Shown here: positions 1-64,000 of the stretch, piece after piece
Layout of the letters: each line of letters starts with the position of its first letter
Position numbering within the stretch: the first letter of the stretch is position 1
Assembly (NCBI GenBank): GCA_014685065.1
Contig: GCA_014685065.1_4092.2
Length of the DNA: 64,000 bases
Source of the DNA: a phage
Direction: 5' to 3' (one strand)
Notes under the pieces: generated by a model
Told to the model about the DNA's origin: nothing
The model's database searches: none
What the model saw: only the letters and a program-made list of their open reading frames with translations
Program-made: the position numbers and the translations under genes

Positions 1-9
1 TACAAAACA

Positions 10-252
10 TTGTTCAACCGAATGTACCCAAATCATCCAATTGTAGTTGTACTTTTGATTCTTTCAGTTTCTCAAATAATCGTTGAAACTACAATGGGTA
101 TCAGTAGTGTACATTATAGTTTTGGCACTATAGTAATTATTACTATGCTTATTGCATACATTTTAGTACTTGGATATGGTATCTTTGGTAATATTGGTAT
201 GAAAATGTATCATCGAATTAAAACATTACGTGATAATCTACCGGAGCGTTGA
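10..252 (+). CDS. small hydrophobic membrane protein with basic C-tail; frame open to window edge, may be 5'-truncated
   Basis: ORF track (TTG at 10, ATG at 22); hydrophobic runs; resembles 254..598 and the 6603..9383 family. Confidence 0.4.
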   Translation: MFNRMYPNHPIVVVLLILSVSQIIVETTMGISSVHYSFGTIVIITMLIAYILVLGYGIFGNIGMKMYHRIKTLRDNLPER

Positions 253-253
253 T

Positions 254-598
254 ATGTATAATTTGAACCTAATCTCATATATTATAACAACACTGTTTAC
301 ATTCTATGCCTTTGTTGGTATAATCCTACTGTACTTTAAATTTTATAAAGTGTTTAACCGTTTCTATCCTTCAATGGAGAATGAGTTTTTCTTTGTGTTG
401 TACGTATGTTACACATTAATGGCTACATGTTTCACTGTAGCCGATGGTGTCATCGGCATTAAAACTGCTTCCCCAAATGGTAGTACGCTGGTTGCATTTA
501 TTCTTACTGGATTCCTTGCAACTTATATTGCCTTCATTACAACATGGTCAGTGGTTGAATTTCTCTTGCGACTACGAAAGAATATGCCGAATCGATAG
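254..598 (+). CDS. small membrane protein paralog
   Basis: ATG at 254 one nt after previous stop; hydrophobic; C-terminal LRLRKNMPNR basic tail like 7282..7629. Confidence 0.5.
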   Translation: MYNLNLISYIITTLFTFYAFVGIILLYFKFYKVFNRFYPSMENEFFFVLYVCYTLMATCFTVADGVIGIKTASPNGSTLVAFILTGFLATYIAFITTWSVVEFLLRLRKNMPNR

Positions 599-607
599 GA
601 GACATAT

Positions 608-862
608 ATGTTTGCGTTGCGTAATAAAAACACTAAAGAATTATTATGTATTGATACCGTATGGGATTGTGCGGGATCAACTACAGTTCTTGAAGAAGGA
701 ACTGGATATTGCGTGTTTGTTGTACATGATAGGAATGAACTCGAATTATTACTTGCTGAGTTCAATGCTGGTGGTAATCCTAACTGTACTGAATACCCTG
801 AGATTATCAATCCAGCACCACCAGGCTCTTATGAAATTCTACAACTGTGGGAGTTGAAGTAA
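608..862 (+). CDS. hypothetical protein
   Basis: ORF track; SD-like GGAGA upstream. Confidence 0.5.
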   Translation: MFALRNKNTKELLCIDTVWDCAGSTTVLEEGTGYCVFVVHDRNELELLLAEFNAGGNPNCTEYPEIINPAPPGSYEILQLWELK

Positions 863-1242
863 TGCGTCAAATGCACAAAGTAACCGAGCTAAACAAGCGT
901 CTGGTTAAACAATCAATGTTCGAGGATAAAGAGTCTTATTATAACTTTAAACGTGCAGTAGAGGCTGCTATCCACATTCAGAAGCTTAAAGAACGTGGTT
1001 GTATTATTCTGGAAAATGGTTCGGAAGTTGTAACGGATGACTTTAGTGTAGCGTTTGATGTTTCACCTGACGGGACGCTATCAATGCCCCGCTTAGGAAC
1101 TGGAAACATGACTGTTTGGGTTGGCTTCACTATGGGGAATGTACCTGGTACTGTGTACGTAGATGATGCAGAATTGAAAGACAGTTTCAAAAACTTATCT
1201 TATCTTGAACCACAATACGCACATGAAATGAATTTATTTTGA
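862..1242 (+). CDS. hypothetical protein
   Basis: TAATG overlap with previous gene; ATG at 862 inside tracked ORF 847..1242. Confidence 0.55.
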   Translation: MRQMHKVTELNKRLVKQSMFEDKESYYNFKRAVEAAIHIQKLKERGCIILENGSEVVTDDFSVAFDVSPDGTLSMPRLGTGNMTVWVGFTMGNVPGTVYVDDAELKDSFKNLSYLEPQYAHEMNLF

Positions 1243-1243
1243 G

Positions 1244-1300
1244 TTGACAAACACATTCAGTACTGTATAATGCTTATCAAGGGGATGAACTTCTCATCCC
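1244..1300 (+). promoter_or_regulatory. sigma70-like promoter (TTGACA 1244-1249, TATAAT 1266-1271, 16-bp spacer) plus leader hairpin GGGATGA-N5-TCATCCC
   Basis: hexamers and inverted repeat read directly; precedes 1319 gene. Confidence 0.55.
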
Positions 1301-1318
1301 TACAATCGAGGAACTACC

Positions 1319-1873
1319 ATGATTACTTTTAAGAAAACTGCTAACCACATCCATGAAATCTACATTAACGGTCACAAAGCTGGCCTTCTTCGTTTACTCG
1401 CCCATCACCCTGATGCTACCGTATCTGATAATGAACCTAAAGATTGGCGTGTCTTTTTCTTTGGAAAGTACAGTGATTTTCAAGTATCAAACCTGAAGAA
1501 CATTCGTTCAGTATGCACGTTAACTGAAATTAAAGAAAAGTTAGCACAAGCATTGAAAACTAATCCAGATGGTGTTCTTCCACCTGATAACTTTGTAGAG
1601 AAAGGTTATGCCTTAGCTCATTTCAAAGATGGTACTATTCAATCTATCAGTACTGAATATGAATATCATTGGACTGAGTACTTCACTTATGGTTCGAGTA
1701 ATACATTGATGGATTCACGTAGTAAATTGGAAGAAGTACTGACTCGTATGAATGAACGCGAGCGTCAGTTATATGACAAACCAGAAATGTGGAGTTCAAC
1801 TTACATTGACCGTATTGACTATGTTATTATGACTCCAATCTTTGACACTGCTTACTATGATTCTTTGAAATAA
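1319..1873 (+). CDS. hypothetical protein (184 aa)
   Basis: ORF track; SD GAGGAA 8 nt upstream. Confidence 0.65.
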   Translation: MITFKKTANHIHEIYINGHKAGLLRLLAHHPDATVSDNEPKDWRVFFFGKYSDFQVSNLKNIRSVCTLTEIKEKLAQALKTNPDGVLPPDNFVEKGYALAHFKDGTIQSISTEYEYHWTEYFTYGSSNTLMDSRSKLEEVLTRMNERERQLYDKPEMWSSTYIDRIDYVIMTPIFDTAYYDSLK

Positions 1874-1884
1874 GGATAACTTAT

Positions 1885-2061
1885 ATGAAACTACGTACTC
1901 GTAATCGACTGATGGATGCACTGTACAATGAACAGCTTTCACTGAATGAAGTGAAGCGTCAGTTAATGTACACATATCAGTTTCCCGCTCGCATTGCAAA
2001 ACAACGTGCTAAAGAATTGCTGAAAGAAGCAATCGAGTACTGGGAATCTGATTCGTACTAA
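1885..2061 (+). CDS. small hypothetical protein (58 aa)
   Basis: hand-translated ORF below the track threshold; SD AAGGA upstream. Confidence 0.4.
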   Translation: MKLRTRNRLMDALYNEQLSLNEVKRQLMYTYQFPARIAKQRAKELLKEAIEYWESDSY

Positions 2062-2100
2062 TATTACGTGATATGTCACGTTAATTAAGTGAGGCGATAA

Positions 2101-2352
2101 ATGAAAATATTATTAGTTCTAATACTACTAATAGTTTTACCATTTACTTTAGTATCCCCTGGACTTGCATGGAATGTATTTGTGTACTTAGTATGTACTA
2201 TTGTAGTAAATGGTATCTTGTTCTTAGTTCTATTCATAAATGGAATAGGACACGGTGGAGGATGGACCAGTACTGCTGATATTGTACATAAAACCACTAT
2301 GTCTTTATTTGTAATGTGGAATTTATTCTGGACTTGGTTTGTGTTCTTCTAA
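2101..2352 (+). CDS. small membrane protein
   Basis: ORF track; SD GAGG; strongly hydrophobic. Confidence 0.5.
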   Translation: MKILLVLILLIVLPFTLVSPGLAWNVFVYLVCTIVVNGILFLVLFINGIGHGGGWTSTADIVHKTTMSLFVMWNLFWTWFVFF

Positions 2353-2360
2353 TTAAAAAT

Positions 2361-2732
2361 ATGAATATAGATTTGAAAGGTGCAACACGAACTGTTATCC
2401 TCATTGGGGAATATGCTATCAAGATTCCAACCTTTAAAAGTTGGAAGCTATTCTTAACAGGGATGATAGCTAACCTCAATGAACGTTCGTGGATGCAGTA
2501 CTCCAATCGTAGTGATAGTAGTATCTGTCCTACGTTGTGGTCATCATGTACTGGACTAGTAACTGTACAGAAACGTTGTAAGCCAGTTCAACATAGGGGT
2601 TTATTTTGGGTGGAGTTGTGTGCTTTAGCATTGAATTCAGAGTTAAGTACTGACTTCTTCTATTCAGATGCGAAGCCAGAAAACTTTGGGTATCTGGGTG
2701 GTAAGTTAGTTAAACTTGATTATGGAGATTAA
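2361..2732 (+). CDS. hypothetical protein
   Basis: internal ATG of tracked ORF 2316..2732 chosen to avoid overlap. Confidence 0.5.
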   Translation: MNIDLKGATRTVILIGEYAIKIPTFKSWKLFLTGMIANLNERSWMQYSNRSDSSICPTLWSSCTGLVTVQKRCKPVQHRGLFWVELCALALNSELSTDFFYSDAKPENFGYLGGKLVKLDYGD

Positions 2733-2733
2733 T

Positions 2734-3003
2734 ATGTACGCACTGTATAATAAAGAAAAGAAACGATTTGCTAAGGTTGAAATTTCGATTGATACATTTG
2801 ATATGTTGGAGTACTGTATTGTAACTGACCTATATGCTAACTTGTATTACGTTCTTGATGACGTATCAGTACTGCAACGATTGCTTGAGAATTCCAAAAG
2901 TCAATGCCAGGGCATCCATGATGGTTCATCTTATGAAACACCTGAGTGTTCCTACGGCTATCTGGACGGGTATGAGATTGTGAAGTTGGGGATCATTGAA
3001 TAA
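2734..3003 (+). CDS. hypothetical protein
   Basis: ATG at 2734 adjacent to previous stop. Confidence 0.5.
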   Translation: MYALYNKEKKRFAKVEISIDTFDMLEYCIVTDLYANLYYVLDDVSVLQRLLENSKSQCQGIHDGSSYETPECSYGYLDGYEIVKLGIIE

Positions 3004-3009
3004 AGAAAA

Positions 3010-3042
3010 GGGTTGACTTCGGTCAGCCCTTTTTGCTATAAT
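3010..3042 (+). terminator. terminator hairpin GGGTTGAC-TTCG-GTCAGCCC + T5 whose arm and tail also spell TTGACT-N18-TATAAT (dual terminator/promoter element, copy 1)
   Basis: read directly; one G-U wobble in stem; UUCG loop. Confidence 0.6.
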
Positions 3043-3070
3043 TATTTCATCAAGACGAGAGGATGAATAC

Positions 3071-3586
3071 ATGACACGCATTAACTTAGTACACGTTAAA
3101 GAACTTGCTGACCAACATCTGATGGCTGAATATCGTGAACTCCCACGTGTATTTGGTGCTGTACAAAAACACGTTCAAGCACGTAAGCGTGTACGTGATT
3201 TCAAAATTAACAGTACTTATCTGTTAGGTTCAGGTCATGTGACATTCTTTTACGACAAGTTGCTGTACTTACAGAAGCGTCATATCGATATTGTTAACGA
3301 ATGTTTGCGTCGTGGTATGAAGATTCAAAACACTGAAGTAAACGACATTAGCGGCTTCCCTGCTGAGTTTTGTAATGACTACGTACCAACGGAGTCAGAG
3401 ATTAAAATGTCTCGTGATCGTTTGATTGAGAAGCTCCAGATGAAGCCTACGTGGTATAAGTTTACTGATGTTGAATGTCCACAGTACGTTAAAGATATGC
3501 AGAACGTAAGTAGTAAGAACGAATCTAGTACTGATATGTTCGACGAAATTGAAGAACAAATCAAAGATGAAATGAATAATTATTAA
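3071..3586 (+). CDS. denV: pyrimidine-dimer DNA glycosylase / endonuclease V
   Basis: N-terminal ~130 aa align with T4 DenV as I recall it ([50 protein letters not shown]); extra acidic C-tail. Confidence 0.85.
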
Positions 3587-3624
3587 AGGAAAGGGTTGAC
3601 TTCGGTTACACAAAGGAACATAAC

Positions 3625-3819
3625 ATGTTATTAGTATATTCAAAGCGTTTCTGGATTTCTTTTATTGTACTATCGCTAATCGGCTTCGGTTTGAGTATAC
3701 TCTTTTCGTGGGATGAATTGGGTACATGGTATTATGAAGTCCCGTGGTACATGAAGATAGCTCCTTGTTATGCGGCATTGTTCGTGTCATTCCTTATTGT
3801 TGTCTTCAGCGAGGATTAG
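3625..3819 (+). CDS. small membrane protein
   Basis: ORF track; hydrophobic. Confidence 0.45.
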   Translation: MLLVYSKRFWISFIVLSLIGFGLSILFSWDELGTWYYEVPWYMKIAPCYAALFVSFLIVVFSED

Positions 3820-3870
3820 TTGATGTAGTATGTGCTACACCAAAGTATTTGGATATTTTAGATATAAACA

Positions 3871-3899
3871 TTGACACCTGTTCTATCTTTCTGTATTAT
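3871..3899 (+). promoter_or_regulatory. sigma70-like promoter TTGACA-N17-TATTAT
   Basis: read directly; precedes 3926 gene. Confidence 0.5.
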
Positions 3900-3925
3900 G
3901 TACATCACCAAATGAGGAATACAAC

Positions 3926-4285
3926 ATGGCATCTTTAAGTGAAATCGCAGAATACAACCCACTAACAATCTCAACAATTCAACGTACAAAAACTTTTTAT
4001 TTCCGTCCTGCTGATGGATGGAAACGTGGAATGAATGGTGACTATCGAGTACTGGAAGATTCACTAATCGAGCGTATCAACTCTGAACTACAGAAGTATG
4101 AAGGTGTTAAAGTTGTGCGTTCAACTTCTCGTTATTTTGAGTACTACATTGAGTCTTCAACTGTAAATGAAAACTCATCATTCTCGGTGGACAACACTGA
4201 TATTCTTCGTAATGCTGTTGGTCTTTTATGCAGGATTGCAGAAGAAATTGGATTAACTATCACCACAATGAGTGAGTTAGAATAA
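3926..4285 (+). CDS. hypothetical protein
   Basis: ORF track; SD GAGGAA. Confidence 0.6.
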   Translation: MASLSEIAEYNPLTISTIQRTKTFYFRPADGWKRGMNGDYRVLEDSLIERINSELQKYEGVKVVRSTSRYFEYYIESSTVNENSSFSVDNTDILRNAVGLLCRIAEEIGLTITTMSELE

Positions 4286-4291
4286 CATAAA

Positions 4292-4324
4292 GGGTTGACT
4301 TCGGTCAGCCCTTTTTGCTATAAT
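4292..4324 (+). terminator. terminator/promoter dual element, copy 2
   Basis: GGGTTGACTTCGGTCAGCCCTTTTTGCTATAAT. Confidence 0.6.
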
Positions 4325-4350
4325 TATTTCATCAACACAAGAGGTAACAA

Positions 4351-4587
4351 ATGAAACTATCTTTTATACGATTAGCTGAATTCTTCGGTACTGATGTAAT
4401 TACTTTACAACAAATTGCAGATAATACTTCATTAAGTACACAAGAAGTACTTGACTTAGATGTAATTCAGTGCGATAATACTTCCATCGATTTCAAAGAA
4501 GGTCTTGTCGAAAAAGATAAGATTAAAGCTAAGATTAATGGTGCTGGGCGGGTTCAGTACTGGAAAGGAGTATTAAGTAATGTTTGA
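4351..4587 (+). CDS. hypothetical protein
   Basis: ORF track; SD GAGG. Confidence 0.5.
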   Translation: MKLSFIRLAEFFGTDVITLQQIADNTSLSTQEVLDLDVIQCDNTSIDFKEGLVEKDKIKAKINGAGRVQYWKGVLSNV

Positions 4588-5698
4588 ACAGTATTATTTA
4601 AATGAAGATGGTGAAAAAGTTTATTTTCATGAAGAACTTGGTATGCGTTTTGAATGGATGAAGCCTGAAGATATAAAAAGGGTTTCAAAAGGACTCACTG
4701 CTAAGGATCATGTTGATGACATAGAAGCAAAATTAAAAAACAAAGATATTGACAATATTACTATTATTGGATTATCAGTTAAATCATCACGTGAGTTTGG
4801 TAAAAACGGAAATAGTAATAACAATTTACTGATTATGTATAATGGGGTATTGTATGATAATTATAAAATAACTGGTTTAAAAACAAAGCTTGAAAAAATA
4901 ACAAACAATAAATTCAAGCCATCATTTACCTATACAGATGAAAATTATTATTACTATGTAACCAAATTGGGTTCTCTTGAGGAAAGAGGATGCTATATAT
5001 ATGAAAATGAACATTTAGACAATGGGATAATGTCATATATTAAATTCACATATTCCGATGGATTTACACAACCACGAAGAATAAATGATATAATTACAAA
5101 AACATCAATGAACGTTAGATATTTTATAACACCTGAAATGCGTGAAACAATTGCTAACACACGCTGTAATGAACTAGGATATACATTAAAAGAAGTTTAC
5201 AAGAAATCAAATGGTCGTTATTATGTAAAATATATATGTGATAAAGGACACGAGTGTAATCAAGACTATTATGCGTTTACTAGTAAACAAGCACAAAAGT
5301 GTGGATGCTGTTCCCAATTAGAAACACACTCATTTGGTCATAATGATTGTAAAGAGTTTTTGAGAGGAATGTTTGTTACTGAAAGAGAGAAAACATTTCC
5401 TGATTTAAAAAATAAATCAAAACTTCCATATGATTTTTATATTCGTGATATTAATACGTTATTTGAATATGATGGTAGTAATCACTTTGAAGAACGTGAA
5501 TCAGGATGGGGAAACGGACTTATGAGGAAAAAACACGATAAAATCAAAACAGAATACGCAATAAAAAATGGATATAACTTCATTCGTATTGCGTATTATG
5601 AAGACCATATTGGAGCATTGAAATCTTTCCTTAAACTCATTGAAGAGAATCCAGGAAAGCAAATCGTGCAGATCTATGGTGAAGTACAAATTATCTAA
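4580..5698 (+). CDS. putative endonuclease with C-terminal Vsr/DUF559-like PD-(D/E)XK domain and Cys/His cluster; very AT-rich
   Basis: motifs PYDFYI..LFEYDGSNHFE..RKKHDKIKTEYAIKNGYNFIRI; CDKGHEC..CGCC; SD GGAAAGGAG. Confidence 0.55.
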   Translation: MFEQYYLNEDGEKVYFHEELGMRFEWMKPEDIKRVSKGLTAKDHVDDIEAKLKNKDIDNITIIGLSVKSSREFGKNGNSNNNLLIMYNGVLYDNYKITGLKTKLEKITNNKFKPSFTYTDENYYYYVTKLGSLEERGCYIYENEHLDNGIMSYIKFTYSDGFTQPRRINDIITKTSMNVRYFITPEMRETIANTRCNELGYTLKEVYKKSNGRYYVKYICDKGHECNQDYYAFTSKQAQKCGCCSQLETHSFGHNDCKEFLRGMFVTEREKTFPDLKNKSKLPYDFYIRDINTLFEYDGSNHFEERESGWGNGLMRKKHDKIKTEYAIKNGYNFIRIAYYEDHIGALKSFLKLIEENPGKQIVQIYGEVQII

Positions 5699-5705
5699 AA
5701 CAAAA

Positions 5706-5738
5706 GGGTTGACTTCGGTCAGCCCTTTTTGCTATAAT
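5706..5738 (+). terminator. terminator/promoter dual element, copy 3
   Basis: GGGTTGACTTCGGTCAGCCCTTTTTGCTATAAT. Confidence 0.6.
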
Positions 5739-5766
5739 CATTTCATCAACTGAAGAGGGTAAAGAA

Positions 5767-6537
5767 ATGACCAGAGAAGCACGCAGCATTCAAATTCAGA
5801 AAAACTTCAACTCCATGATGGTTGCTCTTGAGTGTTTGCTCGATGATAGCAGTACTGTAAAAAGTATGGTTGTCAGTGGTGCTCCTGGTGTTGGTAAGAC
5901 TTACACCTTGTCCCAACGTCTCCAGAAGGCTCATGACGCAGCAGAATGGAACGTAGCTACTATCAGTGGTAAGATGACTACACTGGCTCTGTACGAAGTT
6001 CTGTACAAGAATCGTCACAGCACCAACGTGTTAGTACTGGATGATATGGACAGCATCTTTGATTCTGAAGACGGTATGAACCTGCTCAAAGCTGTTTTGG
6101 ATAGTGGTAAGCGTACTGTATCTTATATGACTAGCTCTAAGTACTTGAGCACTAACGGCATTCCTAATAGCTTTGATTTTAATGGTCGCATCGTATTCAT
6201 TACTAACAAAGATTTAGCGTTAGATGCTAAAGCTAAAACTAAAATGTCTGCTCATTATGCTGCTCTTATGTCTCGTTCTGTGTACGTGGATTTACAGATT
6301 CAGACTAAAAGTGATATCATGATTCATATTGAAAATGTAATGACTAAGACTAATATTCTTGCATCTAAAGGTGTTAACAGTAACGGTAGTAAAGCAATTC
6401 TGAATTGGATGTTGAAGCACGAAGATTCTCTTCGTTCACCTTCACTGCGTATGCCACTGTTGATTTCGGCAGTATATAACAACAACCCATACGATTGGGA
6501 AGAACAGTGCGAAAACTTGTTCCTTGAAAAAATTTAA
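5767..6537 (+). CDS. P-loop NTPase (AAA-like ATPase)
   Basis: Walker A GAPGVGKT, Walker B VLVLDDMD. Confidence 0.7.
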   Translation: MTREARSIQIQKNFNSMMVALECLLDDSSTVKSMVVSGAPGVGKTYTLSQRLQKAHDAAEWNVATISGKMTTLALYEVLYKNRHSTNVLVLDDMDSIFDSEDGMNLLKAVLDSGKRTVSYMTSSKYLSTNGIPNSFDFNGRIVFITNKDLALDAKAKTKMSAHYAALMSRSVYVDLQIQTKSDIMIHIENVMTKTNILASKGVNSNGSKAILNWMLKHEDSLRSPSLRMPLLISAVYNNNPYDWEEQCENLFLEKI

Positions 6538-6602
6538 TTCAATATTGACAGTACTAACAATGTGTAGTACTATAACAAAAGTTTAATCACTGGAGACACC
6601 CA

Positions 6603-6944
6603 ATGCGTGAGTTTTTTGAATCTAATATAATGCTTGGTATTACACTGATATACATGTTTGTATTCTTGTTTTATCATTCAATTGTAATTAGTCTTTGGTA
6701 TTTTAAAAGGAAAGTTGTTTTTAAATTGTATTCGTATGATAATGTATTCTTAGTTGTATATAGCATTATACAAGGTGGGTTTATTTTATTTGGTGTGATG
6801 ACATATGTGATTTACATGTTACAAATTGATAACACACCACACATTACACAATATGTTGTGTTTTCAGGACTAATCGTCTGGTTATTGGTGTGTACTATGT
6901 ACTTTATTATTAAAGCTCGTAATAACTTTAAATGGGGATTCTAA
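6603..6944 (+). CDS. small membrane protein paralog
   Basis: ORF track; near-duplicate of 6944..7282. Confidence 0.55.
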   Translation: MREFFESNIMLGITLIYMFVFLFYHSIVISLWYFKRKVVFKLYSYDNVFLVVYSIIQGGFILFGVMTYVIYMLQIDNTPHITQYVVFSGLIVWLLVCTMYFIIKARNNFKWGF

Positions 6945-7282
6945 TGTTAGAATTTTTTAAATCAGATACAATGATTAGTATTACTTTGATTTATCTGTTT
7001 GGTTTTTTCTTTTATCATGCACTAGTTGTAGTACTATGGTATTTTAAAAAGAAAATTGTTTTTAAACTGTATCCAGTGAGGAATTCATCACTAGTTCTTT
7101 ACACACTTGTTCAAGGTTTGTTTGCAATTGTTGGTCTTATGGCACACTTAATTTATTGTGCTAATCCTCACTTGAACTCAATCTCACAATATATTGTATT
7201 CTTTGGGTTGTTCATTTGGTTAGTTGTATACTTAATCCATCTCATTATTCATGGTAGAGATAAAATTCGCGGAGACTTCTAA
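6944..7282 (+). CDS. small membrane protein paralog
   Basis: TAATG overlap; WYFKKKIVFKLY motif shared with 6603 gene. Confidence 0.55.
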   Translation: MLEFFKSDTMISITLIYLFGFFFYHALVVVLWYFKKKIVFKLYPVRNSSLVLYTLVQGLFAIVGLMAHLIYCANPHLNSISQYIVFFGLFIWLVVYLIHLIIHGRDKIRGDF

Positions 7283-7629
7283 TGTTTGAAGCTTATCTTG
7301 AGTTTTTAAGGAGTAGTCCAGTTGCACATTCACTTGCAGGGATTATTCTAACAACTTATGTATCATTTTGGGTAGTTATGTTTCTAGGATGGTATTTTAA
7401 ACGACAATTCTATAAACGTAATGGTGAAGATTTTATGAATTCTGTCATTAATCAATCGTTGTTTGCATCAACATTGATTGCATGTATTGTAGCAACACTC
7501 ACAGGAAAGGTACTACCAGCTTTTTCCGCAGTTTACGGCACACTTGGGATGATATGTTTAACTTTTATATTGACCATTAAAATTTGTTGTGTTATGATTG
7601 AACTTCGAAATAAGATACCGGAGGAATGA
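7282..7629 (+). CDS. small membrane protein paralog
   Basis: TAATG overlap; hydrophobic; WYFKRQ motif. Confidence 0.5.
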   Translation: MFEAYLEFLRSSPVAHSLAGIILTTYVSFWVVMFLGWYFKRQFYKRNGEDFMNSVINQSLFASTLIACIVATLTGKVLPAFSAVYGTLGMICLTFILTIKICCVMIELRNKIPEE

Positions 7630-7964
7630 TGGAGTACTTTATTGATTTACTGCCGTGGTATATGAAAGTTAGTACTTTGTACTATATTATTAGTGCTGGA
7701 TTCTACTTTCTGATGTGGTTCTTCAAACGACCAATTTCAGTATTCATCGCTGATAACATGCTGCAATTAAAATTACACGCATGGTTTGGTATGGCGATGA
7801 TTATGCCTATTATTCACTACTCAATGATTAGTAGAGGTTTCCGTTCTAATGGTGAACCAATTGTATTAGTATTCTATTGGGGTTCAACTATTGCATATGT
7901 AAGTTTGTTGTTGTTCCCAGTCGTTCATAAATTACGTGCTAAAGTTCCTGATGCGAGGTACTAA
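7626..7964 (+). CDS. small membrane protein paralog
   Basis: ATGATG overlap; hydrophobic; WFFKRP motif. Confidence 0.5.
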   Translation: MMEYFIDLLPWYMKVSTLYYIISAGFYFLMWFFKRPISVFIADNMLQLKLHAWFGMAMIMPIIHYSMISRGFRSNGEPIVLVFYWGSTIAYVSLLLFPVVHKLRAKVPDARY

Positions 7965-8278
7965 TGGATATCGTAACATTGATTTACACGTTGTATTCAT
8001 TCTATTTCATTATGTGTTGGGTTGGATTTTTATTTGTACTGAAGATGTTTGATTATGTTGAAAAACAGATAAAAGAATTTTGTATTCCTTTTATTGGGTC
8101 AACCATTATTAGTATTACTTGTTTGTATTATTTGGTATGTGATCCACCTGATAATACAGCAATGATTGACTTGATGTTACTACCAACAACTGTTACTTTT
8201 TTATGTAGTCTGATGCCGCCGATTAGCCGTGGACTAACAGAATTTAGACGCAATCAAAAGCGTAAACGAGGGATGTAA
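7964..8278 (+). CDS. small membrane protein paralog
   Basis: TAATG overlap; hydrophobic. Confidence 0.5.
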   Translation: MDIVTLIYTLYSFYFIMCWVGFLFVLKMFDYVEKQIKEFCIPFIGSTIISITCLYYLVCDPPDNTAMIDLMLLPTTVTFLCSLMPPISRGLTEFRRNQKRKRGM

Positions 8279-8646
8279 TGGAAATTGCTCTTATTATCTT
8301 AACTGCTATGCTGTTTATTAGTACTGTGGTTATAATTGGTAAATTCTTTTGTGTATCATTTTTAGAAACGGTATACGATGAAATTGCTGATGATTATGAA
8401 TTACAAGCCGGATTTTTCATTACGTATTGGCTTAGTTTATTTTGTCTAGTCATTGCTTGGATTTTACATATCTTTAAATGGGGTATGGTAGACGGTGATC
8501 CTATTATGGCAATTATTGTTCTAGTGTTTGGTATCCTTGGTGGTGCAGTGCATAATCTAATGGTTATCTGGCAAACTGTTCAATATGTTTTGGTTCCCTA
8601 TTTCGAAAAGATGCACAGTACAATTAAAAAACGTAAACGAGGTTAG
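8278..8646 (+). CDS. small membrane protein paralog
   Basis: TAATG overlap; hydrophobic. Confidence 0.5.
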   Translation: MEIALIILTAMLFISTVVIIGKFFCVSFLETVYDEIADDYELQAGFFITYWLSLFCLVIAWILHIFKWGMVDGDPIMAIIVLVFGILGGAVHNLMVIWQTVQYVLVPYFEKMHSTIKKRKRG

Positions 8647-8647
8647 T

Positions 8648-9010
8648 ATGAACGGGATAGAATTATCTTTCGTTGGTCAATTACTAGTAATGGCGTATAC
8701 ATTTATCTTCTCACTGAATGCATTCGTGTGCATTGGGAAGTACTTCCATAAGCGACCATTATCAAATATATATGATGTAATCCAAAAGAGATATAGTCCA
8801 GCATATACTGTGTTGGGTACAGTATTCAATTTTGGTTTTATTGTATTAATAATTGGACTGTTCACATCCTCTTTGAATACAATAACCTTCGGTCTTATGA
8901 TATGTTCATTGGTATTAGCCGTAATTATATGTTGTTTAGTACTGCACCTTGTGGTACTATTGTATATAAAGATCTCTGAAATCCACCAACGTTTGGGTAT
9001 GAGGAAATAA
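8648..9010 (+). CDS. small membrane protein paralog
   Basis: ATG at 8648 after previous stop; hydrophobic. Confidence 0.5.
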   Translation: MNGIELSFVGQLLVMAYTFIFSLNAFVCIGKYFHKRPLSNIYDVIQKRYSPAYTVLGTVFNFGFIVLIIGLFTSSLNTITFGLMICSLVLAVIICCLVLHLVVLLYIKISEIHQRLGMRK

Positions 9011-9011
9011 T

Positions 9012-9383
9012 ATGAGTTACCGTGAGATATTTTCCATTATTTCAATTATTATGTTCAGTACTGGAACACTGGTATGGTTATTATACTTCTTCTGTATTAA
9101 TCCAGTGTATAATATGTTATGTAATATTAAATCAAGTGCCGGATATATCACTTTTATGGTCTTTATGGGATATTATTGTCTAAGCATTTTAGGTGTTGTT
9201 TTGGTTGTTATATTTGATGTGGGACCAAATAGTGATGGTATGGAAATACATGAATTAATAACCATGTTTGGATGTATGATACCAACAGCACTACTGTTTG
9301 TAGCTACTGGTAGTGGATTGATAAAATTATATAATTATTTAAAATCCATTCATAATTCCATTCATAATAAGCGTATGTCATAA
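9012..9383 (+). CDS. small membrane protein paralog
   Basis: ORF track; hydrophobic. Confidence 0.5.
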   Translation: MSYREIFSIISIIMFSTGTLVWLLYFFCINPVYNMLCNIKSSAGYITFMVFMGYYCLSILGVVLVVIFDVGPNSDGMEIHELITMFGCMIPTALLFVATGSGLIKLYNYLKSIHNSIHNKRMS

Positions 9384-9424
9384 TAAAAATCCAGTACTTA
9401 ATAGTACTGGATGTATAAGGAGTT

Positions 9425-19740: not shown

Positions 19741-19804
19741 ATTCCCTCCTTTATTTGTTATACTATATTTAATACAAATAAGAAAGCCAGTACAGTGTAC
19801 TGGC
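19741..19804 (-). promoter_or_regulatory. array intergenic terminator/promoter cassette
   Basis: hairpin 19786-19804 + conserved block. Confidence 0.5.
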
Positions 19805-19810
19805 ATTATG

Positions 19811-20920
19811 TTATTTTGGTAAATCAATTTTAGTAAAGACTGCAACATCCTCGATTGCACCTGGAATGGCGTAATACGATCCAGTACTATACACATCTCC
19901 ATTTTTGGTTAATATCGATGTCAAACCATCACTAAAAAGAACATCCCTAATCTCACTAACTTCAACGGGTAATTGTAAATTGGTAGCACTATATATAGCA
20001 CCAGTTTGAGAATTGTTTAATCCCAAACCACGGTTCGCCCCAACACCCTTCTGATATGTACTAGTAATTACCATTTGTGTAGCAGTATTTAAGGCAGGTG
20101 AATTCGTCATAAACAATGGAGAACTATTAGGCAAAGTACTTACAGGAACTGCACGGAATGTAGTCGTACCTGAACTAAGAAAGTTTGGAGTTTGACCACA
20201 TACGAAATATGATGTACCATTATAGTAATTTAATGCATTACCACCAATGGCTGCATCGATTACACCAGAACTACGCAATCCCCAAGTGTTAATTTGTGTT
20301 TGGTTCCCCGTACCATGCTGCCCACTACTATTCCATCCAGAACTATATAGCTTATTATCTAATGTAAGATACATACTATCATTCGCATTGGTCATTACTT
20401 TACGAACGTTCGTAGCACATTGAGTTAATGTGTAAATTGATGAGGAACCAATACCCAAAGAACCACGATATCCATTATCTCCTGCACCATAGAGTACTGA
20501 ATTAGTGCTAAGTACAAATATTAAACCATTTGTACATACAATATTAGCAATTTCACTTACTGGTATAGCATTGGTAAACCAATTAGTTCTTTCAACTAAT
20601 ACAGTACTGTAAGAAGTAGTTGTAGAAGATGAGAACCAGTACGTTTGACCTGATGTCCATATCGTATTATCATTTTTAATAATAACAAGTGTACGATCAC
20701 CCACGAAAAAATTAGAAACATCTGCACTTACTAATGTCCACGAAGACACCGTGTTGGTATTACCATTTCCAGATTCACCACCTTGATTTCTACCTATGTA
20801 ATATAAATCATGTGAATCAGTCAATAAGAATTGGCCTTGGGTAGAAGCACCAACTTTAATTATTTTTTTAGGACCAGGGACAATATTTCCATACCTAATC
20901 ATTCTTCCAAAAGGTAACAT
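19811..20920 (-). CDS. RCC1-like beta-propeller protein with MLPFGRM leader
   Basis: ATG at 20918-20920 after AGGAGGG. Confidence 0.75.
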   Translation of the reverse strand: MLPFGRMIRYGNIVPGPKKIIKVGASTQGQFLLTDSHDLYYIGRNQGGESGNGNTNTVSSWTLVSADVSNFFVGDRTLVIIKNDNTIWTSGQTYWFSSSTTTSYSTVLVERTNWFTNAIPVSEIANIVCTNGLIFVLSTNSVLYGAGDNGYRGSLGIGSSSIYTLTQCATNVRKVMTNANDSMYLTLDNKLYSSGWNSSGQHGTGNQTQINTWGLRSSGVIDAAIGGNALNYYNGTSYFVCGQTPNFLSSGTTTFRAVPVSTLPNSSPLFMTNSPALNTATQMVITSTYQKGVGANRGLGLNNSQTGAIYSATNLQLPVEVSEIRDVLFSDGLTSILTKNGDVYSTGSYYAIPGAIEDVAVFTKIDLPK

Positions 20921-20928
20921 ATTCCCTC

Positions 20929-22131
20929 CTATTGTTGCCATAACTGCGTTGGCATTAATGTTAGTGTAGTAATACTATAAGTACCATTAGGTAATCTACC
21001 ACCATTTCCATTCCAGCCACCACATGCATATAATTTATAATCTTTAGTAATTATTATGGTTCTGCTCCAATCTTTAGATGCCATAAGAACATTGTCATAA
21101 CCACCACTTATTGCACTAAGATTAAAAATATTCCAAGTTCTAACTAATGTATTAGTTCCATTACCTTCTTGACCATATGAGTTAGCACCACTACTTCTAA
21201 CATATGGTGCGTATTGTGCCATAGGTGCACCAATTGATGCATTTCCCATATTACTTGGACAAATAAAAGTACTGTACTTACTTACATCAACCGTGACCGA
21301 TGTGTTCCTAATTGGTGTTAGCTGATTTACCGATGTAGTCGTACCATTACCAGCTTGTCCAGTACTGTTAGCCCCGCTATAATATACAGACCCACCAGTA
21401 GTAAACCACCAAGTAACATCGTATGTAGTACTAATATGTTCTACATTACTAATCACGAATTTGTTCAAATATACAACAGAACTACCACCACATCCACTTT
21501 CACCAAAGTTATCCTTACCACAAAACCATGCATCTTTATTTGATTTGATATAGTGCGTTCCTTGTAATGAACATGCCATATGTGTAACTTCACCCATATT
21601 AGTCATAACTGTGAGTGTAGGGATGGAATTTTTATTACCAGAGCCACATTCACCATTGGTATTTCTTCCACACGCAATTACTCTACCATCGGTTAATAAT
21701 ATTCTAGTACTTTCACCTATATATACACTCTTGATCATATTAGCCATAACACCTATTTTATTAAATGCAACAGTAACATCAGTCCATGTTGTCAAATAAC
21801 CATTAACAGGTGTTGCATCTCCATAATCAGAAAATGCACCAACCGACCCAGTGTAGTATATTTTATTATCCAAATCAATCATCAATGAACCTTGAACACC
21901 AAGCCAAAAGGCTGCACAGTTCCTTGCAAGTACTGTAAATGACGAAACTGCTGCTGAATTCCCAAGACCAAATTGATAAAAGTTATTACTACCATAACCA
22001 TATAAAGTATTAGTTGGGTTATGGAGATACATACAGTTTGTATAATGTTGTTGTAAAACATCTGAGAACTCTACAGGTTCTGGACCTGGTGCAATATTTG
22101 CGTACTTAACCATTCTTCCAAAAGGTAACAT
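20929..22131 (-). CDS. RCC1-like beta-propeller protein with MLPFGRM leader
   Basis: ORF track; motifs GANSTGQAGNG, GANSYGQEGNG. Confidence 0.75.
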   Translation of the reverse strand: MLPFGRMVKYANIAPGPEPVEFSDVLQQHYTNCMYLHNPTNTLYGYGSNNFYQFGLGNSAAVSSFTVLARNCAAFWLGVQGSLMIDLDNKIYYTGSVGAFSDYGDATPVNGYLTTWTDVTVAFNKIGVMANMIKSVYIGESTRILLTDGRVIACGRNTNGECGSGNKNSIPTLTVMTNMGEVTHMACSLQGTHYIKSNKDAWFCGKDNFGESGCGGSSVVYLNKFVISNVEHISTTYDVTWWFTTGGSVYYSGANSTGQAGNGTTTSVNQLTPIRNTSVTVDVSKYSTFICPSNMGNASIGAPMAQYAPYVRSSGANSYGQEGNGTNTLVRTWNIFNLSAISGGYDNVLMASKDWSRTIIITKDYKLYACGGWNGNGGRLPNGTYSITTLTLMPTQLWQQ

Positions 22132-22209
22132 ATTTCCCTCCTTTATTTGTTATATCATATTTACCACAAAAAGAAAACCCTTGACATCCTTTCTGGACTC
22201 ATTTATAAT
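22132..22209. promoter_or_regulatory. divergent promoter region: plus-strand TTGACA(22181)-N17-TATAAT(22204); minus-strand TATGATATAACAAATAAAGGAGG block
   Basis: read directly. Confidence 0.5.
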
Positions 22210-22232
22210 AGAAAAAATATAAGGAGAAATTC

Positions 22233-22478
22233 ATGAACAATGTAATAGATCACTACCAAGCACTTAGCCAAAGTACTAAGAACTATATGAGCTACATGAA
22301 CGCAGAAGATTTCGCATTCTTCCTCTCAAAATTCTGTGCAATCAATACCCTCAAAAAAAGTACTACCCCAACAAGTGCACTTATGTTGAATTGCTTTATA
22401 GAGGACATCTTTGAGGGACTACAAAACCCTGACGAAAGTAAACGATTCATTAACCTTTTAGTACTGGCATCTATATGA
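22233..22478 (+). CDS. HKEYY-family small protein (divergent member)
   Basis: ORF track; SD AAGGAG. Confidence 0.5.
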   Translation: MNNVIDHYQALSQSTKNYMSYMNAEDFAFFLSKFCAINTLKKSTTPTSALMLNCFIEDIFEGLQNPDESKRFINLLVLASI

Positions 22479-22684
22479 CCCAAGAACAAATTATGCAGTA
22501 CTACCTATGTGCTCTGTCAAAAGGTGAACAGAATAGCATAGAGCATCAACAAATTATACTTGCAAATGCAAAACGTTCGGCACTTCTGCTTAACTCAGTC
22601 AGAAATAACCTCATAAGGAATTTCCTTGAAGGTAACGAGTCTATGCAGTACTATTTCATCTTAACACTATTAATCGAGTACTAA
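22475..22684 (+). CDS. HKEYY-family small protein
   Basis: ATGA overlap; C-terminal LTLLIEY. Confidence 0.5.
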   Translation: MTQEQIMQYYLCALSKGEQNSIEHQQIILANAKRSALLLNSVRNNLIRNFLEGNESMQYYFILTLLIEY

Positions 22685-22685
22685 T

Positions 22686-22895
22686 ATGAATACTGAACAT
22701 AAAGAATTCTACACCAAATACCTTAGCAACGAAGAACAATTGTTTCTAAGGAGTGTATCACCTTTAAGTATAGATACACCACACGCCAGAGATTGCTTTA
22801 ATAATTGTATACGTAGTACTATAGAAGCAATCGAATGTAATAACAAAAATATTATGTACTCAGGTTTAATAGGACTAATATATTTCTATGAATAA
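22686..22895 (+). CDS. HKEYY-family small protein
   Basis: MNTEHKEFYTKYL..LIGLIYFYE. Confidence 0.55.
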   Translation: MNTEHKEFYTKYLSNEEQLFLRSVSPLSIDTPHARDCFNNCIRSTIEAIECNNKNIMYSGLIGLIYFYE

Positions 22896-23082
22896 TCATA
22901 AAGATTTCTATTGTAGTAAACTACCCAAACAAGAACAGCTATCATTCTCTTTAGCACCACCTATGAGAAAGGATAATCTGTATTATAATTACGATTTCAG
23001 GATGGTGACACGTTATGCAATAGAACATACGTTCCCTGCAACTAAGTACCGCTCTATCCTGAACCTCATCTTTAAGTTCTAA
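22888..23082 (+). CDS. HKEYY-family small protein
   Basis: MNNHKDFY..LNLIFKF. Confidence 0.55.
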   Translation: MNNHKDFYCSKLPKQEQLSFSLAPPMRKDNLYYNYDFRMVTRYAIEHTFPATKYRSILNLIFKF

Positions 23083-23134
23083 AAGGTACACCAAGGACCG
23101 AGTACTTTAATATAGTAAGGCTAATTACATTATA

Positions 23135-23320
23135 ATGAATCATATAAGCTACTACTACCAACAACTATCCGACAGAGACAAGTACAGTCACAACTCCCAT
23201 GTGTGGTACTACAAACGCGGCAGTATAAGAGACAAACAACATTACTTCTGTATTTCTATTAAAGAAGCACTAACAACTAAGTACACGTACCGAGCAGTAC
23301 TTAAACTTATTGAAATGTAA
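23135..23320 (+). CDS. HKEYY-family small protein (divergent)
   Basis: ORF track. Confidence 0.45.
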   Translation: MNHISYYYQQLSDRDKYSHNSHVWYYKRGSIRDKQHYFCISIKEALTTKYTYRAVLKLIEM

Positions 23321-23328
23321 GGAAGAAA

Positions 23329-23511
23329 ATGAATATAGAATTCTATTTAACTAAACTACAACACGCCGAAAGATTCAATTTCAATAAGTTCAGTATTTTC
23401 TACAATTGCGGGAACAAAAAAGATAAACACACCTTCCTATATGTCGTCACAAGAGATGCACAAAACGAAAAGTACACATACAGAGAAGTAATGAAACTAA
23501 TCGCTATTTAA
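23329..23511 (+). CDS. HKEYY-family small protein (divergent)
   Basis: ORF track; shares KYTYR.V.KLI with 23135 gene. Confidence 0.45.
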   Translation: MNIEFYLTKLQHAERFNFNKFSIFYNCGNKKDKHTFLYVVTRDAQNEKYTYREVMKLIAI

Positions 23512-23519
23512 GGAATACT

Positions 23520-23699
23520 ATGCAACAATTCTATATAGAACGTATAACCATAAAAGACCGTTTCATGTACGACACCTTCGTTGATTACTACAACCTAGGA
23601 ACAAAAAGTACTAAAAATATTAATCTCAATAGCTGCATTTATGCTGTACTAACACAAGATAATCCCTACAGGGAAATCCTCGCCTTGGCATCTATATAA
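23520..23699 (+). CDS. HKEYY-family small protein (59 aa)
   Basis: hand-translated MQQFYIER..ILALASI; below track threshold. Confidence 0.4.
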   Translation: MQQFYIERITIKDRFMYDTFVDYYNLGTKSTKNINLNSCIYAVLTQDNPYREILALASI

Positions 23700-23709
23700 A
23701 GGAAACCAA

Positions 23710-24381
23710 ATGAAACTTAATGCACACAGCAAACAATACCTTAAGCACTTTAAGTACCTCAATAGTATTCAGGCAGAATCAGTTACATCTGCATATACGT
23801 ATCACCCGAATGTACTAAAGAAACGAAATAAAAAGGAAAAAACCAGTACAAATGGAGTTAACGTATCAAAGAACCTTGAATTGTACATGAAGAAAAATAA
23901 TATAGCTGTTCATTATATGAATATCTATAATACTGATTTAAAAGTATTGAGTACTAATACGAGCATGAAGGTACTAAAGAACGCATCCTTCATCATCCAT
24001 ATGCAGTTGGATAATACCCCGTGCACTTTAATGCTATACTTCGGGAATACATACTTCTTCGGGAATTGTAACACCTCCCACGATGTCAATACAGCACAAT
24101 TCCAAATGGGTGGCATATACAATATGGGTTCAAAAAAAGTACACGAGAATATGCACTTCTGGCAAGCACAACGTACAGAAGAAACTAAATCAATTGTAGA
24201 TTTCCTCAAAGAACTAGAACACAAAGAACTACAGGAAGAAGAACTATTCATGTACAGTACTGTAATCGATAATCCAGTACTCTATAAAAACGCGTACAAT
24301 CTGACAAAACATGTACAGGAAATTATCAGTACTAATAAGAAAATGCATCACCTCATTACGTATATTACAAACTATGTATAA
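23710..24381 (+). CDS. hypothetical protein (223 aa) embedded in the small-gene array
   Basis: ORF track. Confidence 0.6.
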   Translation: MKLNAHSKQYLKHFKYLNSIQAESVTSAYTYHPNVLKKRNKKEKTSTNGVNVSKNLELYMKKNNIAVHYMNIYNTDLKVLSTNTSMKVLKNASFIIHMQLDNTPCTLMLYFGNTYFFGNCNTSHDVNTAQFQMGGIYNMGSKKVHENMHFWQAQRTEETKSIVDFLKELEHKELQEEELFMYSTVIDNPVLYKNAYNLTKHVQEIISTNKKMHHLITYITNYV

Positions 24382-24556
24382 AGAATACTATATCTCTAAA
24401 CTACCCGTGCAGCAAAAATACTTTGCTGCATACAAAGTTCTTCTCATAACTCGTGCCGCTCGATCTAACTACATGAATAGCGTAAAACGTGCTATAGAAA
24501 ATGATGACGCAATGAACCAGTACTATAACATTTTACTACTAATATATAAGTACTAA
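24374..24556 (+). CDS. HKEYY-family small protein
   Basis: MYKEYYISKLP..LLLIYKY. Confidence 0.55.
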   Translation: MYKEYYISKLPVQQKYFAAYKVLLITRAARSNYMNSVKRAIENDDAMNQYYNILLLIYKY

Positions 24557-24566
24557 AGAGAACAAC

Positions 24567-24749
24567 ATGCACAAAGAATACTACAGGGATAAAATACCTA
24601 TGCATCTCCAGCACCATATACCAACAGAACCAATAGGAATAAAAGATCACGCAAAGATAATGTTCCAACAATGTACTAAGTACACGCTCATATACGATGA
24701 TAATCCATATATGCTGTACTACGTAGTAATGCTAACATTCAGGTACTAA
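24567..24749 (+). CDS. HKEYY-family small protein
   Basis: MHKEYY..MLTFRY. Confidence 0.6.
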   Translation: MHKEYYRDKIPMHLQHHIPTEPIGIKDHAKIMFQQCTKYTLIYDDNPYMLYYVVMLTFRY

Positions 24750-24750
24750 T

Positions 24751-24942
24751 ATGAATAACCACAAAGAATACTACATAGAGAAACTCCCAATGTATCTCCA
24801 ACACCTTGTACCAACAGAACCATTGGGTATAGAAAAAAACTACGAAAAAGACTACTTCATTCAGTGCACTAAATCCTCGATATATATTGAAGACTATAAT
24901 CGAGTACTGTATCACATCCTTTTACTAATATATAAGTACTAA
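24751..24942 (+). CDS. HKEYY-family small protein
   Basis: MNNHKEYYIEKLP..LLLIYKY. Confidence 0.6.
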   Translation: MNNHKEYYIEKLPMYLQHLVPTEPLGIEKNYEKDYFIQCTKSSIYIEDYNRVLYHILLLIYKY

Positions 24943-24943
24943 T

Positions 24944-25126
24944 ATGCACAAAGAATACTACACACAATTTCTCCCCAGCATTTTTGAACACTACGCCAGA
25001 TATAAAGTCCCTCTGGATAACGATTTGGCAGTACTGGGATTCAATAACTGCATAGAACGAAGTATAGAAAATAGTAGTAGTTATGACCAGCTATATAACA
25101 CTATCCTACTTATATTCAGGTACTAA
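24944..25126 (+). CDS. HKEYY-family small protein
   Basis: MHKEYYTQFLP..LLIFRY. Confidence 0.6.
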   Translation: MHKEYYTQFLPSIFEHYARYKVPLDNDLAVLGFNNCIERSIENSSSYDQLYNTILLIFRY

Positions 25127-25127
25127 C

Positions 25128-25316
25128 ATGCATAAAGAATACTACACAAAATATTTCCCAATGTACCTCAGAACTAATCTATTAGATAAACCTCGCGGTA
25201 TCAATGCACAAAATGATAAAGTGTATTTTACTATGTGCACTAAAGCATGTATACTAGATTTTGACAGCTACCATCGAGTACTGTATCATACCCTGTACCT
25301 AGCTTTCGTATTCTAA
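25128..25316 (+). CDS. HKEYY-family small protein
   Basis: MHKEYYTKYFP..YLAFVF. Confidence 0.6.
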   Translation: MHKEYYTKYFPMYLRTNLLDKPRGINAQNDKVYFTMCTKACILDFDSYHRVLYHTLYLAFVF

Positions 25317-25325
25317 GAGAACAAT

Positions 25326-25511
25326 ATGCATAAAGAATTCTACTTAAGCCATCTGGATCTAAACTCCCAAATGCTTATACCACTAATCCCAATAGATATC
25401 AAGGATAAGAAAAATACCGAACAATTCATTTACCATACACAGTGTGCGATCACCCCAAATTACATTCCATATGAATTGTACTACATTCTCGCCCTAATAT
25501 ATAGGTACTAA
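25326..25511 (+). CDS. HKEYY-family small protein
   Basis: MHKEFYLSHL..LALIYRY. Confidence 0.6.
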   Translation: MHKEFYLSHLDLNSQMLIPLIPIDIKDKKNTEQFIYHTQCAITPNYIPYELYYILALIYRY

Positions 25512-25512
25512 T

Positions 25513-25698
25513 ATGCATAGAGAATACTACACACAATTTGTTAAAGGGAACTACAAACATGCCGTACCCAGAACCCCTTTAAATTCTCATGACCCAAGTA
25601 CTATATTCTTGTTTAATGACGCAATACGTACAGTACTCAATACTAAAGATGAAGATGTGCAGTACGTATTCTTACTATTACTTATATACAGACACTAA
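25513..25698 (+). CDS. HKEYY-family small protein
   Basis: MHREYYTQFV..LLLIYRH. Confidence 0.6.
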   Translation: MHREYYTQFVKGNYKHAVPRTPLNSHDPSTIFLFNDAIRTVLNTKDEDVQYVFLLLLIYRH

Positions 25699-25703
25699 CT
25701 AAT

Positions 25704-25886
25704 ATGAATAAAGAACATAAAGAATTCTATATAAGAAAACTAACATTCGTCCCCGTAAGAATATATAAAGAATGCGACCCAAGATTATACCTATGGCACT
25801 TCAATGAGTGCATAAAAGATTCTATATACCCTAAGAACTATAAAGAACAATTGTGCTCAGTACTAACACTAGTACTATCATATTAA
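25704..25886 (+). CDS. HKEYY-family small protein
   Basis: MNKEHKEFYIRKL.. Confidence 0.55.
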   Translation: MNKEHKEFYIRKLTFVPVRIYKECDPRLYLWHFNECIKDSIYPKNYKEQLCSVLTLVLSY

Positions 25887-25901
25887 TTAATAGAGAATAC
25901 T

Positions 25902-26093
25902 ATGTATAAAAACTTCTATATAAGTAAACTAAAAGAAAATGAACAAGTATGGATTAGATCTATAATTCCACTGGCATTTAATAGATATGCATTTAACAGA
26001 TGTACCGAGATTGCTATAGACCCTTATAATATTAAAGAGAATGTACAGTATAATCAGTACTACTATATCTTAATGCTTATATATAGGAAGTAA
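25902..26093 (+). CDS. HKEYY-family small protein
   Basis: MYKNFYISKL..LMLIYRK. Confidence 0.55.
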   Translation: MYKNFYISKLKENEQVWIRSIIPLAFNRYAFNRCTEIAIDPYNIKENVQYNQYYYILMLIYRK

Positions 26094-26207
26094 TTAAACA
26101 CAAGTAGACAGGGGAAGCTCCTAGTGAACAACCTTTATGTACAGGCGAATTGTTAAAATTCAGCCTGGACAAATGCGATCACTAGGATTCTCCCCAGGCT
26201 AAACCCC

Positions 26208-26300
26208 GTAATCATAGGTAGTCATAAGTAATCATATATAAACATTTAAGTAATCATTTATAATCACTGTAGTGATCAGTAGTGATCAGTAGTGAGTACT
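26208..26300. repeat. cluster of GTAATCA(T) motifs plus tandem AGTGATCAGT x2 and AGTGAGTACT
   Basis: read directly in non-coding DNA. Confidence 0.6.
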
Positions 26301-26426
26301 AGAGTACAGGAATGTTCACGTTTAATCAAGAACGTAGCAGTACTGATATGCCACTAAGTAGGCAGAGGAAGTCTGCCGTACTTTGTAGTTTCCAAGCTCC
26401 TTTTCCATTTTGCAAATTACATCAAA

Positions 26427-26456
26427 TGTAATCAAAAGTAATCAAAAGTAATCACG
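26427..26456. repeat. tandem 10-bp repeat GTAATCAAAA x2 + GTAATCACGC
   Basis: read directly. Confidence 0.65.
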
Positions 26457-27141
26457 CAATGATTAGTACTGAATTATTACTTTCACCTTAATTTCAATTA
26501 CCCCTTTACCCTTCGGGGTAAAATTCAATTACCCCTTGAGGCTCCAGCAAAAAGTTGGTTAGTACTCCATCCTAAATCTCGATCCTAAAAATTTTGGAGT
26601 ACCTATGAAATAAAAGTTGGATCTTCGAAAGTTGAAATTTACGTTGGGACATATAGGATTTGTGGGATATAATGAGTTTTGTAGCGATACAGATTATACG
26701 ATTTCAGTACTGAATAATGAAAGAAAGCTATTGACATTATGATTCAGTACTGTATAATGTTCTACATAGAGAGATGAGTTGCTGCGAACAATTCATTTAC
26801 TCTACCTCCTGTCGTGAGACAGTACAGAAAAGATAGTTCCTCCTGTGGTGGTACATCTTTTTGAACCTCATATGAAAATCGTAATAACAGTACTGATATT
26901 AACAGAATGGTGTCAGTACTGATTTTAATCTAAAGCATTATGCCACCAGCTTGTGCTGGTGGATTCCCTCTAACAGTATTCAGTACTACATGATAGTCTT
27001 CATCCTCCTACAGTAACAGTGAGGGCTATTGTGGCAGTACTGAATACTCCCTTTCAAAAGATAGATCTATGGTATAGTACTGACGGATTTTGGGCGTAGT
27101 AACCCTAGGTTGAATTTAGACGTAGAGATGTCTAGACCTCC

Positions 27142-27298
27142 AGATGGCTGGAAGTAAAGATGGCTATCCCTCTAGGCGGCTGGATGGCTAGATTTCTAGA
27201 TGGCTGTACTGCTAGACGTTTGGACGGCTAAACGGCTAGATGGTTACACGTCTGGATGTATAGACGGCTAAATCAAAATTTTTATTTTATTTTTTCCA
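27142..27298. repeat. iteron-like array (about 9 copies of RGAYGGCT, 27142-27269) followed by AT tract (27271-27298); candidate origin or packaging signal
   Basis: copies at 27142, 27158, 27182, 27198, 27222, 27231, 27238, 27262 plus degenerate ones. Confidence 0.45.
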
Positions 27299-27951
27299 AT
27301 AGTTCCCCTACCGCGTGGGGATGGTTTCCCCGCAGTATCTGGAGTTAGATTTTTCTGAATCTGGAATCATTATCCCCGTTTTCGCCTGGTATGTCAACCG
27401 TCTGGATGAATAATTTTAAAAAATAATCTAGTACTGAATTTTGGGCGTAACTATGCACCCGGTGGGCTTGAGTCTTTCTCGACTTGATGAAACTATTATA
27501 CAGTACTGAAAAAATAAAGCAATACCCTAAACGCAAAAAGTTTTAATTAATTTGCTTGCCATCCTGGGGCGTACTATGGTACTATATTTCAGTACTGAGA
27601 AAGTGCTATGACCTGCTAAGGTGCGGGAGTGTATCCTTTTTAAATTTACTGAATTTTGGGCGTAATTCCGCACCCCCAGGGGTATCCGCTTTCTCGCGTC
27701 TATGTAGTAATTATACGCTTTTTCGGTGCTGAGTCAATAGCTAAAAACAAAATAATTGAAAATAATTTAACGCGTTTAAACGGCCCGTAAAGCCCTGGTT
27801 AGCTGGTGGCGGTGCAAATGTATAGCTTAGGTGTATTAATGCGTTAGAAAGCGGCTGAGGCCGTTTTATGGTGTATAGTACTGATTCAGTACTGAAAGAT
27901 AGTTCCCCTATATAGAAAGAAAACTATTTTAAAAGTATTTGTAGAAAGTAC

Positions 27952-28010
27952 TTGCAAAGTATTGGGAAAGGTGTAGAATGTTTTACATCGAGACGGGGGA
28001 TACGCTCCCG
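27952..28010 (+). promoter_or_regulatory. early promoter cassette: TTGCAA-N16-TAGAAT, TACATCG start region, leader hairpin CGGGGGATACGCTCCCG
   Basis: read directly. Confidence 0.55.
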
Positions 28011-28036
28011 ACTCACTTTTAAAAGAGATTAAAACG

Positions 28037-28399
28037 ATGGCGACTCAAATCAATACTATCATGCTTAACCTGGTTTCTTTCCGTGAAGAGATGAAAGATC
28101 TTCCCGCTGAGACTGTACGGATTCACATTGCAGCTTATCGGGAATTGATTGCAATGCTGCCGCTTAAGCGTGAACAGTACGCCGCTACTGCAATGCTGGA
28201 CGCAATGATACATAAGATGATCCAGACTGATTTAACGATGGCTTATCAGTACATGGGCGAAATGTTTGCAGTGTATAGCAAGCCAGTACCAGGAATGGAA
28301 AGTACAGAAGTATTGCACGGCTTAAACTTAAAACAAGATGCATGGGATAATATGCCTCGTTTCCTGGTATGGGCTGACAGCGGCAAGATTTACGAATAA
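28037..28399 (+). CDS. hypothetical protein
   Basis: ORF track; promoter cassette upstream. Confidence 0.6.
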   Translation: MATQINTIMLNLVSFREEMKDLPAETVRIHIAAYRELIAMLPLKREQYAATAMLDAMIHKMIQTDLTMAYQYMGEMFAVYSKPVPGMESTEVLHGLNLKQDAWDNMPRFLVWADSGKIYE

Positions 28400-28413
28400 G
28401 TTTAATAAAGTAC

Positions 28414-28473
28414 TTGCAAACTAAGTTTAAAAGCGTATAATGTTTTACATCAGGTGGGGAATAGTTCCCCACT
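28414..28473 (+). promoter_or_regulatory. early promoter cassette (TTGCAA 28414, TATAAT 28436) + 5' hairpin GTGGGGAATAGTTCCCCAC
   Basis: read directly. Confidence 0.6.
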
Positions 28474-28492
28474 ATATAAGAGGATTAAAAAA

Positions 28493-28732
28493 ATGGCTAA
28501 ATCAAAAATGTTCTTAGGTCACAAAAACAAAACTCAATGGAATGTAAGCCTTTGGATTAATAACGACGAATCATTATACCGGTTGGCCCAGGACTTTATT
28601 GCCGCTAACACTAATCGTAATGATGCGGCCCGTCATATGATGCTATTTTTAGAACAGACTGGACAAGATAAAACACCGGACGGCTTTAAGTATAGCACTA
28701 CTGCGATCCGTGCGGCGATGGTTGGAATGTAA
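28493..28732 (+). CDS. hypothetical protein
   Basis: ATG at 28493 after SD AGAGGA downstream of hairpin. Confidence 0.55.
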   Translation: MAKSKMFLGHKNKTQWNVSLWINNDESLYRLAQDFIAANTNRNDAARHMMLFLEQTGQDKTPDGFKYSTTAIRAAMVGM

Positions 28733-28814
28733 GAGAATAGATTAAAAGTACTATTGCACGGTGATAGTACTTTATAATAGATTTCTTTTATACAACAACG
28801 ATAGGGGTAACAGC

Positions 28815-29081
28815 ATGAATATTATATACTTTGCAACGCGTGAACTTGCTCGGATTGCCGCACGCCAGGACGGGGCGACGTTTAAAGATATGGGCGTACA
28901 ATCTGAACGTGGTAAACGTTGGGCCGTAGTAAAGCAAAGTACAGCCCGATCAATTCAGTACTGGCTATCTGCTTTAAAGCGTCCTGATAGTGTATCGCGT
29001 CGCGTGGTAGAAATAAAGCACGACCGCAAGGGCAACCGCGTTACTGTGTACAGTACTAAAAAGATTGCAGTACTTGAATAA
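28815..29081 (+). CDS. hypothetical protein, paralog of 40786..41181
   Basis: shared FATRE.AR..AR..G.TFKDMG..RWAV and HDRKGNRVTVYS. Confidence 0.55.
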   Translation: MNIIYFATRELARIAARQDGATFKDMGVQSERGKRWAVVKQSTARSIQYWLSALKRPDSVSRRVVEIKHDRKGNRVTVYSTKKIAVLE

Positions 29082-29203
29082 AAGTACTTGACAGTTATCC
29101 GGCTTAGTGAGATAATACTTACAAGCCGGACACAAGGCGATAGCCCATAGGGTGCGGGAGTGTATCTATAGGAAAGTACTAAAAACTATTTTCAAAAAAG
29201 TAC

Positions 29204-29349
29204 TTGCAAACTATGTTTAAAGGCGTATAATGTTTTACATCAGGACGGGGAATGAAATAAGTAACTCCCTGTTAAGTAGTCCAGGAGTAAGACTTACGAA
29301 AAACTCCCCTGATAAAATAGTTTGACAAAGATTTATAAAAGCGTATAAT
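29204..29349 (+). promoter_or_regulatory. duplicated long leader module with two tandem promoters (TTGCAA 29204/TATAAT 29226; TTGACA 29322/TATAAT 29344) flanking a conserved ~80-nt segment
   Basis: near-identical copy at 39531-39700. Confidence 0.5.
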
Positions 29350-29381
29350 ACTTACATCAACTAATGAATGAGGGTTACAAA

Positions 29382-29993
29382 ATGAAAACTATCACTACTA
29401 CTACTTTTGTTATGGCTTTTTCTGAACTGAACGCAGAACAACAAACGGCGGCTATCGAACTGGTTCGGGATCGGGAACGTGCAAGTGAGGATAATTTCTT
29501 TGCTGAGTCAGTACTGGAATACTATAAAGAAACAGTACTGCCAGAATACGGCATAGATGAAGCTGAATTGCAATACAGTGGTTTTTGGTCGCAAGGTGAC
29601 GGTGCATCAATCAGTACTGACCACGTTGACGCTGAGAAGTTTTTACGCAAGGTTAAGGCGTTAACTAAGTATCGCACTATCCGTCACCTGTTGAACGAAG
29701 ATGATTTAGAAATGAGTGTAGAACGTTCCCAATCGCGTTATGCACACGAAAACACGGTAGGCGGTTGCGTTGATACTCGCTACACTGATTTAACTGTAAA
29801 ACAGGCTGCATTAGCTGAGGATCTGGAAAACTTACTGACTGATACTATCCGAGAATTATCTTGTAAGCTGTACCGTGATTTAGAAAATGCTTATGAAGAC
29901 CAGTTTACTACTGAAAACATTGTAGCACTGATTGAGGGTAACGAATATCAATTTAATGTTATCGATGGTGTAGTAGAATCTATCGCATATTAA
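29382..29993 (+). CDS. hypothetical protein (203 aa)
   Basis: ATG at 29382 after SD GAGGG. Confidence 0.6.
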   Translation: MKTITTTTFVMAFSELNAEQQTAAIELVRDRERASEDNFFAESVLEYYKETVLPEYGIDEAELQYSGFWSQGDGASISTDHVDAEKFLRKVKALTKYRTIRHLLNEDDLEMSVERSQSRYAHENTVGGCVDTRYTDLTVKQAALAEDLENLLTDTIRELSCKLYRDLENAYEDQFTTENIVALIEGNEYQFNVIDGVVESIAY

Positions 29994-30010
29994 TTCAGTA
30001 CTGAATCACT

Positions 30011-30030
30011 GGCGGGGAATGGTTCCCGCC
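30011..30030 (+). promoter_or_regulatory. 5'-leader hairpin GGCGGGGAATGGTTCCCGCC
   Basis: hairpin-family member; no clean -10 found upstream. Confidence 0.4.
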
Positions 30031-30051
30031 TATATCCCAGGAGTAAGAGAA

Positions 30052-30288
30052 ATGATCGAACAAATCAAAACTACAACGCCAAACGTAACGGGTACAGTAT
30101 CACACTTCATTGGTGACGATTCGCGGGGCGTTCCTTATTGTGCAGTACATGTAAACCAAAATGGCGACTACTGGCTAACGGTTTACGGTTCTTATTCTTT
30201 CGGGCGTAGTGCACACCAAAAGATCCTGGATAAAGTACAGCCAACGGGTAAAAATATCACCGCTGAGATGTTTTATAAAAAGCACTAA
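30052..30288 (+). CDS. hypothetical protein
   Basis: ATG at 30052 after SD AGGAG. Confidence 0.55.
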   Translation: MIEQIKTTTPNVTGTVSHFIGDDSRGVPYCAVHVNQNGDYWLTVYGSYSFGRSAHQKILDKVQPTGKNITAEMFYKKH

Positions 30289-30295
30289 AAAGTAC

Positions 30296-30354
30296 TTGCA
30301 AAGTAATTAGATTAACGTATAATACTTTATATCGAGAGCGGGAATAGTTCCCGC
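30296..30354 (+). promoter_or_regulatory. early promoter cassette + hairpin GCGGGAATAGTTCCCGC
   Basis: TTGCAA 30296, TATAAT 30318. Confidence 0.6.
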
Positions 30355-30373
30355 CTTTAATGAGGATTATCTA

Positions 30374-30658
30374 ATGAGCAAAGTAATTAATAGTAAAGTA
30401 CTAACTAAAACTTTATCTATAACTGAGTGCACCGATGGTTTTTGGCTGTACGATGAAACGCGTGGCATGAATTTAGCTATGCAGGAGAAAACTGCTGATG
30501 CGGCATATCTTAAAGCACTGGAATACTACCAGAAGCGTTTAAAGGAAGTAGAAAACGATTATAATAACCTGAAAGCGAAAGTAGATCATTTTGTCGGTCA
30601 ATTCGTTGACGATGACGAGGACGGGCACTACTGCGACCGTTGCGGATCTTACAATTGA
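30374..30658 (+). CDS. hypothetical protein
   Basis: ORF track; SD GAGGA. Confidence 0.6.
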   Translation: MSKVINSKVLTKTLSITECTDGFWLYDETRGMNLAMQEKTADAAYLKALEYYQKRLKEVENDYNNLKAKVDHFVGQFVDDDEDGHYCDRCGSYN

Positions 30659-30675
30659 GTACTGAGGATTATCTA

Positions 30676-30879
30676 ATGAGTGATTTAATTGAACGTATCA
30701 AAGAGCTTGAAGAAAAAGAATTGCAGTTGATCGGGTTACGGAATAAAGTATTCCATGATTTAGGTGGCTTCATTAATGCCTGGGATAGTGGCGATCCTGA
30801 TGCGTTACCTGCTAACCGCCAGGCGATGATCAATGATGTGCGTGGTGTCTTTGATTATGTTTTAAAGCAATTAAATTAA
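30676..30879 (+). CDS. hypothetical protein
   Basis: same GAGGATTATCTAATG start context as 30374. Confidence 0.55.
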   Translation: MSDLIERIKELEEKELQLIGLRNKVFHDLGGFINAWDSGDPDALPANRQAMINDVRGVFDYVLKQLN

Positions 30880-30887
30880 AAAAGTAC

Positions 30888-30947
30888 TTGCAATTAGTTT
30901 TTAGTACTGTATAATAGTTTACATCAAGGGGGGAAATGGTTCTCCCC
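30888..30947 (+). promoter_or_regulatory. early promoter cassette + hairpin
   Basis: TTGCAA 30888, TATAAT 30910, GGGGGAAATGGTTCTCCCC. Confidence 0.6.
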
Positions 30948-30966
30948 ACTAATAAGGAGTTTTACA

Positions 30967-31188
30967 ATGGCTAATATCACTACTCTTTCCCAGCTTGAAG
31001 CACTGGTTAAATCTATGCGGGCACATGTTGACAGTATCGGCGTAGAAGATCCGGCTGTATGTTTTTGTGACGAAATAAATGATGATACGCTCGTCATTGC
31101 AGAAGTACAAGACGTTTCTAACTATTCATCGCGTTACACTTGCGGAGTATCAAAGAAAGGTGATTTCTGTTTATATCTTACTAAGTAA
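30967..31188 (+). CDS. hypothetical protein
   Basis: ORF track; SD AAGGAG. Confidence 0.6.
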   Translation: MANITTLSQLEALVKSMRAHVDSIGVEDPAVCFCDEINDDTLVIAEVQDVSNYSSRYTCGVSKKGDFCLYLTK

Positions 31189-31356
31189 TACAGAGGGGAT
31201 CAATTGATCCCCTTTATATTTTTTGTACTGAATCATTTAATAGACGGATCTATGCACCCTGTGGGTTAGTGACTATCTCGTCTTTATGTAAGTATTATGC
31301 CAGTACTGGATGCAGTTGTCAAGACTTTTTTTTCAAATACTTTTATATCAAAGTAC

Positions 31357-31384
31357 TTGATAATAGTTTTTAAATGCGTATAAT
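31357..31384 (+). promoter_or_regulatory. sigma70-like promoter TTGATA-N16-TATAAT
   Basis: read directly. Confidence 0.5.
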
Positions 31385-31434
31385 GTTTTACATCTAATCG
31401 GGAATACTCCCTAGTACTAACAAAGGATATACAA

Positions 31435-31734
31435 ATGAAAACTGCAATCATCGCCCTGGCTTTATCTGTTTCCTCTTTCGCTGTTAACGCTTCCGTTGAT
31501 GTACCGAAAGAAAAATTCATTCAGTGCACTGTTGCAATGACTAACGAGGAAACGGCTGAGATCGTTACCAAATCCCTGGAACTGGCCCCTGCAATGTTTG
31601 CTAATGGCCCGTACCATGAAGAAGATGATCAGGGTAGCACGACCATCTATTACGATGCAAAAAGTAAACGCGGTTCTGTCACTGTAATGGATACAGAGAA
31701 AGTTACATTCACTGGCGTAATTAATTGTTTATAA
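31435..31734 (+). CDS. secreted/periplasmic protein (N-terminal signal peptide)
   Basis: MKTAIIALALSVSSFAVNASVD signal-like N-terminus. Confidence 0.6.
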   Translation: MKTAIIALALSVSSFAVNASVDVPKEKFIQCTVAMTNEETAEIVTKSLELAPAMFANGPYHEEDDQGSTTIYYDAKSKRGSVTVMDTEKVTFTGVINCL

Positions 31735-31751
31735 TATAGTACTGAATCACT

Positions 31752-31779
31752 AGCCCACTATAAGCAGTGGGCTTTTTTG
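31752..31779 (+). terminator. intrinsic terminator AGCCCACT-N6-AGTGGGCT + T6
   Basis: read directly. Confidence 0.7.
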
Positions 31780-31832
31780 TTTTTGTAGTATTGTAGTACT
31801 GGTATACTTTGAAAATAGTTTTAAAAAAGTAG

Positions 31833-31860
31833 TTGACATTACCAGGGAAAAGCGTAGAAT
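31833..31860 (+). promoter_or_regulatory. sigma70-like promoter TTGACA-N16-TAGAAT with ~110-nt leader
   Basis: read directly. Confidence 0.5.
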
Positions 31861-31974
31861 GTATTACATCAAGACGGGGAACATTAAGTAGACCGCCAGT
31901 AAGTCGAATGAAAAACTGGACACGTCAATAAAACTTTGATAAACTAACTTAAACTTTAATTGAGGATTTATAAA

Positions 31975-32457
31975 ATGGCTAATGTAAAATCATTTCTGAA
32001 AGCACTGATTTCTAACGATACTGTTATTGCTGCTGAATTGCTGGCTGACCTGGATAATGATACCATGAAAGCAGTACGCAACAATTTTAACATTGCTTAC
32101 AGTGAAGCGAAAGAACTACAAGCCAAAAAGGTAGCAGAACTGGAAGAACAGAAAAAAGCCCGTGAAGCAGAACTGCAAGCAACAATAGAAAGTATTCAGG
32201 CGGCGGTGTCTGGTTTAGATCTGGAAGTGGTTATTGAAATGGCACATAAAGCCCTGGCGGTTAAGTACGGTGAAGATAAGCCGGAATCTAAGCCTAAAAA
32301 ATGGATTCAAGAACGTGTTACGGTTGTCCTTGATAACGGGGAAGAACATTTGATTCCTGTACGCGGTAACTGCATTGCGGTAGTACTAGATGCAATCAAA
32401 GAAAGCGGTATGACTCGCGAGGAATGGATCGAAGCTCACCGCAAAGTTGAAGCATAA
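31975..32457 (+). CDS. hypothetical protein (alanine/glutamate-rich, likely helical)
   Basis: ATG at 31975 after SD GAGGA. Confidence 0.6.
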   Translation: MANVKSFLKALISNDTVIAAELLADLDNDTMKAVRNNFNIAYSEAKELQAKKVAELEEQKKAREAELQATIESIQAAVSGLDLEVVIEMAHKALAVKYGEDKPESKPKKWIQERVTVVLDNGEEHLIPVRGNCIAVVLDAIKESGMTREEWIEAHRKVEA

Positions 32458-32478
32458 CAATTAAAGTACTGAATCACT

Positions 32479-32505
32479 AGCCCACTTATACAGTGGGCTT
32501 TTTTG
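32479..32505 (+). terminator. intrinsic terminator AGCCCACT-N6-AGTGGGCT + T-run
   Basis: read directly. Confidence 0.7.
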
Positions 32506-32657
32506 TGTCTATAGTATTCCATGCCGTCAGCACCTCATAGAATCGATTCTAACGCATTAAACTGATTATCTGATGCATCGCCCTAGCTGGTGGAGTTAAG
32601 GCCGTTAGAATGCGATTGAGAGTGTTAAAAGTATTTTACAAAAAGTAATAAAAAGTA

Positions 32658-32685
32658 CTTGCACGATTCAGAGATTAGCGTATAA
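32658..32685 (+). promoter_or_regulatory. sigma70-like promoter TTGCAC-N16-TATAAT
   Basis: read directly. Confidence 0.5.
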
Positions 32686-32731
32686 TGTTTTACATCAAGG
32701 CGAAACACCTTAACTAACTGAGGATATAAAG

Positions 32732-32884
32732 ATGAATACTTATGAACTGGATTGTTTCACTATGCAAGTAATGTTAGTATGCAGTAAAAAAGAATGGTCA
32801 TCAAAGGAATTTAAAGCAGTTATTGCATGTTCAAAAAAAGGTAAGTCTATTATTGAAACGGCAGCTATCGTAGATAGTCTTTAA
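32732..32884 (+). CDS. small hypothetical protein (50 aa)
   Basis: hand-translated; SD GAGGA. Confidence 0.4.
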   Translation: MNTYELDCFTMQVMLVCSKKEWSSKEFKAVIACSKKGKSIIETAAIVDSL

Positions 32885-32892
32885 AAAATAGT

Positions 32893-32921
32893 TTGACAAT
32901 AGTTTTAAGTACTGACATAAT
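32893..32921 (+). promoter_or_regulatory. sigma70-like promoter TTGACA-N17-CATAAT
   Basis: read directly. Confidence 0.5.
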
Positions 32922-32954
32922 ACATACATCAACTACTGAATAGGAATCAAAACA

Positions 32955-33182
32955 ATGGCTATCGTAATCACTCGCGTATCTGGTACTACTGGCAATTCTT
33001 CTACTGTTGCTGTAATTACTAATAAGAAAGGTGCGGAATTACATTTTGCAATGAATACCTGGGCGGTGAATGAGTTCGGTCAGTGGGCTAGTGTAGAATA
33101 CATTGAAACCTATCAAGTGCCAACCATTAGCTTAACGGATCTCGGCGTAGATCGTATCTTATGCCTGGATGAATTAAACTAA
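32955..33182 (+). CDS. hypothetical protein
   Basis: ORF track. Confidence 0.55.
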   Translation: MAIVITRVSGTTGNSSTVAVITNKKGAELHFAMNTWAVNEFGQWASVEYIETYQVPTISLTDLGVDRILCLDELN

Positions 33183-33189
33183 AAAGTAC

Positions 33190-33249
33190 TTGCAAAGTAA
33201 ATCGGATAAAGTATAATACATTACATCAAGGGGAGAAATGATTCTCCCC
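33190..33249 (+). promoter_or_regulatory. early promoter cassette + hairpin GGGGAGAAATGATTCTCCCC
   Basis: TTGCAA 33190, TATAAT 33212. Confidence 0.6.
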
Positions 33250-33267
33250 ACTAAGAGGAAACTAAAA

Positions 33268-33411
33268 ATGAAAACTTGTCAATGTGGTAAAAAATCTATC
33301 ACTGGTTTGAAACGGGGCGTTGCTCTTTGTCAGTATCACTATAACGCTCAAGTATGGGGTAAAGAGTGGGCCGACCAGGTGGAAGCAATAAAGAAAGCAA
33401 AAAGTAAGTAA
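33268..33411 (+). CDS. small Cys-rich protein (47 aa; CxCG..C..H zinc-ribbon-like)
   Basis: hand-translated MKTCQCGKK..ALCQYHY; SD AAGAGGAAA. Confidence 0.45.
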   Translation: MKTCQCGKKSITGLKRGVALCQYHYNAQVWGKEWADQVEAIKKAKSK

Positions 33412-33420
33412 AATTATTAT

Positions 33421-33459
33421 CACAGTACTATTGACATAGATTGATAGTACTGGCATAAT
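33421..33459 (+). promoter_or_regulatory. class II promoter: TTGACA-N17-CATAAT with AGTACTAT/ATAGTACT inverted repeat over -35 and spacer
   Basis: read directly. Confidence 0.55.
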
Positions 33460-33492
33460 AGATTTTATCAAGACAACTAAGAGGAAACAAAA

Positions 33493-33705
33493 ATGGCTAT
33501 CATTACAAAAATCAAAGTAAACAATTCACTGGTTAAACTGGAACAAGTGAAAGCGGGTTATAAAGTATCATGGTGCGGAATGTATCGGATGTTCGCAGAT
33601 ATTGACGATGCAATCAAATATTATACTGATACGGTTGCTAACTTTGTTCGTGCTGATGTAGTGATGGCAGTTGCACAACATAAAGCATCAAAGCAAAGTA
33701 AGTAA
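33493..33705 (+). CDS. hypothetical protein
   Basis: ORF track. Confidence 0.55.
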   Translation: MAIITKIKVNNSLVKLEQVKAGYKVSWCGMYRMFADIDDAIKYYTDTVANFVRADVVMAVAQHKASKQSK

Positions 33706-33710
33706 AATTA

Positions 33711-33753
33711 TTATCACAGTACTATTGACATAGTTTGATAGTACTGGCATAAT
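33711..33753 (+). promoter_or_regulatory. class II promoter with AGTACT inverted repeat (near-identical to 33421 copy)
   Basis: TTGACA 33725, CATAAT 33748. Confidence 0.55.
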
Positions 33754-33786
33754 AGATTTTATCAAGACAACTAAGAGGAAATTAAA

Positions 33787-34131
33787 ATGGCTAACATCAA
33801 CACTATCTCAGCACAAAATATCAACCTGTCTTCTGTTGAAGTTGTACATATTGCCGCTCGGCGTTGGTTCCAGGCTTCATATGGTAACACTTATTTCTCT
33901 TTAAGTGTAGACGTAGAAATTGATGGTAATTTTATTGAAGTAGTAAACGTGCCGTTCCAATATGGATACGGGGATCACTTTGACACTGTAGCAATGGAAG
34001 AATTTAGCAAGGTTATTAATATGGAAGATAAAGAGTTTTTACGCGGTTCTTATCTTTCCCGTTTTTGCCGTGACAATAATATCACTGTTTACAGTTCGGT
34101 AACTGATGTTAAACGCAAAAAAGATCTTTAA
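33787..34131 (+). CDS. hypothetical protein
   Basis: ORF track. Confidence 0.6.
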   Translation: MANINTISAQNINLSSVEVVHIAARRWFQASYGNTYFSLSVDVEIDGNFIEVVNVPFQYGYGDHFDTVAMEEFSKVINMEDKEFLRGSYLSRFCRDNNITVYSSVTDVKRKKDL

Positions 34132-34211
34132 TTAGCTTTACTTTATGCAGATACTTTGATATAGTGTCTGCATAGGGGAAAGAAATTAAATCAAATTAAG
34201 AGGATAGTAAA

Positions 34212-34481
34212 ATGAAAAATATCAGTACTTTAATCGATGCAGGTACTCATGTTCGTCGGTCAATGGTTGCAACCAGTACTACAAAACAAGTAGCAAGCGG
34301 TTATCTTGTATTTGTACACGAAGGAAAGCTATTGGAACGTTCAATCAATTTTGATGTTAAAAACAATTGCCGTTTTATTATTTTTAAGCGTGAACAATAT
34401 AAAATTGATTTGCCAGCAAAGCCCATTAGCGGGGCGTACAACGTGCAATCATTGTTTGAGCGTCAACCATACACCTATTAA
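34212..34481 (+). CDS. hypothetical protein
   Basis: ORF track; SD AAGAGGA. Confidence 0.55.
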   Translation: MKNISTLIDAGTHVRRSMVATSTTKQVASGYLVFVHEGKLLERSINFDVKNNCRFIIFKREQYKIDLPAKPISGAYNVQSLFERQPYTY

Positions 34482-34532
34482 TCAAAACATCGTTAGCGGT
34501 CGATTTAGGCCGCTTATATTGGGGATTATACC

Positions 34533-34703
34533 ATGAACGTTAATCAAGTACTGAATGAAGTTGAAAGCATCATTAAACCAATGAAACGTATTGATGCTGT
34601 TCCTACACCGGAAGAATGCCGCCTTTATGAGCGTTACAGTGTGGAACAAGCCCAGGAAATGGCCCGTATCCGTCCGGTTGCCAGTACTGATAAGGCGGCG
34701 TAA
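34533..34703 (+). CDS. small hypothetical protein (56 aa)
   Basis: hand-translated; SD-like GGGGA. Confidence 0.4.
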   Translation: MNVNQVLNEVESIIKPMKRIDAVPTPEECRLYERYSVEQAQEMARIRPVASTDKAA

Positions 34704-34704
34704 T

Positions 34705-34911
34705 ATGCTTACTGTACAGGATAAGATCGACATCTTAAAGGTTAATATGTATGTGATTGATGCAGATCCTGAAAAAGTATTTGCATACGATGATTCTAAT
34801 CGTAGTCCTTTTTATTGTAGTCATGTAGTTGGATACGTGCCGTTAGCGTATGTTATCGAAAGAGTGGTTGATTCAGCTTATAAACATTACTTAGAAAGTA
34901 CTTGCAATTAG
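34705..34911 (+). CDS. hypothetical protein
   Basis: ATG one nt after previous stop. Confidence 0.45.
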   Translation: MLTVQDKIDILKVNMYVIDADPEKVFAYDDSNRSPFYCSHVVGYVPLAYVIERVVDSAYKHYLESTCN

Positions 34912-34961
34912 TTTTCAGTACTGTATAATTGTTTACATAGAGGGGGGGAATGGTTCTCCCC
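34902..34961 (+). promoter_or_regulatory. early promoter cassette + hairpin
   Basis: TTGCAA 34902, TATAAT 34924, GGGGGGGAATGGTTCTCCCC. Confidence 0.6.
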
Positions 34962-34979
34962 GATACTAGGAGAAACAAA

Positions 34980-35132
34980 ATGAAACAATATAACGCTCGG
35001 TTTGATGTTACTATCGGTAACGGGAAAGGTCAGTACTCTTTCAGTACTCGTAAAAGTTATACAGAAAACTTCCTGCGTAATTGTGCACTGACCGCCGCAC
35101 AAATTAAACATTACTTTCAGGCTAAAAAATGA
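34980..35132 (+). CDS. small hypothetical protein (50 aa)
   Basis: ATG after SD AGGAG. Confidence 0.45.
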   Translation: MKQYNARFDVTIGNGKGQYSFSTRKSYTENFLRNCALTAAQIKHYFQAKK

Positions 35133-35218
35133 AATCATTAGCTTACTATAGTTCGGCCCTGGTCGGTGCAGTACTGGCGGCATTGTTAGTAACCTATCTA
35201 TTCTTTATGGTGATTTAA
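35129..35218 (+). CDS. micro membrane peptide (29 aa)
   Basis: ATGA overlap; single hydrophobic helix; speculative. Confidence 0.3.
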   Translation: MKSLAYYSSALVGAVLAALLVTYLFFMVI

Positions 35219-35356
35219 ATGAATCCAAATAATATTATCTATCCTAACGCTAAAACGAAAGCAGATAAGGTAAACGCAAAAAAAGCGAAAGTAAAGCAGT
35301 ACATCAAGCAAGGCATGACACGCAAAGCGGCATTGCTTAAAGCTAAAAATAAATGA
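35219..35356 (+). CDS. small basic protein (45 aa)
   Basis: hand-translated; Lys-rich. Confidence 0.3.
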   Translation: MNPNNIIYPNAKTKADKVNAKKAKVKQYIKQGMTRKAALLKAKNK

Positions 35357-35362
35357 AAAAAG

Positions 35363-35394
35363 TGGTTGACTTCGGTCAGCCATTTTGCTATTAT
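35363..35394 (+). terminator. terminator/promoter dual element, copy 4 (variant)
   Basis: TGGTTGACTTCGGTCAGCCA + TTTTG + TATTAT. Confidence 0.55.
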
Positions 35395-35498
35395 ATATTC
35401 ATTGAGAGATAGCTCACTAGCCCACAGGGTGCAGGAATGTATCTATTGTATAATGATTGAGTACTGAAAACTATTTTAAAGTATTTGATAAAAAGTAC

Positions 35499-35557
35499 TT
35501 GCAAACTATCTCAATAAGCGTATAATGTTTTACATCGCAAGGGGAAACGGTTTCCCC
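35499..35557 (+). promoter_or_regulatory. early promoter cassette + hairpin GGGGAAACGGTTTCCCC
   Basis: TTGCAA 35499, TATAAT 35521. Confidence 0.6.
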
Positions 35558-35577
35558 TGGTAATAAGGAAACGAATC

Positions 35578-35919
35578 ATGACTATTGCAATTGCTCAATC
35601 TAACTTTGAAAACGAAATCATCGCTCAGGCACTGCGTTTAAATGATGGTCGGGCCGAAATCAATTACGGTTTCAATAGTGGTGGATGTGAAAAATATCAG
35701 TACTTTGTAACGGCTGATGGCTGTGTCCTGGGTATCAATACAGTTATTGTAAACATTCAGAAAATTAATTTCAATGATCCAGACGATAGCCAGTTTTACA
35801 TCACGGGCGTAGACGTGAACTACGAAGATGATTCCTTAACTGATGATTACACTGGCGAGAAGTTAGAAAGTGCATACGGTGAGGATGATTATCAGTCCGG
35901 TCCAGAAGATTTTGAATAA
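35578..35919 (+). CDS. hypothetical acidic protein
   Basis: ORF track. Confidence 0.6.
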   Translation: MTIAIAQSNFENEIIAQALRLNDGRAEINYGFNSGGCEKYQYFVTADGCVLGINTVIVNIQKINFNDPDDSQFYITGVDVNYEDDSLTDDYTGEKLESAYGEDDYQSGPEDFE

Positions 35920-35933
35920 TATTAAAAAATAGT

Positions 35934-35992
35934 TTGACAATAGTTTCCAGTACTGTATAATTAATTACATCAAGGGGAGAATAGTTCTCCCC
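35934..35992 (+). promoter_or_regulatory. early promoter cassette + hairpin GGGGAGAATAGTTCTCCCC
   Basis: TTGACA 35934, TATAAT 35956. Confidence 0.65.
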
Positions 35993-36014
35993 ACTAACAG
36001 AGAGAGAAAACAAA

Positions 36015-36197
36015 ATGGCTGAATTAATCGCTCGGAATACAATTGCAGGCGTTGAAGATGTAACATTATCATATGATTCAGATAAACAAGTTTACGTCAT
36101 TCGTTATGGTCTGATTGGTGTTAACGTTGATTCAATTGACGAAGCCTTTGAAAAATACTTTGAATTTATCAACCTGGCTTATGATGATTATCGTTAA
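36015..36197 (+). CDS. hypothetical protein
   Basis: ORF track. Confidence 0.5.
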   Translation: MAELIARNTIAGVEDVTLSYDSDKQVYVIRYGLIGVNVDSIDEAFEKYFEFINLAYDDYR

Positions 36198-36205
36198 AAA
36201 ATAGT

Positions 36206-36264
36206 TTGACAATAGTTTTAAGTACTGTATAATTAATTACATCAAGGGGAGAATAGTTCTCCCC
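36206..36264 (+). promoter_or_regulatory. early promoter cassette + hairpin (near-identical copy of 35934)
   Basis: TTGACA 36206, TATAAT 36228. Confidence 0.65.
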
Positions 36265-36281
36265 ACTAAGAGGAAAACAAA

Positions 36282-36500
36282 ATGGCTAATATCCGCACTG
36301 TACTGAAAAATGCAAAACAAGTTTTATTTTCTGACGATGAATATTTTAATCGCAATATCAAAGGCGTTCGGAACATTGAGGATGTAAAGGAATTATTTGG
36401 AATCAAAGGTAACGTATATCGTAAAGGATTGCACGGTAATCATTTTGAATATAAGTTAGCTGATAGTGATTATAACTTTACACTGACTATCATTAACTAA
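36282..36500 (+). CDS. hypothetical protein
   Basis: ORF track. Confidence 0.55.
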   Translation: MANIRTVLKNAKQVLFSDDEYFNRNIKGVRNIEDVKELFGIKGNVYRKGLHGNHFEYKLADSDYNFTLTIIN

Positions 36501-36510
36501 AAATATTATC

Positions 36511-36548
36511 ACAGTACTATTGACAACTGCCGATAGTACTGGCATAAT
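36511..36548 (+). promoter_or_regulatory. class II promoter with AGTACT inverted repeat
   Basis: TTGACA 36520, CATAAT 36543. Confidence 0.55.
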
Positions 36549-36592
36549 AACTTTTATCAACAGTAGTTAACTTAACCTAAGAGAGAAACATC

Positions 36593-36736
36593 ATGACAGC
36601 ATTAGATTCATTCATCGACGCAGTACTGGCAAAAACTGGCGAGGATCTGACCGCAGAACAATACGCGATGATCGAGCAATGCCAGCAAAACGGTAAATCG
36701 GTGAAAGATACTGTTAAGATTATCCGCAAGATGTAA
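36593..36736 (+). CDS. small hypothetical protein (47 aa)
   Basis: hand-translated; SD AAGAGAGAAA. Confidence 0.4.
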   Translation: MTALDSFIDAVLAKTGEDLTAEQYAMIEQCQQNGKSVKDTVKIIRKM

Positions 36737-36841
36737 GAATATAGCCCACTGGTTAACGCTGGTGGGCTTTAATCATTTACCCTATACAATGCCAGTACTA
36801 AACCGTTTATCTCGTTAGAATGCGTTACAGGACGTTTAACA

Positions 36842-37039
36842 ATGATTAGCATGAAATCAGTACAAAAACAAATTGATACATTATCAAAAATTAAACGTAA
36901 ACAGTACTCCTTAGAATATACAATCAATGGTAACTATCATCTAATGAAAGAAAATAATTTTATAGTCATTGATGAATCATTGCAAATCATTAGTATAGTA
37001 CTGAAAGCATTAATCAATGACAGAAAAAAGTTAAAATAA
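36842..37039 (+). CDS. hypothetical protein
   Basis: ORF track; weak SD. Confidence 0.4.
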   Translation: MISMKSVQKQIDTLSKIKRKQYSLEYTINGNYHLMKENNFIVIDESLQIISIVLKALINDRKKLK

Positions 37040-37370
37040 TCTATTGACAATATTATCCAGTACTGGCATAATACTTACATCAAGACGAGAACGTCACTAA
37101 CCCATAGGGTGCACAAATGTAACTGTATAATATTGATCAAAAAATGATCTGATCAATACTTGATCAATTTGCGTAAAGTAGTATAATTCTATGCAGTTGG
37201 TTAGACGAAAGGTTATGATTAGTAGTGGAAGTGTATAAAAATTTTCATGGTGTGGTGATCCGCACATATGGGGATGAATATGTCGTGTCGTATGGATTGG
37301 AAAAAGTAAGAACAAGTAATATACTTGTCGCGTTACAGTACTATAGTAATTTTATAATGAGGTTAAAATA

Positions 37371-37628
37371 ATGGCTGTAGGATTCACGAAAGATGGGGCC
37401 GAGCAAGACGAGATTAACGCAGTGATTCAGGCCGCTGTTAACCACGCTAGAACGCAAATTAACGCACAAATAGAATCACTGATACATTGCCTCGACTGCG
37501 GCGATAAAATCCCTGAGAATCGCCGCCAGGCAGTTAAGGGGTGTAAGTACTGCATCACTTGCCAGGCTGATCATGATAGCATATTCAAACGCAATCCCCG
37601 TAATTGTTGGCATAGATCTATGAGATAA
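37371..37628 (+). CDS. DksA/TraR-family C4 zinc-finger protein
   Basis: CLDCGDKIPENRRQAVKGCKYCITCQ matches CxxCG..IP..RR.A....CxxCQ. Confidence 0.7.
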   Translation: MAVGFTKDGAEQDEINAVIQAAVNHARTQINAQIESLIHCLDCGDKIPENRRQAVKGCKYCITCQADHDSIFKRNPRNCWHRSMR

Positions 37629-37634
37629 AAAGTA

Positions 37635-37662
37635 TTGACAGTGCTGTTAGTTAGTGTATAAT
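37635..37662 (+). promoter_or_regulatory. sigma70-like promoter TTGACA-N16-TATAAT
   Basis: read directly. Confidence 0.5.
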
Positions 37663-37691
37663 ATTTTATATCTTAACTGAGGATTGAAATC

Positions 37692-38048
37692 ATGGGTATA
37701 CAACATATCACGCGTACTACAGACAATGGTGAGATCACTGGCTATCAAGTACAAGGCAAAGTAGCACAATTGCAGTACTGGTTTGTTAAACGTGGCATTG
37801 TTGCACCAGATCTTGATTATAATCGTGTAGCGTTTATTGATTCTCTTTATGTTGATCCCGATAATCGCGGTAACGGTGAAGGTACTGAATTAATGAATGC
37901 CTTTATTGATGCCGCCGATGATTCAGATTGTATCATCTTAGAATGCGATACGGGAGAAGATAACGCATTTAATCTTAAAGAATGGTATGAAAGTTTTGGT
38001 TTTGAAGTGCTGATGGACTGCGAATATCCTATAATGATTTTATCCTAG
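37692..38048 (+). CDS. possible GNAT-type acetyltransferase
   Basis: motif-A-like YVDPDNRGNGEGTELMNAF (R-x-x-G-x-G); weak. Confidence 0.4.
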   Translation: MGIQHITRTTDNGEITGYQVQGKVAQLQYWFVKRGIVAPDLDYNRVAFIDSLYVDPDNRGNGEGTELMNAFIDAADDSDCIILECDTGEDNAFNLKEWYESFGFEVLMDCEYPIMILS

Positions 38049-38051
38049 TAC

Positions 38052-38110
38052 TTGCAATTAGTTTTAAGTACTGTATAATAGTTTACATGAAGGGGAGAAT
38101 AGTTCTCCCC
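38052..38110 (+). promoter_or_regulatory. early promoter cassette + hairpin
   Basis: TTGCAA 38052, TATAAT 38074, GGGGAGAATAGTTCTCCCC. Confidence 0.65.
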
Positions 38111-38127
38111 ACTACAAGGAAAGACAA

Positions 38128-38316
38128 ATGCAAAACTTATCAAGTATTTTAGTACAAGATGATTTCGGTAATCCTGGAAGTGCTATCATTGTTCGGGGTA
38201 ATAAAGCAACATTTGTTATTGCTGGTGGACCTGTACAGCGTAGCATTAAAAACAATGCAGTTACAATCAATAATGTTCGCTATCGCTTGGATAAAGAATT
38301 GATTCATAAACTGTAA
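38128..38316 (+). CDS. hypothetical protein
   Basis: ORF track. Confidence 0.5.
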   Translation: MQNLSSILVQDDFGNPGSAIIVRGNKATFVIAGGPVQRSIKNNAVTINNVRYRLDKELIHKL

Positions 38317-38343
38317 TATTAATTTAATAGAGGATAAAAATAA

Positions 38344-38667
38344 ATGTATATTCATACTACTATCACAAAAGAAGTTCGTTGTCAATTCGAAAGTATCCCT
38401 GGTGTATGTTTCATTACAGGCACTTTCTCACCTGGTGACCGTGATAATCCAGTACTGTTACAGTTACGCCATCCATTATGGGATAAAGCATTTGATCTGC
38501 CGTTGAATGAATTCGCAACCACTGCTGATAAGTACATTAAAAATATTCGCGAGAATGATTGCCTATTCATTAATGCTTTTAGTGATGCCGCGTTAAGTGA
38601 GATCCATGCTGTATTGGTTGCAATCATGGAATCAATGGAGAAAACTATATTCAAACAAGGTGAATAA
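38344..38667 (+). CDS. hypothetical protein
   Basis: ORF track; SD GAGGA. Confidence 0.55.
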   Translation: MYIHTTITKEVRCQFESIPGVCFITGTFSPGDRDNPVLLQLRHPLWDKAFDLPLNEFATTADKYIKNIRENDCLFINAFSDAALSEIHAVLVAIMESMEKTIFKQGE

Positions 38668-38673
38668 AAACTA

Positions 38674-38733
38674 TTGACAATGTAATCTAGTACTGTATAA
38701 TAGTTTACATGAAGGGGAGAAATGATTCTCCCC
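38674..38733 (+). promoter_or_regulatory. early promoter cassette + hairpin
   Basis: TTGACA 38674, TATAAT 38696. Confidence 0.65.
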
Positions 38734-38750
38734 ACTAAGAGGAAAGAAAC

Positions 38751-38963
38751 ATGCAAGGTCAACTAATCGTTCGTAAATGGTCTGATACTAACGAAAAACC
38801 GTGGGATGTTCAATATATCGGACCGGACGGTGTTTCACGTTATCAACCTGGCGTAACGCATAGTACTGAGCAATATGCCGCCGCTCACCGTGAACGCCTG
38901 TTAGAATCTATGAAACAGGGATTCTGTGAAAAATTCATTCAAGATCATTGGCTGAAAGATTAA
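38751..38963 (+). CDS. hypothetical protein
   Basis: ORF track. Confidence 0.55.
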   Translation: MQGQLIVRKWSDTNEKPWDVQYIGPDGVSRYQPGVTHSTEQYAAAHRERLLESMKQGFCEKFIQDHWLKD

Positions 38964-38980
38964 TAGAAGGAGTACAGCTT

Positions 38981-39073
38981 ATGCAAATGAATCCGATGAT
39001 TGTTGTGTTAGCTGTACTTATGGTCATTCATGCCATCGTAGAAGTACTAACACAATCAGGAGTAATACAATGA
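38981..39073 (+). CDS. micro membrane peptide (30 aa)
   Basis: SD AAGGAG 8 nt upstream; hydrophobic; speculative. Confidence 0.35.
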   Translation: MQMNPMIVVLAVLMVIHAIVEVLTQSGVIQ

Positions 39074-39240
39074 TCCAGGTGGAATTATCAGTACTGAAAG
39101 ATCTGTTTTATCGGTTAGGCACTACTGGCGAATACCCTAAAGGGGATACTGCTAAACTATACATTGCATTGGATGTATGGCAACGTAATGAACTGGCTAA
39201 CGCCTGGCGTAAAGGTAAATCAGAGGGGATTGCAGCATGA
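39070..39240 (+). CDS. small hypothetical protein (56 aa)
   Basis: ATGA overlap; SD AGGAG. Confidence 0.4.
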   Translation: MIQVELSVLKDLFYRLGTTGEYPKGDTAKLYIALDVWQRNELANAWRKGKSEGIAA

Positions 39241-39386
39241 AAGAATTCTTATTCGAAGTAGTGTTCCAGGGCGTAGGAAGTAACCAACTGATTCGATCAA
39301 GTGGTTACAATGTTAACCAGGCATGGAATAACATTAAACAAATGTACCCGAACGCTATCACATATCGCAACCCAAAACAAGTTTAA
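39237..39386 (+). CDS. small hypothetical protein (49 aa)
   Basis: ATGA overlap. Confidence 0.35.
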   Translation: MKEFLFEVVFQGVGSNQLIRSSGYNVNQAWNNIKQMYPNAITYRNPKQV

Positions 39387-39400
39387 AAAGAATTAAAAAA

Positions 39401-39433
39401 GGGATTGACTCCGGTCAGTCCCTTTGCTATTAT
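39401..39433 (+). terminator. terminator/promoter dual element, copy 5 (GGGATTGAC-TCCG-GTCAGTCCC variant)
   Basis: read directly. Confidence 0.55.
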
Positions 39434-39530
39434 ATACGCATAGAAACAAATCAGCCCACAGGGTGCATAAATGTATCTATTATATGCTGGTGGCTAGTAC
39501 TATCAAGTACTGAAAACTATTTTTAAAAAG

Positions 39531-39700
39531 TACTTGCAAAGTATCACGATAAGCGTATAATGTTTTACATCAGGACGGGGAACGAAACAAGTAACTCCCC
39601 GTTAAGTAGTCCAGGAGTAAGACATACGAAAACCTCCCCTGATAAAATAGTTTGACAATACCAAGTAAACGAGTATAATACTTACATCAACCACAAAGAG
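39531..39700 (+). promoter_or_regulatory. second copy of the long tandem-promoter leader module seen at 29204-29349
   Basis: near-identical ~170 bp. Confidence 0.5.
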
Positions 39701-39709
39701 GAATACAAA

Positions 39710-39910
39710 ATGAAACATTTTACTTTCGGTGTAGTAGGCTTTACAGTATCCAGCGGCGTTTATAAATCAGAACGCGGTGCTAAAAATGCAGCAAGTCGGG
39801 CGTATGGTTCACAGCGTGACTTACAGGTCGGTTATATTAGTAACATTAATAACATGTTTATTCCTGTTTCACAGCGTAAAGCGGGTAACATGAAATGGGA
39901 AACAATTTGA
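39710..39910 (+). CDS. hypothetical protein
   Basis: ORF track; SD AAGAGGAA. Confidence 0.55.
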   Translation: MKHFTFGVVGFTVSSGVYKSERGAKNAASRAYGSQRDLQVGYISNINNMFIPVSQRKAGNMKWETI

Positions 39911-39918
39911 TAAAATAG

Positions 39919-39978
39919 TTTGACAATAGTTTTTAGTACTGTATAATAGTTTACATCAAGTGGGGAATAGTTCCCCAC
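39919..39978 (+). promoter_or_regulatory. early promoter cassette + hairpin GTGGGGAATAGTTCCCCAC
   Basis: TTGACA 39919, TATAAT 39942. Confidence 0.65.
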
Positions 39979-39999
39979 CTAACAAAGAGAGAAATTAAA

Positions 40000-40275
40000 A
40001 TGCGGATTCTACTGACAGCTAACGAAATCGAGCAAGTACTGACTACTAACCTGGAAGACTGGAAACGTGATGCAGATATCCAGGCGGTGCAATGGCTCAA
40101 TGATAAGTTAACGCCGGATGATTTAAGTAAGATTGTAGATCCACAATTCTATGAAGATATTCACGACACGGCTTTAAGCGTCGAGGATGTACTTGATAAG
40201 CACTACATTGATATTGATTTGCAGGTTTACGGTCGTAAAAACTTTATCACTATTCACGACATTTATAATAATTAA
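40000..40275 (+). CDS. hypothetical protein
   Basis: ORF track. Confidence 0.55.
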   Translation: MRILLTANEIEQVLTTNLEDWKRDADIQAVQWLNDKLTPDDLSKIVDPQFYEDIHDTALSVEDVLDKHYIDIDLQVYGRKNFITIHDIYNN

Positions 40276-40278
40276 GTA

Positions 40279-40338
40279 TTGACAAAGTATCTTAGTACTG
40301 TATAATAGTTTACATCAAGGCAGGGGAATGGTTCCCCT
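40279..40338 (+). promoter_or_regulatory. early promoter cassette + hairpin
   Basis: TTGACA 40279, TATAAT 40301, AGGGGAATGGTTCCCCT. Confidence 0.65.
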
Positions 40339-40362
40339 CCTAACTAAAAGAGAGAAATTAAA

Positions 40363-40686
40363 ATGACTATGATCCTTACCCAGAAAGTAGAAATGAAAAT
40401 TGTAACTTCCTTTGACATTAAAGTTAATCGGTGGACTGATAGCCACGGCAATACTTACCACTCATGCTACGTGTCTGCATTGATTGGTGACCGCTGGGAA
40501 GACCTGGGACATGAAACCTTTACTTACGGTTACGGTACACAAGGCGAATACACGGGCTTGGAGATCATTAAAGAAACTGTAATAGGTTTCAACCCGAAAG
40601 AGAAAGTACTACACAGAATTGAGGATGAGATCAACAAAGAAATTACAGTTCGTTACTACGATGTAAAACGTAAGAAAGACATGTAA
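40363..40686 (+). CDS. hypothetical protein
   Basis: ORF track. Confidence 0.55.
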   Translation: MTMILTQKVEMKIVTSFDIKVNRWTDSHGNTYHSCYVSALIGDRWEDLGHETFTYGYGTQGEYTGLEIIKETVIGFNPKEKVLHRIEDEINKEITVRYYDVKRKKDM

Positions 40687-40700
40687 TAGAATCCATTTAA

Positions 40701-40737
40701 AGTACTATTTGACATTGCCCAGATAGTACTTTATAAT
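40701..40737 (+). promoter_or_regulatory. class II promoter with AGTACT inverted repeat
   Basis: TTGACA 40709, N17, TATAAT 40732. Confidence 0.55.
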
Positions 40738-40785
40738 AGACTCTAACTTGTAGTACTAATTAACTTAACTAATAGGATGTACACC

Positions 40786-41181
40786 ATGATTACTAAATTC
40801 TTCGCTACCCGTGAACAAGCTCGCATCGTTGCTCGTGAAGAAGGTGAAACATTTAAAGACATGGGCAAAGATGCACCGAAAGGACAACGCTGGGCGGTAC
40901 AGTTCAAAGAGATCTCTGATATTGTGAATTCACCTGAGCCTGTACTTACTGAAGCAGAACTGAAGAAAGCTCAAGAACTGGCTGAAGTACTGAACGCTCA
41001 AGATGACTTCTTGGAAGGTTCTGATATTGAAGTTACAGTTAACGCAAATGCATGGACTCACGCGGATCACCTGGCAAACCTTAAGCGTCCAAGTGAACTG
41101 ATTCGTAACCAGAAAGAGATCCGTCATGACCGTAAAGGAAACCGTGTAACAGTATACAGTAAACGCCGCCAGGTTATCTAA
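40786..41181 (+). CDS. hypothetical protein, paralog of 28815..29081
   Basis: shared N- and C-terminal motifs. Confidence 0.55.
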   Translation: MITKFFATREQARIVAREEGETFKDMGKDAPKGQRWAVQFKEISDIVNSPEPVLTEAELKKAQELAEVLNAQDDFLEGSDIEVTVNANAWTHADHLANLKRPSELIRNQKEIRHDRKGNRVTVYSKRRQVI

Positions 41182-41204
41182 TAACTTTGCAGTACTAACA
41201 ACAC

Positions 41205-41229
41205 GGCGGGAATAGTTCCCGCCTTTTTT
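41205..41229 (+). terminator. intrinsic terminator: hairpin GGCGGGAATAGTTCCCGCC (same family as 5' hairpins) + T6
   Basis: read directly. Confidence 0.65.
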
Positions 41230-41244
41230 ATAGGATAAACTAAA

Positions 41245-41499
41245 ATGATGAAGGTACAACTATCTAAAGATAATATCTTGCGGGTACACTATAAAGCACC
41301 ACAGAGAATCATCACAAAGGCCGTACAGCTTGCTAATGAGTTTATTAATGGTAGTCTATTACCCAGGAAGTTAAGCAACGGGAAACTACGTGTTATCGAT
41401 GTAGACACTAACAATAGAATAGTAATTGAGAGTACTGGAAAAATTAATCTATATGAACACCAACAATACAATAAAAAAATAAAACTAATATCACGTTGA
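41245..41499 (+). CDS. hypothetical protein
   Basis: ORF track. Confidence 0.5.
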   Translation: MMKVQLSKDNILRVHYKAPQRIITKAVQLANEFINGSLLPRKLSNGKLRVIDVDTNNRIVIESTGKINLYEHQQYNKKIKLISR

Positions 41500-41555
41500 C
41501 AGTACTCAATTGTTTTAGTATTATGTATCTATACCAACACAGAGAGAGAAACAAA

Positions 41556-41774
41556 ATGAAATTATCTAAAATCGAAAAGAAAACTATTGATGAAGCAGTG
41601 AAGCACGGTTATACCTTTCGTAATGATTCACACTTCACCAGTTTTCAACAGGGAAACCGTACCATCAAAAAACTCATTGATAAAGGTTTACTCACTAAGG
41701 TTGATAACGGGAACGGTGTAGAATATCAACCGACAGAAGACGCATTATCACTAAAGAAATATTCTATTATCTAA
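41556..41774 (+). CDS. hypothetical protein
   Basis: ATG at 41556 after a TTGACAGTACTCAAWTGTTTTAGTA leader repeat. Confidence 0.5.
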   Translation: MKLSKIEKKTIDEAVKHGYTFRNDSHFTSFQQGNRTIKKLIDKGLLTKVDNGNGVEYQPTEDALSLKKYSII

Positions 41775-41831
41775 TTGACAGTACTCAAATGTTTTAGTAC
41801 TATGTACGCATACCAACACGGGGAAAACAAA

Positions 41832-42074
41832 ATGATTACTTTAGAAAAACGTATCAAAGAGACTACAACGCTGGTGGAACTGTTAACCGTTCTTAAATGC
41901 CGGGTAACTCCATTCAGTACACCGGACTTTATCAACATGGTGGACGTTAACGGTCGCTATCGTATTGCGGTCGAACAAGGTACGGCAAAAGTATTCAGTA
42001 CTAAAAATACGCGTGAAGTATTCCACGCAGTAAGTACGAAAAAAGTAGTTGCCATTGATAGTAAAGTACTGTAA
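41832..42074 (+). CDS. hypothetical protein
   Basis: ATG at 41832; same upstream repeat as 41556 gene. Confidence 0.5.
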   Translation: MITLEKRIKETTTLVELLTVLKCRVTPFSTPDFINMVDVNGRYRIAVEQGTAKVFSTKNTREVFHAVSTKKVVAIDSKVL

Positions 42075-42105
42075 TATAGTTTCATTAACTCAAGGAGTCA
42101 ACACA

Positions 42106-42690
42106 ATGCGTAACTATACTAAATTCATCCGTTCACTTCATGCAATGGAAACCAACAAAGAGATCCTTTCAGCTTGTCGGTTAGCTGGACTGGAGATCGT
42201 CGGTGCGGGTTCTTCCCGTATTGTATTCGCTTTAAATGATCGGTTAGTGATTAAGGTCGCGAATTGTGATGCGGGTGTAGAACAAAATGAAACTGAATGT
42301 AAGGTATGGAATTTTTTAGATTATGACCGTCCGCACCTTAAACAGTTCTTTGCCAAGGTGCATATGCATTTATGCGATCCTGATAATCTGTTTATTGTTA
42401 TGGATCGTTTGAGTACTGCAAGCAAAGGCAGTGTAAAGCACGTAACCGCATGTAATGAGTTAAAGTACAATATTAAACGTAACACTATTGAACGCCATCA
42501 CCATTTCGCTGATGCTCTCAATCACGTTGATGATACATTATCCACACTAACGATAAGAGATATCAGAAAACAGAATATCGGCCAGGATCGCAACGGCTTG
42601 ATTAAAGTACTTGATTACGGTTTAACCCGCAATATCTGGAATCAGTACTATAAAAAACGTGATGTTAACGCGATAACTATAACACGATAA
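42106..42690 (+). CDS. protein-kinase-like protein
   Basis: Gly loop VGAGSSRIV, VIKVA lysine, RDIRKQNIG catalytic-loop-like, VLDYG DFG-like. Confidence 0.45.
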   Translation: MRNYTKFIRSLHAMETNKEILSACRLAGLEIVGAGSSRIVFALNDRLVIKVANCDAGVEQNETECKVWNFLDYDRPHLKQFFAKVHMHLCDPDNLFIVMDRLSTASKGSVKHVTACNELKYNIKRNTIERHHHFADALNHVDDTLSTLTIRDIRKQNIGQDRNGLIKVLDYGLTRNIWNQYYKKRDVNAITITR

Positions 42691-42704
42691 AAAAGATTAA
42701 AAAA

Positions 42705-42737
42705 GGGATTGACTCCAGTCAGTCCCTTTGCTATTAT
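42705..42737 (+). terminator. terminator/promoter dual element, copy 6
   Basis: GGGATTGAC-TCCA-GTCAGTCCC + TATTAT. Confidence 0.55.
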
Positions 42738-42831
42738 ATATTCATTGAGAGATAACTCACTGACCCATAGGGTGCGGAAGTGTATCTATTATATAAGTAT
42801 TCAGTACTGAAAACTATTTGATAAAAAGTAC

Positions 42832-42891
42832 TTGCAAACTATCTTAATGAGCGTATAATGTTTTATATCGAGAGGGGGAAATGGTTCTCCC
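42832..42891 (+). promoter_or_regulatory. early promoter cassette + hairpin
   Basis: TTGCAA 42832, TATAAT 42854. Confidence 0.6.
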
Positions 42892-42914
42892 TGGTACTAA
42901 AAGGAATCAAAACG

Positions 42915-43136
42915 ATGGCTACTATGACCTGCGTTCACGCTTCAAATCTTCTGAATGATGCAGCATTTAAAGCAGGTGAAGAATATCAATGCTATCGGGA
43001 TGAAAATAAAAAAGTTTTCGTCGTTGATGCTAACGGTTTCCATATTGAATTGCAATCCGGCTTCACTGGTTTAAATGGTAAATCAGTATGGGGCGTTAAT
43101 GATGATAATGGTCTTTATCACTTTATCCGTAATTAA
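42915..43136 (+). CDS. hypothetical protein
   Basis: ATG after SD AAAGGAA. Confidence 0.55.
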   Translation: MATMTCVHASNLLNDAAFKAGEEYQCYRDENKKVFVVDANGFHIELQSGFTGLNGKSVWGVNDDNGLYHFIRN

Positions 43137-43139
43137 GTA

Positions 43140-43199
43140 TTGACAAAGTATATCAGTACTGTATAATAGTTTACATCAAGGGGAGAATAGTTCTCCCCA
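43140..43199 (+). promoter_or_regulatory. early promoter cassette + hairpin
   Basis: TTGACA 43140, TATAAT 43162, GGGGAGAATAGTTCTCCCC. Confidence 0.65.
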
Positions 43200-43220
43200 C
43201 CAATAAAAGGAAACAAAATT

Positions 43221-43493
43221 ATGTCTAGCTACTCCGCTACTATGATCATTAAAGATATGAACGGTAATCCTACTTCTGCTGGTGGATCATTTGGAAACAT
43301 TAACTTAGATGGTCGGTTATCAATTGAATCAGCCATCAATGCAGCGAAAGAAGTTTTTAAGAATGAATGCACTGTAAGTAAGCTGGATTATATGGGATTC
43401 GCTATCGAGAAAACTAATCGTTTTGTGAACTACAAAAATCCACTGATGATTGATACTAACCTGAAAGCTAACGAAGTGGAATACTTATTATGA
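43221..43493 (+). CDS. hypothetical protein
   Basis: ORF track. Confidence 0.55.
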   Translation: MSSYSATMIIKDMNGNPTSAGGSFGNINLDGRLSIESAINAAKEVFKNECTVSKLDYMGFAIEKTNRFVNYKNPLMIDTNLKANEVEYLL

Positions 43494-43681
43494 CAGTTGA
43501 AGAAGTTAAAAAAGTACTGGCAGTACTACGCTATCATAATCATTGTAAGGTGAAGAATGATCCTGATTATGTTGATTCATCCCTGGAGGAAGACACCTTA
43601 AACGCGATAAGCTATATGCAAACATTAGCAAAGCGTATGACCGAAAAGAATAGGCCGGACTATATCGGAAATAAAATTTAA
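43490..43681 (+). CDS. hypothetical protein
   Basis: ATGA overlap. Confidence 0.5.
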   Translation: MTVEEVKKVLAVLRYHNHCKVKNDPDYVDSSLEEDTLNAISYMQTLAKRMTEKNRPDYIGNKI

Positions 43682-43687
43682 AAAGTA

Positions 43688-43748
43688 CTTGCATTGTAGT
43701 TAGATTAACGTATAATGTTTTATATCGAGAGGGGGAAATGGTTTCCCC
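43688..43748 (+). promoter_or_regulatory. early promoter cassette + hairpin
   Basis: TTGCAT 43688, TATAAT 43710, AGGGGGAAATGGTTTCCCCT. Confidence 0.6.
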
Positions 43749-43768
43749 TCAAGTCCAGGAGATACACC

Positions 43769-44032
43769 ATGAACACTATCGAAATCACTATCAATGCACA
43801 CGTATACGACAACGTAGTACTGCAAACTACTATGACCGCTAATGATACCAGTACTTTGCGGAATATCGTTATTAGTTCAGTATGTGCCGCTATCGGTGAT
43901 GTTGCCCTTGAAAATGCAAAACACGTCAACGATGCCTTTACGATGTGCAAACGTGATAACTCAAAACATATCATCTGCGAAGGTTACGGCGGTGTAGAAT
44001 ACAATGTTTATATGAAAAAAGTACTTGCATAA
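43769..44032 (+). CDS. hypothetical protein
   Basis: ATG after SD AGGAG. Confidence 0.55.
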   Translation: MNTIEITINAHVYDNVVLQTTMTANDTSTLRNIVISSVCAAIGDVALENAKHVNDAFTMCKRDNSKHIICEGYGGVEYNVYMKKVLA

Positions 44033-44081
44033 TAACTAAAACAAAGTATAATGTTTTGCATAGGGGGAGATATCCTCCCCC
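44025..44081 (+). promoter_or_regulatory. early promoter cassette + hairpin GGGGGAGATATCCTCCCCC (altered loop, pairing kept)
   Basis: TTGCAT 44025, TATAAT 44047. Confidence 0.6.
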
Positions 44082-44100
44082 ACTAATAAGGAGTACTAAA

Positions 44101-44325
44101 ATGGCTAACTTTGATGAACTGATGCGGGAAGTAGCTACCCTGGCAGAAGAGAAGAAATCATTCGATTCTATATATAACACCGCTTACAGTGATTCAGTAC
44201 TGGCATGTACTCAGGATCAAAAAGATGAACTGATCGCCACCTATCATGAAGCATGGAAGTATTACCGCCAATGGGAGAAAGAAGAAAGCGAGTCTACCAT
44301 CAACGGCATCAATAATCTAATCTAA
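44101..44325 (+). CDS. hypothetical protein
   Basis: ATG after SD AAGGAG. Confidence 0.55.
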   Translation: MANFDELMREVATLAEEKKSFDSIYNTAYSDSVLACTQDQKDELIATYHEAWKYYRQWEKEESESTINGINNLI

Positions 44326-44399
44326 AGTTTTATTTCAGTACTATTGACAATGCGTGATAGTACTGATGTGATAACTTTACTAACTAAAGGGGAAACATA

Positions 44400-44657
44400 A
44401 TGGAACAGTTCACACAATATCGGGTAAATCCTCAAGCTATGGCCTACGTAGAAGACCATAAAACGTTACCAGTACTAACACCAATTAAAGGCCATATCTA
44501 TCGTGCTATGCAGTGGAATAACGCCTATAATGGCTATAAAGCGGTATCCGCTGCAATGTACTTAGGGGATGGCGAATGGTTTGATCCAAATAATCCTGGT
44601 GCACTCGATAGTACTGAAAAAATGACATGGGCCGACTATATCGAAGATATCTCATAA
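44400..44657 (+). CDS. hypothetical protein
   Basis: ORF track. Confidence 0.55.
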   Translation: MEQFTQYRVNPQAMAYVEDHKTLPVLTPIKGHIYRAMQWNNAYNGYKAVSAAMYLGDGEWFDPNNPGALDSTEKMTWADYIEDIS

Positions 44658-44664
44658 AAACTAT

Positions 44665-44726
44665 TTGACAGTACTACAAGATAATGTATAATGTTTTACA
44701 TAGAGCGGGGGAATAGTTCTCCCGCA
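44665..44726 (+). promoter_or_regulatory. early promoter cassette + hairpin
   Basis: TTGACA 44665, TATAAT 44687, GCGGGGGAATAGTTCTCCCGC. Confidence 0.6.
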
Positions 44727-44745
44727 CCTTTAGGAGTAAAACATT

Positions 44746-44946
44746 ATGTCAATCGCTAACGAATTGGTTGCAGTACTGAATGAAGCAAAAGCCAACTGCA
44801 TCGATGTACAGATAAAAGAGCTTGGCAATGGCTTGATCGGCTGTACTTGTTCCGTGCAAACGGCTACCGATTATCGGGAAGTGGAATCACTCGAATCACT
44901 GGTACGGTATATTAAAATCCTGGTAGAAGATTGGAGAATCATCTAA
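44746..44946 (+). CDS. hypothetical protein
   Basis: ORF track; SD AGGAG. Confidence 0.55.
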   Translation: MSIANELVAVLNEAKANCIDVQIKELGNGLIGCTCSVQTATDYREVESLESLVRYIKILVEDWRII

Positions 44947-44965
44947 CAAAAAAGAATAAAAAAAA

Positions 44966-44999
44966 GGGATTGACTCCGGTCAGTCCCTTTGCTATTATA
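44966..44999 (+). terminator. terminator/promoter dual element, copy 7
   Basis: GGGATTGAC-TCCG-GTCAGTCCC + TATTAT. Confidence 0.55.
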
Positions 45000-45122
45000 T
45001 ACGCATAGACAAAAACTAGCCCACAGGGTGCAGAGAAGTATCTGTAAGATAGTTAATAACGGTGAGTAACTATCTGCTGGTGGATGTAATTCCAGTACTC
45101 AAAACTATTTCAAAAAAAGTAT

Positions 45123-45150
45123 TGACAAAGTATATCAGTACTGCGATAAT
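45123..45150 (+). promoter_or_regulatory. sigma70-like promoter TTGACA-N16-GATAAT
   Basis: read directly. Confidence 0.5.
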
Positions 45151-45203
45151 GTATCTCGTAGGGCGGCGATGGTGCGACGGCCCACAAAGTTAGGAGATTC
45201 AAA

Positions 45204-45530
45204 ATGAGTACTTCAATCGCTATCGTTAAAGCTTTCATCCGTACCAATTTCGACCGCATTACTGTTGATGGTAATGATCGGGAAGTAGAATACTCTTTCA
45301 TTGTTGCACAAACCGCAAACGGTGCACGCTATATCTTAAACGATAGTGAAGCTAACCACTACTTCTATAATAAAGGATTACACTACATCCCTAGCGAAGT
45401 AGTCTACAGTAAGATGAATAAGCTGGTAGACAAGATTAACGCAAAGGGTACTATAGATTTACAGTACTGGACCGAAACAGATCCAGAATACGGCTCGTAT
45501 CGTTACCTGAATCCAGGAATTAAAATGTAA
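45204..45530 (+). CDS. hypothetical protein
   Basis: ORF track; SD AGGAG. Confidence 0.6.
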   Translation: MSTSIAIVKAFIRTNFDRITVDGNDREVEYSFIVAQTANGARYILNDSEANHYFYNKGLHYIPSEVVYSKMNKLVDKINAKGTIDLQYWTETDPEYGSYRYLNPGIKM

Positions 45531-45537
45531 AAAGTAC

Positions 45538-45600
45538 TTGCATAGTACTTAGAATCAAGTATAATGTTTTACATAGAGAGGGGGAAATGGTTCTCCCTCC
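45538..45600 (+). promoter_or_regulatory. early promoter cassette + hairpin
   Basis: TTGCAT 45538, TATAAT 45560. Confidence 0.6.
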
Positions 45601-45619
45601 TACATTAAGGAGTTTTATC

Positions 45620-46021
45620 ATGACTTTCTCAATCACTTCCTTTGCTGACGTTTTAGTACTGGCTCGGACTTTTGGTAAAGATGCACTGGAGTACGCTGTA
45701 AGTAATGGCACTCTCCAACCGGAACAATGCCGCATCATTGGAAACTGTAAACGTTGGGCGGTATCCAATACTATTGCACTAGAAAACTTCAACGATGGTA
45801 ACAATGAGTATTCAGTTGATGCAGTATTCGAAGCCGTTGATCTTGGCGGTATCTATAACACTAACCTAAATGATGTGCGTATCGTTCGCACGGGGTTCGG
45901 TGCTTATGATGTATCTATCCGTGAAGCTATGAACACCGGATACATTAGTAAGGACTTACTTGCTCACATCATGCAGCTATGGACGGAACGTAACGAAGCA
46001 CGCACTATCTTAGGACTATAA
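45620..46021 (+). CDS. hypothetical protein
   Basis: ATG after SD AAGGAG. Confidence 0.6.
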   Translation: MTFSITSFADVLVLARTFGKDALEYAVSNGTLQPEQCRIIGNCKRWAVSNTIALENFNDGNNEYSVDAVFEAVDLGGIYNTNLNDVRIVRTGFGAYDVSIREAMNTGYISKDLLAHIMQLWTERNEARTILGL

Positions 46022-46089
46022 GCATTACACATCACCAAACATCATAGGCCGCTCTCTAGCGGCCTTAACTATATCAGGAGGGCATACAT

Positions 46090-46299
46090 ATGTTCTATAC
46101 AGTATACAGCGTTCTAGGTACTATTGCTGGCGTACATGATAACGTCAGTGATGCTATGCGTACAGTACTGCAACAGGTTCCACTAAAGCCTAAGACTGTT
46201 AAGCAGATGACAGCACGACTAACCAGGGCGACGGATGGCGTGGAAGTATGGCAGGACTACGGGGATACACAGATAATCGTTAGCGTAACGAAGGATTAA
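46090..46299 (+). CDS. hypothetical protein
   Basis: ORF track; SD AGGAGG. Confidence 0.55.
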   Translation: MFYTVYSVLGTIAGVHDNVSDAMRTVLQQVPLKPKTVKQMTARLTRATDGVEVWQDYGDTQIIVSVTKD

Positions 46300-46548
46300 T
46301 GCGTAAAGGGATCTAGTACTGATTCAGAAAAAAGTCAAGGCGTTTTTAAAATTATGCGTTAAAAAAATGCATAGGTAATCCCTTGACTTTTTTGAAATAA
46401 AAGGGATTGGACTATGGCAAAATGCGTAGGGGGCTAAAGGGCGGGTAACCTTAGCGACTTCGATAAAGGGGTATTACGAATAAAATGTTATTGACTTTTT
46501 ATACAAATCGTATAAAATATGATTGATATTAATTTTAAGGGAGTCCCT

Positions 46549-46746
46549 ATGCGTATTTTAACTCAAGCAGAACACCACGAAAGACTTATCAATAACATGG
46601 CTATGATAATGTATAAGTCACATGAACGTGGTATTGCCTATAAGCGTGAATTAATTATGGCACTATTCATTGGAACTAACTTTCAGGAAAGGTATGTCAA
46701 GGATTGGATTTGGTATTTAATTGAAGATGTAACGAGTAAACTATGA
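46549..46746 (+). CDS. LGTNYQ-family small protein
   Basis: ATG after SD AAGGGAG; motif IGTNFQERYV. Confidence 0.55.
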   Translation: MRILTQAEHHERLINNMAMIMYKSHERGIAYKRELIMALFIGTNFQERYVKDWIWYLIEDVTSKL

Positions 46747-46943
46747 AAATGCGTAAATTAACCGAAAAAGAATATCAAGCACTGTTACGTAAAAACTTCA
46801 CAAAGATTTATAATACAGACTCACACGTAGAACGAATGGAGTTATACCTTTTGATTACATTGGGAACTAACTATCAGGATGCATGGGTAACGAAATATGT
46901 GGATACATTGAAAAATAAAACATTGTCCACGAGGAAACAATGA
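46743..46943 (+). CDS. LGTNYQ-family small protein
   Basis: ATGA overlap; LGTNYQDAWV. Confidence 0.6.
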   Translation: MKMRKLTEKEYQALLRKNFTKIYNTDSHVERMELYLLITLGTNYQDAWVTKYVDTLKNKTLSTRKQ

Positions 46944-47155
46944 AAACTATAACACGAACCCAATCATTCGGACTTATCTTGAAATACATGGACTTAATGG
47001 TGGATATCAGCAAAGACCTTAGTAAAACTGAAATTGAAGTTGCAATTGCAAGAGCAGAGTTCCGCATGTTGGCTGTACTGAACACAAACCATCAGGAAGA
47101 TTATGTTGAAGAATGGATTCATTTTTTAATAGAAGATATAAAGAGTAAATTATGA
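46940..47155 (+). CDS. LGTNYQ-family small protein
   Basis: ATGA overlap; LNTNHQEDYV. Confidence 0.6.
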   Translation: MKTITRTQSFGLILKYMDLMVDISKDLSKTEIEVAIARAEFRMLAVLNTNHQEDYVEEWIHFLIEDIKSKL

Positions 47156-47367
47156 TTATTATAGAAAACTCATATCAATATACTGAACGCATCGCTGCCA
47201 GACAACTTGAAATCCTCATAATATACGAAGAGACTTCTGATTTAAACTTAGCCGAGGTATTGGAAAATGATATACTATTGGGTGCATTCTTAGGAACAGA
47301 CTATCAGAAGTATTATGAGGAAAAGTATTTGTCATCTCTTGAGAAATACATCAGGAGTAAACTATGA
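47152..47367 (+). CDS. LGTNYQ-family small protein
   Basis: ATGA overlap; LGTDYQKYYE. Confidence 0.6.
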   Translation: MIIIENSYQYTERIAARQLEILIIYEETSDLNLAEVLENDILLGAFLGTDYQKYYEEKYLSSLEKYIRSKL

Positions 47368-47576
47368 TTTTTTTAACACCAGAAGAATATAAGAAACGTT
47401 TCAAATCCGCACAGGGTGAAATCTTACTTATATACCTTTCAAATGCAGACCTTGACTTATCAAGGGTATTAGAAAAAGATTTACTTATGGGTGCATTTTT
47501 GGATACAGACTTTCAGGAGTATTATGTAGGGGAATACTTAATTGCACTCCAGAAATACATCAGGAGTAAACTATGA
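47364..47576 (+). CDS. LGTNYQ-family small protein
   Basis: ATGA overlap; LDTDFQEYYV. Confidence 0.6.
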   Translation: MIFLTPEEYKKRFKSAQGEILLIYLSNADLDLSRVLEKDLLMGAFLDTDFQEYYVGEYLIALQKYIRSKL

Positions 47577-47791
47577 AACATTTAAGTATCACCGAGAAGA
47601 ATAAAATTGTCATTGCTGCAATAAACAAATATTTTACACTTCCTCACAAAGAAGGTTTATGTGTAAGGGAACACAGGATAAACACCACCGATATACGCAT
47701 GATGGCTGTACTGGGGACGAACTTTCAGGAAGAGTATGTTGTTGCACACATAGTTGCCCTCACAAATCTAATAAGGGATAAATGTAAATGA
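47573..47791 (+). CDS. LGTNYQ-family small protein
   Basis: ATGA overlap; LGTNFQEEYV. Confidence 0.6.
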   Translation: MKHLSITEKNKIVIAAINKYFTLPHKEGLCVREHRINTTDIRMMAVLGTNFQEEYVVAHIVALTNLIRDKCK

Positions 47792-48045
47792 AATACTTAA
47801 CTTCTGACGAATATTCACTTAGAATTCGTAAACTCACCCCAGAAGCAAGAGTAATCTACGATGACGATGCACTTTCATGGGTCGAGATGAAAGTTAAAGT
47901 TCATGAGCTATGGTTGCTGTACTTTGTGGGAACCCAATATCAAGAGAAATATTGTACCGATTATCTTGAACAACTAATGGATCTTATACAGGAAAAACTA
48001 AATGATCGAATTGTGGAAAAATATGAAAACTTTATCAAGCACTGA
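47788..48045 (+). CDS. LGTNYQ-family small protein
   Basis: ATGA overlap; VGTQYQEKY. Confidence 0.55.
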   Translation: MKYLTSDEYSLRIRKLTPEARVIYDDDALSWVEMKVKVHELWLLYFVGTQYQEKYCTDYLEQLMDLIQEKLNDRIVEKYENFIKH

Positions 48046-48274
48046 GTATCAAACTGCCCTCTTCTCCCTTCTAAACACCCTCCGCACGAACAATAAACTT
48101 TATAATTCCCGTGAAGCTGATATCATCAATGCTGAGGTATATCTTAATAAATTCATAGGGACAAACTATCAAGAAATGTTCACTCAACGATATATCTCTG
48201 CACTGAGAAACGCAATATGTGATAAAACCCGCCAAGCCCAAAGAGAATGGAATAAACAATGCGACAAAGACTAA
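48023..48274 (+). CDS. LGTNYQ-family small protein
   Basis: internal ATG of tracked ORF; IGTNYQEMF. Confidence 0.5.
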   Translation: MKTLSSTEYQTALFSLLNTLRTNNKLYNSREADIINAEVYLNKFIGTNYQEMFTQRYISALRNAICDKTRQAQREWNKQCDKD

Positions 48275-48510
48275 ATCACAAAATGTATTGTAAACTATTG
48301 CAGACACTGGCACAGAAACACTATGACACTGTATCTGAAATATTACCCTATGATATCATGCGTTTAATTCATAGTGAGGCAGAGATGCTTGTACTGATGA
48401 CAGGCACTGATAAAAAAGCAATTGCCAAATCAATAGATATGTTCATCGAAGCACAATGTCAACACATTAGAACCGAGATATGGAGACGAGAGAATGATAA
48501 CACTAAATGA
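48259..48510 (+). CDS. LGTNYQ-family small protein (divergent)
   Basis: ORF track; start uncertain. Confidence 0.45.
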   Translation: MRQRLNHKMYCKLLQTLAQKHYDTVSEILPYDIMRLIHSEAEMLVLMTGTDKKAIAKSIDMFIEAQCQHIRTEIWRRENDNTK

Positions 48511-48709
48511 GTTTCAGTATCATTGGAGGTTACAAACTATCAAATCAAAAGTGTATAGTATTGTGTTAAACAAATCTATTGCACAAGAGGACAAATGTGT
48601 TATAATAGCTGAAATGAAGTTGGGTGCTTTCGTAGGGACAAACTATCAAAACATCTACACTGACGTATTGTTAAGTGCCTTACGTAACAAGGTGGTATCC
48701 AAAATATGA
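48494..48709 (+). CDS. LGTNYQ-family small protein
   Basis: VGTNYQNIY. Confidence 0.55.
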   Translation: MITLNEFQYHWRLQTIKSKVYSIVLNKSIAQEDKCVIIAEMKLGAFVGTNYQNIYTDVLLSALRNKVVSKI

Positions 48710-48924
48710 GAAATTTACAAGGCTTTGAATACATCAGACTCCTGAAAACATGCACCAGCAGAAGGAAAATCTTATCAAGCGATAAGAGCATCCAAGCTAA
48801 CCTTAAGCACGCACTAGTAACTGAACTCTATGTAGGTGCACTCTTAGGCACAAATTATCAACAAATGTATGTAGATCTATGGATTGACGCTCTACAGAAA
48901 GAGGTTAAAAGTAAATGCAAATGA
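48706..48924 (+). CDS. LGTNYQ-family small protein
   Basis: ATGA overlap; LGTNYQQMYV. Confidence 0.6.
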   Translation: MRNLQGFEYIRLLKTCTSRRKILSSDKSIQANLKHALVTELYVGALLGTNYQQMYVDLWIDALQKEVKSKCK

Positions 48925-49133
48925 TTAATTTAAGTAAAGACGAATTTTATGTTATACTGGCGAAAACTTATCCAGCACGTAAGGCCGTTTATGATAGTCA
49001 CATTATTGAACCCTCAAAGAAGTTGATTTTAGTAAATGAGATAAAGATGCTTTCAGTCTTAGGAACAAACTATCAAGAGAATGCTGTACTGATGTTAATT
49101 GATGCCCTCCAGCGAGAGGTTAAACGTAAATGA
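48915..49133 (+). CDS. LGTNYQ-family small protein
   Basis: LGTNYQENAV. Confidence 0.6.
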   Translation: MQMINLSKDEFYVILAKTYPARKAVYDSHIIEPSKKLILVNEIKMLSVLGTNYQENAVLMLIDALQREVKRK

Positions 49134-49360
49134 AAATGATTAATTTAACTTACCATGAATATCAAAAACGTTTAAATGCATCCAGAGATATAAGGATTCA
49201 AATATTCAATAACAAAAGATTGAAGCCTGATATCAGGAAAATCAAAATCATAGAAGCCGTGTTGTGCAACTTCCTAGGGACTAACTATCAGGAAGGTAAG
49301 GTAGAAAACTATCTTATAGAACTCATGAATAGTATTGAAAATAAATGTAAGGGTAATTAA
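49130..49360 (+). CDS. LGTNYQ-family small protein
   Basis: ATGA overlap; LGTNYQEGKV. Confidence 0.6.
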   Translation: MKMINLTYHEYQKRLNASRDIRIQIFNNKRLKPDIRKIKIIEAVLCNFLGTNYQEGKVENYLIELMNSIENKCKGN

Positions 49361-49361
49361 C

Positions 49362-49601
49362 ATGAAAATGATTAAATTATCTCAAGCAAAATATAAAGAA
49401 CGCCTGGTAAAAATTGCACCTGGACTTAATGAAATCCATCACGGAGAAGTCATTAAACACGGAAATAAGATGATTATGAAACTTGAGTTAAAGGTGGGTG
49501 CATTCATAGGAACAAACTATCAGGAGTATTATGTAGATGAATACATAATCGCACTTAAGAGATACATTGGAAGAAAACTATATCTACAAACTAAAGAATA
49601 G
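49362..49601 (+). CDS. LGTNYQ-family small protein
   Basis: IGTNYQEYYV; internal ATG of tracked ORF. Confidence 0.55.
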   Translation: MKMIKLSQAKYKERLVKIAPGLNEIHHGEVIKHGNKMIMKLELKVGAFIGTNYQEYYVDEYIIALKRYIGRKLYLQTKE

Positions 49602-49630
49602 TATTGAAAATAAATGTAAGGGTAATTAAC

Positions 49631-49894
49631 ATGCAAATGATCAATTTAAGTAAAGATGAATATACCGAGCGTATGACAAAAATTACGCACAAACGTAATA
49701 CAATCTATCACAACCCAGAAATTCAACACAGTAAGAAAATGATTATGATGCGTGAGTTAAAGATGGGTGTATTCTTAGGAACAAACTATCAAGATACAGA
49801 AGTAAATCGCTTAATCGCGGAGTTACTACTGGAAATCAGAGGTAAGCTGTACTTTCATCAAATGACCCAACCACTGAGGTGTACTAAGAAATGA
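49631..49894 (+). CDS. LGTNYQ-family small protein
   Basis: LGTNYQDTEV; upstream junction is a duplicate of 49320-49365. Confidence 0.55.
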   Translation: MQMINLSKDEYTERMTKITHKRNTIYHNPEIQHSKKMIMMRELKMGVFLGTNYQDTEVNRLIAELLLEIRGKLYFHQMTQPLRCTKK

Positions 49895-50106
49895 TCAACA
49901 TCACATTGCAAGAAAGATTCATCCGAATCAACTATGCAATTACCAAATTAGATGCTACTATAGGATTCCAAAGTCTACCATACAAAACCAGATTGTTATT
50001 AGAGTGTGAAGCTAAGTTGGGTGTACTATTAGGGACGCAACACCAACAACGATATGTGGAAATCTGGATTGATCTTTTAACCCAGGATGTACATGAGAGA
50101 ATGTAA
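49891..50106 (+). CDS. LGTNYQ-family small protein
   Basis: ATGA overlap; LGTQHQQRYV. Confidence 0.6.
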   Translation: MINITLQERFIRINYAITKLDATIGFQSLPYKTRLLLECEAKLGVLLGTQHQQRYVEIWIDLLTQDVHERM

Positions 50107-50364
50107 ATGCAAAATGAAATGATATACTTAACCTATAATGAATACGTCGAGAGATTAGTTCGTGCCAAGAGATATACCAATAAACGTCCAATTGACCTAA
50201 ACCAAACCCCTGCCGAAAGGAGTGCAGAAGTTTTATACATTCAACTCATGTACTTTCTTGGCACTGACAGACAAGAGTATTACATTGAAAGTATGCTTCG
50301 ATATCTTAAATTCTCTATAAAGGAAAAGATACATGCTCAAGAATTTAAAAATCCTAACAGTTAA
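50107..50364 (+). CDS. LGTNYQ-family small protein
   Basis: LGTDRQEYY. Confidence 0.55.
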   Translation: MQNEMIYLTYNEYVERLVRAKRYTNKRPIDLNQTPAERSAEVLYIQLMYFLGTDRQEYYIESMLRYLKFSIKEKIHAQEFKNPNS

Positions 50365-50575
50365 TGAATATCATACGATTGTAATGAAAACTAATAGTGC
50401 AATTTCTAAAAAATCAAACCCAAAGTACATACTGGAACACACATTCGAAGAACGTCAATTAGCTTTAGTTGAAGCAAAACTTCTTGCACTCCTAGGAACA
50501 AACTATCAAGAAGAATACATCAGAAAACTAATATACCTTTTAACTAAACATATAAGAAAAAGAAAAAATGCATGA
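50333..50575 (+). CDS. LGTNYQ-family small protein
   Basis: LGTNYQEEYI; 32-nt overlap with previous gene. Confidence 0.5.
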   Translation: MLKNLKILTVNEYHTIVMKTNSAISKKSNPKYILEHTFEERQLALVEAKLLALLGTNYQEEYIRKLIYLLTKHIRKRKNA

Positions 50576-50802
50576 AACACTTGACAGATGATGAACATGG
50601 GCTTATAGTAATGGATGTAATCAACATCGAATACAAAAAGTTGATACGCTACCGTTGTTATGAAGATAAGCAACTCGTTCTAGCAGAACAGAAGTTGTTT
50701 CGACTCTTAAACACAAACTTCCAAGCACAATACGAAGAATCGTATATGTACCTTTTGGCGAGGAAAGCAAAAAGAGATTATGAAAATTTTAAGCAAAGGT
50801 GA
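50572..50802 (+). CDS. LGTNYQ-family small protein
   Basis: ATGA overlap; LNTNFQAQY. Confidence 0.55.
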   Translation: MKHLTDDEHGLIVMDVINIEYKKLIRYRCYEDKQLVLAEQKLFRLLNTNFQAQYEESYMYLLARKAKRDYENFKQR

Positions 50803-50995
50803 TTCAGTAATATTACTTATAGAGAGTTCAAGTAAATTCTTAAACATAACATTGTCTGATATAGATGAGGATGAAAAAGAGTTACTGAGAGCAGATTTAA
50901 GAGTACTGTTACATATCGGAACAAACCTACAAGAAGAATATGTAGAGTGCTACATCAATGAACTTAAAGAATCAGTACTGAGAAAATGCAAATGA
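50780..50995 (+). CDS. LGTNYQ-family small protein
   Basis: IGTNLQEEYV. Confidence 0.55.
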   Translation: MKILSKGDSVILLIESSSKFLNITLSDIDEDEKELLRADLRVLLHIGTNLQEEYVECYINELKESVLRKCK

Positions 50996-51213
50996 AAATC
51001 ATTACCGATGTAGAATACCTAACAATCATAAATGGACTGTTTTTGAAGCTCTTCGTCATTAACACATCAGATATACCAGATATGGATAAAATTATTAAGA
51101 GAAATGAAGTCTATGTTCTAGCTACCCTGGGAACGAACTATCAAGAACACGACATTAATGATTATATTAATACACTTAAACGAGCGATTGAATTAAAATG
51201 CCAAAACCCCTAG
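50986..51213 (+). CDS. LGTNYQ-family small protein
   Basis: LGTNYQEHDI. Confidence 0.6.
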   Translation: MQMKIITDVEYLTIINGLFLKLFVINTSDIPDMDKIIKRNEVYVLATLGTNYQEHDINDYINTLKRAIELKCQNP

Positions 51214-51413
51214 GAACAGCAGAATACATTGAACTCATGGGATTACACTTCTCATCCTTTCAGAAACTTATGCGAGAATCAAAGAATGATTTAGAATATC
51301 ACATCAAAAGTTCAGATTTAAGAATGCTTCTCACTCTAAACACAGATTCCCAAGAGCGTTTTGTCAATGAGCATATTAGAGCACTTTTAAATGGCATCAA
51401 GGATAGACTATGA
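51198..51413 (+). CDS. LGTNYQ-family small protein
   Basis: LNTDSQERFV. Confidence 0.55.
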   Translation: MPKPLGTAEYIELMGLHFSSFQKLMRESKNDLEYHIKSSDLRMLLTLNTDSQERFVNEHIRALLNGIKDRL

Positions 51414-51625
51414 AGGAAATATCAAATCAAGAGTACTTGGCACTATTCAGGAAGAATAATCACAAATATATGGCACTTGATTCAAGAACTGATATAGGGG
51501 AACTTGAAAAAAATCTTTTGCGTTCAGAGATGATAGTACTGACACTCTTAGGAACACAGCATCAAGAGAGAACTGTTAATTCACACATAGGTATTCTTAT
51601 ACAGATAGTACAGGAAAAGATATGA
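51410..51625 (+). CDS. LGTNYQ-family small protein
   Basis: ATGA overlap; LGTQHQERTV. Confidence 0.6.
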   Translation: MKEISNQEYLALFRKNNHKYMALDSRTDIGELEKNLLRSEMIVLTLLGTQHQERTVNSHIGILIQIVQEKI

Positions 51626-51843
51626 GAATCATAACACAACAAGATATTCTTAAGTTCACAAGGGTTCATGCATCTGAATTTGATGCTATATTATCAAAAA
51701 GTTACAACAACCCTTATACAGAAGATGTACACTACAATGAATTATGGATGTATATACTTTTAGGTACAAATAAGCAAGAGCAAGCAGTACAGAAGTATTT
51801 GACAGCTTTACGTGATGCTACAGCTAATGGAGTATGTGTTTAA
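51622..51843 (+). CDS. LGTNYQ-family small protein
   Basis: ATGA overlap; LGTNKQEQAV. Confidence 0.6.
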   Translation: MRIITQQDILKFTRVHASEFDAILSKSYNNPYTEDVHYNELWMYILLGTNKQEQAVQKYLTALRDATANGVCV

Positions 51844-51844
51844 T

Positions 51845-52096
51845 ATGAAAGTACTGACAGAACTAGAAATGTATCATAGATTTAATAAGTACTCACATTT
51901 ACTGAAACCTATACATAGGATTAAGTGTTCTTGTTATGAGAAACAGGTTTTAATCTATGAGCACAAGTTCTTTGTATCATTAGGTACAGATCAACAAGAG
52001 TACTATTTGACGTTGTACTTGATTACATTAATAGATTTAATTCACTATAAAACCACAAAATCTAAACAAGCTAATAAAGAGAAATATGAAAACTAA
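51845..52096 (+). CDS. LGTNYQ-family small protein
   Basis: LGTDQQEYYL. Confidence 0.55.
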   Translation: MKVLTELEMYHRFNKYSHLLKPIHRIKCSCYEKQVLIYEHKFFVSLGTDQQEYYLTLYLITLIDLIHYKTTKSKQANKEKYEN

Positions 52097-52430
52097 TATA
52101 CAACTCAAGGTATATAAATCATTTGAACATACATATATCAAAAGTAGTCTATGTAGAGATGTAATGGATTACAAGGGTAAGCCATTCACAATTACCTATG
52201 ATTCTTATGTTAGTGATTTATATATATCATTTGTTAATTACGAAAATAAAATATACAAGCACGTTGATATTAAAGATTTAAGTACTTTATCTGAAGAGGA
52301 ATACTTTCAGGAATCATTAGTATGGGATTTAGAGTTTCCTATGCCATTAGTCCATAAAATGATAGTACTAATGAAAGAATCTAAACAGGAGCCTAATGGT
52401 GATTATGAAGAACACACAGTTGAGTATTAA
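52086..52430 (+). CDS. EEYFQ-family protein
   Basis: motif LSEEEYFQESLVWD. Confidence 0.6.
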   Translation: MKTNIQLKVYKSFEHTYIKSSLCRDVMDYKGKPFTITYDSYVSDLYISFVNYENKIYKHVDIKDLSTLSEEEYFQESLVWDLEFPMPLVHKMIVLMKESKQEPNGDYEEHTVEY

Positions 52431-52782
52431 GAGTTATACAAGCTCAAGTACTGTGACAATCGAAGTGAATTCTATTAATGCTGGTAATGCAGTAGATAAG
52501 TTCTTTATTGCTCAAGGGTACAGGAAAGATATTCATCAATATTGTTCAGTATATGGGGAGTACAATTCCACTGAAGATATAATTTATTGGTCAACACATC
52601 AAGATTATCTAACTAAAATTGGAGTTCCAGATGTTAGTACTTTATCTGAAGAAGAATACTTTCAGTACAGCTTAGTACATGATGTACCTATACCTTTAGG
52701 GTTAATCAAGGGTATACAGGAAGAGGTTCATAAGCTTAAATCCATGAGTTCAGGCACTTTCATTAGAACAGTGCAATACTAG
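52396..52782 (+). CDS. EEYFQ-family protein
   Basis: LSEEEYFQYSLVHD; SD AGGAG; start could be 52405. Confidence 0.55.
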   Translation: MVIMKNTQLSIKSYTSSSTVTIEVNSINAGNAVDKFFIAQGYRKDIHQYCSVYGEYNSTEDIIYWSTHQDYLTKIGVPDVSTLSEEEYFQYSLVHDVPIPLGLIKGIQEEVHKLKSMSSGTFIRTVQY

Positions 52783-52841
52783 CTTGATAGTACTTTTCAT
52801 TACTGATATAGTACACTAACGTTAATCATAGGGTAAAAATT

Positions 52842-53087
52842 ATGTTAAATTTTTTAAATTTCCTTATCGTCTTGTGTATTGTTCTTGGGATTGCACCATT
52901 TGTATTGTATTTCATGGATTCAGATGAAATGCAGAAGATGAATTGCACAAGGACAGGACAGAGTAGAGAAGAGACGATTCTTATGCCTGTTACGGTTATT
53001 GTTAACAACATGCCCATTACAAACATGGTCCCTACCCTAACGACAACGTACCAGTACTCTTGTGCTGACGGAGAGAGGTGGAGATGA
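52842..53087 (+). CDS. small membrane protein
   Basis: ORF track; hydrophobic N-terminus. Confidence 0.45.
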   Translation: MLNFLNFLIVLCIVLGIAPFVLYFMDSDEMQKMNCTRTGQSREETILMPVTVIVNNMPITNMVPTLTTTYQYSCADGERWR

Positions 53088-53404
53088 AATTTAATATAGC
53101 AAAAACATCGAGTATATGTATTTTTGGTTATGCAGAAGAGTTAGGTGATATTGACATTCTTTTGTACAAAAAGGATGGTGTTATGCATTTCAAGTACCAG
53201 GATGAAGAGGCAGACAATTATCCTTTACCTAATTTAGTACAAATGCAGGAAGATGAATTATTCCAGTACAGCTTAGTATACGACATTGATATTTGCACGA
53301 TGCCAGTACTAATTAATATTCAAAAAGTGATGCTCGATATGTATGATAAGCTAATACAAGGTATGTCAGGGAGAATCATTGAAATCGATATACAAGACAA
53401 TTAA
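53084..53404 (+). CDS. EEYFQ-family protein
   Basis: QEDELFQYSLVYD; ATG at 53084 (tracked ORF begins at GTG 53078). Confidence 0.55.
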   Translation: MKFNIAKTSSICIFGYAEELGDIDILLYKKDGVMHFKYQDEEADNYPLPNLVQMQEDELFQYSLVYDIDICTMPVLINIQKVMLDMYDKLIQGMSGRIIEIDIQDN

Positions 53405-53597
53405 TCAAGAATGGAAGACCCAAAAGTACAGGGAATTCAACAGGAATTTTACAAAAGATGCATTGAATTTAAAAACAACAGAGTTTGATATGTTTATTTT
53501 TCTTGGAACACGTTCACAAGAACAATTTGTTCATTATTATATAAATTCGTTGCGAACGGAGATAGTATGCAAAACACAGGGTATTATAAAAAGGTAA
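53379..53597 (+). CDS. LGTNYQ-family small protein (dispersed copy)
   Basis: LGTRSQEQFV. Confidence 0.5.
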   Translation: MKSIYKTINQEWKTQKYREFNRNFTKDALNLKTTEFDMFIFLGTRSQEQFVHYYINSLRTEIVCKTQGIIKR

Positions 53598-53833
53598 ACC
53601 AATATTTGTACGCTACAAAGTACAGGGATTTTTGTTTAAAGGGTGGTGATGAAGATTTTTCTTTGCGATTATCAGAATTTAATCTGTTATTTTATCTTGG
53701 TACAAAAGAACAAGAAGAAATGGCACAGAAATTTATCAAGCACCTTGTACAAAAAATTAATATGCAAATTTTGATGCTTAAGATACAGAATGAGATAAAT
53801 GAATATGAATCCAGAAATAGTTCAGGATCTTAA
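53567..53833 (+). CDS. LGTNYQ-family small protein (dispersed copy)
   Basis: LGTKEQEEM. Confidence 0.5.
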   Translation: MQNTGYYKKVNQYLYATKYRDFCLKGGDEDFSLRLSEFNLLFYLGTKEQEEMAQKFIKHLVQKINMQILMLKIQNEINEYESRNSSGS

Positions 53834-54191
53834 AAAAGTAATATTTCTTTTGAATACAAGAAGTGAATTGTATACAGAGTTAAAAGAGATTAATGCATTT
53901 TATCAGAATTTTGTAATCCAAGAGTTCAGTGATTTAATTACAGATGCATTATTTGAATTCTCGGAGAAATACAAAGGAACAGAGTTCAGTGTTAAGAATG
54001 TTATTCGTCCAAGTACAAGGAAAATTATATTATCACATTTTACATTTGACAATAAAGATTTATTCAGTCATAATCCAAGTACAGCTTTATATTTTATTCC
54101 TGATTCAGACAAATATCATCCTATTCATTACGGATGGATTTTGTCATATATAGTACAAGGAAAGGAGTATCCTATTAAATGGAAAGATTAG
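53799..54191 (+). CDS. hypothetical protein
   Basis: ORF track. Confidence 0.5.
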   Translation: MNMNPEIVQDLKKVIFLLNTRSELYTELKEINAFYQNFVIQEFSDLITDALFEFSEKYKGTEFSVKNVIRPSTRKIILSHFTFDNKDLFSHNPSTALYFIPDSDKYHPIHYGWILSYIVQGKEYPIKWKD

Positions 54192-54339
54192 GGCGATTAG
54201 ATTATTACACAATTAATACAAATTATTTGTTGCGTAATATAAAATCCGATTACAAAATATGGATAAAGAACAGAGATAGTATGTGTTATGAATTTTATTT
54301 AGATTATGCCATCAAACGCTTTTTAAGAGAAGAACATTA

Positions 54340-54540
54340 ATGCACACACCGCACAAAGAGCACACAGAGCACAAAAATACAAAAACGATAAATGTTTTAA
54401 ATGATTCTTTATTGGTGAGTATAAATTTATATTATAAAATTCATTTAAATGGTGGTATTGAAAATTTTAGTTATTATTTGAGTGCAATATCGCAAGAGCA
54501 TTTAATATACCAAGATCATTTATTGCACCCGAATCCATAA
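54340..54540 (+). CDS. hypothetical protein
   Basis: ORF track. Confidence 0.4.
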   Translation: MHTPHKEHTEHKNTKTINVLNDSLLVSINLYYKIHLNGGIENFSYYLSAISQEHLIYQDHLLHPNP

Positions 54541-54548
54541 GGCAAATT

Positions 54549-64000: not shown

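Follow-up and report, generated by a model that had tools for sequence, protein, structure and literature searches.

A clade-specific family of small, predicted three-helix inner-membrane proteins encoded in ordered arrays by RaK2-like jumbo phages

Two clusters of short genes in the DNA of a jumbo coliphage belong to a single, hitherto undescribed family of small proteins with a predicted inner-membrane location (100–125 aa, three transmembrane helices), which is well supported as specific to the clade of RaK2-like jumbo phages. The stretch analysed (64,000 nucleotides, referred to as the window) is Asteriusvirus DNA and exhibited 99.6% identity to vB_EcoM_G17 and Sharanji. Gene starts of the array were taken from the near-identical G17 record, and the window coordinates correspond to those of the G17 locus L001 minus 2001. 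The genome carries 11 family members in two clusters, with three genes situated behind a T7-like protein kinase gene and eight behind a gene encoding an NrdC.10-like ATPase (Table 1). Among the 103 ORFs of at least 80 aa in the window, only the family genes and two antisense shadow ORFs encoded three transmembrane helices, and the clustering of these genes is not due to chance. Most jumbo-phage genes have no known role; here, seven or more groups of separately filed 'hypothetical' proteins are joined as one family that has a well-defined architecture, an early-type operon, and a distinctive evolutionary pattern, in which alleles of old, consistently ordered paralogs pass between members of a genus.

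Table 1. Features of the two family clusters and of the ATPase-array operon (positions in the window)
Feature	Position	Strand	Description
u2 (gA), 3' part only	1..252	+	Truncated at the edge of the window; orthologous to G17_00105 (113 aa); family HMM match
u3 (gB)	254..598	+	114 aa; three TM; C-tail ..LRLRKNMPNR; PHROG 19285 cross-match, full length, E 3e-4
Terminator hairpin with embedded putative promoter	5706..5738	+	33 nt; -35 TTGACT, 18-nt spacer with TGn, -10 TATAAT
P-loop/AAA ATPase	5767..6537	+	256 aa; T4 NrdC.10 homologue
Internal sigma-70-like promoter	6545..6573	+	TTGACA, 17 nt, TACTAT; within the gap of 58 nt that precedes g1
g1	6603..6944	+	113 aa; type I; PHROG 19454; accessory copy
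g2	6944..7282	+	112 aa; type I; 47% identity to g1
g3	7282..7629	+	115 aa; type I; ..GWYFKRQ.., ..ELRNKIPEE
g4	7629..7964	+	111 aa; type I; ATGATG gives an alternative start at 7626
g5	7964..8278	+	104 aa; most divergent member; ..CWVGFLF.., ..EFRRNQKRKRGM
g6	8278..8646	+	122 aa; type II; ..IGKFFCV.., ..KMHSTIKKRKRG
g7	8648..9010	+	120 aa; type II; start at 8648, not 8585
g8	9012..9383	+	123 aa; type II; last gene of the array; start as in the G17 record
Terminator-like hairpin	9389..9412	.	G+C-poor (TCCAGTACT..AGTACTGGA); closes the array

The eight consecutive plus-strand genes of the array encode proteins of 104–123 aa, which confirms the row of eight that a sequence-only reading had recognised and replaces its range of 80–140 aa, whose extremes came from a truncated gene and from the over-long start of g7. 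The truncated gene is the ORF at 10–252, which spans 80 aa when counted from a TTG at position 10 and represents the C-terminal part of the 113-aa u2; the full u2 gene occupies L001 1912–2253 and starts 89 nt before the window, and the TTG is not its start. Of the ten members originally counted, the eight array genes and the gene at 254–598 stand, while the tenth is this partial gene; the third member of the upstream cluster, G17_00106, lies further upstream beyond the window edge and brings the genome total to 11. Regarding the junctions, which had been described as TAATG or ATGATG overlaps, five of the seven are one-base overlaps (TAATG at four, TGATG at one) and the remaining two are one-base spacers. 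For every array start, a GGAG/GAGG Shine-Dalgarno sequence lies within the final codons of the gene before it, and the sequence organisation strongly suggests tightly coupled translation along the string of eight genes. The basic C-tails noted earlier are net-basic in all members; part of their shared character reflects G, E, and R codons that are dictated by the ribosome-binding site embedded there for the following gene. Tight overlaps are also frequent among unrelated early genes of the same region.

The sequence comparisons give good support for assigning all positions to one family with two subfamilies, type I and type II. Pairwise identity reached 47% between g1 and g2, 23% between gA and gB, and 15–25% among the others, so that calling the first two genes near duplicates was an overstatement, whereas the description as small membrane-protein paralogs is borne out by the predicted helices and the profile links. 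Leave-one-group-out HMMs recovered all groups except g5 at 15–35 bits (g4 at 14.7 bits, g5 at only 2.8 bits), with reversed sequences scoring at most 9 bits. Profile comparison with hhalign joined all eight groups with E-values from 1e-8 to 6e-5, while the best E-value among 56 reversed profiles was 0.019. The g5 group was linked via g6 by a full-length alignment (E 3e-5), and its orthologues P0047 and RaK2 ORF313 retain the family motifs. The other hhalign values included 94% for u-g12, 92% for u-g3, 73% for u-g8, 96% over 24 columns for g3-g4, and 90% each for g6-g7 and g6-g8. An iterated HMM retrieved array members only (seven loci).

Relatives of the family were found only in RaK2-like jumbo phages. 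The orthologues correspond to RaK2 ORF309–316 and to gp224–232 and gp208–209 of phage 121Q, with 121Q gp207 matching the position just upstream of the window. In both RaK2 and 121Q they follow the NrdC.10-like ATPase gene in the same order; the order g(1/2)-g3-g4-g5-g6-g7-g8 is preserved in JNE01 (L006), where g5 is duplicated, and the succession of type I, g5-like, and type II genes is preserved in RaK2, Hallingskeid, and a 324-kb metagenome contig. The paralogs are ancient, and their order is older than the split between RaK2 and Asteriusvirus. The size of the array differs, from about four genes after the ATPase in Munch to seven or eight in Asteriusvirus and about 9–11 in Hallingskeid and L005, for a total of 5–12 family copies per genome. 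The g1 gene is missing from PBECO4/phAPEC6/slurp01/EcMJ-type genomes, and its presence or absence varies among genomes that are at least 96% identical. The family is covered by PHROGs 19454, 19046, 27396, 33258, 26405, 27618, and 19285; public records file it as separate unannotated groups and do not recognise a single three-helix family in two subfamilies. A term search of several jumbo-phage papers found no description of the array proteins, and none is among the available entries of the phAPEC6 virion proteome, which comprise gp003–gp010 followed by gp035c.

Kyte-Doolittle scans placed three transmembrane helices in every member, rather than the 2–4 counted initially, and all members are hydrophobic (the hydropathy of the g4 helices being below that of the others). 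Lysine plus arginine totals over nine proteins were 5 in the N-terminus, 28 in loop 1, 4 in loop 2, and 37 in the C-tail, a positive-inside pattern that leads to a predicted N-out/C-in orientation in the inner membrane; topology prediction had been proposed as a check on the membrane assignment and agrees with it. AlphaFold2 models of g3 (mean pLDDT 78.7; helices 2–11, 13–38, 42–52, 55–75, 83–110) and g6 (mean pLDDT 90.6; helices 2–23, 27–38, 40–65, 76–121) gave the same helix order as the scans. The predicted layout comprises a short acidic periplasmic N-terminus, TM1 ending in an aromatic-Phe-(Lys/Cys) motif, a short cytoplasmic helix, a short periplasmic loop, and TM3, which continues as a basic cytoplasmic helix. 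Across the family, helix 1 is followed by W-[YF]-F-[KC], and the C-terminal helix is basic; where TM1 ends on the cytoplasmic side, the Phe of the aromatic-Phe-(Lys/Cys/Arg) motif is invariant, and the C-terminal helix carries [LIFM]-[RH]-x-x-[IL]. In g5, the Phe column and the C-terminal motif are kept while the aromatic/Lys context is lost. Predicted periplasmic exposure is very small (N-tail 2–17 aa, loop 7–18 aa). Conservation within orthologue groups was highest in the N-terminus, TM1, and loop 1 (0.9–1.0 bits), and sequences varied most in TM2, loop 2, and TM3 (1.2–1.4 bits). Searches of Pfam, NCBIfam, PADLOC, and the PDB, together with fold comparison, returned no match for the family; no PADLOC model matched any of 42 members.

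The ATPase gene lies immediately 5' of the array, in the same terminator-bounded unit, in every lineage examined. The hairpin-promoter cassette preceding it occurs in three identical copies in the window, is the same as the one before denV, and matches the extended -10 consensus at 11 of 12 positions. RaK2, Munch, and Hallingskeid keep the cassette in front of their ATPase genes; the consensus match makes it the putative early promoter from which the ATPase gene and the array would be transcribed together. Within Asteriusvirus, the internal promoter ahead of g1 is likewise kept, as seen in EcMJ, ph0011, and the divergent JNE01 allele. Since these elements match host sigma-70-type promoters, the array would be transcribed early in infection. 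The closing hairpin has its T-run on the minus strand and a weak one on the plus strand in the window, and is retained in JNE01 with some changes in the stem sequence.

These observations bear on a role in lysis timing, which the sequence-only reading had raised. Class I holins such as lambda S are proteins of about 100–120 aa with three transmembrane helices, an N-out/C-in orientation, and a basic charged C-terminus. The array proteins have the same predicted build, and the possible ATGATG double start of g4 would also suit holins, antiholins, or other lysis-timing proteins. Also in favour of this role, the paper on the related phage CBB names no holin, although it reports an endolysin with a membrane anchor (SAR-like) that has homologues in 121Q, GAP32, and RaK2 (PMC5259590). 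In contrast, their promoters are of the sigma-70 early type and identical to that of denV, 5–12 copies per genome are present, and the hypervariability described below is atypical of lysis cassettes. The array proteins matched no holin family in Pfam, NCBIfam, or PHROG, and no endolysin or spanin gene was found near the array, the endolysin homologue of 121Q being gp532 as opposed to gp224–232 for the array. On balance, a lysis function appears highly improbable.

When G17 was compared with JNE01, a member of the same genus, protein identity was 88–97% for the flanking genes, 30–52% for the array, and 23–25% for the upstream cluster. The JNE01 allele of g8 (39.5% identity to the window) and the RaK2 copy (38.8%) are equally distant. 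Identities to the window for ATPase/g3/g6/g8 were 59/98/100/100 in CRJP21, 97/30/37/37 in A4, 97/90/84/63 in EcMJ, and 58/84/73/85 in ph0011, indicating that alleles assort gene by gene and that ATPase alleles are independent of array alleles. Between adjacent genes of one genome pair, dS jumped from 0.01 to 0.25. The g6–g8 genes are 100% identical in some twenty phage records. The dN/dS ratio was 0.1–0.4 in most comparisons, with a single value of 0.74; omega was below 1 everywhere, and no gene-wide positive selection was seen in the compared allele pairs. The genes are real and under purifying selection. The virion RCC1-like genes and the ATPase, which neighbour the array, are likewise hypervariable, so the diversity could reflect a regional recombination hot spot instead of selection on the array genes.

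An ordered set whose single copies are nevertheless swapped between close relatives suggests a role in phage–phage or phage–host conflict, although ancient paralogs in a fixed order would fit non-redundant housekeeping, or subunits of one assembly, equally well. Under the latter, which we consider unlikely, the paralogs would form a hetero-oligomeric inner-membrane ring, channel, or anchoring platform, possibly with the NrdC.10-like ATPase, and translational coupling would set the stoichiometry. The one-base overlaps or spacers at all seven junctions, the gene order kept across genera, the constant ATPase directly upstream in the same unit, and the cytoplasm-facing motifs common to all members are in line with such an assembly. 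However, the tight junctions are usual for unrelated early genes of the region, T-even phages carry NrdC.10 without family-type neighbours, and a second member cluster lies elsewhere, beside the kinase gene. Furthermore, the member number is variable, g1 is dispensable among near-identical genomes, and co-adapted subunits are hard to square with single-gene alleles that are replaced without regard to the neighbouring genes or the ATPase. It is similarly doubtful that the proteins are host-takeover factors that reprogram physiology through conserved inner-membrane machinery (transporters, respiration, division, insertases) without fighting competitors. The takeover-type genes around the array (T7-like protein kinase, denV, NrdC.10-like ATPase), the promoter matches indicating early-type expression, the purifying selection, and the ancient, stably ordered paralog set are all compatible with this role, but conserved E. 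coli targets leave alleles of 30–50% identity within one genus unexplained, and likewise the gene-wise allele replacement and the presence/absence polymorphism.

From these sequence patterns we infer a conflict function for the array, and we tentatively favour, as a possibility falling somewhat short of probable, early inner-membrane proteins that act separately, either in superinfection exclusion at DNA entry or in neutralising membrane-acting defences. In this mechanism the paralogs would act one by one at the host inner membrane, blocking the genome entry of competing phages at the DNA-translocation step or disarming host defence effectors that act on the membrane. The conserved motifs facing the cytoplasm would serve all paralogs as a scaffold or as a signal for insertion, target specificity would reside in the more variable TM2-loop-TM3 part, and recombination would shuffle alleles among co-circulating phages. 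At least two readings of the conflict type exist; one of them, a superinfection-exclusion-type role of the functional kind represented by Imm, SieA, and HK97 gp15, would fit the putative sigma-70-type early promoters, the predicted N-out/C-in topology, the strong allelic diversity, and the gene-by-gene mosaicism. Family and profile searches found no homology of any member to exclusion or counter-defence proteins. Points that speak against a conflict function are the very small predicted periplasmic exposure, the omega values below 1, and the complete identity of g6–g8 across some twenty records. A more elaborate and rather speculative version is a modular 'membrane immunity' battery, in which each paralog would be a gatekeeper against one phage DNA-delivery class or one membrane-acting defence class, with a shared motif scaffold, specificity in TM2-loop-TM3, and cassettes traded like receptor-binding proteins; if true, this would add a new mechanism, working at the level of a whole protein family, to the ways in which virulent giant phages compete with one another. 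Should the proteins be excluders or counter-defence factors, they would explain competition among co-circulating Asteriusvirus phages and would provide natural specificity variants for studying phage DNA passage across the inner membrane; should they form one complex instead, it would be a membrane machine built by the phage and of a kind not yet known. Whichever reading holds, this is a compact family that can be tested at little cost.

Among known systems, SieA of phage P22 is a proven inner-membrane excluder whose proposed target is the conduit that delivers the incoming DNA, and its sequence types are less than 30% identical among related phages (PMC10883804). SieA resembles the array proteins in being phage-encoded, in its inner-membrane location (predicted for the array), and in its division into highly divergent types. 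In contrast, it is a single, prophage-expressed gene, whereas the array is multi-copy and belongs to a virulent jumbo phage. Imm and Sp of phage T4, a related virulent myovirus, are small early inner-membrane superinfection-exclusion proteins with two transmembrane helices and one, respectively, and T4 has one copy of each. The array phage differs from this arrangement in its eleven paralogs with three helices each, and ten members gave no match to the Imm family (Pfam PF14373) at E-values up to 1. T4 does share replication and repair genes with the array phage, as indicated by denV and the NrdC.10 homology.

The window was 99.6% identical to vB_EcoM_G17 and Sharanji and 98% identical to 121Q, which places it among the Asteriusvirus jumbo coliphages. 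Starts of the eight genes of the small membrane-protein array (g1-g8) were taken from G17, and positions in the fetched G17 locus (L001) minus 2001 give window positions. Five of the junctions within the array have a one-base overlap (TAATG or TGATG) and two a one-base spacer. GGAG or GAGG precedes each start within the final codons of the preceding gene, and part of the G/E/R content of the C-tails is due to this embedded ribosome-binding site. An upstream cluster contributes three further members. The sequence-only reading had counted two genes here: gB is indeed complete, while gA is only the 3' part of a gene (113 aa) starting upstream of the window. The third member, G17_00106, is located further upstream of the window, behind a T7-like kinase gene.

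Coordinates of the array, the upstream cluster, and neighbouring features in the window
Feature	Position	Strand	Description
gA	10-252		ORF, upstream cluster
gB	254-598		gene, upstream cluster
Small membrane protein	2101-2352		83 aa, two TM helices
33-nt element, copy 1	3010-3042		before denV
Small membrane protein	3625-3819		64 aa, two TM helices
33-nt element, copy 2	4292-4324		before 78-aa gene
Endonuclease by annotation	4580-5698		372 aa
33-nt element, copy 3	5706-5738		before ATPase gene/operon
ATPase	5767-6537		NrdC.10-like
g1	6603-6944	+	array
g2	6944-7282	+	array
g3	7282-7629	+	array
g4	7629-7964	+	array
g5	7964-8278	+	array
g6	8278-8646	+	array
g7	8648-9010	+	array
g8	9012-9383	+	array
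RCC1-like paralogs	10545 onward	-	L001 12546-20201; convergent array
Acidic paralogs	60858-63896	+	seven consecutive proteins, 119-163 aa

All members are 104-123 aa long, and topology prediction, the check proposed in the sequence-only reading, gave three hydrophobic helices in each. Over nine proteins, loop 1 and the C-tail hold 28 and 37 lysines and arginines, compared with 5 in the N-terminus and 4 in loop 2; together with the acidic N-termini, this distribution predicts an N-out/C-in topology. The AF2 models of g3 (pLDDT 78.7) and g6 (pLDDT 90.6) agree in helix order: TM1, a short cytoplasmic helix, TM2, a short loop, and TM3 running into a basic C-terminal helix. Among the 103 window ORFs of at least 80 aa, 3-TM ORFs were confined to these clusters and two antisense shadow ORFs. 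A role as holins or lysis-timing proteins, the latter suggested by the sequence-only reading, agrees with the predicted topology only. The two small membrane proteins situated between the clusters are unrelated to the 3-TM family, and their G17 and JNE01 versions are 95% and 92% identical.

The claim that these proteins are paralogs held up, although pairwise identity is 47% for g1/g2 and 15-25% for the remaining pairs. Two features are common to the alignments: where TM1 ends, an aromatic-Phe-(Lys/Cys) motif whose Phe is the one invariant residue, and a C-terminal [LIFM]-[RH]-x-x-[IL] motif. In leave-one-group-out HMMs, the omitted member scored 15-35 bits and its reversed sequence at most 9 bits, with the exception of g5 (2.8 bits). 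Profiles per gene position (u, upstream cluster; g12, g1/g2 group), compared using hhalign, connected into one graph, with probabilities of 94% (u-g12), 92% (u-g3), 96% (g3-g4), 80% (g12-g3), 73% (u-g8 and g5-g6), and 90% (g6-g7 and g6-g8), compared with a top result of 2.5% (E 0.019) in 56 reversed-profile comparisons. Two subfamilies were recognized: type I, comprising the upstream cluster and g1-g4 (WYFK[RK], LRxKIP[ED]), and type II, comprising g6-g8 (GKFFCV, [MF]HxxIxxKRxG), with g5 intermediate between them. The window also bears a second tandem family of acidic, apparently soluble proteins, the first three carrying ..ELFQE/ALVFDKK.. and the last four ..EEYYFQQ.. and ..WYFK..; HMM comparison shows no relationship with the 3-TM family (E 0.1-0.25).

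In PHROGs, the members are split over seven separate function-unknown families with weak cross-hits. The Pfam, NCBIfam, and PADLOC profile libraries returned only sub-threshold noise, a PDB profile search with the family gave no match (lowest E 0.43), and fold searches with the array proteins gave none. Against 1.84 billion representatives, a word-indexed search recovered 30 proteins and a full HMM search 22; all matches with contig information or examined contigs, including two distant HMM matches, were in jumbo-phage genomes or contigs of ~300-350 kb. Synteny revealed the array in more distant relatives as well: Erwinia phage Hallingskeid and a 324-kb metagenome contig (~10 members each), JNE01-type coliphages (8 + 4), Klebsiella phage RaK2 (ORF309-316), and Salmonella phage Munch (~4 + 1), the RaK2 and Munch members being below the deep-HMM threshold and recovered by synteny only. 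In all five, the NrdC.10-like ATPase gene is followed by the array, whose members keep the family motifs; the order g(1/2)-g3-g4-g5-g6-g7-g8 is kept in JNE01 and recognisable in RaK2. A link between NrdC.10 and the array in T-even phages was rejected, as these phages carry NrdC.10 but lack such neighbours; in JS98, no 3-TM genes adjoin it. The ph0011 annotations 'Phi92_gp231' and 'Phi92_gp233' are spurious, the phi92 proteins being unrelated small proteins. A term search of one paper each on the jumbo phages Sharanji, CBB, RaK2, and phAPEC6 and of a comparative jumbo-phage overview found no description of the array genes.

The arrays of RaK2, Hallingskeid, Munch, and the metagenome contig also contain a highly conserved soluble peptide of 42-44 aa (MKPEQWIIxDMRxMR...YLxLLxWYVKV) that was not found in the window. 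It is located at 6576-6704 in the RaK2 locus L014 (gene unannotated), 8457-8585 in the Hallingskeid locus L003, and 12769-12903 and 7281-7409 in compared loci L005 and L015; its C-terminal part faintly resembles the g4 N-terminus (E 0.2, possibly chance). Hallingskeid also encodes, in its upstream cluster region (L003 1634-1909), a 91-aa membrane protein annotated as 'superinfection immunity protein'; it has no Pfam match, falls outside the 3-TM family, and is absent from the window.

Regarding expression, a 33-nt element, GGGTTGACTTCGGTCAGCCCTTTTTGCTATAAT, combines a terminator hairpin containing an embedded -35 hexamer with an extended -10, and occurs in three identical copies in the window. 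RaK2, Munch, and Hallingskeid carry variants of the element upstream of the ATPase gene. The gap upstream of g1 holds a second promoter-like site (TTGACA, 17 nt, TACTAT) that is kept across Asteriusvirus, including the divergent JNE01 allele, and a conserved hairpin marks the end of the array. The promoter assignments are consensus matches, but the fact that the sites are conserved speaks for early transcription by the host polymerase. Taken together, the proteins form an orphan family of 3-TM paralogs, inner-membrane by predicted location and early by promoter matches.

Between closely related genomes, dN/dS was 0.1-0.4, indicating that the array genes are constrained; gene-wide positive selection was not found, omega being <1 in every comparison. 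Despite this constraint, sequence comparison marks the 3-TM loci as diversity hot spots. Between G17 and JNE01, which belong to one genus, protein identity was 77-97% for the genes between the two clusters, 23-25% for the upstream cluster, 59% for the ATPase, 30-52% for the array, 32% for the 220-aa gene, and 26-39% for the adjacent RCC1-like virion genes (one at 89%, partial alignment). For g8, the JNE01 allele (39.5% identity) has diverged from the window as much as the RaK2 copy has (38.8%). Identities to the window for ATPase/g3/g6/g8 were 59/98/100/100% in CRJP21, 97/30/37/37% in A4, 97/90/84/63% in EcMJ, and 58/84/73/85% in ph0011, indicating independent assortment of alleles. Against SHEFM2K, dS for g1-g5 was 0.25, 0.03, 0.22, 0.10, and 0.14, and 0.01-0.03 for g6-g8, which is a recombination mosaic. 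Moreover, genomes sharing at least 96% identity differ in whether g1 is present, and JNE01 carries a duplicated g5. Conservation within orthologue groups is highest over the N-terminus, TM1, and loop 1 and lowest over TM2, loop 2, and TM3. The Salmonella phage SD-* records were set aside as evidence of array gene loss because adjoining genes are fragmented too; in SD-1_S14 and SD-6_S16 (Asteriusvirus), numerous small deletions and fragmented genes extend region-wide, including the ATPase and endonuclease, a pattern more suggestive of faulty assembly than of a biological difference.

Predicted early expression and membrane location, together with variable copy number and the gene-by-gene exchange of deep allelic lineages, lead us to infer that the array proteins act separately against variable partners. 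Variation in member number and independent replacement of alleles weaken the main rival, in which the proteins would form one hetero-oligomeric complex, while takeover factors directed against conserved host targets would leave the allelic diversity unexplained. Partners of separately acting proteins could be membrane-acting host defences or the apparatus with which competing phages deliver their DNA, as for P22 SieA, which likewise exists in divergent sequence types (<30% identical; PMC10883804).

Genes near the array also vary. Within Asteriusvirus, ATPase alleles fall into two classes, 97-100% and 58-59% identical to the window, and in several B-class genomes the nucleotide match starts at ~6319, within the 3'-terminal part of the gene. 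The 372-aa protein upstream of it is annotated as an HNH endonuclease in other records, differs in length and sequence between genomes, and has a counterpart in a related contig that matches Pfam DUF723; a mobile endonuclease next to the variable module is thus a possible identity. RCC1-like proteins, annotated as 'DNA condensation protein', are part of the phAPEC6 virion proteome, so the RCC1-like beta-propeller paralogs here could be variable proteins of the virion or of host interaction that co-vary with the membrane array.

Follow-up and report, generated by a model that had tools for sequence, protein, structure and literature searches.

T4-like phages carry composite terminator/promoter motifs known as promoter-early stem-loops (PeSLs; Arbiol et al. 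2010, PMC2839356; Comeau et al. 2014, PMC4122927). In phage RB49, they fall into five subclasses according to the position of the stem-loop, one of which overlaps the -35 box, and lacZ assays revealed strong promoter activity (~13,000 Miller units) together with termination comparable to that of rrnB T1 (PMC2839356). The type closest to the repeats analyzed here is that of Vibrio phage nt-1/KVP40, whose layout is the same (PMC4122927): an A-rich tract and a G-run lead into a 5' arm that holds the -35, the loop and complementary arm are followed by a C-run and a T-run, and a -10 at N17-18 precedes a short leader with its SD and then the ATG, as exemplified by AAAAGGGTTGCTTCGGCAGCCCTTTTTGCGTATTAT and AAAAGGGTTGCACTATGCAGCCCTTTTTAGTATTAT. 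The RB49/phi1 PeSLs embody the same concept, and activity and mini-circles were shown for them. In addition, RB49 stems are mostly poly-G/poly-C, usually lie between -35 and -10 or over -10, and are unrelated in sequence to the TTGAC-UUCG-GUCAG hairpin described below. No report of PeSLs in Asteriusvirus was found in the literature searched.

The window (i.e., the whole 64,000-nucleotide stretch of DNA that was analyzed) comes from an Asteriusvirus, a Rak2-like jumbo coliphage and thus a giant phage of E. coli. It contains seven copies of a hairpin repeat, all on the + strand (3010, 4292, 5706, 35363, 39401, 42705, and 44966), each located 6-20 nt 3' of the stop codon of a + strand ORF. Both the number of copies and their placement after gene ends agree with the original prediction, and dinucleotide shuffles yield an expectation of 0 exact repeat matches. 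Three copies are exact instances of GGGTTGACTTCGGTCAGCCC (3010, 4292, and 5706; class A) and two of GGGATTGACTCCGGTCAGTCCC (39401 and 44966; class B). The copies at 42705 and 35363 had been assigned to the same TCCG-loop variant as the latter two, but the loop at 42705 is TCCA, and the copy at 35363 reads TGGTTGACTTCGGTCAGCCATTTTGCTATTAT, which is the class A stem with its outermost G-C pair changed to T-A, joined to the class B -10. This swap, the A-T pair inserted in class B, and stem variants in related phages bear out the claim that pairing is kept via compensatory changes. The element is a compact repeat, as proposed, but longer than the ~33 bp suggested for it, since class A identity spans the A-tract to about +9 (~46 nt) and class B copies have a further ~130 nt in common downstream. 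The degenerate copy noticed at 3591-3612 is real as well (Table 1); it has lost the 3' arm, T-tract, and -10, continues into unrelated sequence, and is fused to the SD/ATG (3625) of ORF 3625-3819. Rfam covariance models gave no match to the window at gathering thresholds and only chance-level matches around 35340-35600, and no tRNAs were found in the window.

Table 1. Coordinates of the hairpin cassettes, the half-cassette, and the leader boxes (positions in the window)
Feature	Position	Strand	Hairpin	-35	-10	Predicted start	Further details
Class A cassette 1	3002..3049	+	3010-3029, UUCG loop	TTGACT 3013-3018	TGC + TATAAT 3037-3042	CA 3048/3049	A-tract 3002-3009; T5 3030-3034; then SD, denV ATG (3071)
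Class A cassette 2	4289..4331	+	4292-4311	4295-4300	4319-4324	4331	then SD, ATG 4351
Class A cassette 3	5697..5745	+	5706-5725	5709-5714	5733-5738	5745	then SD, ATG 5767
Half-cassette (degraded PeSL)	3593..3606	+					GGGTTGACTTCGGT; A-tract, 5' arm, loop kept
Intermediate cassette	35357..35401	+	TGGTTGAC-TTCG-GTCAGCCA 35363-35382	35366-35371	TATTAT 35389-35394	35401	T4
Class B cassette	39395..39440	+	39401-39422, 9 bp, UCCG loop	39405-39410	TGC + TATTAT 39428-39433	39440	T3
Class B cassette, UCCA loop	42699..42744	+	42705-42726	42709-42714	42732-42737	42744	
Class B cassette	44958..45005	+	44966-44987	44970-44975	44993-44998	45005	
Leader box CTAG-CCCACAGGGTGC-N7-TATCTAT	35417..35446	+					in transcript predicted from 35363 cassette; standard early promoter 35499-35526 follows
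Leader box	39451..39480	+					3' of 39401 cassette; standard promoter 39534-39561 follows
Leader box	42760..42789	+					3' of 42705 cassette; standard promoter 42832-42859 follows
Leader box	45016..45045	+					3' of 44966 cassette; promoter 45122-45150 follows

All seven copies display the PeSL features of sigma-70-like -35/-10 boxes, an AT-rich upstream tract, and a stem-loop over the -35. The class A copies also have the stop-to-ATG layout of PeSLs, with intergenic gaps of 62-68 nt and an SD and ATG 28-29 nt past the -10. In the four copies from 35363 to 44966, a stop lies 6-20 nt upstream but the next ORF begins only 180-300 nt downstream; the PeSL core is present without the full stop-to-ATG layout, as a leader box and a second promoter intervene. 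Unlike published PeSLs, class B therefore does not abut a gene. Further differences are the host genome (Asteriusvirus vs Straboviridae for published PeSLs) and the -35 (TTGACT vs TTGYVH). Shared with the PeSLs of T4-like phages are the intergenic location, the repetition among small unknown genes, the degraded half-copies, and, at the 5706 copy, the bordering of gene replacements, and a 64-nt cassette query matches nt-1-like phages at 82-87%. Judged by these comparisons, the design is not new: it matches the published PeSL, and the present repeats are a new example of it. The original prediction had overlooked this published design, the upstream A-tract and downstream start region as parts of the element, and its minority status.

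We consider it likely (probability roughly 0.75) that the copies are composite terminator/promoter cassettes of the PeSL type, each read by the host sigma-70 RNA polymerase early in infection. According to this model, the RNA of the upstream gene would fold into an 8-9 bp hairpin with a UNCG tetraloop followed by 3-5 U, where the transcript would end. On the DNA, the upstream A-tract may act as an UP-like element, the 5' arm would provide the -35 TTGACT, the 3' arm and T-tract would occupy the 17-18 bp spacer, the last T and the G would constitute the extended -10 TG, and TATAAT or TATTAT would serve as the -10, placing the CA start 7 nt beyond it. The terminator would shield the promoter from read-through, leaving each gene cassette transcriptionally self-contained. 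Class A would drive the next gene directly via a 21-26 nt leader with SD, and class B would drive a ~100 nt leader with a conserved box, running into a second, standard early promoter. The near-identity of the copies could also allow the cassettes to act as points for gene-cassette swaps between related phages. As the best explanation, this model draws on architecture, folding, conservation, and one replacement border, from which we infer termination, initiation, and recombination. The central proposal that one element both terminates upstream and starts downstream transcription is supported by folding, promoter match, and cross-phage comparison.

On the terminator side, the GC-rich hairpin followed by a T-run, 3' of a same-strand gene, has the makeup of an intrinsic terminator. 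The sense-strand RNA folds with -12.7 kcal/mol (class A) or -15.0 kcal/mol (class B), with stems of 8-9 bp. The antisense hairpin is weaker (-7.5 vs -12.7 kcal/mol) because a C.A mismatch replaces the U.G wobble; a bidirectional terminator was rejected on these grounds and because all genes neighboring the cassettes are on the + strand. In the GenBank record of phage G17, class A hairpins and class B homologues are annotated as ARNold terminators (-17 and -13 kcal/mol). A simple terminator scan finds the class B and 35363 copies but does not detect class A, where pairing between the A and T tracts consumes the tail. Class B has just three U directly past the stem, and therefore termination there may be partial.

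These results raise the alternative that the repeat is a terminator only, whose TTGAC and TATAAT are inherited or due to chance and unused by RNA polymerase. The GenBank annotators recorded terminators alone, and AT-rich DNA is rich in promoter-like matches (61 found vs 52.6 expected in 1-10500). Moreover, the TTGAC hairpin is retained in some relatives that lack a usable -10 (e.g., AAAAGGTTGACTTCGGTCAACCTTTTTTTGTAAATA in 121Q), and therefore TTGAC can persist by descent alone. We nevertheless find this alternative improbable, since conservation extends to the -10, TG, and CA start, none of which a terminator needs. Class A carries TTGACT-18-TATAAT with TG at 3013, 4295, and 5709 (11/12), and the other four copies carry TTGACT-17-TATTAT with TG at 35366, 39405, 42709, and 44970 (10/12); the 18-bp spacing predicted for the whole set is thus correct for class A, but it is 17 bp in the rest. 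The embedded TTGACT combined with TGCTATAAT or TGCTATTAT accounts for 10-11 of 12 positions and an extended -10, and the G-run is immediately preceded by 3-8 A in every one of the seven copies, as it is in 98 relatives.

We compared this set of 98 related hairpins, drawn from many phages, of which 94 were scored in a direct -10 test. A -10 hexamer lies 17/18 bp past the hairpin-embedded TTGAY in 83 of the 94, vs 317/2817 other TTGAY (11% background); the Fisher p of ~2e-62 and the counts overstate independent support, as the copies descend from one another and are not independent. Similarly, of the distinct IMG/VR sites that carry the hairpin core as an exact 18-mer, 47/53 have a -10 hexamer at a spacer of 17 or 18. 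At the TG positions relative to the -10, relatives have T in 95% and G in 84% of cases, and at the start site 7 nt past the -10, a pyrimidine at -1 (96%) and A at +1 (87%). T-runs of 4-5 predominate, and the lengths of the C-run and T-run balance each other to keep the spacer at 17-18 bp, a compensation that a terminator alone does not account for. Loops vary freely (27 types), and stems remain paired. Two local observations also speak against a terminator only: the 62-68 nt gaps ahead of class A genes contain no other promoter, and plain terminators in the same region (31752, 32479, 41205, and others) lack both TTGAC and a -10.

The composite cassette also has to be weighed against the possibility that the repeats are mainly recombination linkers, persisting via cassette exchange (through PeSL mini-circles or homology-driven swaps) with transcription control being secondary. 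Cassettes of 1.3-1.4 kb lie between the three class A copies, which are identical over 46 nt, and mini-circles are published for RB49 (PMC2839356). In comparison with phages 121Q and phAPEC6, a gene replacement ends on its right-hand side at the 5706 cassette, with homology resuming at 5702 and 5698, respectively, just ahead of it. The half-copy at 3593-3606 resembles a scar and lies in a segment (3475-3865) absent from phAPEC6, and joined matches in other phages end shortly before the 35363 and 39401 copies (at 35344 and 39385, respectively). Against this, no cassette lies at the left borders of the same replacements (4575 and 4582), class B copies sit within homology blocks rather than at their edges in the two genomes compared (G17 and 121Q), and the replaced genes are annotated as endonucleases in relatives, so that homing could explain the swaps. 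Recombination alone also leaves the position-specific conservation of promoter and terminator unexplained, and we regard this possibility as quite improbable. Within the few genomes covered by the indel/replacement comparison, a recombination role of the cassettes can be inferred for one class A border only. A promoter without a terminator, in which the repeat would serve as an operator bound by a protein over the -35, or as an RNA 3'-end/processing stabilizer, is very improbable: an inverted repeat centered on the -35 is a classic operator layout and the class B U-run is short, but the repeat is imperfect as DNA (T opposite G in 89/98 relatives) and pairs as sense RNA, C-G pairs close its UNCG tetraloops, the T-run is conserved though a promoter spacer has no sequence requirement, base-pair insertions and swaps preserve pairing rather than sequence, and a stop codon lies directly 5' of every copy.

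Two other arrangements resemble the proposed composite cassette. An ordinary Rho-independent terminator followed by a separate promoter likewise comprises a GC-rich hairpin and U-run after a stop and a sigma-70 promoter for the next gene. Ordinary pairs keep the two apart, whereas the present cassette superimposes them in ~45 bp, with the -35 in the stem, the U-run as spacer, and the last U as the T of TG. The standard early cassettes of the same phage consist of AAAAAGTACTTGCAAA-N-GTATAATGTTTTACATC, then a GGGGAGAATAGTTCTCCCC stem-loop, then an SD. Like the hairpin type, they are repeated sigma-70 promoters with a stem-loop ahead of small genes, and homology blocks between relatives break at them. 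However, their stem-loop is part of the 5' UTR, past the start site, and lacks a U-run, and their AGTACT boxes are absent from the hairpin type. They occur in dozens of copies, and the seven hairpin copies are a minority type among the promoter cassettes of the window.

The exact 18-nt hairpin/-35 core, with a similar start region (CATCGAAAC-like), occurs in three kinds of phages: enterobacterial Rak2-like jumbo phages, T4-like phages of Vibrio and Aeromonas, and ~150-kb phages of Cronobacter, Pectobacterium, and Klebsiella. The leader box that comes after class B is found elsewhere after plain TTGACA-N17-CATAAT promoters, and therefore class B fills a promoter slot. We offer tentatively, and think unlikely, a broader reading in which the cassette lineage is truly mobile between unrelated phages and class B copies are dedicated promoters for an undescribed regulatory element, the leader box CTAR-CCCAYAGGGTGC-N6-8-TCTAT, which could be bound by a phage regulator or act as a nut-like or processing signal.

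The cassettes themselves open no new question, and the conserved leader box after class B may deserve follow-up. A part combining insulator and strong promoter in ~45 bp could interest synthetic biologists. For phage biology, our results extend the known range of the PeSL design beyond T4-like phages to the Rak2-like jumbo phages, only distantly related to T4, and show that the nt-1-type cassette, with its -35 buried in the terminator stem, is widespread. Genome annotations list these hairpins as terminators only, so that the early promoters predicted to overlap them go unrecorded. In the variable early regions of these genomes, the positions of the cassettes indicate where borders of transcription units are likely and where recombination may occur.

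Exact matches to GGGTTGACTTCGGTCAGCCC were found in the window at 3010, 4292, and 5706 (the class A cassettes), and exact matches to GGGATTGACTCCGGTCAGTCCC at 39401 and 44966 (class B), with a third class B copy at 42705 differing by a loop change. Since no match to either string is expected in shuffled sequence, the repeat described in the original prediction is borne out. Its TCCG variant, assigned to four sites, holds at 39401 and 44966; the loop at 42705 is TCCA, and the assignment fails at 35363, where the copy reads TGGTTGAC-TTCG-GTCAGCCA-TTTT-GCTATTAT and the stem is that of class A with the outer G-C pair changed to T-A. All copies lie on the + strand, 6-20 nt 3' of a + strand stop codon. 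The class A copies are mutually identical from the A-tract through about 9 nt beyond the -10 and are followed by a Shine-Dalgarno (SD) sequence and an ATG located 28-29 nt downstream of the -10, whereas the four downstream copies (35363-44966) have roughly 130 nt of additional sequence in common. The suspected degenerate copy is a genuine half-element, GGGTTGACTTCGGT at 3593-3606, joined to unrelated sequence.

Folded as sense RNA, the cores form 8- or 9-bp stems (-12.7 and -15.0 kcal/mol) with UUCG or UCCG loops, a C-G closing pair, and 3-5 T on the 3' side. Each stem contains one U.G wobble, in which the first T of TTGAC faces G; on the antisense strand this wobble becomes a C.A mismatch, and the folding energy is only -7.5. 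Because pairing is strand-asymmetric, we rejected both the reading of the inverted repeat as a protein operator and its reading as a bidirectional terminator. A simple terminator scan misses class A because it counts the flanking A/T runs as stem and leaves no T tail, which is a tool artefact and not counter-evidence to termination. On DNA, the 5' arm carries TTGACT, and the 3' arm together with the T-run makes up the spacer, which is 17 or 18 bp across the copies and not uniformly 18 bp as first proposed. The final T of the T-run and the next G supply the TG of an extended -10, followed by TATAAT or TATTAT, and CA lies 6-7 nt past the -10 in 7/7 copies. A putative UP-like element, the AAAAAA-GGG stretch preceding the -35, is similar to the proximal UP-element subsite.

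To see whether the promoter half exceeds chance, we searched IMG/VR with the exact 18-mer GGTTGACTTCGGTCAGCC, which occurs at 56 sites (53 distinct) on contigs of 108-378 kb. A -10-like hexamer lies at spacer 17 or 18 in 47 of the 53 distinct sites, and two sites are obvious chance matches in GC-rich DNA. Across all phage DNA compared, hairpin-embedded TTGAY has a -10 at 17/18 in 83 of 94 cases (TGn is also present in 69), versus 317 of 2817 for other TTGAY sites, although the copies are kin by descent and these statistics overstate independence. When 98 relatives were aligned on the -10, the TG positions were T in 95% and G in 84%, and hexamer positions 1 and 3 were T in 95% and 98%, neither being forced by the filter; the base 7 nt past the hexamer was A in 87%, with a pyrimidine just before it in 96%. 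Moreover, C-runs and T-runs compensate for each other in length (CCCC+TTT, CCC+TTTT or TTTTT, CC+TTTTT or TTTTTT), so that the spacer is held at 17-18 bp. None of these conserved -10, TG, start-site, and spacer features is required by a terminator. Conversely, the complementary 3' arm and T-run are kept although a promoter spacer imposes no sequence needs. The relatives carry 27 different loops, and plain terminators nearby (31752, 32479, 36744, 41205, 56758) lack both TTGAC and a -10. The dual terminator/promoter reading is the best explanation, and we put the probability that termination and promotion both operate in vivo at roughly three in four.

The element is a member of the published promoter-early stem-loop (PeSL) kind. 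PeSLs were described in RB49 and phi1 by Arbiol et al. 2010 (PMC2839356) as intergenic repeats comprising an AT-rich tract, a sigma-70 promoter, a stem-loop, an SD, and an ATG. That study defined five subclasses by stem-loop position, one overlapping the -35, demonstrated promoter and terminator activity with lacZ constructs, and described mini-circles arising by recombination between PeSL copies (PMC2839356). Comeau et al. 2014 extended PeSLs to T4/PST and the Vibrio phages nt-1/KVP40, reporting an nt-1 consensus of A3-4G3-loop-C3T3-4 with TTGYVH-N17-TAWWAT and degraded half-PeSLs near indels (PMC4122927). Reading the nt-1 intergenic sequences directly, we found that AAAAGGGTTGCTTCGGCAGCCCTTTTTGCGTATTAT, AAAAGGGTTGCACTATGCAGCCCTTTTTAGTATTAT, and AAAAAGTGCTTGCACTACGTAAGCACTTTCTGTATTAT hold the -35 within the 5' arm, as the window cassettes do, and that the 3' arm varies in step with the 5' arm.

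A 64-nt query matched 709 places in 183 phage records, including Rak2-like jumbo phages, Vibrio and Aeromonas T4-like phages, and roughly 150-kb Cronobacter, Pectobacterium, Klebsiella, and Enterobacter phages. In the G17, GAP32, and Munch records, the hairpins are annotated as terminators only. We found no report of PeSLs in Rak2-like phages in the literature searched, no relevant report in a full-text search with the hairpin and leader-box strings, and no Asteriusvirus transcript mapping; the RaK2 genome paper mentions neither promoters nor terminators. Outside the window, upstream of its left end, 121Q (L003) carries at 1858-1900 the same hairpin, whose G/C run is shorter there, ahead of virion protein genes and with TATACT at spacer 17 overlapping TATAAATA, a T4-like late promoter; another copy, at 3435, has an entirely Watson-Crick stem (GTCAACC) and lacks a -10. 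The same hairpin module thus recurs in other promoter contexts.

The window is 99.3% identical over 2500-8500 to Escherichia phages vB_EcoM_G17 and Sharanji, which belong to Asteriusvirus (Rak2-like jumbo myoviruses with genomes of about 350-370 kb). Its G+C content is about 35%, and small + strand ORFs are densely packed; ARAGORN found no tRNAs in it, and Rfam gave no match at gathering thresholds. Homology to 121Q covers 1-4575 and resumes at 5702, and that to phAPEC6 stops at 4582 and resumes at 5698; both phages carry different, endonuclease-annotated genes in place of the gene at 4580-5698. The right border of the replacement is thus the 5706 cassette, while the left border does not fall at a cassette. 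For genes adjoining class A, Pfam gives no function beyond denV and one AAA-like ATPase, and since it is silent on the swapped 372-aa gene, the label of homing endonuclease could not be given. phAPEC6 also lacks 3475-3865, the segment holding the half-copy, and in its denV cassette the stem is a variant bearing a second wobble and a TTCA loop, but the promoter is intact.

The region 34-46.5 kb is highly mosaic among relatives, and class B copies are internal to homology blocks in G17 and 121Q. The block borders coincide with standard promoter cassettes (about 36020/36196, 36518, 37040, 37645, 39694/39908, 40267, and 43135), which therefore look like the phage's main PeSL-like shuffling units. 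Dozens of these standard early cassettes (AAAAAGTACTTGCAAA or TTGACA, about N16, GTATAATGTTTTACATC) occupy 26700-46000, roughly one per small ORF; in each, the promoter leads into a 5'-UTR stem-loop (GGGGAGAATAGTTCTCCCC-like) that lacks a U-run, and then an SD. Across the whole window, AGTACT occurs 248 times (about 21 expected) and CAGTACTG 52 times (about 0.9 expected), mostly at 20-48 kb beside the -35 and -10 of standard promoters; AGTACT-type sites also lie within terminator stems (GCCAGTAC...GTACTGGC). AGTACT is absent from the seven hairpin-type cassettes, so their regulation may differ.

Several other arrangements were observed in the window. On the minus strand at 10300-22200, about nine paralogous genes (245-433 aa, starts conserved), annotated in relatives as RCC1-repeat proteins, each have a 3' GCCAGTAC-N-GTACTGGC terminator; no more than about 15-20 nt beyond it lies a TAAATA-like motif resembling a T4-type late promoter, which makes another close terminator-then-promoter arrangement. 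About 1.9 kb at 26100-28000 contains just two short mechanical ORFs (58-63 aa), a GC skew sign change, eight iteron-like GTAATCA/GTGATCA copies (26208-26454), and GGCTAGAT/GGCTGGAT-like repeat units (27100-27270), and could be a replication origin or genome-end region. Tandem arrays of small paralogous ORFs at 46500-52100 and 62000-63900 comprise units of about 70 aa every 212-215 bp with a common TAGGAACAAACTATCAA core, and four units, each of about 150 aa, in which 142-nt repeats recur at intervals of about 470 bp.

Downstream of the copies at 35363-44966 lies a conserved leader box, CTAR-CCCAYAGGGTGC-N6-8-(CCG/GTA)TCTAT, always 27-32 nt past the -10 of a sigma-70-type promoter.

Leader-box occurrences in the window
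Feature	Position	Strand
Leader box	29140-29175	+
Leader box	about 31236-31269	-
Leader box	35417-35446	+
Leader box	37097-37130	+
Leader box	39451-39480	+
Leader box	42760-42789	+
Leader box	45016-45045	+

The box is common to RaK2, GAP32, CBB, 121Q, and other jumbo-phage contigs, and it sometimes occurs in convergent pairs. It also stands 3' of plain TTGACA-N17-CATAAT promoters, both in the window (29088, 37044, and, on the minus strand, 31322) and in RaK2, GAP32, CBB, and other jumbo contigs. Therefore, the hairpin element fills the slot of an ordinary promoter in sister units. Neither a covarying structure nor an Rfam match was found for the box, and a permissive Rfam scan of 35340-35600 returned no meaningful hit. 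A test for structured RNA in the class B leader, with RNAalifold on 19 homologues, yielded just a 4-bp CCC/GGG hairpin lacking compensatory changes, and a reading as a tiny ORF (MYLLY...) was rejected because its start codon is missing from other phages and from the 44966 copy. On the minus strand of 31190-31325, a TTGACA-17-CATAAT promoter (31322-31294) precedes the leader box, and beyond the box comes a palindromic hairpin (31215-31192) that also terminates the + strand ORF 30967-31188; this stretch could encode a candidate small RNA, about 95 nt long and convergent with that ORF.

Against the published PeSLs, what is new here is the presence of the element in Asteriusvirus, the breadth of phage groups that share its identical core, and the placement of class B copies in front of the leader box.

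What the first reader, a model, noticed from the sequence alone, without database searches (positions are those of the whole stretch)
4580..5698. Very AT-rich endonuclease gene bracketed by two terminator/promoter elements: candidate selfish insertion
The 372-aa product ends in a Vsr/DUF559-like PD-(D/E)XK signature (PYDFYI...LFEYDGSNHFE...DKIKTEYAIKNGYNFIRI) and has a Cys/His cluster (CDKGHEC...CGCC). Its codon usage is visibly more A/T-biased (Lys/Asn/Ile/Tyr-rich) than its neighbours, and it sits between dual-element copies at 4292 and 5706. Homing endonucleases in T-even phages have the same footprint.
Basis: partly seen in the sequence, partly recalled or inferred. Interest (0 to 1): 0.5.

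Follow-up and report, generated by a model that had tools for sequence, protein, structure and literature searches.

The report
Free-standing homing endonuclease in jumbo phage
This gene in a Rak2-like jumbo coliphage very probably encodes a selfish "homing" DNA-cutting enzyme of an already described type; related phages carry other nuclease genes, broken ones or nothing at the same spot, so it is a clear but ordinary example.

Summary
ORF 4580-5698 (372 aa) is real, carries the quoted motifs, and lies between exact copies of a 33-nt hairpin/promoter element at 4292 and 5706; a third copy is at 3010. The window is an Asteriusvirus, 98.8% identical to phage G17.

Among relatives the slot before a conserved ATPase gene is empty to within a few bases (SD-15_S21), lacks the whole cassette (SP27, UE-S1), holds at least five other nuclease-like genes, or holds decayed ones.

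The gene is much more diverged than its flanks (dS 1.21 against 0.16-0.56) yet under purifying selection. In JP4 it sits in a 1.8-kb near-identical block.

Two corrections. The unit between the elements also contains a 78-aa ORF whose stop overlaps the nuclease start. The AT bias is modest.

Verdict: a free-standing homing endonuclease gene in a nuclease hot spot flanked by PeSL-type elements. Cleavage and target are untested. New member of a known kind.

The parts
3007..3054 (+). Terminator/promoter (PeSL-type) element, copy 1, upstream of denV. It is not part of the cassette but belongs to the same repeat family.
   Evidence: Exact 33-nt core at 3010; hairpin -20.4 kcal/mol; conserved at this position in all relatives examined.
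4289..4336 (+). Terminator/promoter element, copy 2: hairpin 4292-4311 with a UUCG loop, U-tract 4312-4316, -35 TTGACT 4295-4300, extended -10 TGCTATAAT ending at 4324. It is the inferred promoter of the ORF78-nuclease operon and the left crossover site of the SP27-type deletion.
   Evidence: SP27 keeps a single hybrid copy where the window has copies 2 and 3.
4351..4587 (+). ORF78, a conserved 78-aa protein of unknown function (phrog_34150). Its last codons supply the ribosome-binding site of the nuclease gene, and its stop overlaps that gene's ATG.
   Evidence: It is present upstream of every nuclease variant at this site in the GenBank relatives and in metagenomic locus L016, present alone in SD-15_S21, and absent in SP27 and UE-S1.
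4564..4570 (+). AAAGGAG ribosome-binding site, 9 nt upstream of the nuclease ATG and lying inside the ORF78 coding sequence.
   Evidence: Read directly from the sequence. The same bases are present in the empty site of SD-15_S21, so the site predates or is independent of the insert.
4580..5698 (+). Nuclease gene (372 aa): a free-standing homing-endonuclease candidate.
4580..4678 (+). N-terminal 33 aa (MFEQYYLNEDGEKVYFHEELGMRFEWMKPEDI), modelled as beta strands. It is shared nearly unchanged with the otherwise different PBECO4 nuclease and with several 35%-identical metagenomic homologues.
   Evidence: (DNA homology with PBECO4 runs to 4677).
4679..5125 (+). Two modules (about aa 40-106 and 120-175) that align with CapR/DUF4379-type zinc-finger repeats of homologues but have lost the cysteines. 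They are presumed DNA-binding modules.
   Evidence: Alignments; helix-plus-strand pattern and pLDDT 84-95.
5132..5317 (+). Treble-clef zinc module (Cys220, His224 or Cys226, Cys241, Cys244).
   Evidence: Weak CapR hit on aa 188-243 (E 0.24). C220, C241 and C244 are at least 90% conserved. Homologues carry PF14311, PF05265 and PF21817.
5327..5599 (+). Vsr-like (EDxHD-type) nuclease core. His254 sits at the position of Vsr Glu25. Asp285, Asp298 (the x position), His302 and Asp320 follow, with Lys323.
5600..5695 (+). Subfamily-specific C-terminal tail (helix plus beta hairpin, ...KQIVQIYGEVQII). It is almost invariant among Asteriusvirus-type paralogues; its role is unknown.
   Evidence: Most remote domain hits end at profile position 96-107. 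DNA identity to other nuclease genes over this stretch is 82-87%.
5703..5750 (+). Terminator/promoter element, copy 3. It is the inferred terminator of the operon, the promoter of the ATPase gene, the right junction of every nuclease variant, and the right crossover site of the SP27-type deletion.
5767..6537 (+). Conserved flanking gene, a 256-aa P-loop/AAA ATPase (121Q gp223). Its first ~590 bp travel with the nuclease gene. It contains small patches (5755-5764 just upstream, and 5908-5928) that distinguish nuclease-372 genomes plus SP27 from all the others.
4549..6356 (+). Block that is nearly identical between the window and phage JP4 (2 mismatches in 1,808 bp), bounded by much more divergent DNA on both sides. 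It looks like a co-conversion tract.
   Evidence: 18 mismatches in 4283-4548, 2 in 4549-6356, and about 60 in 6357-6650.

Best explanation
ORF 4580-5698 is a free-standing homing endonuclease gene. Its product combines a short N-terminal beta element, three CapR/DUF4379-type DNA-binding modules (two have lost their zinc ligands, one keeps them) and a C-terminal Vsr-like (EDxHD-type) PD-(D/E)XK nuclease with a subfamily-specific tail. It has no promoter of its own. It is inferred to be transcribed with ORF78 from the sigma70-type promoter inside the element at 4292-4324, translated from a ribosome-binding site that lies within the end of ORF78, and terminated by the hairpin at 5706-5725. By analogy with I-Bth0305I and the T-even Seg, Mob and Hef enzymes, in a mixed infection it would cut a nuclease-less relative at or near the ORF78/ATPase interval. 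Recombinational repair would then copy the gene and adjacent flank into the cut genome. Independently of this, the ~48-bp repeats flanking the ORF78+nuclease cassette let ordinary homologous recombination delete or transplant the whole cassette, as PeSLs do in T4-like phages. Shown here: the fold, the architecture, the insertion polymorphism with its junctions, the discordant divergence and the purifying selection. Inferred: transcription and translation signals, DNA cleavage, the target, and homing.

For: Mobility. SD-15_S21 has an empty site...AAGTAA|AAAAAGGGTTGAC, where the window has the ORF. SP27 and UE-S1 lack the cassette and keep one hybrid element. At least five other nuclease-like genes occupy the same slot; slurp01's and A4's start at the same ATG position as this one. 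E9.1 carries a split copy and WPEC5 a fragmented one. Between window and EcMJ, dS is 1.21 for the nuclease, against 0.18 (ORF78), 0.16 (denV) and 0.56 (ATPase). The gene is 72% identical to that of a distant phage whose ATPase is only 58% identical. JP4 shares a near-identical block, 4549-6356. dN/dS is 0.12-0.27 in all three protein regions. No intron or other RNA family was found, and no defence-system match.
Against: No cleavage or homing data exist for this protein or any close relative. HMMER and HH-suite searches do not link the domain to Vsr or I-Bth0305I; the link rests on a predicted structure and on motif positions. The family-wide Glu of the SKGE motif, which corresponds to Vsr Glu25, is His254 in this protein and its three closest homologues. 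Activity could therefore be altered. SP27 lacks the gene yet has the same ATPase allele as the window. That shows loss by element-to-element recombination, and means the first 590 bp of the ATPase gene cannot alone distinguish cut from uncut alleles. All the nuclease variants share the same junctions. Cassette exchange by plain homologous recombination would produce that pattern without any targeted cleavage. The compositional deviation is modest.
Confidence: 0.72

Rival explanations
1. The nuclease is passive cargo. The presence/absence pattern is produced only by homologous recombination between the repeated terminator/promoter (PeSL-type) elements and other shared flanks, as described for ORFan cassettes in T4-like phages. 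No targeted DNA break is involved.
For: SP27 and UE-S1 lack exactly the interval between two element copies and keep one hybrid copy. All nuclease variants share the same left and right junctions. The element matches the nt-1/KVP40 PeSL description A3-4G3-loop-C3T3-4. Recombination at PeSLs has been shown experimentally in RB49 and phi1 (PMC2839356).
Against: The SD-15_S21 empty site and the 121Q and slurp01 replacements have their left breakpoint at the nuclease ATG (4575-4582). That is 240 bp away from the nearest element copy. The cargo at this slot is a nuclease-like gene in every occupied genome examined; most occupants match PHROG endonuclease families, and BF17's two ORFs match nothing. 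This is expected for homing genes, not for random ORFans. The gene is kept under purifying selection.
Confidence: 0.15
2. The protein is a domesticated nuclease or DNA-binding protein that benefits the phage. Possible roles are exclusion of competing phages, attack on a satellite or on host DNA, or transcriptional control, as with CapR or Odn in the ICP1/PLE system. On this view it is not a purely selfish element.
For: dN/dS is 0.12-0.27 over the whole length. The gene is expressed as part of an early sigma70 operon (inferred). There are precedents for HEG-derived domains co-opted in phage-satellite conflicts (PMC10448857). His replaces the first catalytic Glu.
Against: Only 3 phage records carry this allele at 99% identity or more, and close relatives do without any nuclease at the site. 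Relatives show decay: split and fragmented copies. There is no PADLOC or NCBIfam match. Marker exclusion is in any case a by-product of homing.
Confidence: 0.1
3. The gene is an inactive relic: an ORF that is still intact but no longer encodes a working nuclease.
For: The His254-for-Glu substitution. Two of the three DNA-binding modules have lost their zinc ligands. Pfam has no hit for the protein above threshold.
Against: Asp285, Asp298, His302, Asp320 and Lys323 are conserved. There is purifying selection in every region. The ORF is 372 aa, intact, and 99.7-100% identical in G17, Sharanji and JP4.
Confidence: 0.03

Closest known systems
[quoted passage not shown] 2025, PMC12350094)
   Same: Same architecture: several ~60-aa CapR/DUF4379/DUF723-like modules followed by a ~100-aa C-terminal Vsr-like nuclease. 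Both are largely unannotated and very numerous (21,142 representatives here; 'thousands of hits' in the paper).
   Different: The published examples are encoded inside group I or group II introns of phage genes. This one is free-standing in an intergenic slot. Two of its three modules have lost their zinc ligands, it has an extra conserved C-terminal tail, and His replaces the first Glu.
I-Bth0305I, prototype of the EDxHD homing endonuclease family (PDB 3R3P; Taylor et al. 2011, PMC3239194)
   Different: I-Bth0305I is encoded in a group I intron in recA and uses NUMOD/HTH modules, not zinc-finger modules. No significant sequence-profile match was found. Cleavage has been demonstrated for I-Bth0305I and not for this protein.
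Hef, SegA-G and MobA-E: free-standing homing endonucleases of T-even phages. Hef is listed as a Vsr-like family member in PMC3239194; the rest rests on my own knowledge of the T4 literature.
   Same: An intergenic, promoter-sharing nuclease gene between conserved genes. It is present or absent among close relatives, and different nuclease genes replace one another at the same site.
   Different: The phage lineage is different (Rak2-like jumbo phage). Seg enzymes are GIY-YIG and Mob enzymes are HNH. No target is known here.
T5orf172 homing endonucleases with CapR/DUF723/DUF4397 zinc-finger repeats in ICP1 and other phages (Barth et al. 2023, PMC10448857)
   Same: Zinc-finger DNA-binding modules arranged as beads on a string, shuffling of modules and domains between nuclease genes, and clustering of different nuclease genes at one locus.
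   Different: The catalytic domain here is Vsr-like, not T5orf172.
PeSLs, composite promoter-early/stem-loop cassettes of T4-like phages (Arbiol et al. 2010, PMC2839356; Comeau et al. 2014, PMC4122927)
   Same: A sigma70-type promoter is combined with a GC-stem terminator hairpin and repeated in intergenic spaces of a plastic region. One indel is bounded by two copies with a crossover inside the repeat. The stem fits the nt-1/KVP40 consensus A3-4G3-loop-C3T3-4, and the identical hairpin occurs in ~253-kb Vibrio phages.
   Different: These are found in Rak2-like jumbo phages. Only three copies were seen in 64 kb. The -35 hexamer lies inside the hairpin. Promoter and terminator activity and mini-circles have not been tested.
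E. coli Vsr mismatch endonuclease (PDB 1CW0)
   Different: 7% identity and no profile match. Vsr is a single-domain repair nickase with a zinc site inside the nuclease domain and no separate DNA-binding modules.

Membership tests
EDxHD / Vsr-like homing endonucleases | The catalytic domain has the Vsr-type PD-(D/E)XK fold. | tested here: met
EDxHD / Vsr-like homing endonucleases | The composite motif E...D...x...H...D is conserved (Vsr E25, D51, H64, H69, D97; I-Bth0305I E170, D196, N208, H213, D222; PMC3239194). | tested here: inconclusive
   D285, D298 (the x position), H302 and D320 are invariant in close homologues. In remote homologues D285, H302 and D320 are invariant and D298 is at least 90% conserved. 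The family-wide Glu (SKGE) is His254 in this protein and its three closest homologues. The residue correspondence was assigned from order, spacing and secondary structure, not from a superposition I could inspect.
EDxHD / Vsr-like homing endonucleases | Detectable sequence similarity to Vsr or I-Bth0305I. | tested here: not met
   phmmer and two profile searches of the PDB found neither protein. hhalign against Vsr gave probability 0.1. The only hint is AbaSI, a Vsr-like domain, at E 1.2.
EDxHD / Vsr-like homing endonucleases | Site-specific double-strand cleavage of the allele that lacks the gene, followed by homing. | not testable with these tools
   This needs purified protein and phage crosses.
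CapR-like + EDxHD/Vsr-like HEG outgroup (PMC12350094) | Three to five ~60-aa CapR/DUF4379/DUF723-like modules N-terminal to the nuclease. | tested here: met
   One zinc module at aa 185-245 (CapR E 0.24). Two further modules align with zinc modules of homologues but lack the cysteines. Homologues score strongly for PF14311, PF05265 and PF21817. Full-length Foldseek matches to such viral proteins.
CapR-like + EDxHD/Vsr-like HEG outgroup (PMC12350094) | A C-terminal ~100-aa domain distantly related to EDxHD/Vsr. | tested here: met
Free-standing homing endonuclease gene (defined by behaviour) | Presence/absence polymorphism among close relatives, with the boundaries at the gene ends, in an intergenic position. 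| tested here: met
   SD-15_S21 has 66 nt between ORF78 and the ATPase gene, against 1,186 nt in G17 and JP4.
Free-standing homing endonuclease gene (defined by behaviour) | An evolutionary history different from that of the flanking genes, and co-conversion of the adjacent flank. | tested here: met
   dS is 1.21 against 0.16-0.56 for the flanks, and the gene is closer to that of a distant phage than to that of a near relative. JP4 shares a near-identical block, 4549-6356.
Free-standing homing endonuclease gene (defined by behaviour) | Not embedded in an intron or intein. | tested here: met
   No Rfam intron family at E<=1 in 2500-7000. The gene lies between complete ORFs.
PeSL (promoter-early stem-loop) elements | A composite of a sigma70-like promoter and a stable stem-loop terminator, repeated in intergenic regions. 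| tested here: met
   This is shown by sequence only; promoter and terminator activity were not tested.
PeSL (promoter-early stem-loop) elements | Indels between related genomes are bounded by the elements, with the crossover inside the repeat. | tested here: met
   In SP27 and UE-S1 the interval between copies 2 and 3 is missing and one hybrid copy remains.
PeSL (promoter-early stem-loop) elements | Formation of excised mini-circles. | not testable with these tools
   This needs inverse PCR on infected cells or virions.
Pfam DUF559 (PF04480) | A score above the Pfam gathering threshold. | tested here: not met
   No hit for this protein. Five of 17 close homologues and 3 of 60 remote ones match only below threshold; the best E-values are 7.8e-4 and 7.2e-4.
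HNH endonuclease (the label on EcMJ_562, on RefSeq relatives and on phrog_559) | A beta-beta-alpha-metal HNH catalytic motif. | tested here: not met
   The catalytic domain is a PD-(D/E)XK Vsr-like fold, and there is no HNH Pfam hit. The label looks like an annotation carry-over.

The most novel reading that the evidence does not exclude
The nuclease, and possibly the other nucleases that share its junctions, may recognise the boundary between the end of ORF78 and the PeSL-type hairpin itself. The terminator/promoter cassette would then be a landing pad, not just a neighbour. That would tie homing-endonuclease activity to PeSL-associated genome plasticity. [quoted passage not shown] It could help explain why an identical hairpin cassette is shared by Rak2-like coliphages and KVP40-like vibriophages.
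Probability: 0.08. Interest if true: 0.7.

Novelty: new member of a known kind. Interest (0 to 1): 0.3.

Why it matters
The protein family, the free-standing lifestyle and the flanking regulatory cassettes have all been described before, so the finding itself is ordinary. Three things are useful.

First, it corrects annotation. The gene is 'hypothetical protein' in G17 and 'HNH endonuclease' in relatives, but it is a Vsr-like homing endonuclease.

Second, sequenced isolates at this one site show every stage of a homing-gene life cycle: empty, occupied by at least six different genes, split, fragmented, and deleted as a cassette. That makes Asteriusvirus phages a convenient system for testing this large, uncharacterised nuclease family.

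Third, PeSL-type terminator/promoter cassettes occur outside the T4-like phages, with a hairpin identical to one in Vibrio phages.

Tried and rejected
Sequence-only assignment of the nuclease domain failed:
- Pfam gave only a weak CapR hit for the protein.
- phmmer and two profile searches of the PDB found no Vsr-family structure.
- hhalign against Vsr gave probability 0.1.

Defence-system and NCBIfam libraries gave nothing.

An intron-encoded origin was rejected: no Rfam intron hit.

My impression that the PBECO4 and 121Q C-terminal domain looks like T5orf172/GIY-YIG could not be confirmed. Pfam gave no hit even at E 5, so I call it only the 'phrog_681 endonuclease' type.

I looked for the cleavage target through polymorphism. 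Two small patches (5755-5764 and 5908-5928) distinguish nuclease-372 genomes from the others. SP27, which lacks the gene, has the same allele. The patches are therefore candidates at most.

The high conservation of the 3' 160 nt looked as if it might be a DNA-level recombination module. Identity of 82-87% is no more than strong protein conservation would give, so I dropped this idea.

I did not use the second structure job or the two remaining large protein searches on ORF78 or on the PBECO4-type nuclease, because these lie outside the finding.

Full report
**Source and observation.** The window is from an Asteriusvirus, a Rak2-like jumbo coliphage. Bases 3900-6600 are 98.8% identical over their full length to Escherichia phages vB_EcoM_G17 and Sharanji. 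The 33-nt string GGGTTGACTTCGGTCAGCCCTTTTTGCTATAAT occurs exactly at 4292 and 5706 and also at 3010; none is expected by chance.

**The repeated element.** Each copy folds into an 11-13-bp hairpin with a UUCG loop and a U-tract, at -17.6 to -20.4 kcal/mol and z about -5. Each contains TTGACT, an 18-nt spacer and TGcTATAAT. The G17 annotators mark all three copies as terminators. The simple terminator scan used here missed them.

**Two details to correct.** A 78-aa ORF (4351..4587) lies between the left element and the nuclease gene. Its stop overlaps the nuclease ATG (ATGTTTGA), and an AAAGGAG ribosome-binding site sits 9 nt upstream, inside ORF78. The AT bias is also modest. GC is 0.292, the 10th lowest of 114 ORFs (mean 0.356, sd 0.045), and GC3 is 0.204, the third lowest.

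**What the protein is.**
- Pfam gives nothing above threshold for it. PHROGs place it in families labelled homing or intron-encoded endonuclease.
- An AlphaFold2 model built on 22 homologues has mean pLDDT 84.
- Sequence methods cannot show this link. Only a few homologues give sub-threshold DUF559 hits.
- Asp285, Asp298, His302, Asp320 and Lys323 are invariant among close homologues. In remote homologues all are invariant except Asp298, which is at least 90% conserved. By order, spacing and secondary structure four of them correspond to Vsr D51, H64, H69 and D97, and to I-Bth0305I D196, N208, H213 and D222 (PMC3239194).
- The family-wide Glu of an SKGE motif, equivalent to Vsr Glu25, is His254 in this protein and its three nearest homologues.

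**Upstream domains.** Upstream of the nuclease lies a treble-clef zinc module (Cys220, His224 or Cys226, Cys241, Cys244). Homologues carry up to five such modules, which score as DUF4379, DUF723 or CapR. Two further segments of this protein (about aa 40-106 and 120-175) align with such modules but have lost the cysteines.

**Size of the family.** A profile of the nuclease domain finds 21,142 representative proteins at E<=1e-3. Among the best 159, the domain is C-terminal in 154, and 133 have zinc-ribbon motifs upstream. Foldseek against viral structures gives 207 matches at E<=1e-3, many over the full length. Their names include 'Homing endonuclease', 'Group I intron protein' and 'VSR endonuclease'. 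This is the architecture Merk et al. (2025) describe as a large unrecognised outgroup of EDxHD/Vsr homing endonucleases (PMC12350094). The zinc modules are the DNA-binding 'beads' that Barth et al. (2023) describe for T5orf172 homing endonucleases (PMC10448857).

**Is it an insertion?** I compared the locus in 14 GenBank relatives and three metagenomic contigs. The flanks are conserved: the denV gene, a 119-aa ORF, ORF78 and a 256-aa ATPase gene. The interval between ORF78 and the ATPase gene varies as follows.

| Phage(s) | ORF78-to-ATPase interval | Content |
|---|---|---|
| SD-15_S21 | 66 nt | nothing |
| G17, JP4 (and the window) | 1,186 nt | this 372-aa gene |
| EcMJ | 1,184 nt | 371-aa orthologue, 60% identical |
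| ELP-22, SHEFM2K | 1,493 nt (ELP-22) | 474-aa gene sharing only the nuclease domain |
| PBECO4 | 1,562 nt | 379-aa phrog_681-type endonuclease gene plus a small ORF |
| 121Q | 1,940 nt | 487-aa phrog_681-type endonuclease gene plus a small ORF |
| slurp01, A4 | 1,953 and 1,764 nt | 628-aa and 565-aa genes |
| BF17 | 2,532 nt | two unrelated ORFs |
| E9.1 | 2,030 nt | the slurp01 gene split in two |
| WPEC5 | 1,567 nt | frame-shifted fragments |

**Junctions.**
- In SD-15_S21 the junction reads ...GGAGTTTTAAGTAA|AAAAAGGGTTGAC, where the window has ...GGAGTATTAAGTAA|TGTTTGAAC...ATTATCTAA|AACAAAAGGGTTGAC. The missing segment matches the ORF to within a few bases.
- The slurp01 and A4 genes start at the same ATG position, and every variant ends just before the right-hand hairpin.
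- SP27 and UE-S1 lack ORF78 as well. The 119-aa ORF is followed by a single hybrid element and then the ATPase gene, which indicates a crossover inside the ~48-bp repeat.

**Evolutionary signals.** Between the window and EcMJ, dS is 1.21 for the nuclease gene, against 0.18 for ORF78, 0.16 for denV and 0.56 for the ATPase gene. The nuclease is 72% identical to that of a distant metagenomic phage whose ATPase is only 58% identical. The gene's history therefore differs from that of its flanks. dN/dS is 0.12-0.27 in the N-terminal, middle and nuclease regions, so the protein is maintained.

Window and JP4 differ at 18 positions in 4283-4548. They differ at 2 in 4549-6356 and at about 60 in 6357-6650. 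This is a 1.8-kb shared block covering the gene, the right-hand element and the first ~590 bp of the ATPase gene, as a co-conversion tract would look.

SP27 has the same ATPase allele as the nuclease-carrying genomes. It most likely lost the cassette by recombination between the two elements.

No intron-like RNA was found, and there is no defence-system match.

**Most likely mechanism.** This is a free-standing homing endonuclease gene that rides on the ORF78 transcription unit. It is inferred to be transcribed from the early sigma70-type promoter in the left element, translated from a ribosome-binding site inside ORF78, and terminated by the right hairpin. In mixed infections it would cut nuclease-less relatives near this interval and be copied in by repair, as shown for I-Bth0305I and for the T-even Seg, Mob and Hef enzymes. 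The cleavage, the target and the homing are inferences.

A second, independent process acts on the same DNA. The flanking repeats behave like PeSLs, the promoter/stem-loop cassettes that mediate cassette shuffling in T4-like phages (PMC2839356, PMC4122927). The stem matches the nt-1/KVP40 consensus A3-4G3-loop-C3T3-4. The identical hairpin GGGTTGACTTCGGTCAGCCC plus T5 occurs in ~253-kb Vibrio phages.

**Rival readings.**
- Passive cargo moved only by PeSL recombination. This is weakened by breakpoints at the ATG, 240 bp from the nearest element, and by the fact that the slot holds nuclease-like genes in every occupied genome examined.
- A domesticated, beneficial nuclease. This is weakened by its rarity, its dispensability and the decay seen in relatives.
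- An inactive relic. This is weakened by purifying selection and conserved catalytic residues.

**Verdict.** It is a new member of a known kind. Interest is low to moderate. The value lies in re-annotation, in a natural series of occupancy states at one site that could serve to test this large uncharacterised nuclease family, and in finding PeSL-type cassettes outside the T4-like phages.

Noticed in passing
window 3007-3054, 4289-4336, 5703-5750; L020 2499-2530 (Vibrio phage D482): The 48-nt terminator/promoter element occurs in 72 phage records (144 places). Besides the Escherichia, Salmonella, Klebsiella, Erwinia, Serratia, Pectobacterium and Yersinia phage records, these include 19 Vibrio and 3 Aeromonas phage records. 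In Vibrio phage D482 the hairpin GGGTTGACTTCGGTCAGCCC plus T5, and even the upstream AAACAAAA, are identical to window copy 3. Either a regulatory cassette has moved between distant phage groups, or the convergence is strikingly exact.
   Followed up: partly
L003 2598-3011 (JP4), L006 1127-1540 (EcMJ); corresponds to window ~3004-3010: JP4 and EcMJ carry a 137-aa gene annotated 'HNH endonuclease' between the 121Q gp216 homologue and element copy 1/denV. The window, G17 and SP27 lack it. This is a second variable nuclease slot about 1.3 kb upstream of the one studied.
   Followed up: no
L003 4298-4936 (JP4): JP4 has an extra 203-aa ORF, with no PHROG hit, inserted between the 119-aa ORF and ORF78. 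The homology break falls inside the hairpin of element copy 2.
   Followed up: partly
window 5600-5695 (aa 341-372): The last ~35 aa (…HIGALKSFLKLIEENPGKQIVQIYGEVQII) are almost invariant among nuclease paralogues that are only 25-35% identical elsewhere. They are missing from most of the 21,142 remote family members. The function of this tail is unknown; dimerisation or a phage partner are possibilities.
   Followed up: partly
window 4580-4678 (aa 1-33): The first 33 aa are shared almost unchanged with the PBECO4 nuclease, which has a different, non-Vsr C-terminal domain, and with 35%-identical metagenomic homologues. This suggests that nuclease domains were swapped behind a fixed N-terminus at this locus.
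   Followed up: partly
window 4351-4587: ORF78 (phrog_34150) precedes the nuclease gene in every occupied GenBank relative and in metagenomic locus L016, persists alone in SD-15_S21, and is deleted with the nuclease in SP27 and UE-S1. The stretch ITLQQIADNTSLSTQEV looks like a helix-turn-helix to my eye, but this was not tested. It could be a regulator or simply the resident gene.
   Followed up: no
L016 3552-4529 (metagenomic relative, minus strand): In the contig that encodes the 72%-identical orthologue, a further 325-aa gene with a faint DUF4379 hit lies on the opposite strand between the nuclease and the ATPase gene. It is another nuclease-like occupant of the same interval.
   Followed up: no
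window 6603-9383: A head-to-tail array of eight small (104-141 aa) ORFs immediately downstream of the ATPase gene, corresponding to 121Q gp224-232. Their translations look hydrophobic and alike to my eye; paralogy was not tested. The number of ORFs annotated here differs between relatives.
   Followed up: no
window 9425-10087: This 220-aa ORF (phrog_34359, unknown function) has the lowest GC of the window (0.255) and the highest Lys/Asn/Tyr/Ile/Phe content (0.475). It is more extreme than the nuclease gene that was flagged for AT-richness.
   Followed up: partly
window 10545-22131 (minus strand): A run of nine ORFs, mostly ~380-430 aa (range 245-433). Relatives annotate the first as 'regulator of chromosome condensation'.
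   Followed up: no
window ~22180-46500: A dense series of near-consensus sigma70 promoters. Many share the spacer AGTACTGTATAAT, and most are followed by TACATCAA. This looks like the early-gene region and uses a promoter type different from the three hairpin-containing elements.
   Followed up: no

Follow-up and report, generated by a model that had tools for sequence, protein, structure and literature searches.

A reshuffled operon of small paralogous proteins in Asteriusvirus jumbo coliphages, a candidate panel of host-directed binders

The 64,000-nucleotide stretch of DNA analysed here (the window) belongs to an Asteriusvirus jumbo coliphage of the 121Q/PBECO4/G17 group, with E. coli as host. 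At 22233-26093 on its plus strand lies a single operon of 17 tightly packed cistrons, 16 small genes plus one gene of 223 aa (Table 1). We propose, with a probability of roughly 0.4, that this operon is early and that its copies form a panel of host-directed binders, remodelled by gain, loss and recombination. Our literature search found no paper describing the family or the array. The sequences are known as phrog_11711, itself without function or description, and as 'hypothetical protein' entries, the counterparts of the array genes being 121Q gp251-265, G17_00054-00069 and slurp01_00152-00167.

A preliminary description of this DNA had reported 16 small plus-strand genes, packed end to end or overlapping and interrupted only by one unrelated gene, g08. 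The ORFs are indeed found where it placed them, and consecutive genes overlap by 4-8 nt or are separated by 1-15 nt, with the single exception of a 52-nt gap. Two ORFs, of 81 aa at 24311 and of 77 aa at 25083, had been extended too far; judged by the family motif and by how 121Q and G17 are annotated, they start at 24374 and 25128 and encode 60 and 62 aa. Shine-Dalgarno (SD) sequences and TAA-N-ATG or ATGA junctions occur in the array, and no terminator-like site was found within it.

Table 1. Features of the array and its borders, in window positions
Feature	Position	Strand	Evidence or remark
Sigma-70-type promoter of array (function inferred)	22181..22209	+	TTGACA, 17 nt, TATAAT; 12/12 consensus, 24 nt before g01
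g01, 81 aa, type D, possible distant family member	22233..22478	+	strong SD AAGGAG
g02, 69 aa, type C family member	22475..22684	+	start overlaps g01 by 4 nt (ATGA)
g03, 69 aa, core family	22686..22895	+	leave-one-out HMM 42.8 bits
g04, 64 aa, core family	22888..23082	+	leave-one-out HMM 33.7 bits; 8-nt overlap with g03
Deletion scar, 3' remnant of lost cassette	23083..23134	+	52-nt gap; alignment to extra gene of G17/slurp01
g05, 61 aa, subfamily B	23135..23320	+	matches g06 and g07 at E 1e-5 to 1e-10
g06, 60 aa, subfamily B	23329..23511	+	SD AAGGAAG
g07, 59 aa, subfamily B	23520..23699	+	SD AAGGAA
g08, 223 aa, unrelated protein inside array	23710..24381	+	phrog_29152 match
g09, 60 aa, core family	24374..24556	+	leave-one-out HMM 44.9 bits; 8-nt overlap with g08; start from motif and 121Q annotation
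g10, 60 aa, core family	24567..24749	+	leave-one-out HMM 49.6 bits
g11, 63 aa, core family, modelled copy	24751..24942	+	leave-one-out HMM 66.8 bits; AF2 pLDDT 92, four helices
g12, 60 aa, core family	24944..25126	+	leave-one-out HMM 37.0 bits; junction with g11 is TAA-T-ATG
g13, 62 aa, core family	25128..25316	+	leave-one-out HMM 33.1 bits; start from motif and 121Q annotation
g14, 61 aa, core family	25326..25511	+	leave-one-out HMM 36.9 bits
g15, 61 aa, core family	25513..25698	+	leave-one-out HMM 36.8 bits
g16, 60 aa, core family	25704..25886	+	leave-one-out HMM 30.7 bits
g17, 63 aa, core family, last array gene	25902..26093	+	leave-one-out HMM 34.4 bits
Inferred terminal-repeat boundary and first hairpin past array (GGCAGAGGAAGTCTGCC)	26356..26377	+	homology to G17

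Eleven copies (g03, g04 and g09-g17) make up a core family, with leave-one-out HMM scores of 31-67 bits against at most 13 bits for the best of 200 shuffles, and their homology is far above chance. Of the 16 array proteins, these same 11 also match phrog_11711, with E values reaching 5e-28, leaving g01, g02 and g05-g07 outside it. Using profiles enriched with orthologues, hhalign joined g05-g07 (subfamily B) and g02 (a third type, C) to the core end to end (E 2.8e-9, 96% probability, and E 3.7e-7, 93% probability, respectively); g02 also scored 12 bits against the core HMM, a value equalled by none of 500 shuffles. The claim of 16 paralogues can thus be kept for the core, g02 and g05-g07, but g01 (type D) is linked weakly and is a possible distant member: the comparison of types C and D gave E 1.3e-3 (18% probability), and g02 was the best non-self match (E 0.006) of the type D HMM among the window's 741 stop-to-stop segments. 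The family HMMs, scanned over the 64-kb window, gave no match beyond the array. The shared ends had been drawn too strictly. The example quoted for them, MHKEYYTQFLP...YNTILLIFRY, is correct and is g12, but the literal N-terminal HKEYY is present in 4 of 16 copies, against 11 of 16 for the looser [HY][KR][EDN][YF]Y; an aromatic-Tyr pair near the N-terminus is found in 15 of 16, being absent from g01. The C-terminal L-L-L-I-Y-(K/R)-Y, written as L[LAM]LI[YF][KR][YHK], occurs in five of the 16. Conservation of the terminal [KR]-Y-stop may be partly nucleotide-level, because AGGTACTAAT-ATG holds the ribosome-binding site of the next gene.

Each small protein is predicted to be a four-helix mini-domain of about 7 kDa. 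An AF2 model of g11, made with the family alignment, reached a pLDDT of 92, and an independent BFVD model of another family member has the same fold (TM 0.79-0.83). In the model, F36, C39 and I44 of helix 3 pack with the two terminal helices, HKEYYxxKL at the N-terminus and YYxILLLIY[KR]Y at the C-terminus, into a conserved aromatic and hydrophobic core. Nineteen of 63 columns are conserved, nearly all of them hydrophobic or aromatic, and entropy is near 3-3.6 bits in loop and surface columns. The variability falls in the middles of the proteins, as had been claimed, copies differing in net charge, in the long loop and the turn between helices 3 and 4, and on the faces that helix 3 exposes. 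L, I, Y and F abound at the C-terminus, which the preliminary description had called hydrophobic; this could suggest small tail-anchored or membrane-active proteins of a holin-, spanin- or immunity-like kind. We consider this highly improbable: the hydrophobic run is 8-10 residues long, the Kyte-Doolittle mean over 19 residues reaches 1.0 at most (usual cut-off 1.6), conserved positions recur with the alternation of a packed amphipathic helix, and in the model the run is buried, as helix 4 of a globular bundle. The array proteins are probably soluble, with varied surfaces and pI values from 5.1 to 9.6.

The family had not been recognised from the sequence, and database searches gave no known domain or fold either. 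The all-helical mini-bundle found no match in the PDB, the array proteins had no credible match in PADLOC or NCBIfam, the family showed no similarity to known anti-defence or takeover proteins, and the operon proteins contain neither an HTH nor any Pfam domain. Scanned in full with HMMER, 1.84 billion representatives gave 31 matches, and 5.8 billion proteins hold 68 family clusters. About 36 phage records carry the family, with orthologues 90-100% identical; all are Escherichia or Salmonella phages, and those with taxonomy checked are Asteriusvirus, to which the family appears to be limited.

The preliminary description had placed the array in an early region. This rests on sequence motifs, but the consensus promoter and the setting beside the repeat do look early, and transcription is probably early. 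Perfect 12/12 sigma-70 consensus matches, the array promoter among them, number 14 on the plus strand of the window against 0.19 expected, and at the array promoter position all eight relatives have a perfect -35 box and a -10 box matching at 4-6 of 6 positions. For Asteriusvirus, our literature search turned up neither a transcriptome nor a proteome of infected cells. About 260 bp separate the end of the array from the boundary of a 20.7-kb terminal repeat, itself crowded with small genes whose promoters are similar. We infer the repeat boundaries of the window phage (about 26356 and 46451) from the G17 record, whose right end is the reverse complement of the 26356..26377 boundary sequence and in which 1-20668 is 100% identical to 350150-370817. 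Sequence coverage had led to an inferred terminal redundancy of about 20 kb in G17 (PMC6563267), and for phage Sharanji a 20,668-bp DTR was obtained with PhageTerm (PMC11895373). The hairpin GGCAGAGGAAGTCTGCC at the boundary, listed as terminator-like, has a weak T run. Starting 68 bp past the other boundary is a second tandem family of 23 plus-strand genes (46519-51843, about 70 aa, motif LGTNYQE), laid out like the array, head to tail and beside a repeat boundary, but unrelated to it in sequence (hhalign E > 0.04 against all four subfamilies).

Among the eight relatives, which have 15-20 copies each, the copies fall into 48 orthogroups, none of which is common to all eight. Cassettes have been gained and lost and whole sets exchanged while the flanks were conserved. 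The 52-nt gap aligns to the last 52 nt or so of an additional family gene (69 aa) present at the same position in G17 and slurp01, and a short AAGGT repeat lies at the junction of this deletion scar. In JNE01 the array is beyond alignment at the nucleotide level, against 83-91% nucleotide identity for its flanks and 87-96% for the flanking proteins, whereas the slurp01 array is closer (97-98%) than its flanks (88-90%). The first gene, g01, is 79-83% identical to that of JNE01 and Turkey5 and 27% identical to that of 121Q, g02 is of JNE01 type (90% aa identity), and a JNE01-like recombination block covers both together with two RCC1-like genes. Such diversification is real and strong, and resembles that of an arms race. 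Pooled dN/dS is 0.33-0.51 in the array genes and 0.05-0.19 in neighbouring early genes, a 3-4-fold ratio; constraint on the array is purifying but relaxed. By column, omega is 0.09-0.40 at conserved sites, which is purifying, and 0.45-1.07 at variable ones. Positive selection (omega >1) was not demonstrated in these columns; therefore relaxed constraint fits the rates as well as diversifying selection.

The hypervariability could come in part from a location prone to duplication and recombination, at a repeat boundary, and not from selection. In its full form this argument makes the small proteins dispensable by-products, shuffled at the terminal-repeat boundary, foldable but with little or no specific function. 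Both inferred boundaries are flanked on their unique side by unrelated small-paralogue arrays (16 and 23 copies), the variable columns are near-neutral, and copies are lost without visible consequence. We nevertheless hold this to be unlikely, though credible, as the conserved columns are clearly purifying, 15-20 intact copies, their ribosome-binding sites and the conserved promoter are retained in each verified genome, and a confident common fold is maintained at 25-45% identity. The ORFs are kept in nine genomes and, together with dN/dS, the SDs and junctions and the predicted fold, this indicates real coding genes.

The embedded g08 has homologues in Asteriusvirus only, at the same position within the array in every relative and in metagenome contigs. 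It matches phrog_29152, of unknown function; no Pfam family and no relation to the small genes was found for it, and its AF2 model (pLDDT 40) is unusable. It diverges along with the array, with 41% aa identity to JNE01 against 87-96% for the flanks. This divergence in step, the co-occurrence of the RCC1-like array, the small genes and g08 in every relative and metagenome contig examined, and the extent of the JNE01-like block would suit proteins acting on the phage itself, either as chaperones, adaptors or regulators of its own paralogues (e.g. the ten divergent RCC1-like virion proteins adjoining) or as interchangeable small subunits of a g08 complex. The probability of this is rather low in our judgement. 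Plain physical linkage also predicts co-divergence, and the RCC1-like genes are monocistronic. Each of them has a terminator hairpin to itself, and their promoter-like cassette (TTAAATATAGTATAATGAATAAAGGAGG) is of another kind, suggesting a separate temporal class. The portion of the phAPEC6 virion-proteome table consulted, moreover, includes the RCC1-like neighbours gp549 and gp551, and its entries pass from gp347 straight to gp549, without the array-region products; gp542c is a family member in that phage. This argues for the array proteins not being virion components.

Early modules devoted to host takeover lie at terminal repeats in SPO1 (the terminal-redundancy module) and T5 (the pre-early region), and takeover activity has been shown for some of their genes. 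In phage CBB, RpoD-like promoters cluster among short ORFs, in a region interpreted by its authors as early host-takeover genes (PMC5259590). All three resemble the array in having small genes of unknown function, strong host-type promoters, one direction, and a place in or beside a long direct terminal repeat. However, they are sets of unrelated genes without sequence similarity to the array, which is one diversified paralogous family lying just outside the repeat, with a putative takeover role. Large eukaryotic DNA viruses have multigene families near their genome ends, such as the gene 'accordions' of poxviruses. African swine fever virus (ASFV) has such families in MGF100, 110, 360 and 505 (review PMC12197721). 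Like the array, both are tandem paralogues near terminal repeats, vary in copy number and content between isolates through gain, loss and recombination, and have a proposed role in host range or immune evasion; immune evasion is experimental for the MGFs and inferred for the array. They belong to another virus realm and host, are not homologous, and encode proteins far larger than the 60 aa found here. Tandem duplication was noted in phAPEC6 as a route of jumbo-phage genome expansion (PMC7247149); Bacillus phage G has about 35 zinc-ribbon copies from a lineage-specific expansion (PMC7824862), and CBB has 22 paralogous ORFs (PMC5259590). As in the array, a single small gene duplicated in tandem has made a jumbo genome larger, but the array proteins have 0-3 Cys without CxxC pairs, hence no zinc-ribbon pattern, and are all-helical mini-bundles instead. 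Anti-CRISPR and anti-defence operons share small lineage-restricted proteins, a highly variable locus and probably early expression; their proteins are unrelated to one another and usually accompanied by an HTH regulator (Aca), whereas the array is all paralogues.

The reshuffling of the gene set from strain to strain suggests an interaction with the host. The same early, small, hypervariable and lineage-specific pattern would be expected if the proteins served competition between phages, by superinfection exclusion or interference with co-infecting phages, related or unrelated, their diversity tracking rival phages and not host defences; recombination among relatives is frequent and co-infection therefore common. 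Known exclusion proteins are usually membrane-associated, unlike the array proteins, which have no transmembrane segment, and we think this quite improbable, although no observation here separates it from host-directed binding. The preferred reading, host-directed binders, may be outlined as follows. The host sigma-70 RNA polymerase would start at the array promoter and read about 4 kb across the 17 cistrons, many of them translationally coupled, to yield sixteen different soluble proteins of about 7 kDa and one of 26 kDa (g08). The copies would act as stoichiometric binders, inhibitors or decoys, of variable host proteins, most plausibly defence or takeover proteins. The evolutionary pattern would point to host-takeover or anti-defence effectors, as the preliminary description had suggested, protein binding and the identity of the targets being suppositions, and the panel would change as cassettes are gained or lost and as co-infecting relatives recombine.

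The array is a real, genus-restricted multigene family, hitherto uncharacterised and early by its predicted promoter. The consecutive small plus-strand genes with a 223-aa gene among them, seen in the preliminary description, were recovered as ORFs (Table; the 17 genes are called g01 to g17 in order, the 223-aa one being g08). At the nucleotide level the window is 94-98% identical to the Escherichia phages 121Q, PBECO4, G17, slurp01 and Sharanji of the genus Asteriusvirus, jumbo myoviruses with genomes of about 350 kb; in the records of the relatives, every gene product of the array region is named 'hypothetical protein'. Packing is as tight as had been noted, with overlaps of 4-8 nt at g01/g02, g03/g04 and g08/g09, five TAA-N-ATG junctions at which one base separates stop from start, and remaining spacers of 5-15 nt, an SD sequence (AAGGAA, AGAGAA etc.) being visible in most; the single exception, and the largest gap, is of 52 nt. 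The gene sizes first given also stand, except for the ORFs listed at 24311 (81 aa) and 25083 (77 aa), which we start at the internal ATGs 24374 and 25128 because both the N-terminus of the family and the annotation of 121Q/G17 point to them. A role of the array as a DNA-level repeat is unlikely, since the paralogues are only 26-48% identical as proteins and are not nucleotide repeats. A search of Rfam over 21500-31500 gave no match at E <= 0.1, and no tRNA.

Table. Location of the array, its promoter and the surrounding features in the window
Feature	Position	Strand	Remarks
Ten RCC1-like paralogues, left neighbours of the array	10339-22131	-	
Array promoter, TTGACA-17-TATAAT	22181-22209	+	Perfect (12/12), 24 nt upstream of g01; consensus match only
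Array	22233-26093	+	16 small ORFs and one 223-aa ORF (g08)
g08	23710-24381	+	223 aa, inside the array
Long run of small genes, right side of the array		+	
Perfect sigma-70 sites, first seven	1244, 22181, 26731, 29322, 35934, 36206, 37635	+	
Perfect sigma-70 sites, last seven	38674, 39652, 39920, 40279, 40709, 43140, 44665	+	
Second tandem array	46519-51843	+	23 genes of ~66-90 aa; motif (L/V)GTNYQE.YV

Leave-one-out HMMs gave 31-67 bits to eleven core copies (g03, g04 and g09-g17), against at most 13 bits for the best of 200 shuffles per sequence. Three further copies (g05-g07, subfamily B) match one another at E 1e-5 to 1e-10, and g02 scores 12 bits with the core HMM, as good a score being reached by none of 500 shuffles. 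With orthologues from eight relatives added to the profiles, hhalign joined the core end to end to subfamily B (E 2.8e-9, 96% probability) and to the g02 type (E 3.7e-7, 93%). The first gene, g01, appears only weakly linked to the family: it is collinear with the g02 type at E 1.3e-3 and 18% probability, and the best non-self match of its HMM among the 741 stop-to-stop segments of the window is g02 (E 0.006). Thus, the array first described as 16 'HKEYY-type' paralogues sharing a hydrophobic C-terminal motif does exist, but its uniformity was overstated: literal HKEYY occurs in 4 of the 16 copies, a loose form of the N-terminal motif in 11, and the literal C-terminal motif in only 5. Over the rest of the 64-kb window the family HMMs found zero further matches.

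In PHROGs v4, 11 of the 16 copies match phrog_11711, of unknown function (best E 5e-28), with no such match for g01, g02 and g05-g07. Pfam-A returned nothing credible among the copies (two single-copy matches, E 0.028 and 0.1) and NCBIfam no match; PADLOC gave one copy at E 0.013, the best E value of a PDB sequence profile search was 0.68 and that of Foldseek against the PDB 3.6, and Foldseek against BFVD recovered family members only. The family, unrecognised at the outset, thus has no known-domain match in Pfam, NCBIfam, the PDB or Foldseek, and a literature search found no paper that describes it or the array. Nor does any of the 17 operon proteins carry an HTH or other Pfam domain, unlike Acr-Aca operons, in which an HTH regulator is linked to the effectors. 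Among 5.8 billion protein clusters, a profile search matched 68, of which the named ones derive from E. coli assemblies or from phages of Asteriusvirus; long carrier contigs measure about 350 kb. HMMER run in full on 1.84 billion representatives gave 31 matches. The exhaustive profile search yielded phage-type proteins of about 60-70 aa, plus one 531-aa match (P0087), a low-complexity repeat which we treated as chance. By tblastn, the family occurs in 36 phage records, all of Escherichia or Salmonella phages, and those whose taxonomy was checked are Asteriusvirus; a DNA-pattern scan of IMG/VR matched 121Q only. We looked for a wider distribution, and both the word-indexed and the exhaustive HMMER searches gave Asteriusvirus-type proteins only.

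AlphaFold2, given a 63-sequence family alignment, returned a confident four-helix model for the core copy g11 (pLDDT 92, pTM 0.76), with helices at residues 3-9, 14-17, 30-45 and 49-62 and a long loop at 18-29; the BFVD model of a second member, 30% identical, agrees with this fold (TM 0.79-0.83). Over 72 core-type sequences the low-entropy columns, nearly all aromatic or aliphatic, are H4, K5, E6, [YF]7, Y8, L12, P24 and F36 in the first half and [TI]40, [IL]44, [YL]53, I56, L57, L59, I60, [YF]61 and Y63 in the second. The middles had already been seen to vary; the highly variable residues are 13-16, 18-19, 22-23, 25-35, 37-38, 41-42, 45-52, 55 and 58. A membrane protein (holin, immunity or tail-anchored) was ruled out by hydropathy and by the g11 model; the Kyte-Doolittle maximum in 19-residue windows is about 1.0 (1.02) over all copies. 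With such a maximum, the small proteins (pI 5.1-9.6) are predicted to be soluble, their hydrophobic C-terminal stretch being buried in the core and not an anchor. The final codons, [KR]-Y-stop, as in ...AGGTACTAAT-ATG, double as an SD-like AGG for the next gene, so part of the C-terminal conservation may lie at the nucleotide level. Each copy has 0-3 cysteines, one of which, C39, is semi-conserved (42 of the 72 sequences); paired CxxC/CxxC metal ligands are absent from the copies, in contrast to the CxxC pairs of the zinc-ribbon expansions of phage G.

Perfect TTGACA-N16-18-TATAAT sites number 14 in the window against 0.19 expected, all on the plus strand, and most of them bear an extension, AGTACTGTATAAT, which is probably an early promoter signature of the phage. 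The site in front of the array keeps its position in all 8 relatives, with a perfect -35 box and 4-6 of 6 bases of the -10 box, and g01 has the SD sequence AAGGAG. There are no terminator-like sites within the array, the first hairpins 3' of it being at 26361-26377 and 26888-26921. Neither a transcriptome nor a proteome of infected cells was found for Asteriusvirus.

The 223-aa product of g08 matches phrog_29152 (function unknown) and nothing in Pfam. By eye only, its C-terminus (EHKEL...HHLITYITNYV) resembles the family ends, and we considered a fusion with a degenerate family domain; the family HMMs score it at about -2 to 3 bits, inside the shuffle range, and hhalign gives E 0.42. By these comparisons g08 is unrelated to the family. 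Its AlphaFold2 model (pLDDT 40) was unusable as a functional clue. Its first 35 or so residues hardly change even in the allele of JNE01, despite an overall identity of only 41%, and its dN/dS is 0.48 between the window and TH47 and 1.36 between the window and slurp01 (dN 0.032, dS 0.024), the latter from few changes.

Each RCC1-like gene forms a unit of its own, with a hairpin and a promoter-like cassette unlike that of the array. Ahead of several of them (for example, those with starts upstream of 16049, 17309 and 18529) a cassette recurs, in the order hairpin GCCAGTACnnnGTACTGGC, T run and TTAAATATAGTATAATGAATAAAGGAGG. From 19.7 to 22.7 kb, over two RCC1-like genes, g01 and g02, the window is JNE01-like, and the rest of the region is 121Q-like. 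In the available portion of the phAPEC6 virion table, the RCC1-like homologues gp549 and gp551 appear as virion proteins and no product between gp347 and gp549 is listed. In two metagenome contigs that we examined, an RCC1-like array is followed by a small-gene array enclosing a gene of about 222 aa. That the small proteins are phage-directed adaptors for g08 or for the RCC1-like proteins seems to us rather unlikely.

Counted with the family HMMs, there are 16 copies in the window and in 121Q, 17 in G17 and in PBECO4, 20 in slurp01, about 18 in TH47 (a record marked unverified, with frameshifts in some copies), 15-16 in JNE01 and 16-17 in Turkey5. At >= 70% identity these eight genomes hold 48 orthogroups, none of them universal. 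The window array is a mosaic, as the first two of its orthogroups (A and B, in the order A to P) are of JNE01/Turkey5 types and the others (C-P) of 121Q types. The differences between relatives are of one cassette at a time (S, W, X, T, U, V). Of cassette S, still present in G17 and slurp01, the window retains only a 3' remnant, the 52-nt gap at 23083-23134; the deletion junction lies at a short AAGGT repeat. Against JNE01, 22700-26147 is essentially unalignable while the flanks are 83-91% identical in nucleotides (proteins: flanking 96% and 87%, g08 41%, small proteins 30-58%). Against slurp01 the array is 97-98% identical and the right flank lower, at 88-90%. The array and its flanks thus have separate histories, with the array the more divergent in one comparison and the less in the other, a signature of exchange of the island by recombination. 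We think it very unlikely that the products serve inter-phage competition.

Pooled over the small genes, dN/dS is 0.33-0.51, as compared with 0.05-0.19 for most downstream early genes. By column class (Nei-Gojobori) it is 0.09-0.40 in conserved and 0.45-1.07 in variable columns. Omega by column class is never clearly above 1, and positive selection was thus not seen; these ratios point to clear constraint on the predicted core and a near-neutral surface.

Bases 1-20668 of G17 are 100% identical to 350150-370817; from sequence coverage, G17 was inferred to be terminally redundant by about 20 kb (PMC6563267), and PhageTerm gave Sharanji a direct terminal repeat of 20,668 bp (PMC11895373). Mapped by homology with these two phages, the boundaries fall at about 26356 and 46451, so that the window would contain a whole copy of the repeat; the array ends 262 bp short of the first boundary, outside the repeat. 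The second array begins 68 bp past the other and bears no relation to the HKEYY family by hhalign (E > 0.04). Each inferred boundary thus has a tandem array of small paralogues on its unique side. A rival reading, under which a duplication-prone repeat boundary has generated near-neutral copies, we consider unlikely.

Other elements were observed to the right of the array. The 1.5 kb or so at 26394-27893 has no ORF > 63 aa and no gene annotated in relatives; 76-95% of its columns are invariant over five phages, and substitutions are without codon phasing. It contains three CTGAATTTTGGGCGTAA..GCACCC units, short repeats like GGCTAGATGG and numerous CAGTACTG palindromes; folding of 26765-27764 as RNA gives z = -6.0 for the plus strand and -3.8 for the other. 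It may serve in packaging or as a terminus, resemble an origin or specify a non-coding RNA. A perfect sigma-70 promoter at 26731-26758 (+), followed about 130 nt on by the strong hairpin and T run at 26888-26921 (an annotated terminator in G17), defines a candidate small RNA of about 165 nt (26731-26930, +), 7 of whose 46 predicted pairs are compensatory in JNE01, with three distinct sequences only. A repeat of about 95 bp, probably a promoter/terminator module, occupies intergenic positions among the small genes of the terminal repeat (28407-28500, 30286-30369 and 30874-30979) and also in relatives. Further tandem paralogue sets comprise 3 genes of about 120 aa (60906-61995, +) and 4 of about 150-160 aa (62005-63896, +).

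Our preferred reading, held tentatively at a probability of about 0.4, is that the array encodes a battery of early host-directed binder proteins acting in takeover or anti-defence, as the preliminary description had suggested. It would account for tight polycistronic packing behind an early-type promoter, for soluble mini-domains in which the core is fixed and the surfaces vary, for relaxed constraint, for confinement to one genus, for turnover by birth and death and by recombination, and for the lack of array-region products in the available portion of the phAPEC6 virion table. The closest analogies are the early modules of SPO1, T5 and CBB, the terminal multigene families of ASFV and poxviruses, and other lineage-specific expansions in jumbo phages; the array resembles all of them in layout and evolutionary behaviour and is homologous to none. 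With the SPO1/T5/CBB modules it shares a strong host-sigma promoter (by consensus match only) before a small-gene cluster and, if the homology-based boundary is right, an adjoining long direct terminal repeat. Its 15-20 copies per genome, many orthogroups, deletion scar and mosaic history recall, by analogy only, the birth and death of the ASFV MGF genes, to whose proteins an exhaustive profile search found no sequence homology. By extension, the array might be a phage counterpart of the multigene families of large eukaryotic DNA viruses: a modular set of host-range or anti-defence binders, rapidly reshuffled and sharing a 60-aa helical scaffold not seen before, whose expansion would be coupled mechanically to the boundaries of the terminal repeat. 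We regard this as somewhat unlikely. With an unrelated array at each boundary, boundary shifts or recombination at concatemer junctions would then drive gene duplication.

Most genes of jumbo phages are without known function. In phAPEC6, 83% of the predicted products are uncharacterised (PMC7247149). Against this background the array is compact and tractable, as a single predicted promoter precedes sixteen variants of a mini-fold predicted with confidence, and about 36 sequenced relatives provide natural 'swap' experiments. Should the copies prove to be host-directed binders, they could serve as a new small scaffold for inhibiting proteins and as probes for defence or takeover targets in E. 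coli and Salmonella, and they would explain part of the host-range differences among therapeutic Asteriusvirus candidates. If they are near-neutral products of duplication, they would provide a calibration for interpreting 'diversified small-gene arrays' in phages. The presence of two unrelated arrays at two repeat boundaries bears, moreover, on how jumbo phage genomes grow.

What the first reader, a model, noticed from the sequence alone, without database searches (positions are those of the whole stretch)
26100..28030. A 1.9-kb non-coding hub with iterons, an AT tract and several direct-repeat families: candidate origin or packaging site
No convincing ORF. The region contains GTAATCA(T) repeated at least 6 times (26208-26456), tandem AGTGATCAGT, CAATTACCCCTT x2, and at 27142-27269 about nine copies of RGAYGGCT at ~8-24 bp spacing immediately followed by a ~28-bp pure A/T tract. 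This is the classic iteron plus DNA-unwinding-element layout of replication origins. Several GC-rich hairpins (e.g. CCACCAGCTTGTGCTGGTGG near 26943) are also present.
Basis: partly seen in the sequence, partly recalled or inferred. Interest (0 to 1): 0.6.

Follow-up and report, generated by a model that had tools for sequence, protein, structure and literature searches.

The report
Jumbo-phage genome end with MetJ-box array
This gene-free stretch is the conserved leader of the 20-kb terminal repeat of a 121Q-like jumbo coliphage: it contains the exact genome end, and its supposed replication "iterons" are 19 head-to-tail copies of the binding site of the host methionine repressor MetJ.

Summary
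The repeats are real and non-random, and the region is non-coding. The window is an Asteriusvirus, 96% identical to phage 121Q.

Eight independent relatives' records begin or end at the base homologous to window 26357. [quoted passage not shown] So the hub straddles the physical genome end: 26100-26356 is unique DNA, and 26357-28030 is the first 1.67 kb of a ~20.1-kb direct terminal repeat (26357-46451). "Packaging site" is therefore partly right.

"Iteron plus DUE origin" is not supported:
- The RGAYGGCT copies are 19 in-phase tandem 8-mers (27118-27269). They fit the E. coli MetJ met box (AGACGTCT) as well as genuine metB and metF operators do, and pass a published met-box rule.
- There are no DnaA boxes and no initiator gene nearby.
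- The A/T tract is one of eight such tracts in the window.

Eneladusvirus and Mimasvirus relatives carry the same array at the same distance from the end. Alcyoneusvirus and fENko-Kae01 carry Fur-box-like arrays there instead.

The flagged hairpin is an inverted pair of Chi sites, and the repeat holds nine co-oriented Chi sites. AGTACT (17 copies) is part of the phage's early promoters.

MetJ binding and its purpose are inferred, not shown.

The parts
26105..26201 (.). Inverted repeat (23-nt arms, 78% complementary) just after the last small ORF (ends 26093), on the unique side of the hub
   Evidence: I4. The right arm is conserved in the genus.
26208..26266 (+). GTAATCA-type repeats at 10-12-bp spacing, 91-149 bp outside the cut site. 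Candidate terminase recognition repeats (inferred).
   Evidence: The first two copies plus GTAGTCA are conserved in six relatives; the third is variable.
26269..26295 (+). Tandem GTAGTGATCA x2.7. Replaced by other sequence in G17, PBECO4 and SD-2_S15, so probably dispensable.
26339..26382 (.). Cut-site core AGTACTGATATGCCACTA|AGTAGGCAGAGGAAGTCTGCCGTACT. The physical genome end and terminal-repeat boundary lies between 26356 and 26357. Includes hairpin GGCAGAGGAAGTCTGCC (26361-26377) and GAAGTC 11 nt inside the end.
   Evidence: Literature.
26421..26454 (+). ATCAAAAGTA x3.4 (GTAATCA at exact 10-bp spacing), 71-97 bp inside the end. Copy number is 2 or 3 among relatives.
26490..26551 (+). 31-nt direct repeat x2 (AATTYCAATTACCCCTT) with the small hairpin TACCCTTCGGGGTA between the copies
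26561..26603 (.). AGTACTCCATCCTAAATCTCGATCCTAAAAATTTTGGAGTACC, an inverted repeat conserved in other genera (XbC2 nt 74-115, fENko-Kae01 nt 86-126)
   Evidence: conservation 0.90-0.99
26731..26758 (+). Perfect sigma-70 consensus promoter TTGACA-16-TATAAT, 375 bp from the end, pointing inward, with no ORF after it. A strong promoter sits at the equivalent position in four other genera.
26766..26930 (+). Highly structured orphan transcript region with several hairpins, two followed by U-runs. Candidate small RNA (inferred).
   Evidence: -65.9 kcal/mol, z = -5.4. Genus conservation 0.88-0.96. No Rfam match.
26943..26962 (.). Inverted pair of Chi sites: CCACCAGC at 26943 and GCTGGTGG at 26955.
   Evidence: The same palindrome is in fENko-Kae01 at nt 484/496.
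27118..27269 (.). 19 tandem in-phase 8-bp met-box-like units (consensus AGAYGKCT). Predicted binding array for host MetJ.
27269..27345 (+). A/T tract followed by TTCCAATAGTTCCCCTACCGCG...GCAGTATC. A T-rich tract plus TTTTCCATTAG..CCC is conserved in all five genera next to the array.
27369..27397 (-). Promoter-like site TTGACA-17-GATAAT firing toward the array and the genome end. Conserved in fENko-Kae01, poorly conserved within the genus.
27432..27501 (-). First copy of a 70-nt unit: -10 TATAAT, then GAGAAAG, then CCCnnnGGG-TGC, then ..GCCCAAAAT, read on the - strand
   Evidence: (D3, D10)
27556..27737 (.). Dyad-symmetric module about 180 bp long. Two convergent promoter-like sites, 27556-27585 (+) and 27737-27710 (-), have mutually complementary downstream arms. 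It lies 1.13-1.36 kb from the end and is conserved in five genera. It contains the second 70-nt unit (27647-27716).
27802..27809 (+). Chi site (GCTGGTGG), the second of nine co-oriented Chi sites in the terminal repeat
27945..28036 (+). Promoter of the first terminal-repeat gene (AAAGTACTTGCAA-N16-TAGAAT), then a 5' hairpin and ribosome-binding site. The gene starts at 28037.
26357..46451 (+). Direct terminal repeat as mapped from G17, about 20.1 kb here. It holds about 50 small + strand genes with their own promoters, and its right boundary is 46451|46452.

Best explanation
The hub is the conserved untranslated leader of the ~20-kb direct terminal repeat of an Asteriusvirus, a 121Q/PBECO4-like jumbo coliphage.

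Shown:
- Terminase cuts replicated DNA between 26356 and 26357. Bases 26100-26356 are the unique flank that precedes the right-hand repeat copy. Bases 26357-28030 are the first 1.67 kb of virion DNA at one end, and are present again inside the other end.
- The region encodes no protein and is packed with cis elements aimed at host machinery. These are a consensus sigma-70 promoter with no gene behind it, Chi sites, and 19 contiguous 8-bp units indistinguishable by sequence from MetJ met boxes.

Inferred:
- Host MetJ with its corepressor SAM coats the array cooperatively. This forms a long nucleoprotein block between convergent hub promoters.
- The block couples events at the genome end (read-through transcription, and perhaps DNA entry or end protection) to the host's SAM status.
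- Once the genome has replicated, hundreds of array copies soak up MetJ and de-repress host methionine and SAM synthesis.
- Sister genera use Fur boxes at the same spot, so the general principle would be docking of an abundant metabolite-sensing host repressor.
- The 10-bp-phased GTAATCA repeats on both sides of the cut, plus the conserved cut-site core, are the more likely terminase recognition elements.
For: Genome end:
- G17 has an exact 20,668-bp terminal repeat with no mismatches between the copies. Its boundary maps to window 26356|26357.
- Seven further records from different laboratories and countries begin or end at the same base: CRJP21, vB_Ec-M-J, BF17, fEgEco12, E9.1, ELP-22 and WPEC3.
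[quoted passage not shown] Sharanji has a 20,668-bp repeat by PhageTerm, and G17's repeat was seen by coverage.
- The end lies 11 nt 5' of RAAGTC in four genera. Both repeat boundaries read C[A/G]CTA|AG[T/G] from outside to inside.

Conserved layout:
- The order and distance from the end are the same in Alcyoneusvirus, fENko-Kae01, Eneladusvirus and Mimasvirus.

MetJ array:
- The 19 in-phase 8-mers match AGACGTCT at 110 of 152 positions. Background for 19 in-phase 8-mers is 38 +/- 5.
- Genuine K-12 operators score 75% (metJ/B) and 69% (metF).
- The published met-box matrix and rule find only the two true operators in a 7-kb K-12 locus. In the 64-kb window they find three adjacent in-phase sites in the array, of 25.7, 25.9 and 55.8 bits, plus one weak 2-box site at 61212. 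Only 5% of shuffled hubs give any site, and the best reaches 20.5 bits.
- 92 boxes from five phages reproduce the MetJ base frequencies at 7 of 8 positions, including the secondary preferences.
- The 8-bp register is kept over 15-25 units in three genera, and indels of 8 and 16 bp occur.
- No MetJ homologue exists in any phage record. No ribbon-helix-helix family was found among 75 nearby ORFs.
- Fur-like boxes occupy the same position in sister genera: 7 observed against 0.18 expected.
Against: - No binding or functional data exist. MetJ occupancy is inferred from sequence only.
- Position 6 of the box is G in 47% of phage boxes, against 10% in bacterial met boxes. This should weaken individual boxes and could mean a different, phage-encoded binder.
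- The array does not overlap an obvious promoter, unlike bacterial operators.
- XbC2 carries the array but is recorded as a Xanthomonas phage, and Xanthomonadales lack MetJ.
- Only 64 kb of a ~350-kb genome was examined for a phage-encoded binder.
- Which genome end enters the cell first is unknown.
- The - strand promoter next to the array is poorly conserved within the genus.
Confidence: 0.6

Rival explanations
1. Iteron-type replication origin. A phage initiator binds the RGAYGGCT repeats and melts the adjacent A/T tract.
For: - A repeat array lies directly next to an A/T-rich tract, and the pairing is conserved across genera.
- Cumulative GC skew reaches its window minimum at about 26 kb, although gene orientation switches about 4 kb earlier.
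- Strong promoters without ORFs could prime replication, as at T4 or T7 origins (knowledge-based analogy).
- Chi orientation is what rightward forks leaving the hub would favour.
Against: - The units are contiguous 8-mers. This is the MetJ operator architecture, not spaced 17-22-bp iterons.
- Sister genera replace the array with Fur-like boxes while keeping the surroundings. That is odd for an initiator site.
- No DnaA boxes or IHF consensus sites are present.
- No initiator, Rep or helicase family appears among 75 neighbouring ORFs.
- The A/T tract is one of eight of its kind in the window.
- The negative GC skew at 22-26 kb coincides with a family of ~60-aa ORFs. Their unusual composition may explain it (inference, not tested).
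Confidence: 0.1
2. The 8-bp array is the packaging recognition site. The small terminase subunit oligomerises on it and directs the cut about 760 bp away.
For: - The array occurs once per genome unit, at a fixed distance from the end in three genera: 648-808 nt in Eneladusvirus and Mimasvirus, 762-913 nt here.
- Arrays of short repeats near cut sites are typical of pac and cos regions (knowledge).
Against: - The cut site is conserved across genera, but the array is swapped for Fur-like boxes in two lineages. A co-evolving terminase site is possible but would not be expected to mimic two host operators.
- The match to the MetJ matrix at 7 of 8 positions would be coincidental.
- The 10-bp-phased GTAATCA repeats flank the cut far more closely.
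Confidence: 0.12
3. The array binds a phage-encoded ribbon-helix-helix or similar repressor, not host MetJ. It would act as an operator or roadblock for early-transcription shut-off, and its likeness to met boxes would reflect a shared recognition style (TAGA steps).
For: - Position 6 is G in half the boxes in all three genera, a systematic departure from bacterial met boxes.
- XbC2's recorded host lacks MetJ.
- Most phage genes here have no known function.
Against: - No MetJ homologue is found in any phage record.
- No MetJ, Arc, CopG or other ribbon-helix-helix family is detected among 75 ORFs around the hub.
- The secondary base preferences copy those of MetJ sites.
- Sister genera carry sites that match another host repressor, Fur, at up to 16 of 19 positions.
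Confidence: 0.15
4. The hub is a T5-like injection-stop or entry-control region. Host proteins bound to the repeat-rich untranslated part of the terminal repeat pause or ratchet DNA transfer.
For: - T5's Repeat Region 3 is a 1.2-kb untranslated, repeat-rich block mostly inside the terminal repeat. It overruns 270 bp into unique DNA, has nine DRD repeats and clustered host DnaA boxes, and is more conserved than nearby genes.
- The hub has the same placement (260 bp of overrun) and the same character, and it carries host-factor sites.
Against: - Two-step DNA transfer has not been reported for these phages in the papers read.
- The role of DnaA boxes in T5 is itself only a proposal.
- There is no sequence similarity to T5, and no DnaA boxes are present.
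Confidence: 0.1

Closest known systems
Direct terminal repeats of Asteriusvirus and related RaK2-like jumbo phages (G17, fEgEco12, Sharanji, vB_Ec-M-J, Muenster, fENko-Kae01)
   Same: Same genome end to the base, and the same ~20-kb repeat.
   Different: The papers read report only the size of the repeat. Term searches of the fEgEco12 and Sharanji papers found no mention of promoters, non-coding regions or an origin.
Phage T5 left terminal repeat, Repeat Region 3 (injection stop signal region)
   Same: A long untranslated, repeat-dense block at the inner edge of a long terminal repeat. It overruns the boundary by about 260-270 bp, holds about nine short direct repeats and clustered host DNA-binding-protein sites, and is highly conserved among relatives.
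   Different: No sequence similarity. T5 has DnaA boxes in inverted repeats, whereas this hub has none and has tandem met boxes. Two-step transfer is not known for these phages.
E. coli MetJ operators (tandem met boxes, consensus AGACGTCT)
   Same: The 8-bp unit, strict head-to-tail register, base preferences at 7 of 8 positions, frequent CTAG junctions, and per-box scores equal to metB and metF operators.
   Different: 19 boxes (15-25 in relatives), against the 4 boxes scored in each of the two K-12 operators examined. Published descriptions say 'two or more'. The array is not placed over a recognisable promoter, has G at position 6 in half the boxes, and sits on a virulent phage that has no met genes in the window.
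Transcription-factor decoy or titration arrays (e.g. multicopy Fur-box titration, engineered decoy sites)
   Same: Many tandem sites for one abundant repressor on a replicon that reaches high copy number (papers listed).
   Different: Those are engineered or chromosomal examples. A natural phage-borne array for MetJ was not found in the library searched.
Phage T7 left end (terminal repeat followed by host-RNA-polymerase promoters A1-A3)
   Same: A strong host-type promoter a few hundred bp from a fixed end, pointing inward, ahead of the early genes. The T7 side of this comparison is from general knowledge.
   Different: The T7 repeat is 160 bp rather than 20 kb. It is not known which end of this phage enters first.

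Membership tests
Long direct-terminal-repeat boundary (fixed-end packaging) | An identical sequence at both ends of virion DNA, with a defined boundary | tested here: met
   The G17 repeat copies of 20,668 bp are identical. The boundary maps to 26356|26357 and 46451|46452.
Long direct-terminal-repeat boundary (fixed-end packaging) | A reproducible terminus in independent isolates, with experimental confirmation | tested here: met
   Eight records share the terminal base. PhageTerm plus digests were done for fEgEco12. This was not measured on the window's own phage.
Iteron-type replication origin | Spaced 17-22-bp direct repeats bound by a cognate initiator encoded nearby | tested here: not met
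   The units are contiguous 8-mers. No initiator or Rep family is found among 75 neighbouring ORFs.
Iteron-type replication origin | Host initiation-factor sites (DnaA boxes, IHF) and a distinctive AT-rich unwinding element | tested here: not met
   No DnaA boxes or IHF consensus sites. The A/T tract is one of eight similar tracts in the window.
Iteron-type replication origin | Replication initiates there | not testable with these tools
   Needs marker-frequency mapping or 2-D gel mapping.
MetJ operator | Two or more adjacent 8-bp met boxes in register matching AGACGTCT | tested here: met
   19 in-phase boxes, 16 of them at or above the published per-box threshold. Three sites pass the published total-score rule.
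MetJ operator | Base preferences like those of known sites | tested here: inconclusive
   7 of 8 positions agree quantitatively. Position 6 is G in 47% of boxes against 10% in known sites.
MetJ operator | Overlaps and represses a promoter | tested here: not met
   No promoter-like site lies within the array. The nearest are 26731-58 (+) and 27397-69 (-).
MetJ operator | Bound by MetJ with SAM | not testable with these tools
   Needs gel-shift, footprinting or ChIP experiments.
T5-type injection stop region | An untranslated repeat block at the inner edge of the terminal repeat, conserved among relatives | tested here: met
T5-type injection stop region | DnaA-box pairs in inverted repeats, and two-step DNA transfer | tested here: not met
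   No DnaA boxes are present. Two-step transfer cannot be tested here.
Known RNA family | A match to an Rfam covariance model | tested here: not met
   No match at gathering thresholds in the whole window, and none at E <= 1 in the hub. No tRNA or tmRNA was found.

The most novel reading that the evidence does not exclude
RaK2-like jumbo phages carry, at a fixed position about 0.7-0.9 kb from one genome end, a swappable super-array of binding sites for an abundant metabolite-sensing host repressor. The repressor is MetJ (with SAM) in Asteriusvirus, Eneladusvirus and Mimasvirus, and Fur (with iron) in Alcyoneusvirus and the fENko-Kae01 group. The array would let the phage read the host's metabolic state at the incoming DNA end. 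After replication it would titrate the repressor and de-repress host methionine/SAM synthesis or iron uptake. That would make it a natural viral transcription-factor sponge.
Probability: 0.35. Interest if true: 0.8.

Novelty: new variant of a known kind. Interest (0 to 1): 0.62.

Why it matters
If host MetJ really coats this array, and Fur coats its counterpart in sister genera, these jumbo phages would be the first natural case I could find of a virus using a long tandem array of host-repressor sites. The array could work as a sensor of host SAM or iron status, or as a sponge that rewires host metabolism.

The idea is directly testable with gel shifts, ChIP, metJ or fur deletion hosts, and array-deleted phages.

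The work also fixes the genome end for 121Q-type records that were deposited without terminal repeats. It reassigns a 'terminator' hairpin as a Chi pair. It shows that the terminal repeat is loaded with co-oriented Chi sites, which bears on how a 350-kb linear genome survives RecBCD.

For annotation, it warns against calling 'iteron plus AT tract' an origin.

Tried and rejected
- Rfam at gathering thresholds on the whole window, and at E <= 1 on the hub, found nothing. A tRNA/tmRNA scan also found nothing.
- DnaA-box, IHF and Fur consensus scans of the hub gave no hits.
- tblastn of E. coli MetJ against 50,697 phage records returned only host-DNA contaminants.
- A Pfam scan of 75 small ORFs at 22.2-48 kb found no MetJ, Arc, ribbon-helix-helix, Rep or initiator family.
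- RNAalifold on the cross-genus 200-nt module pairs the two arms of a DNA dyad with each other, with a covariation term of +0.58. That gives no support for a conserved RNA, so I treat it as a DNA-level palindrome of convergent promoters.
- The idea that Muenster's annotated 50-aa ORF over that module marks a conserved small protein was dropped without a direct test. The hub's indels are mostly not multiples of three, and the only equivalent ORF in the window starts with TTG.
- A scan with the conserved 16-mer GCTTTCTCGCGTCTAT returned 9 loci. Two (L030, L032) have the same met-box arrays about 400 nt upstream. Two (L026, L029) are extra copies of the unit elsewhere in the repeat. Four (L025, L027, L031, L033) are chance hits in coding DNA. 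One (L028, the 121Q contig) holds too little flank to tell.
- Literature searches for MetJ or met boxes in phages returned nothing.
- Whole-genome GC skew was not computed, because the fetch cap would not cover a 350-kb genome.
Full report
**Identity of the window.** The hub (26100-28030) is 96% identical to Escherichia phage 121Q and 85-92% identical to about 40 other Asteriusvirus jumbo phages of E. coli and Salmonella. In 121Q, G17, PBECO4 and vB_Ec-M-J the interval carries no annotated gene. It lies between a run of ~60-aa ORFs that ends at 26093 and a long series of small + strand genes that starts at 28037.

**Check of the observation.**
GTAATCA occurs 6 times against 0.17 expected, and RGAYGGCT 6 times against 0.08.
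- The tandem AGTGATCAGT, the duplicated CAATTACCCCTT and the hairpin at 26943 are also there.
- The A/T tract is 27 nt with one C. It is one of eight such tracts in the window.
- The region is non-coding. No ORF exceeds 63 aa, and indels among relatives are mostly not multiples of three.
- The commonest repeat was missed. AGTACT occurs 17 times in the hub and 248 times in the window. That is roughly eleven times my own estimate of about 22 from base composition (one search gives the counts).

**The genome end is inside the hub.**
- Records about 20 kb longer than 121Q contain the hub twice.
- G17 (370,817 bp) has two identical 20,668-bp terminal copies. Their boundaries map to window 26356|26357 and 46451|46452.
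- Seven further records from different laboratories begin or end at the base equal to window 26357, AGTAGGCAGAGGAAGTCTGCC. They are CRJP21, vB_Ec-M-J (repeat annotated), BF17, fEgEco12, E9.1, ELP-22 and WPEC3.
- The fEgEco12 paper confirmed its ends by PhageTerm and restriction digests. Sharanji and G17 have matching reports.
- So 26100-26356 is unique DNA, and 26357-28030 is the first 1.67 kb of the terminal repeat.
- Around the cut, AGTACTGATATGCCACTA|AGTAGGCAGAGGAAGTCTGCCGTACT is conserved. Sequence 20-90 bp further out is variable.
- Read from outside to inside, both repeat boundaries share C[A/G]CTA|AG[T/G]. In four genera the end lies 11 nt before RAAGTC.
- GTAATCA repeats with 10-12-bp phasing flank the cut on both sides. 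I regard them as the likeliest terminase recognition elements. This is inference.

**A layout conserved across genera.** Records of Muenster (Alcyoneusvirus) and fENko-Kae01 start at PhageTerm-determined ends. Records of Serratia phage BF, Erwinia phage pEa_SNUABM_12 (Eneladusvirus) and XbC2 (Mimasvirus) start at what appear to be homologous ends. All show the same order of elements:
1. The genome end.
2. A CCTAAATCTCGA...TTTTGGAGTACC element.
3. A strong inward sigma-70 promoter with no ORF behind it. Here it is a perfect TTGACA-16-TATAAT at 26731-26758.
4. An AGTACT-rich stretch.
5. A repeat array 0.65-0.9 kb from the end.
6. A T-rich tract plus TTTTCCATTAG..CCC.
7. A ~180-bp dyad of two convergent promoter-like sites 1.13-1.36 kb from the end.

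**The 'iterons' are met boxes.**
- Laid out in 8-mers from 27118, the array is 19 contiguous units: AGACGTAG AGATGTCT AGACCTCC AGATGGCT ... AGACGGCT.
- They match the MetJ met-box consensus AGACGTCT at 110 of 152 positions. Background for 19 in-phase 8-mers in this window is 38 +/- 5.
- I fetched the true operators from E. coli K-12. metJ/B reads AGAAGTTT AGATGTCC AGATGTAT TGACGTCC (75%), and metF reads TTACATCT GGACGTCT AAACGGAT AGATGTGC (69%).
- I applied the published half-box information matrix and decision rule (PMC3228920). The K-12 locus yields exactly its two operators.
- The 64-kb window yields three adjacent in-phase sites in the array, of 4, 4 and 7 boxes and 25.7, 25.9 and 55.8 bits. 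It also yields one weak two-box site elsewhere. Only 5% of shuffled hubs give any site, and the best reaches 20.5 bits.
- Arrays in the same register occur in 121Q (19 boxes), G17 (16), EJP2 (25), pEa_SNUABM_12 (17), BF (16), XbC2 (15) and two uncultivated 371-kb contigs.
- The base frequencies of 92 phage boxes reproduce the MetJ matrix at seven of eight positions, including minor preferences. The exception is position 6, where G equals T.
[quoted passage not shown] MetJ is universal in Enterobacteriales (PMC4239095).
- No phage record encodes a MetJ homologue. No ribbon-helix-helix family is detectable among 75 nearby ORFs.

**Sister genera use a different host operator.**
- At the array position, Muenster, RaK2, phiKp_21 and fENko-Kae01 have no met boxes.
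- Instead they have clusters of sequences matching the Fur box at 14-16 of 19 positions, for example GAGAATGATAATGATTCTC. Seven are observed against 0.18 expected.
- A further Fur-like box sits in the loop of the conserved dyad in Muenster, RaK2, fENko-Kae01 and BF.
- Two different corepressor-dependent host repressors at one conserved position argue that what matters is docking an abundant host repressor, not a phage initiator or terminase.

**Other elements.**
- Chi occurs 11 times on the + strand of the window against 0.2 expected. Nine of these lie inside the terminal repeat, all co-oriented, and one lies on the - strand at 26943. G17 shows the same pattern.
- By the known polarity of Chi recognition, the nine + strand sites face RecBCD entering from the 46451 end. 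The - strand site faces entry from the 26357 end, 587 bp in. This is inference.
- AGTACT is built into the early promoters. It appears as AAAGTACTTGCAA at the -35 element and as AGTACTGnCATAAT at the -10 element. It also precedes terminators.
- The region downstream of the orphan promoter folds unusually well, at -65.9 kcal/mol with z = -5.4. It has no Rfam match.
- RNAalifold on the cross-genus dyad pairs its two arms with each other without covariation support. I therefore read it as a DNA palindrome of convergent promoters.

**Interpretation.**
- Shown: the hub is the untranslated leader of the terminal repeat and contains the terminase cut.
- Strongly indicated by sequence: a 19-box MetJ-type array and Chi sites.
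- Inferred: MetJ with SAM coats the array, forming a block between convergent hub promoters. At high genome copy number the array titrates MetJ.
- The origin reading lacks its defining features, but sequence alone cannot exclude it.
- The closest described analogue is T5's Repeat Region 3. It is a 1.2-kb untranslated, repeat-dense block that overruns the repeat boundary by 270 bp and carries clustered host DnaA boxes.

**Caveats.**
- There are no binding data.
- Position 6 of the box is atypical.
- The array does not overlap a promoter.
- XbC2's recorded host, Xanthomonas, lacks MetJ.
- Only 64 kb of the genome was searched for a phage-encoded binder.

**Novelty.**
- The ~20-kb repeat is already published.
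- I did not find the anatomy of its leader, the met-box or Fur-box arrays, or the Chi loading in the papers read or the library searches.

Noticed in passing
whole window; e.g. 27947, 28409, 29199, 30291, 30883-30903, 33424-33446: AGTACT occurs 248 times in 64 kb, about eleven times my own composition estimate of about 22. It is dense at 22-46 kb and absent from 48-50 and 54-60 kb. It is embedded in early promoters (AAAGTACTTGCAA at -35, AGTACTGnCATAAT at -10) and precedes terminators (TTCAGTACTGAATCACT + hairpin). The same palindrome litters the hubs of four other genera.
   Followed up: partly
window 26357-46451 (Chi at 26955, 27802, 32586, 36758, 38221, 39486, 41870, 43278, 45076; - strand 26943): The terminal repeat holds nine co-oriented Chi sites (GCTGGTGG) where about 0.06 is expected. 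G17 has the same pattern. Outside the repeat there are four more (767, 13095 on +; 15370, 15628 on -).
   Followed up: partly
L012 (Muenster) 780-910, 1073-1097, 1306, 2422-2446; L015 (fENko-Kae01) 690-800, 1040, 2342; L013 (RaK2) 2136-2255: Fur-box-like arrays (up to 16-17 of 19 matches to GATAATGATAATCATTATC) occupy the position that the met-box array has in Asteriusvirus. Single Fur-like boxes also sit between early genes and in the loop of the conserved dyad, including Serratia phage BF nt 1034.
   Followed up: partly
window 46300-46540: The other terminal-repeat boundary lies at 46451|46452. It is preceded by the hairpin AATCCCTT...AAGGGATT (about 46377-46408) and followed by a TTGACT...TATAAAAT promoter-like site and the first gene of a new series of ~70-aa ORFs (46519 onward). 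AGTACT density drops sharply beyond it.
   Followed up: partly
window 22233-26093: About 20 tandem + strand ORFs of roughly 60 aa lie here. They have negative GC skew and strongly positive AT skew, unlike the other + strand genes. As a result the cumulative GC-skew minimum falls at the hub rather than at the gene-orientation switch near 22.2 kb.
   Followed up: no
window 29083-29175: An orphan promoter unit lies between two repeat genes: AAAGTACTTGACA-N17-GATAAT, then about 50 nt ending GCCCATAGGGTGCGGGAGTGTATC. It shares its 3' part with the hub unit at 27597-27636. Related uncultivated phages have further copies after repeat genes (L026, L029).
   Followed up: partly
window 33402-33760: A near-identical ~294-bp tandem duplication of a promoter region (AGTACTATTGACATAG..GATAGTACTGGCATAAT) is seen at 33424/33446 and 33718/33740.
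   Followed up: no
window 28037-48042 (ORF set): Among the small ORFs in and around the terminal repeat, single members hit the DksA/TraR zinc finger, a ParE-like toxin domain, GNAT acetyltransferase, protein kinase and SRAP families. I did not map which ORF gave which hit.
   Followed up: no
L018 (XbC2) 648-767: XbC2 is recorded as a Xanthomonas vesicatoria phage but is a Mimasvirus with a 15-box met-box array. Xanthomonadales lack MetJ, so either the host label or the MetJ reading needs checking.
   Followed up: no
window 61212: This is the only other site in the window that passes the published met-box rule (2 boxes, 14.3 bits). It is probably chance.
   Followed up: no
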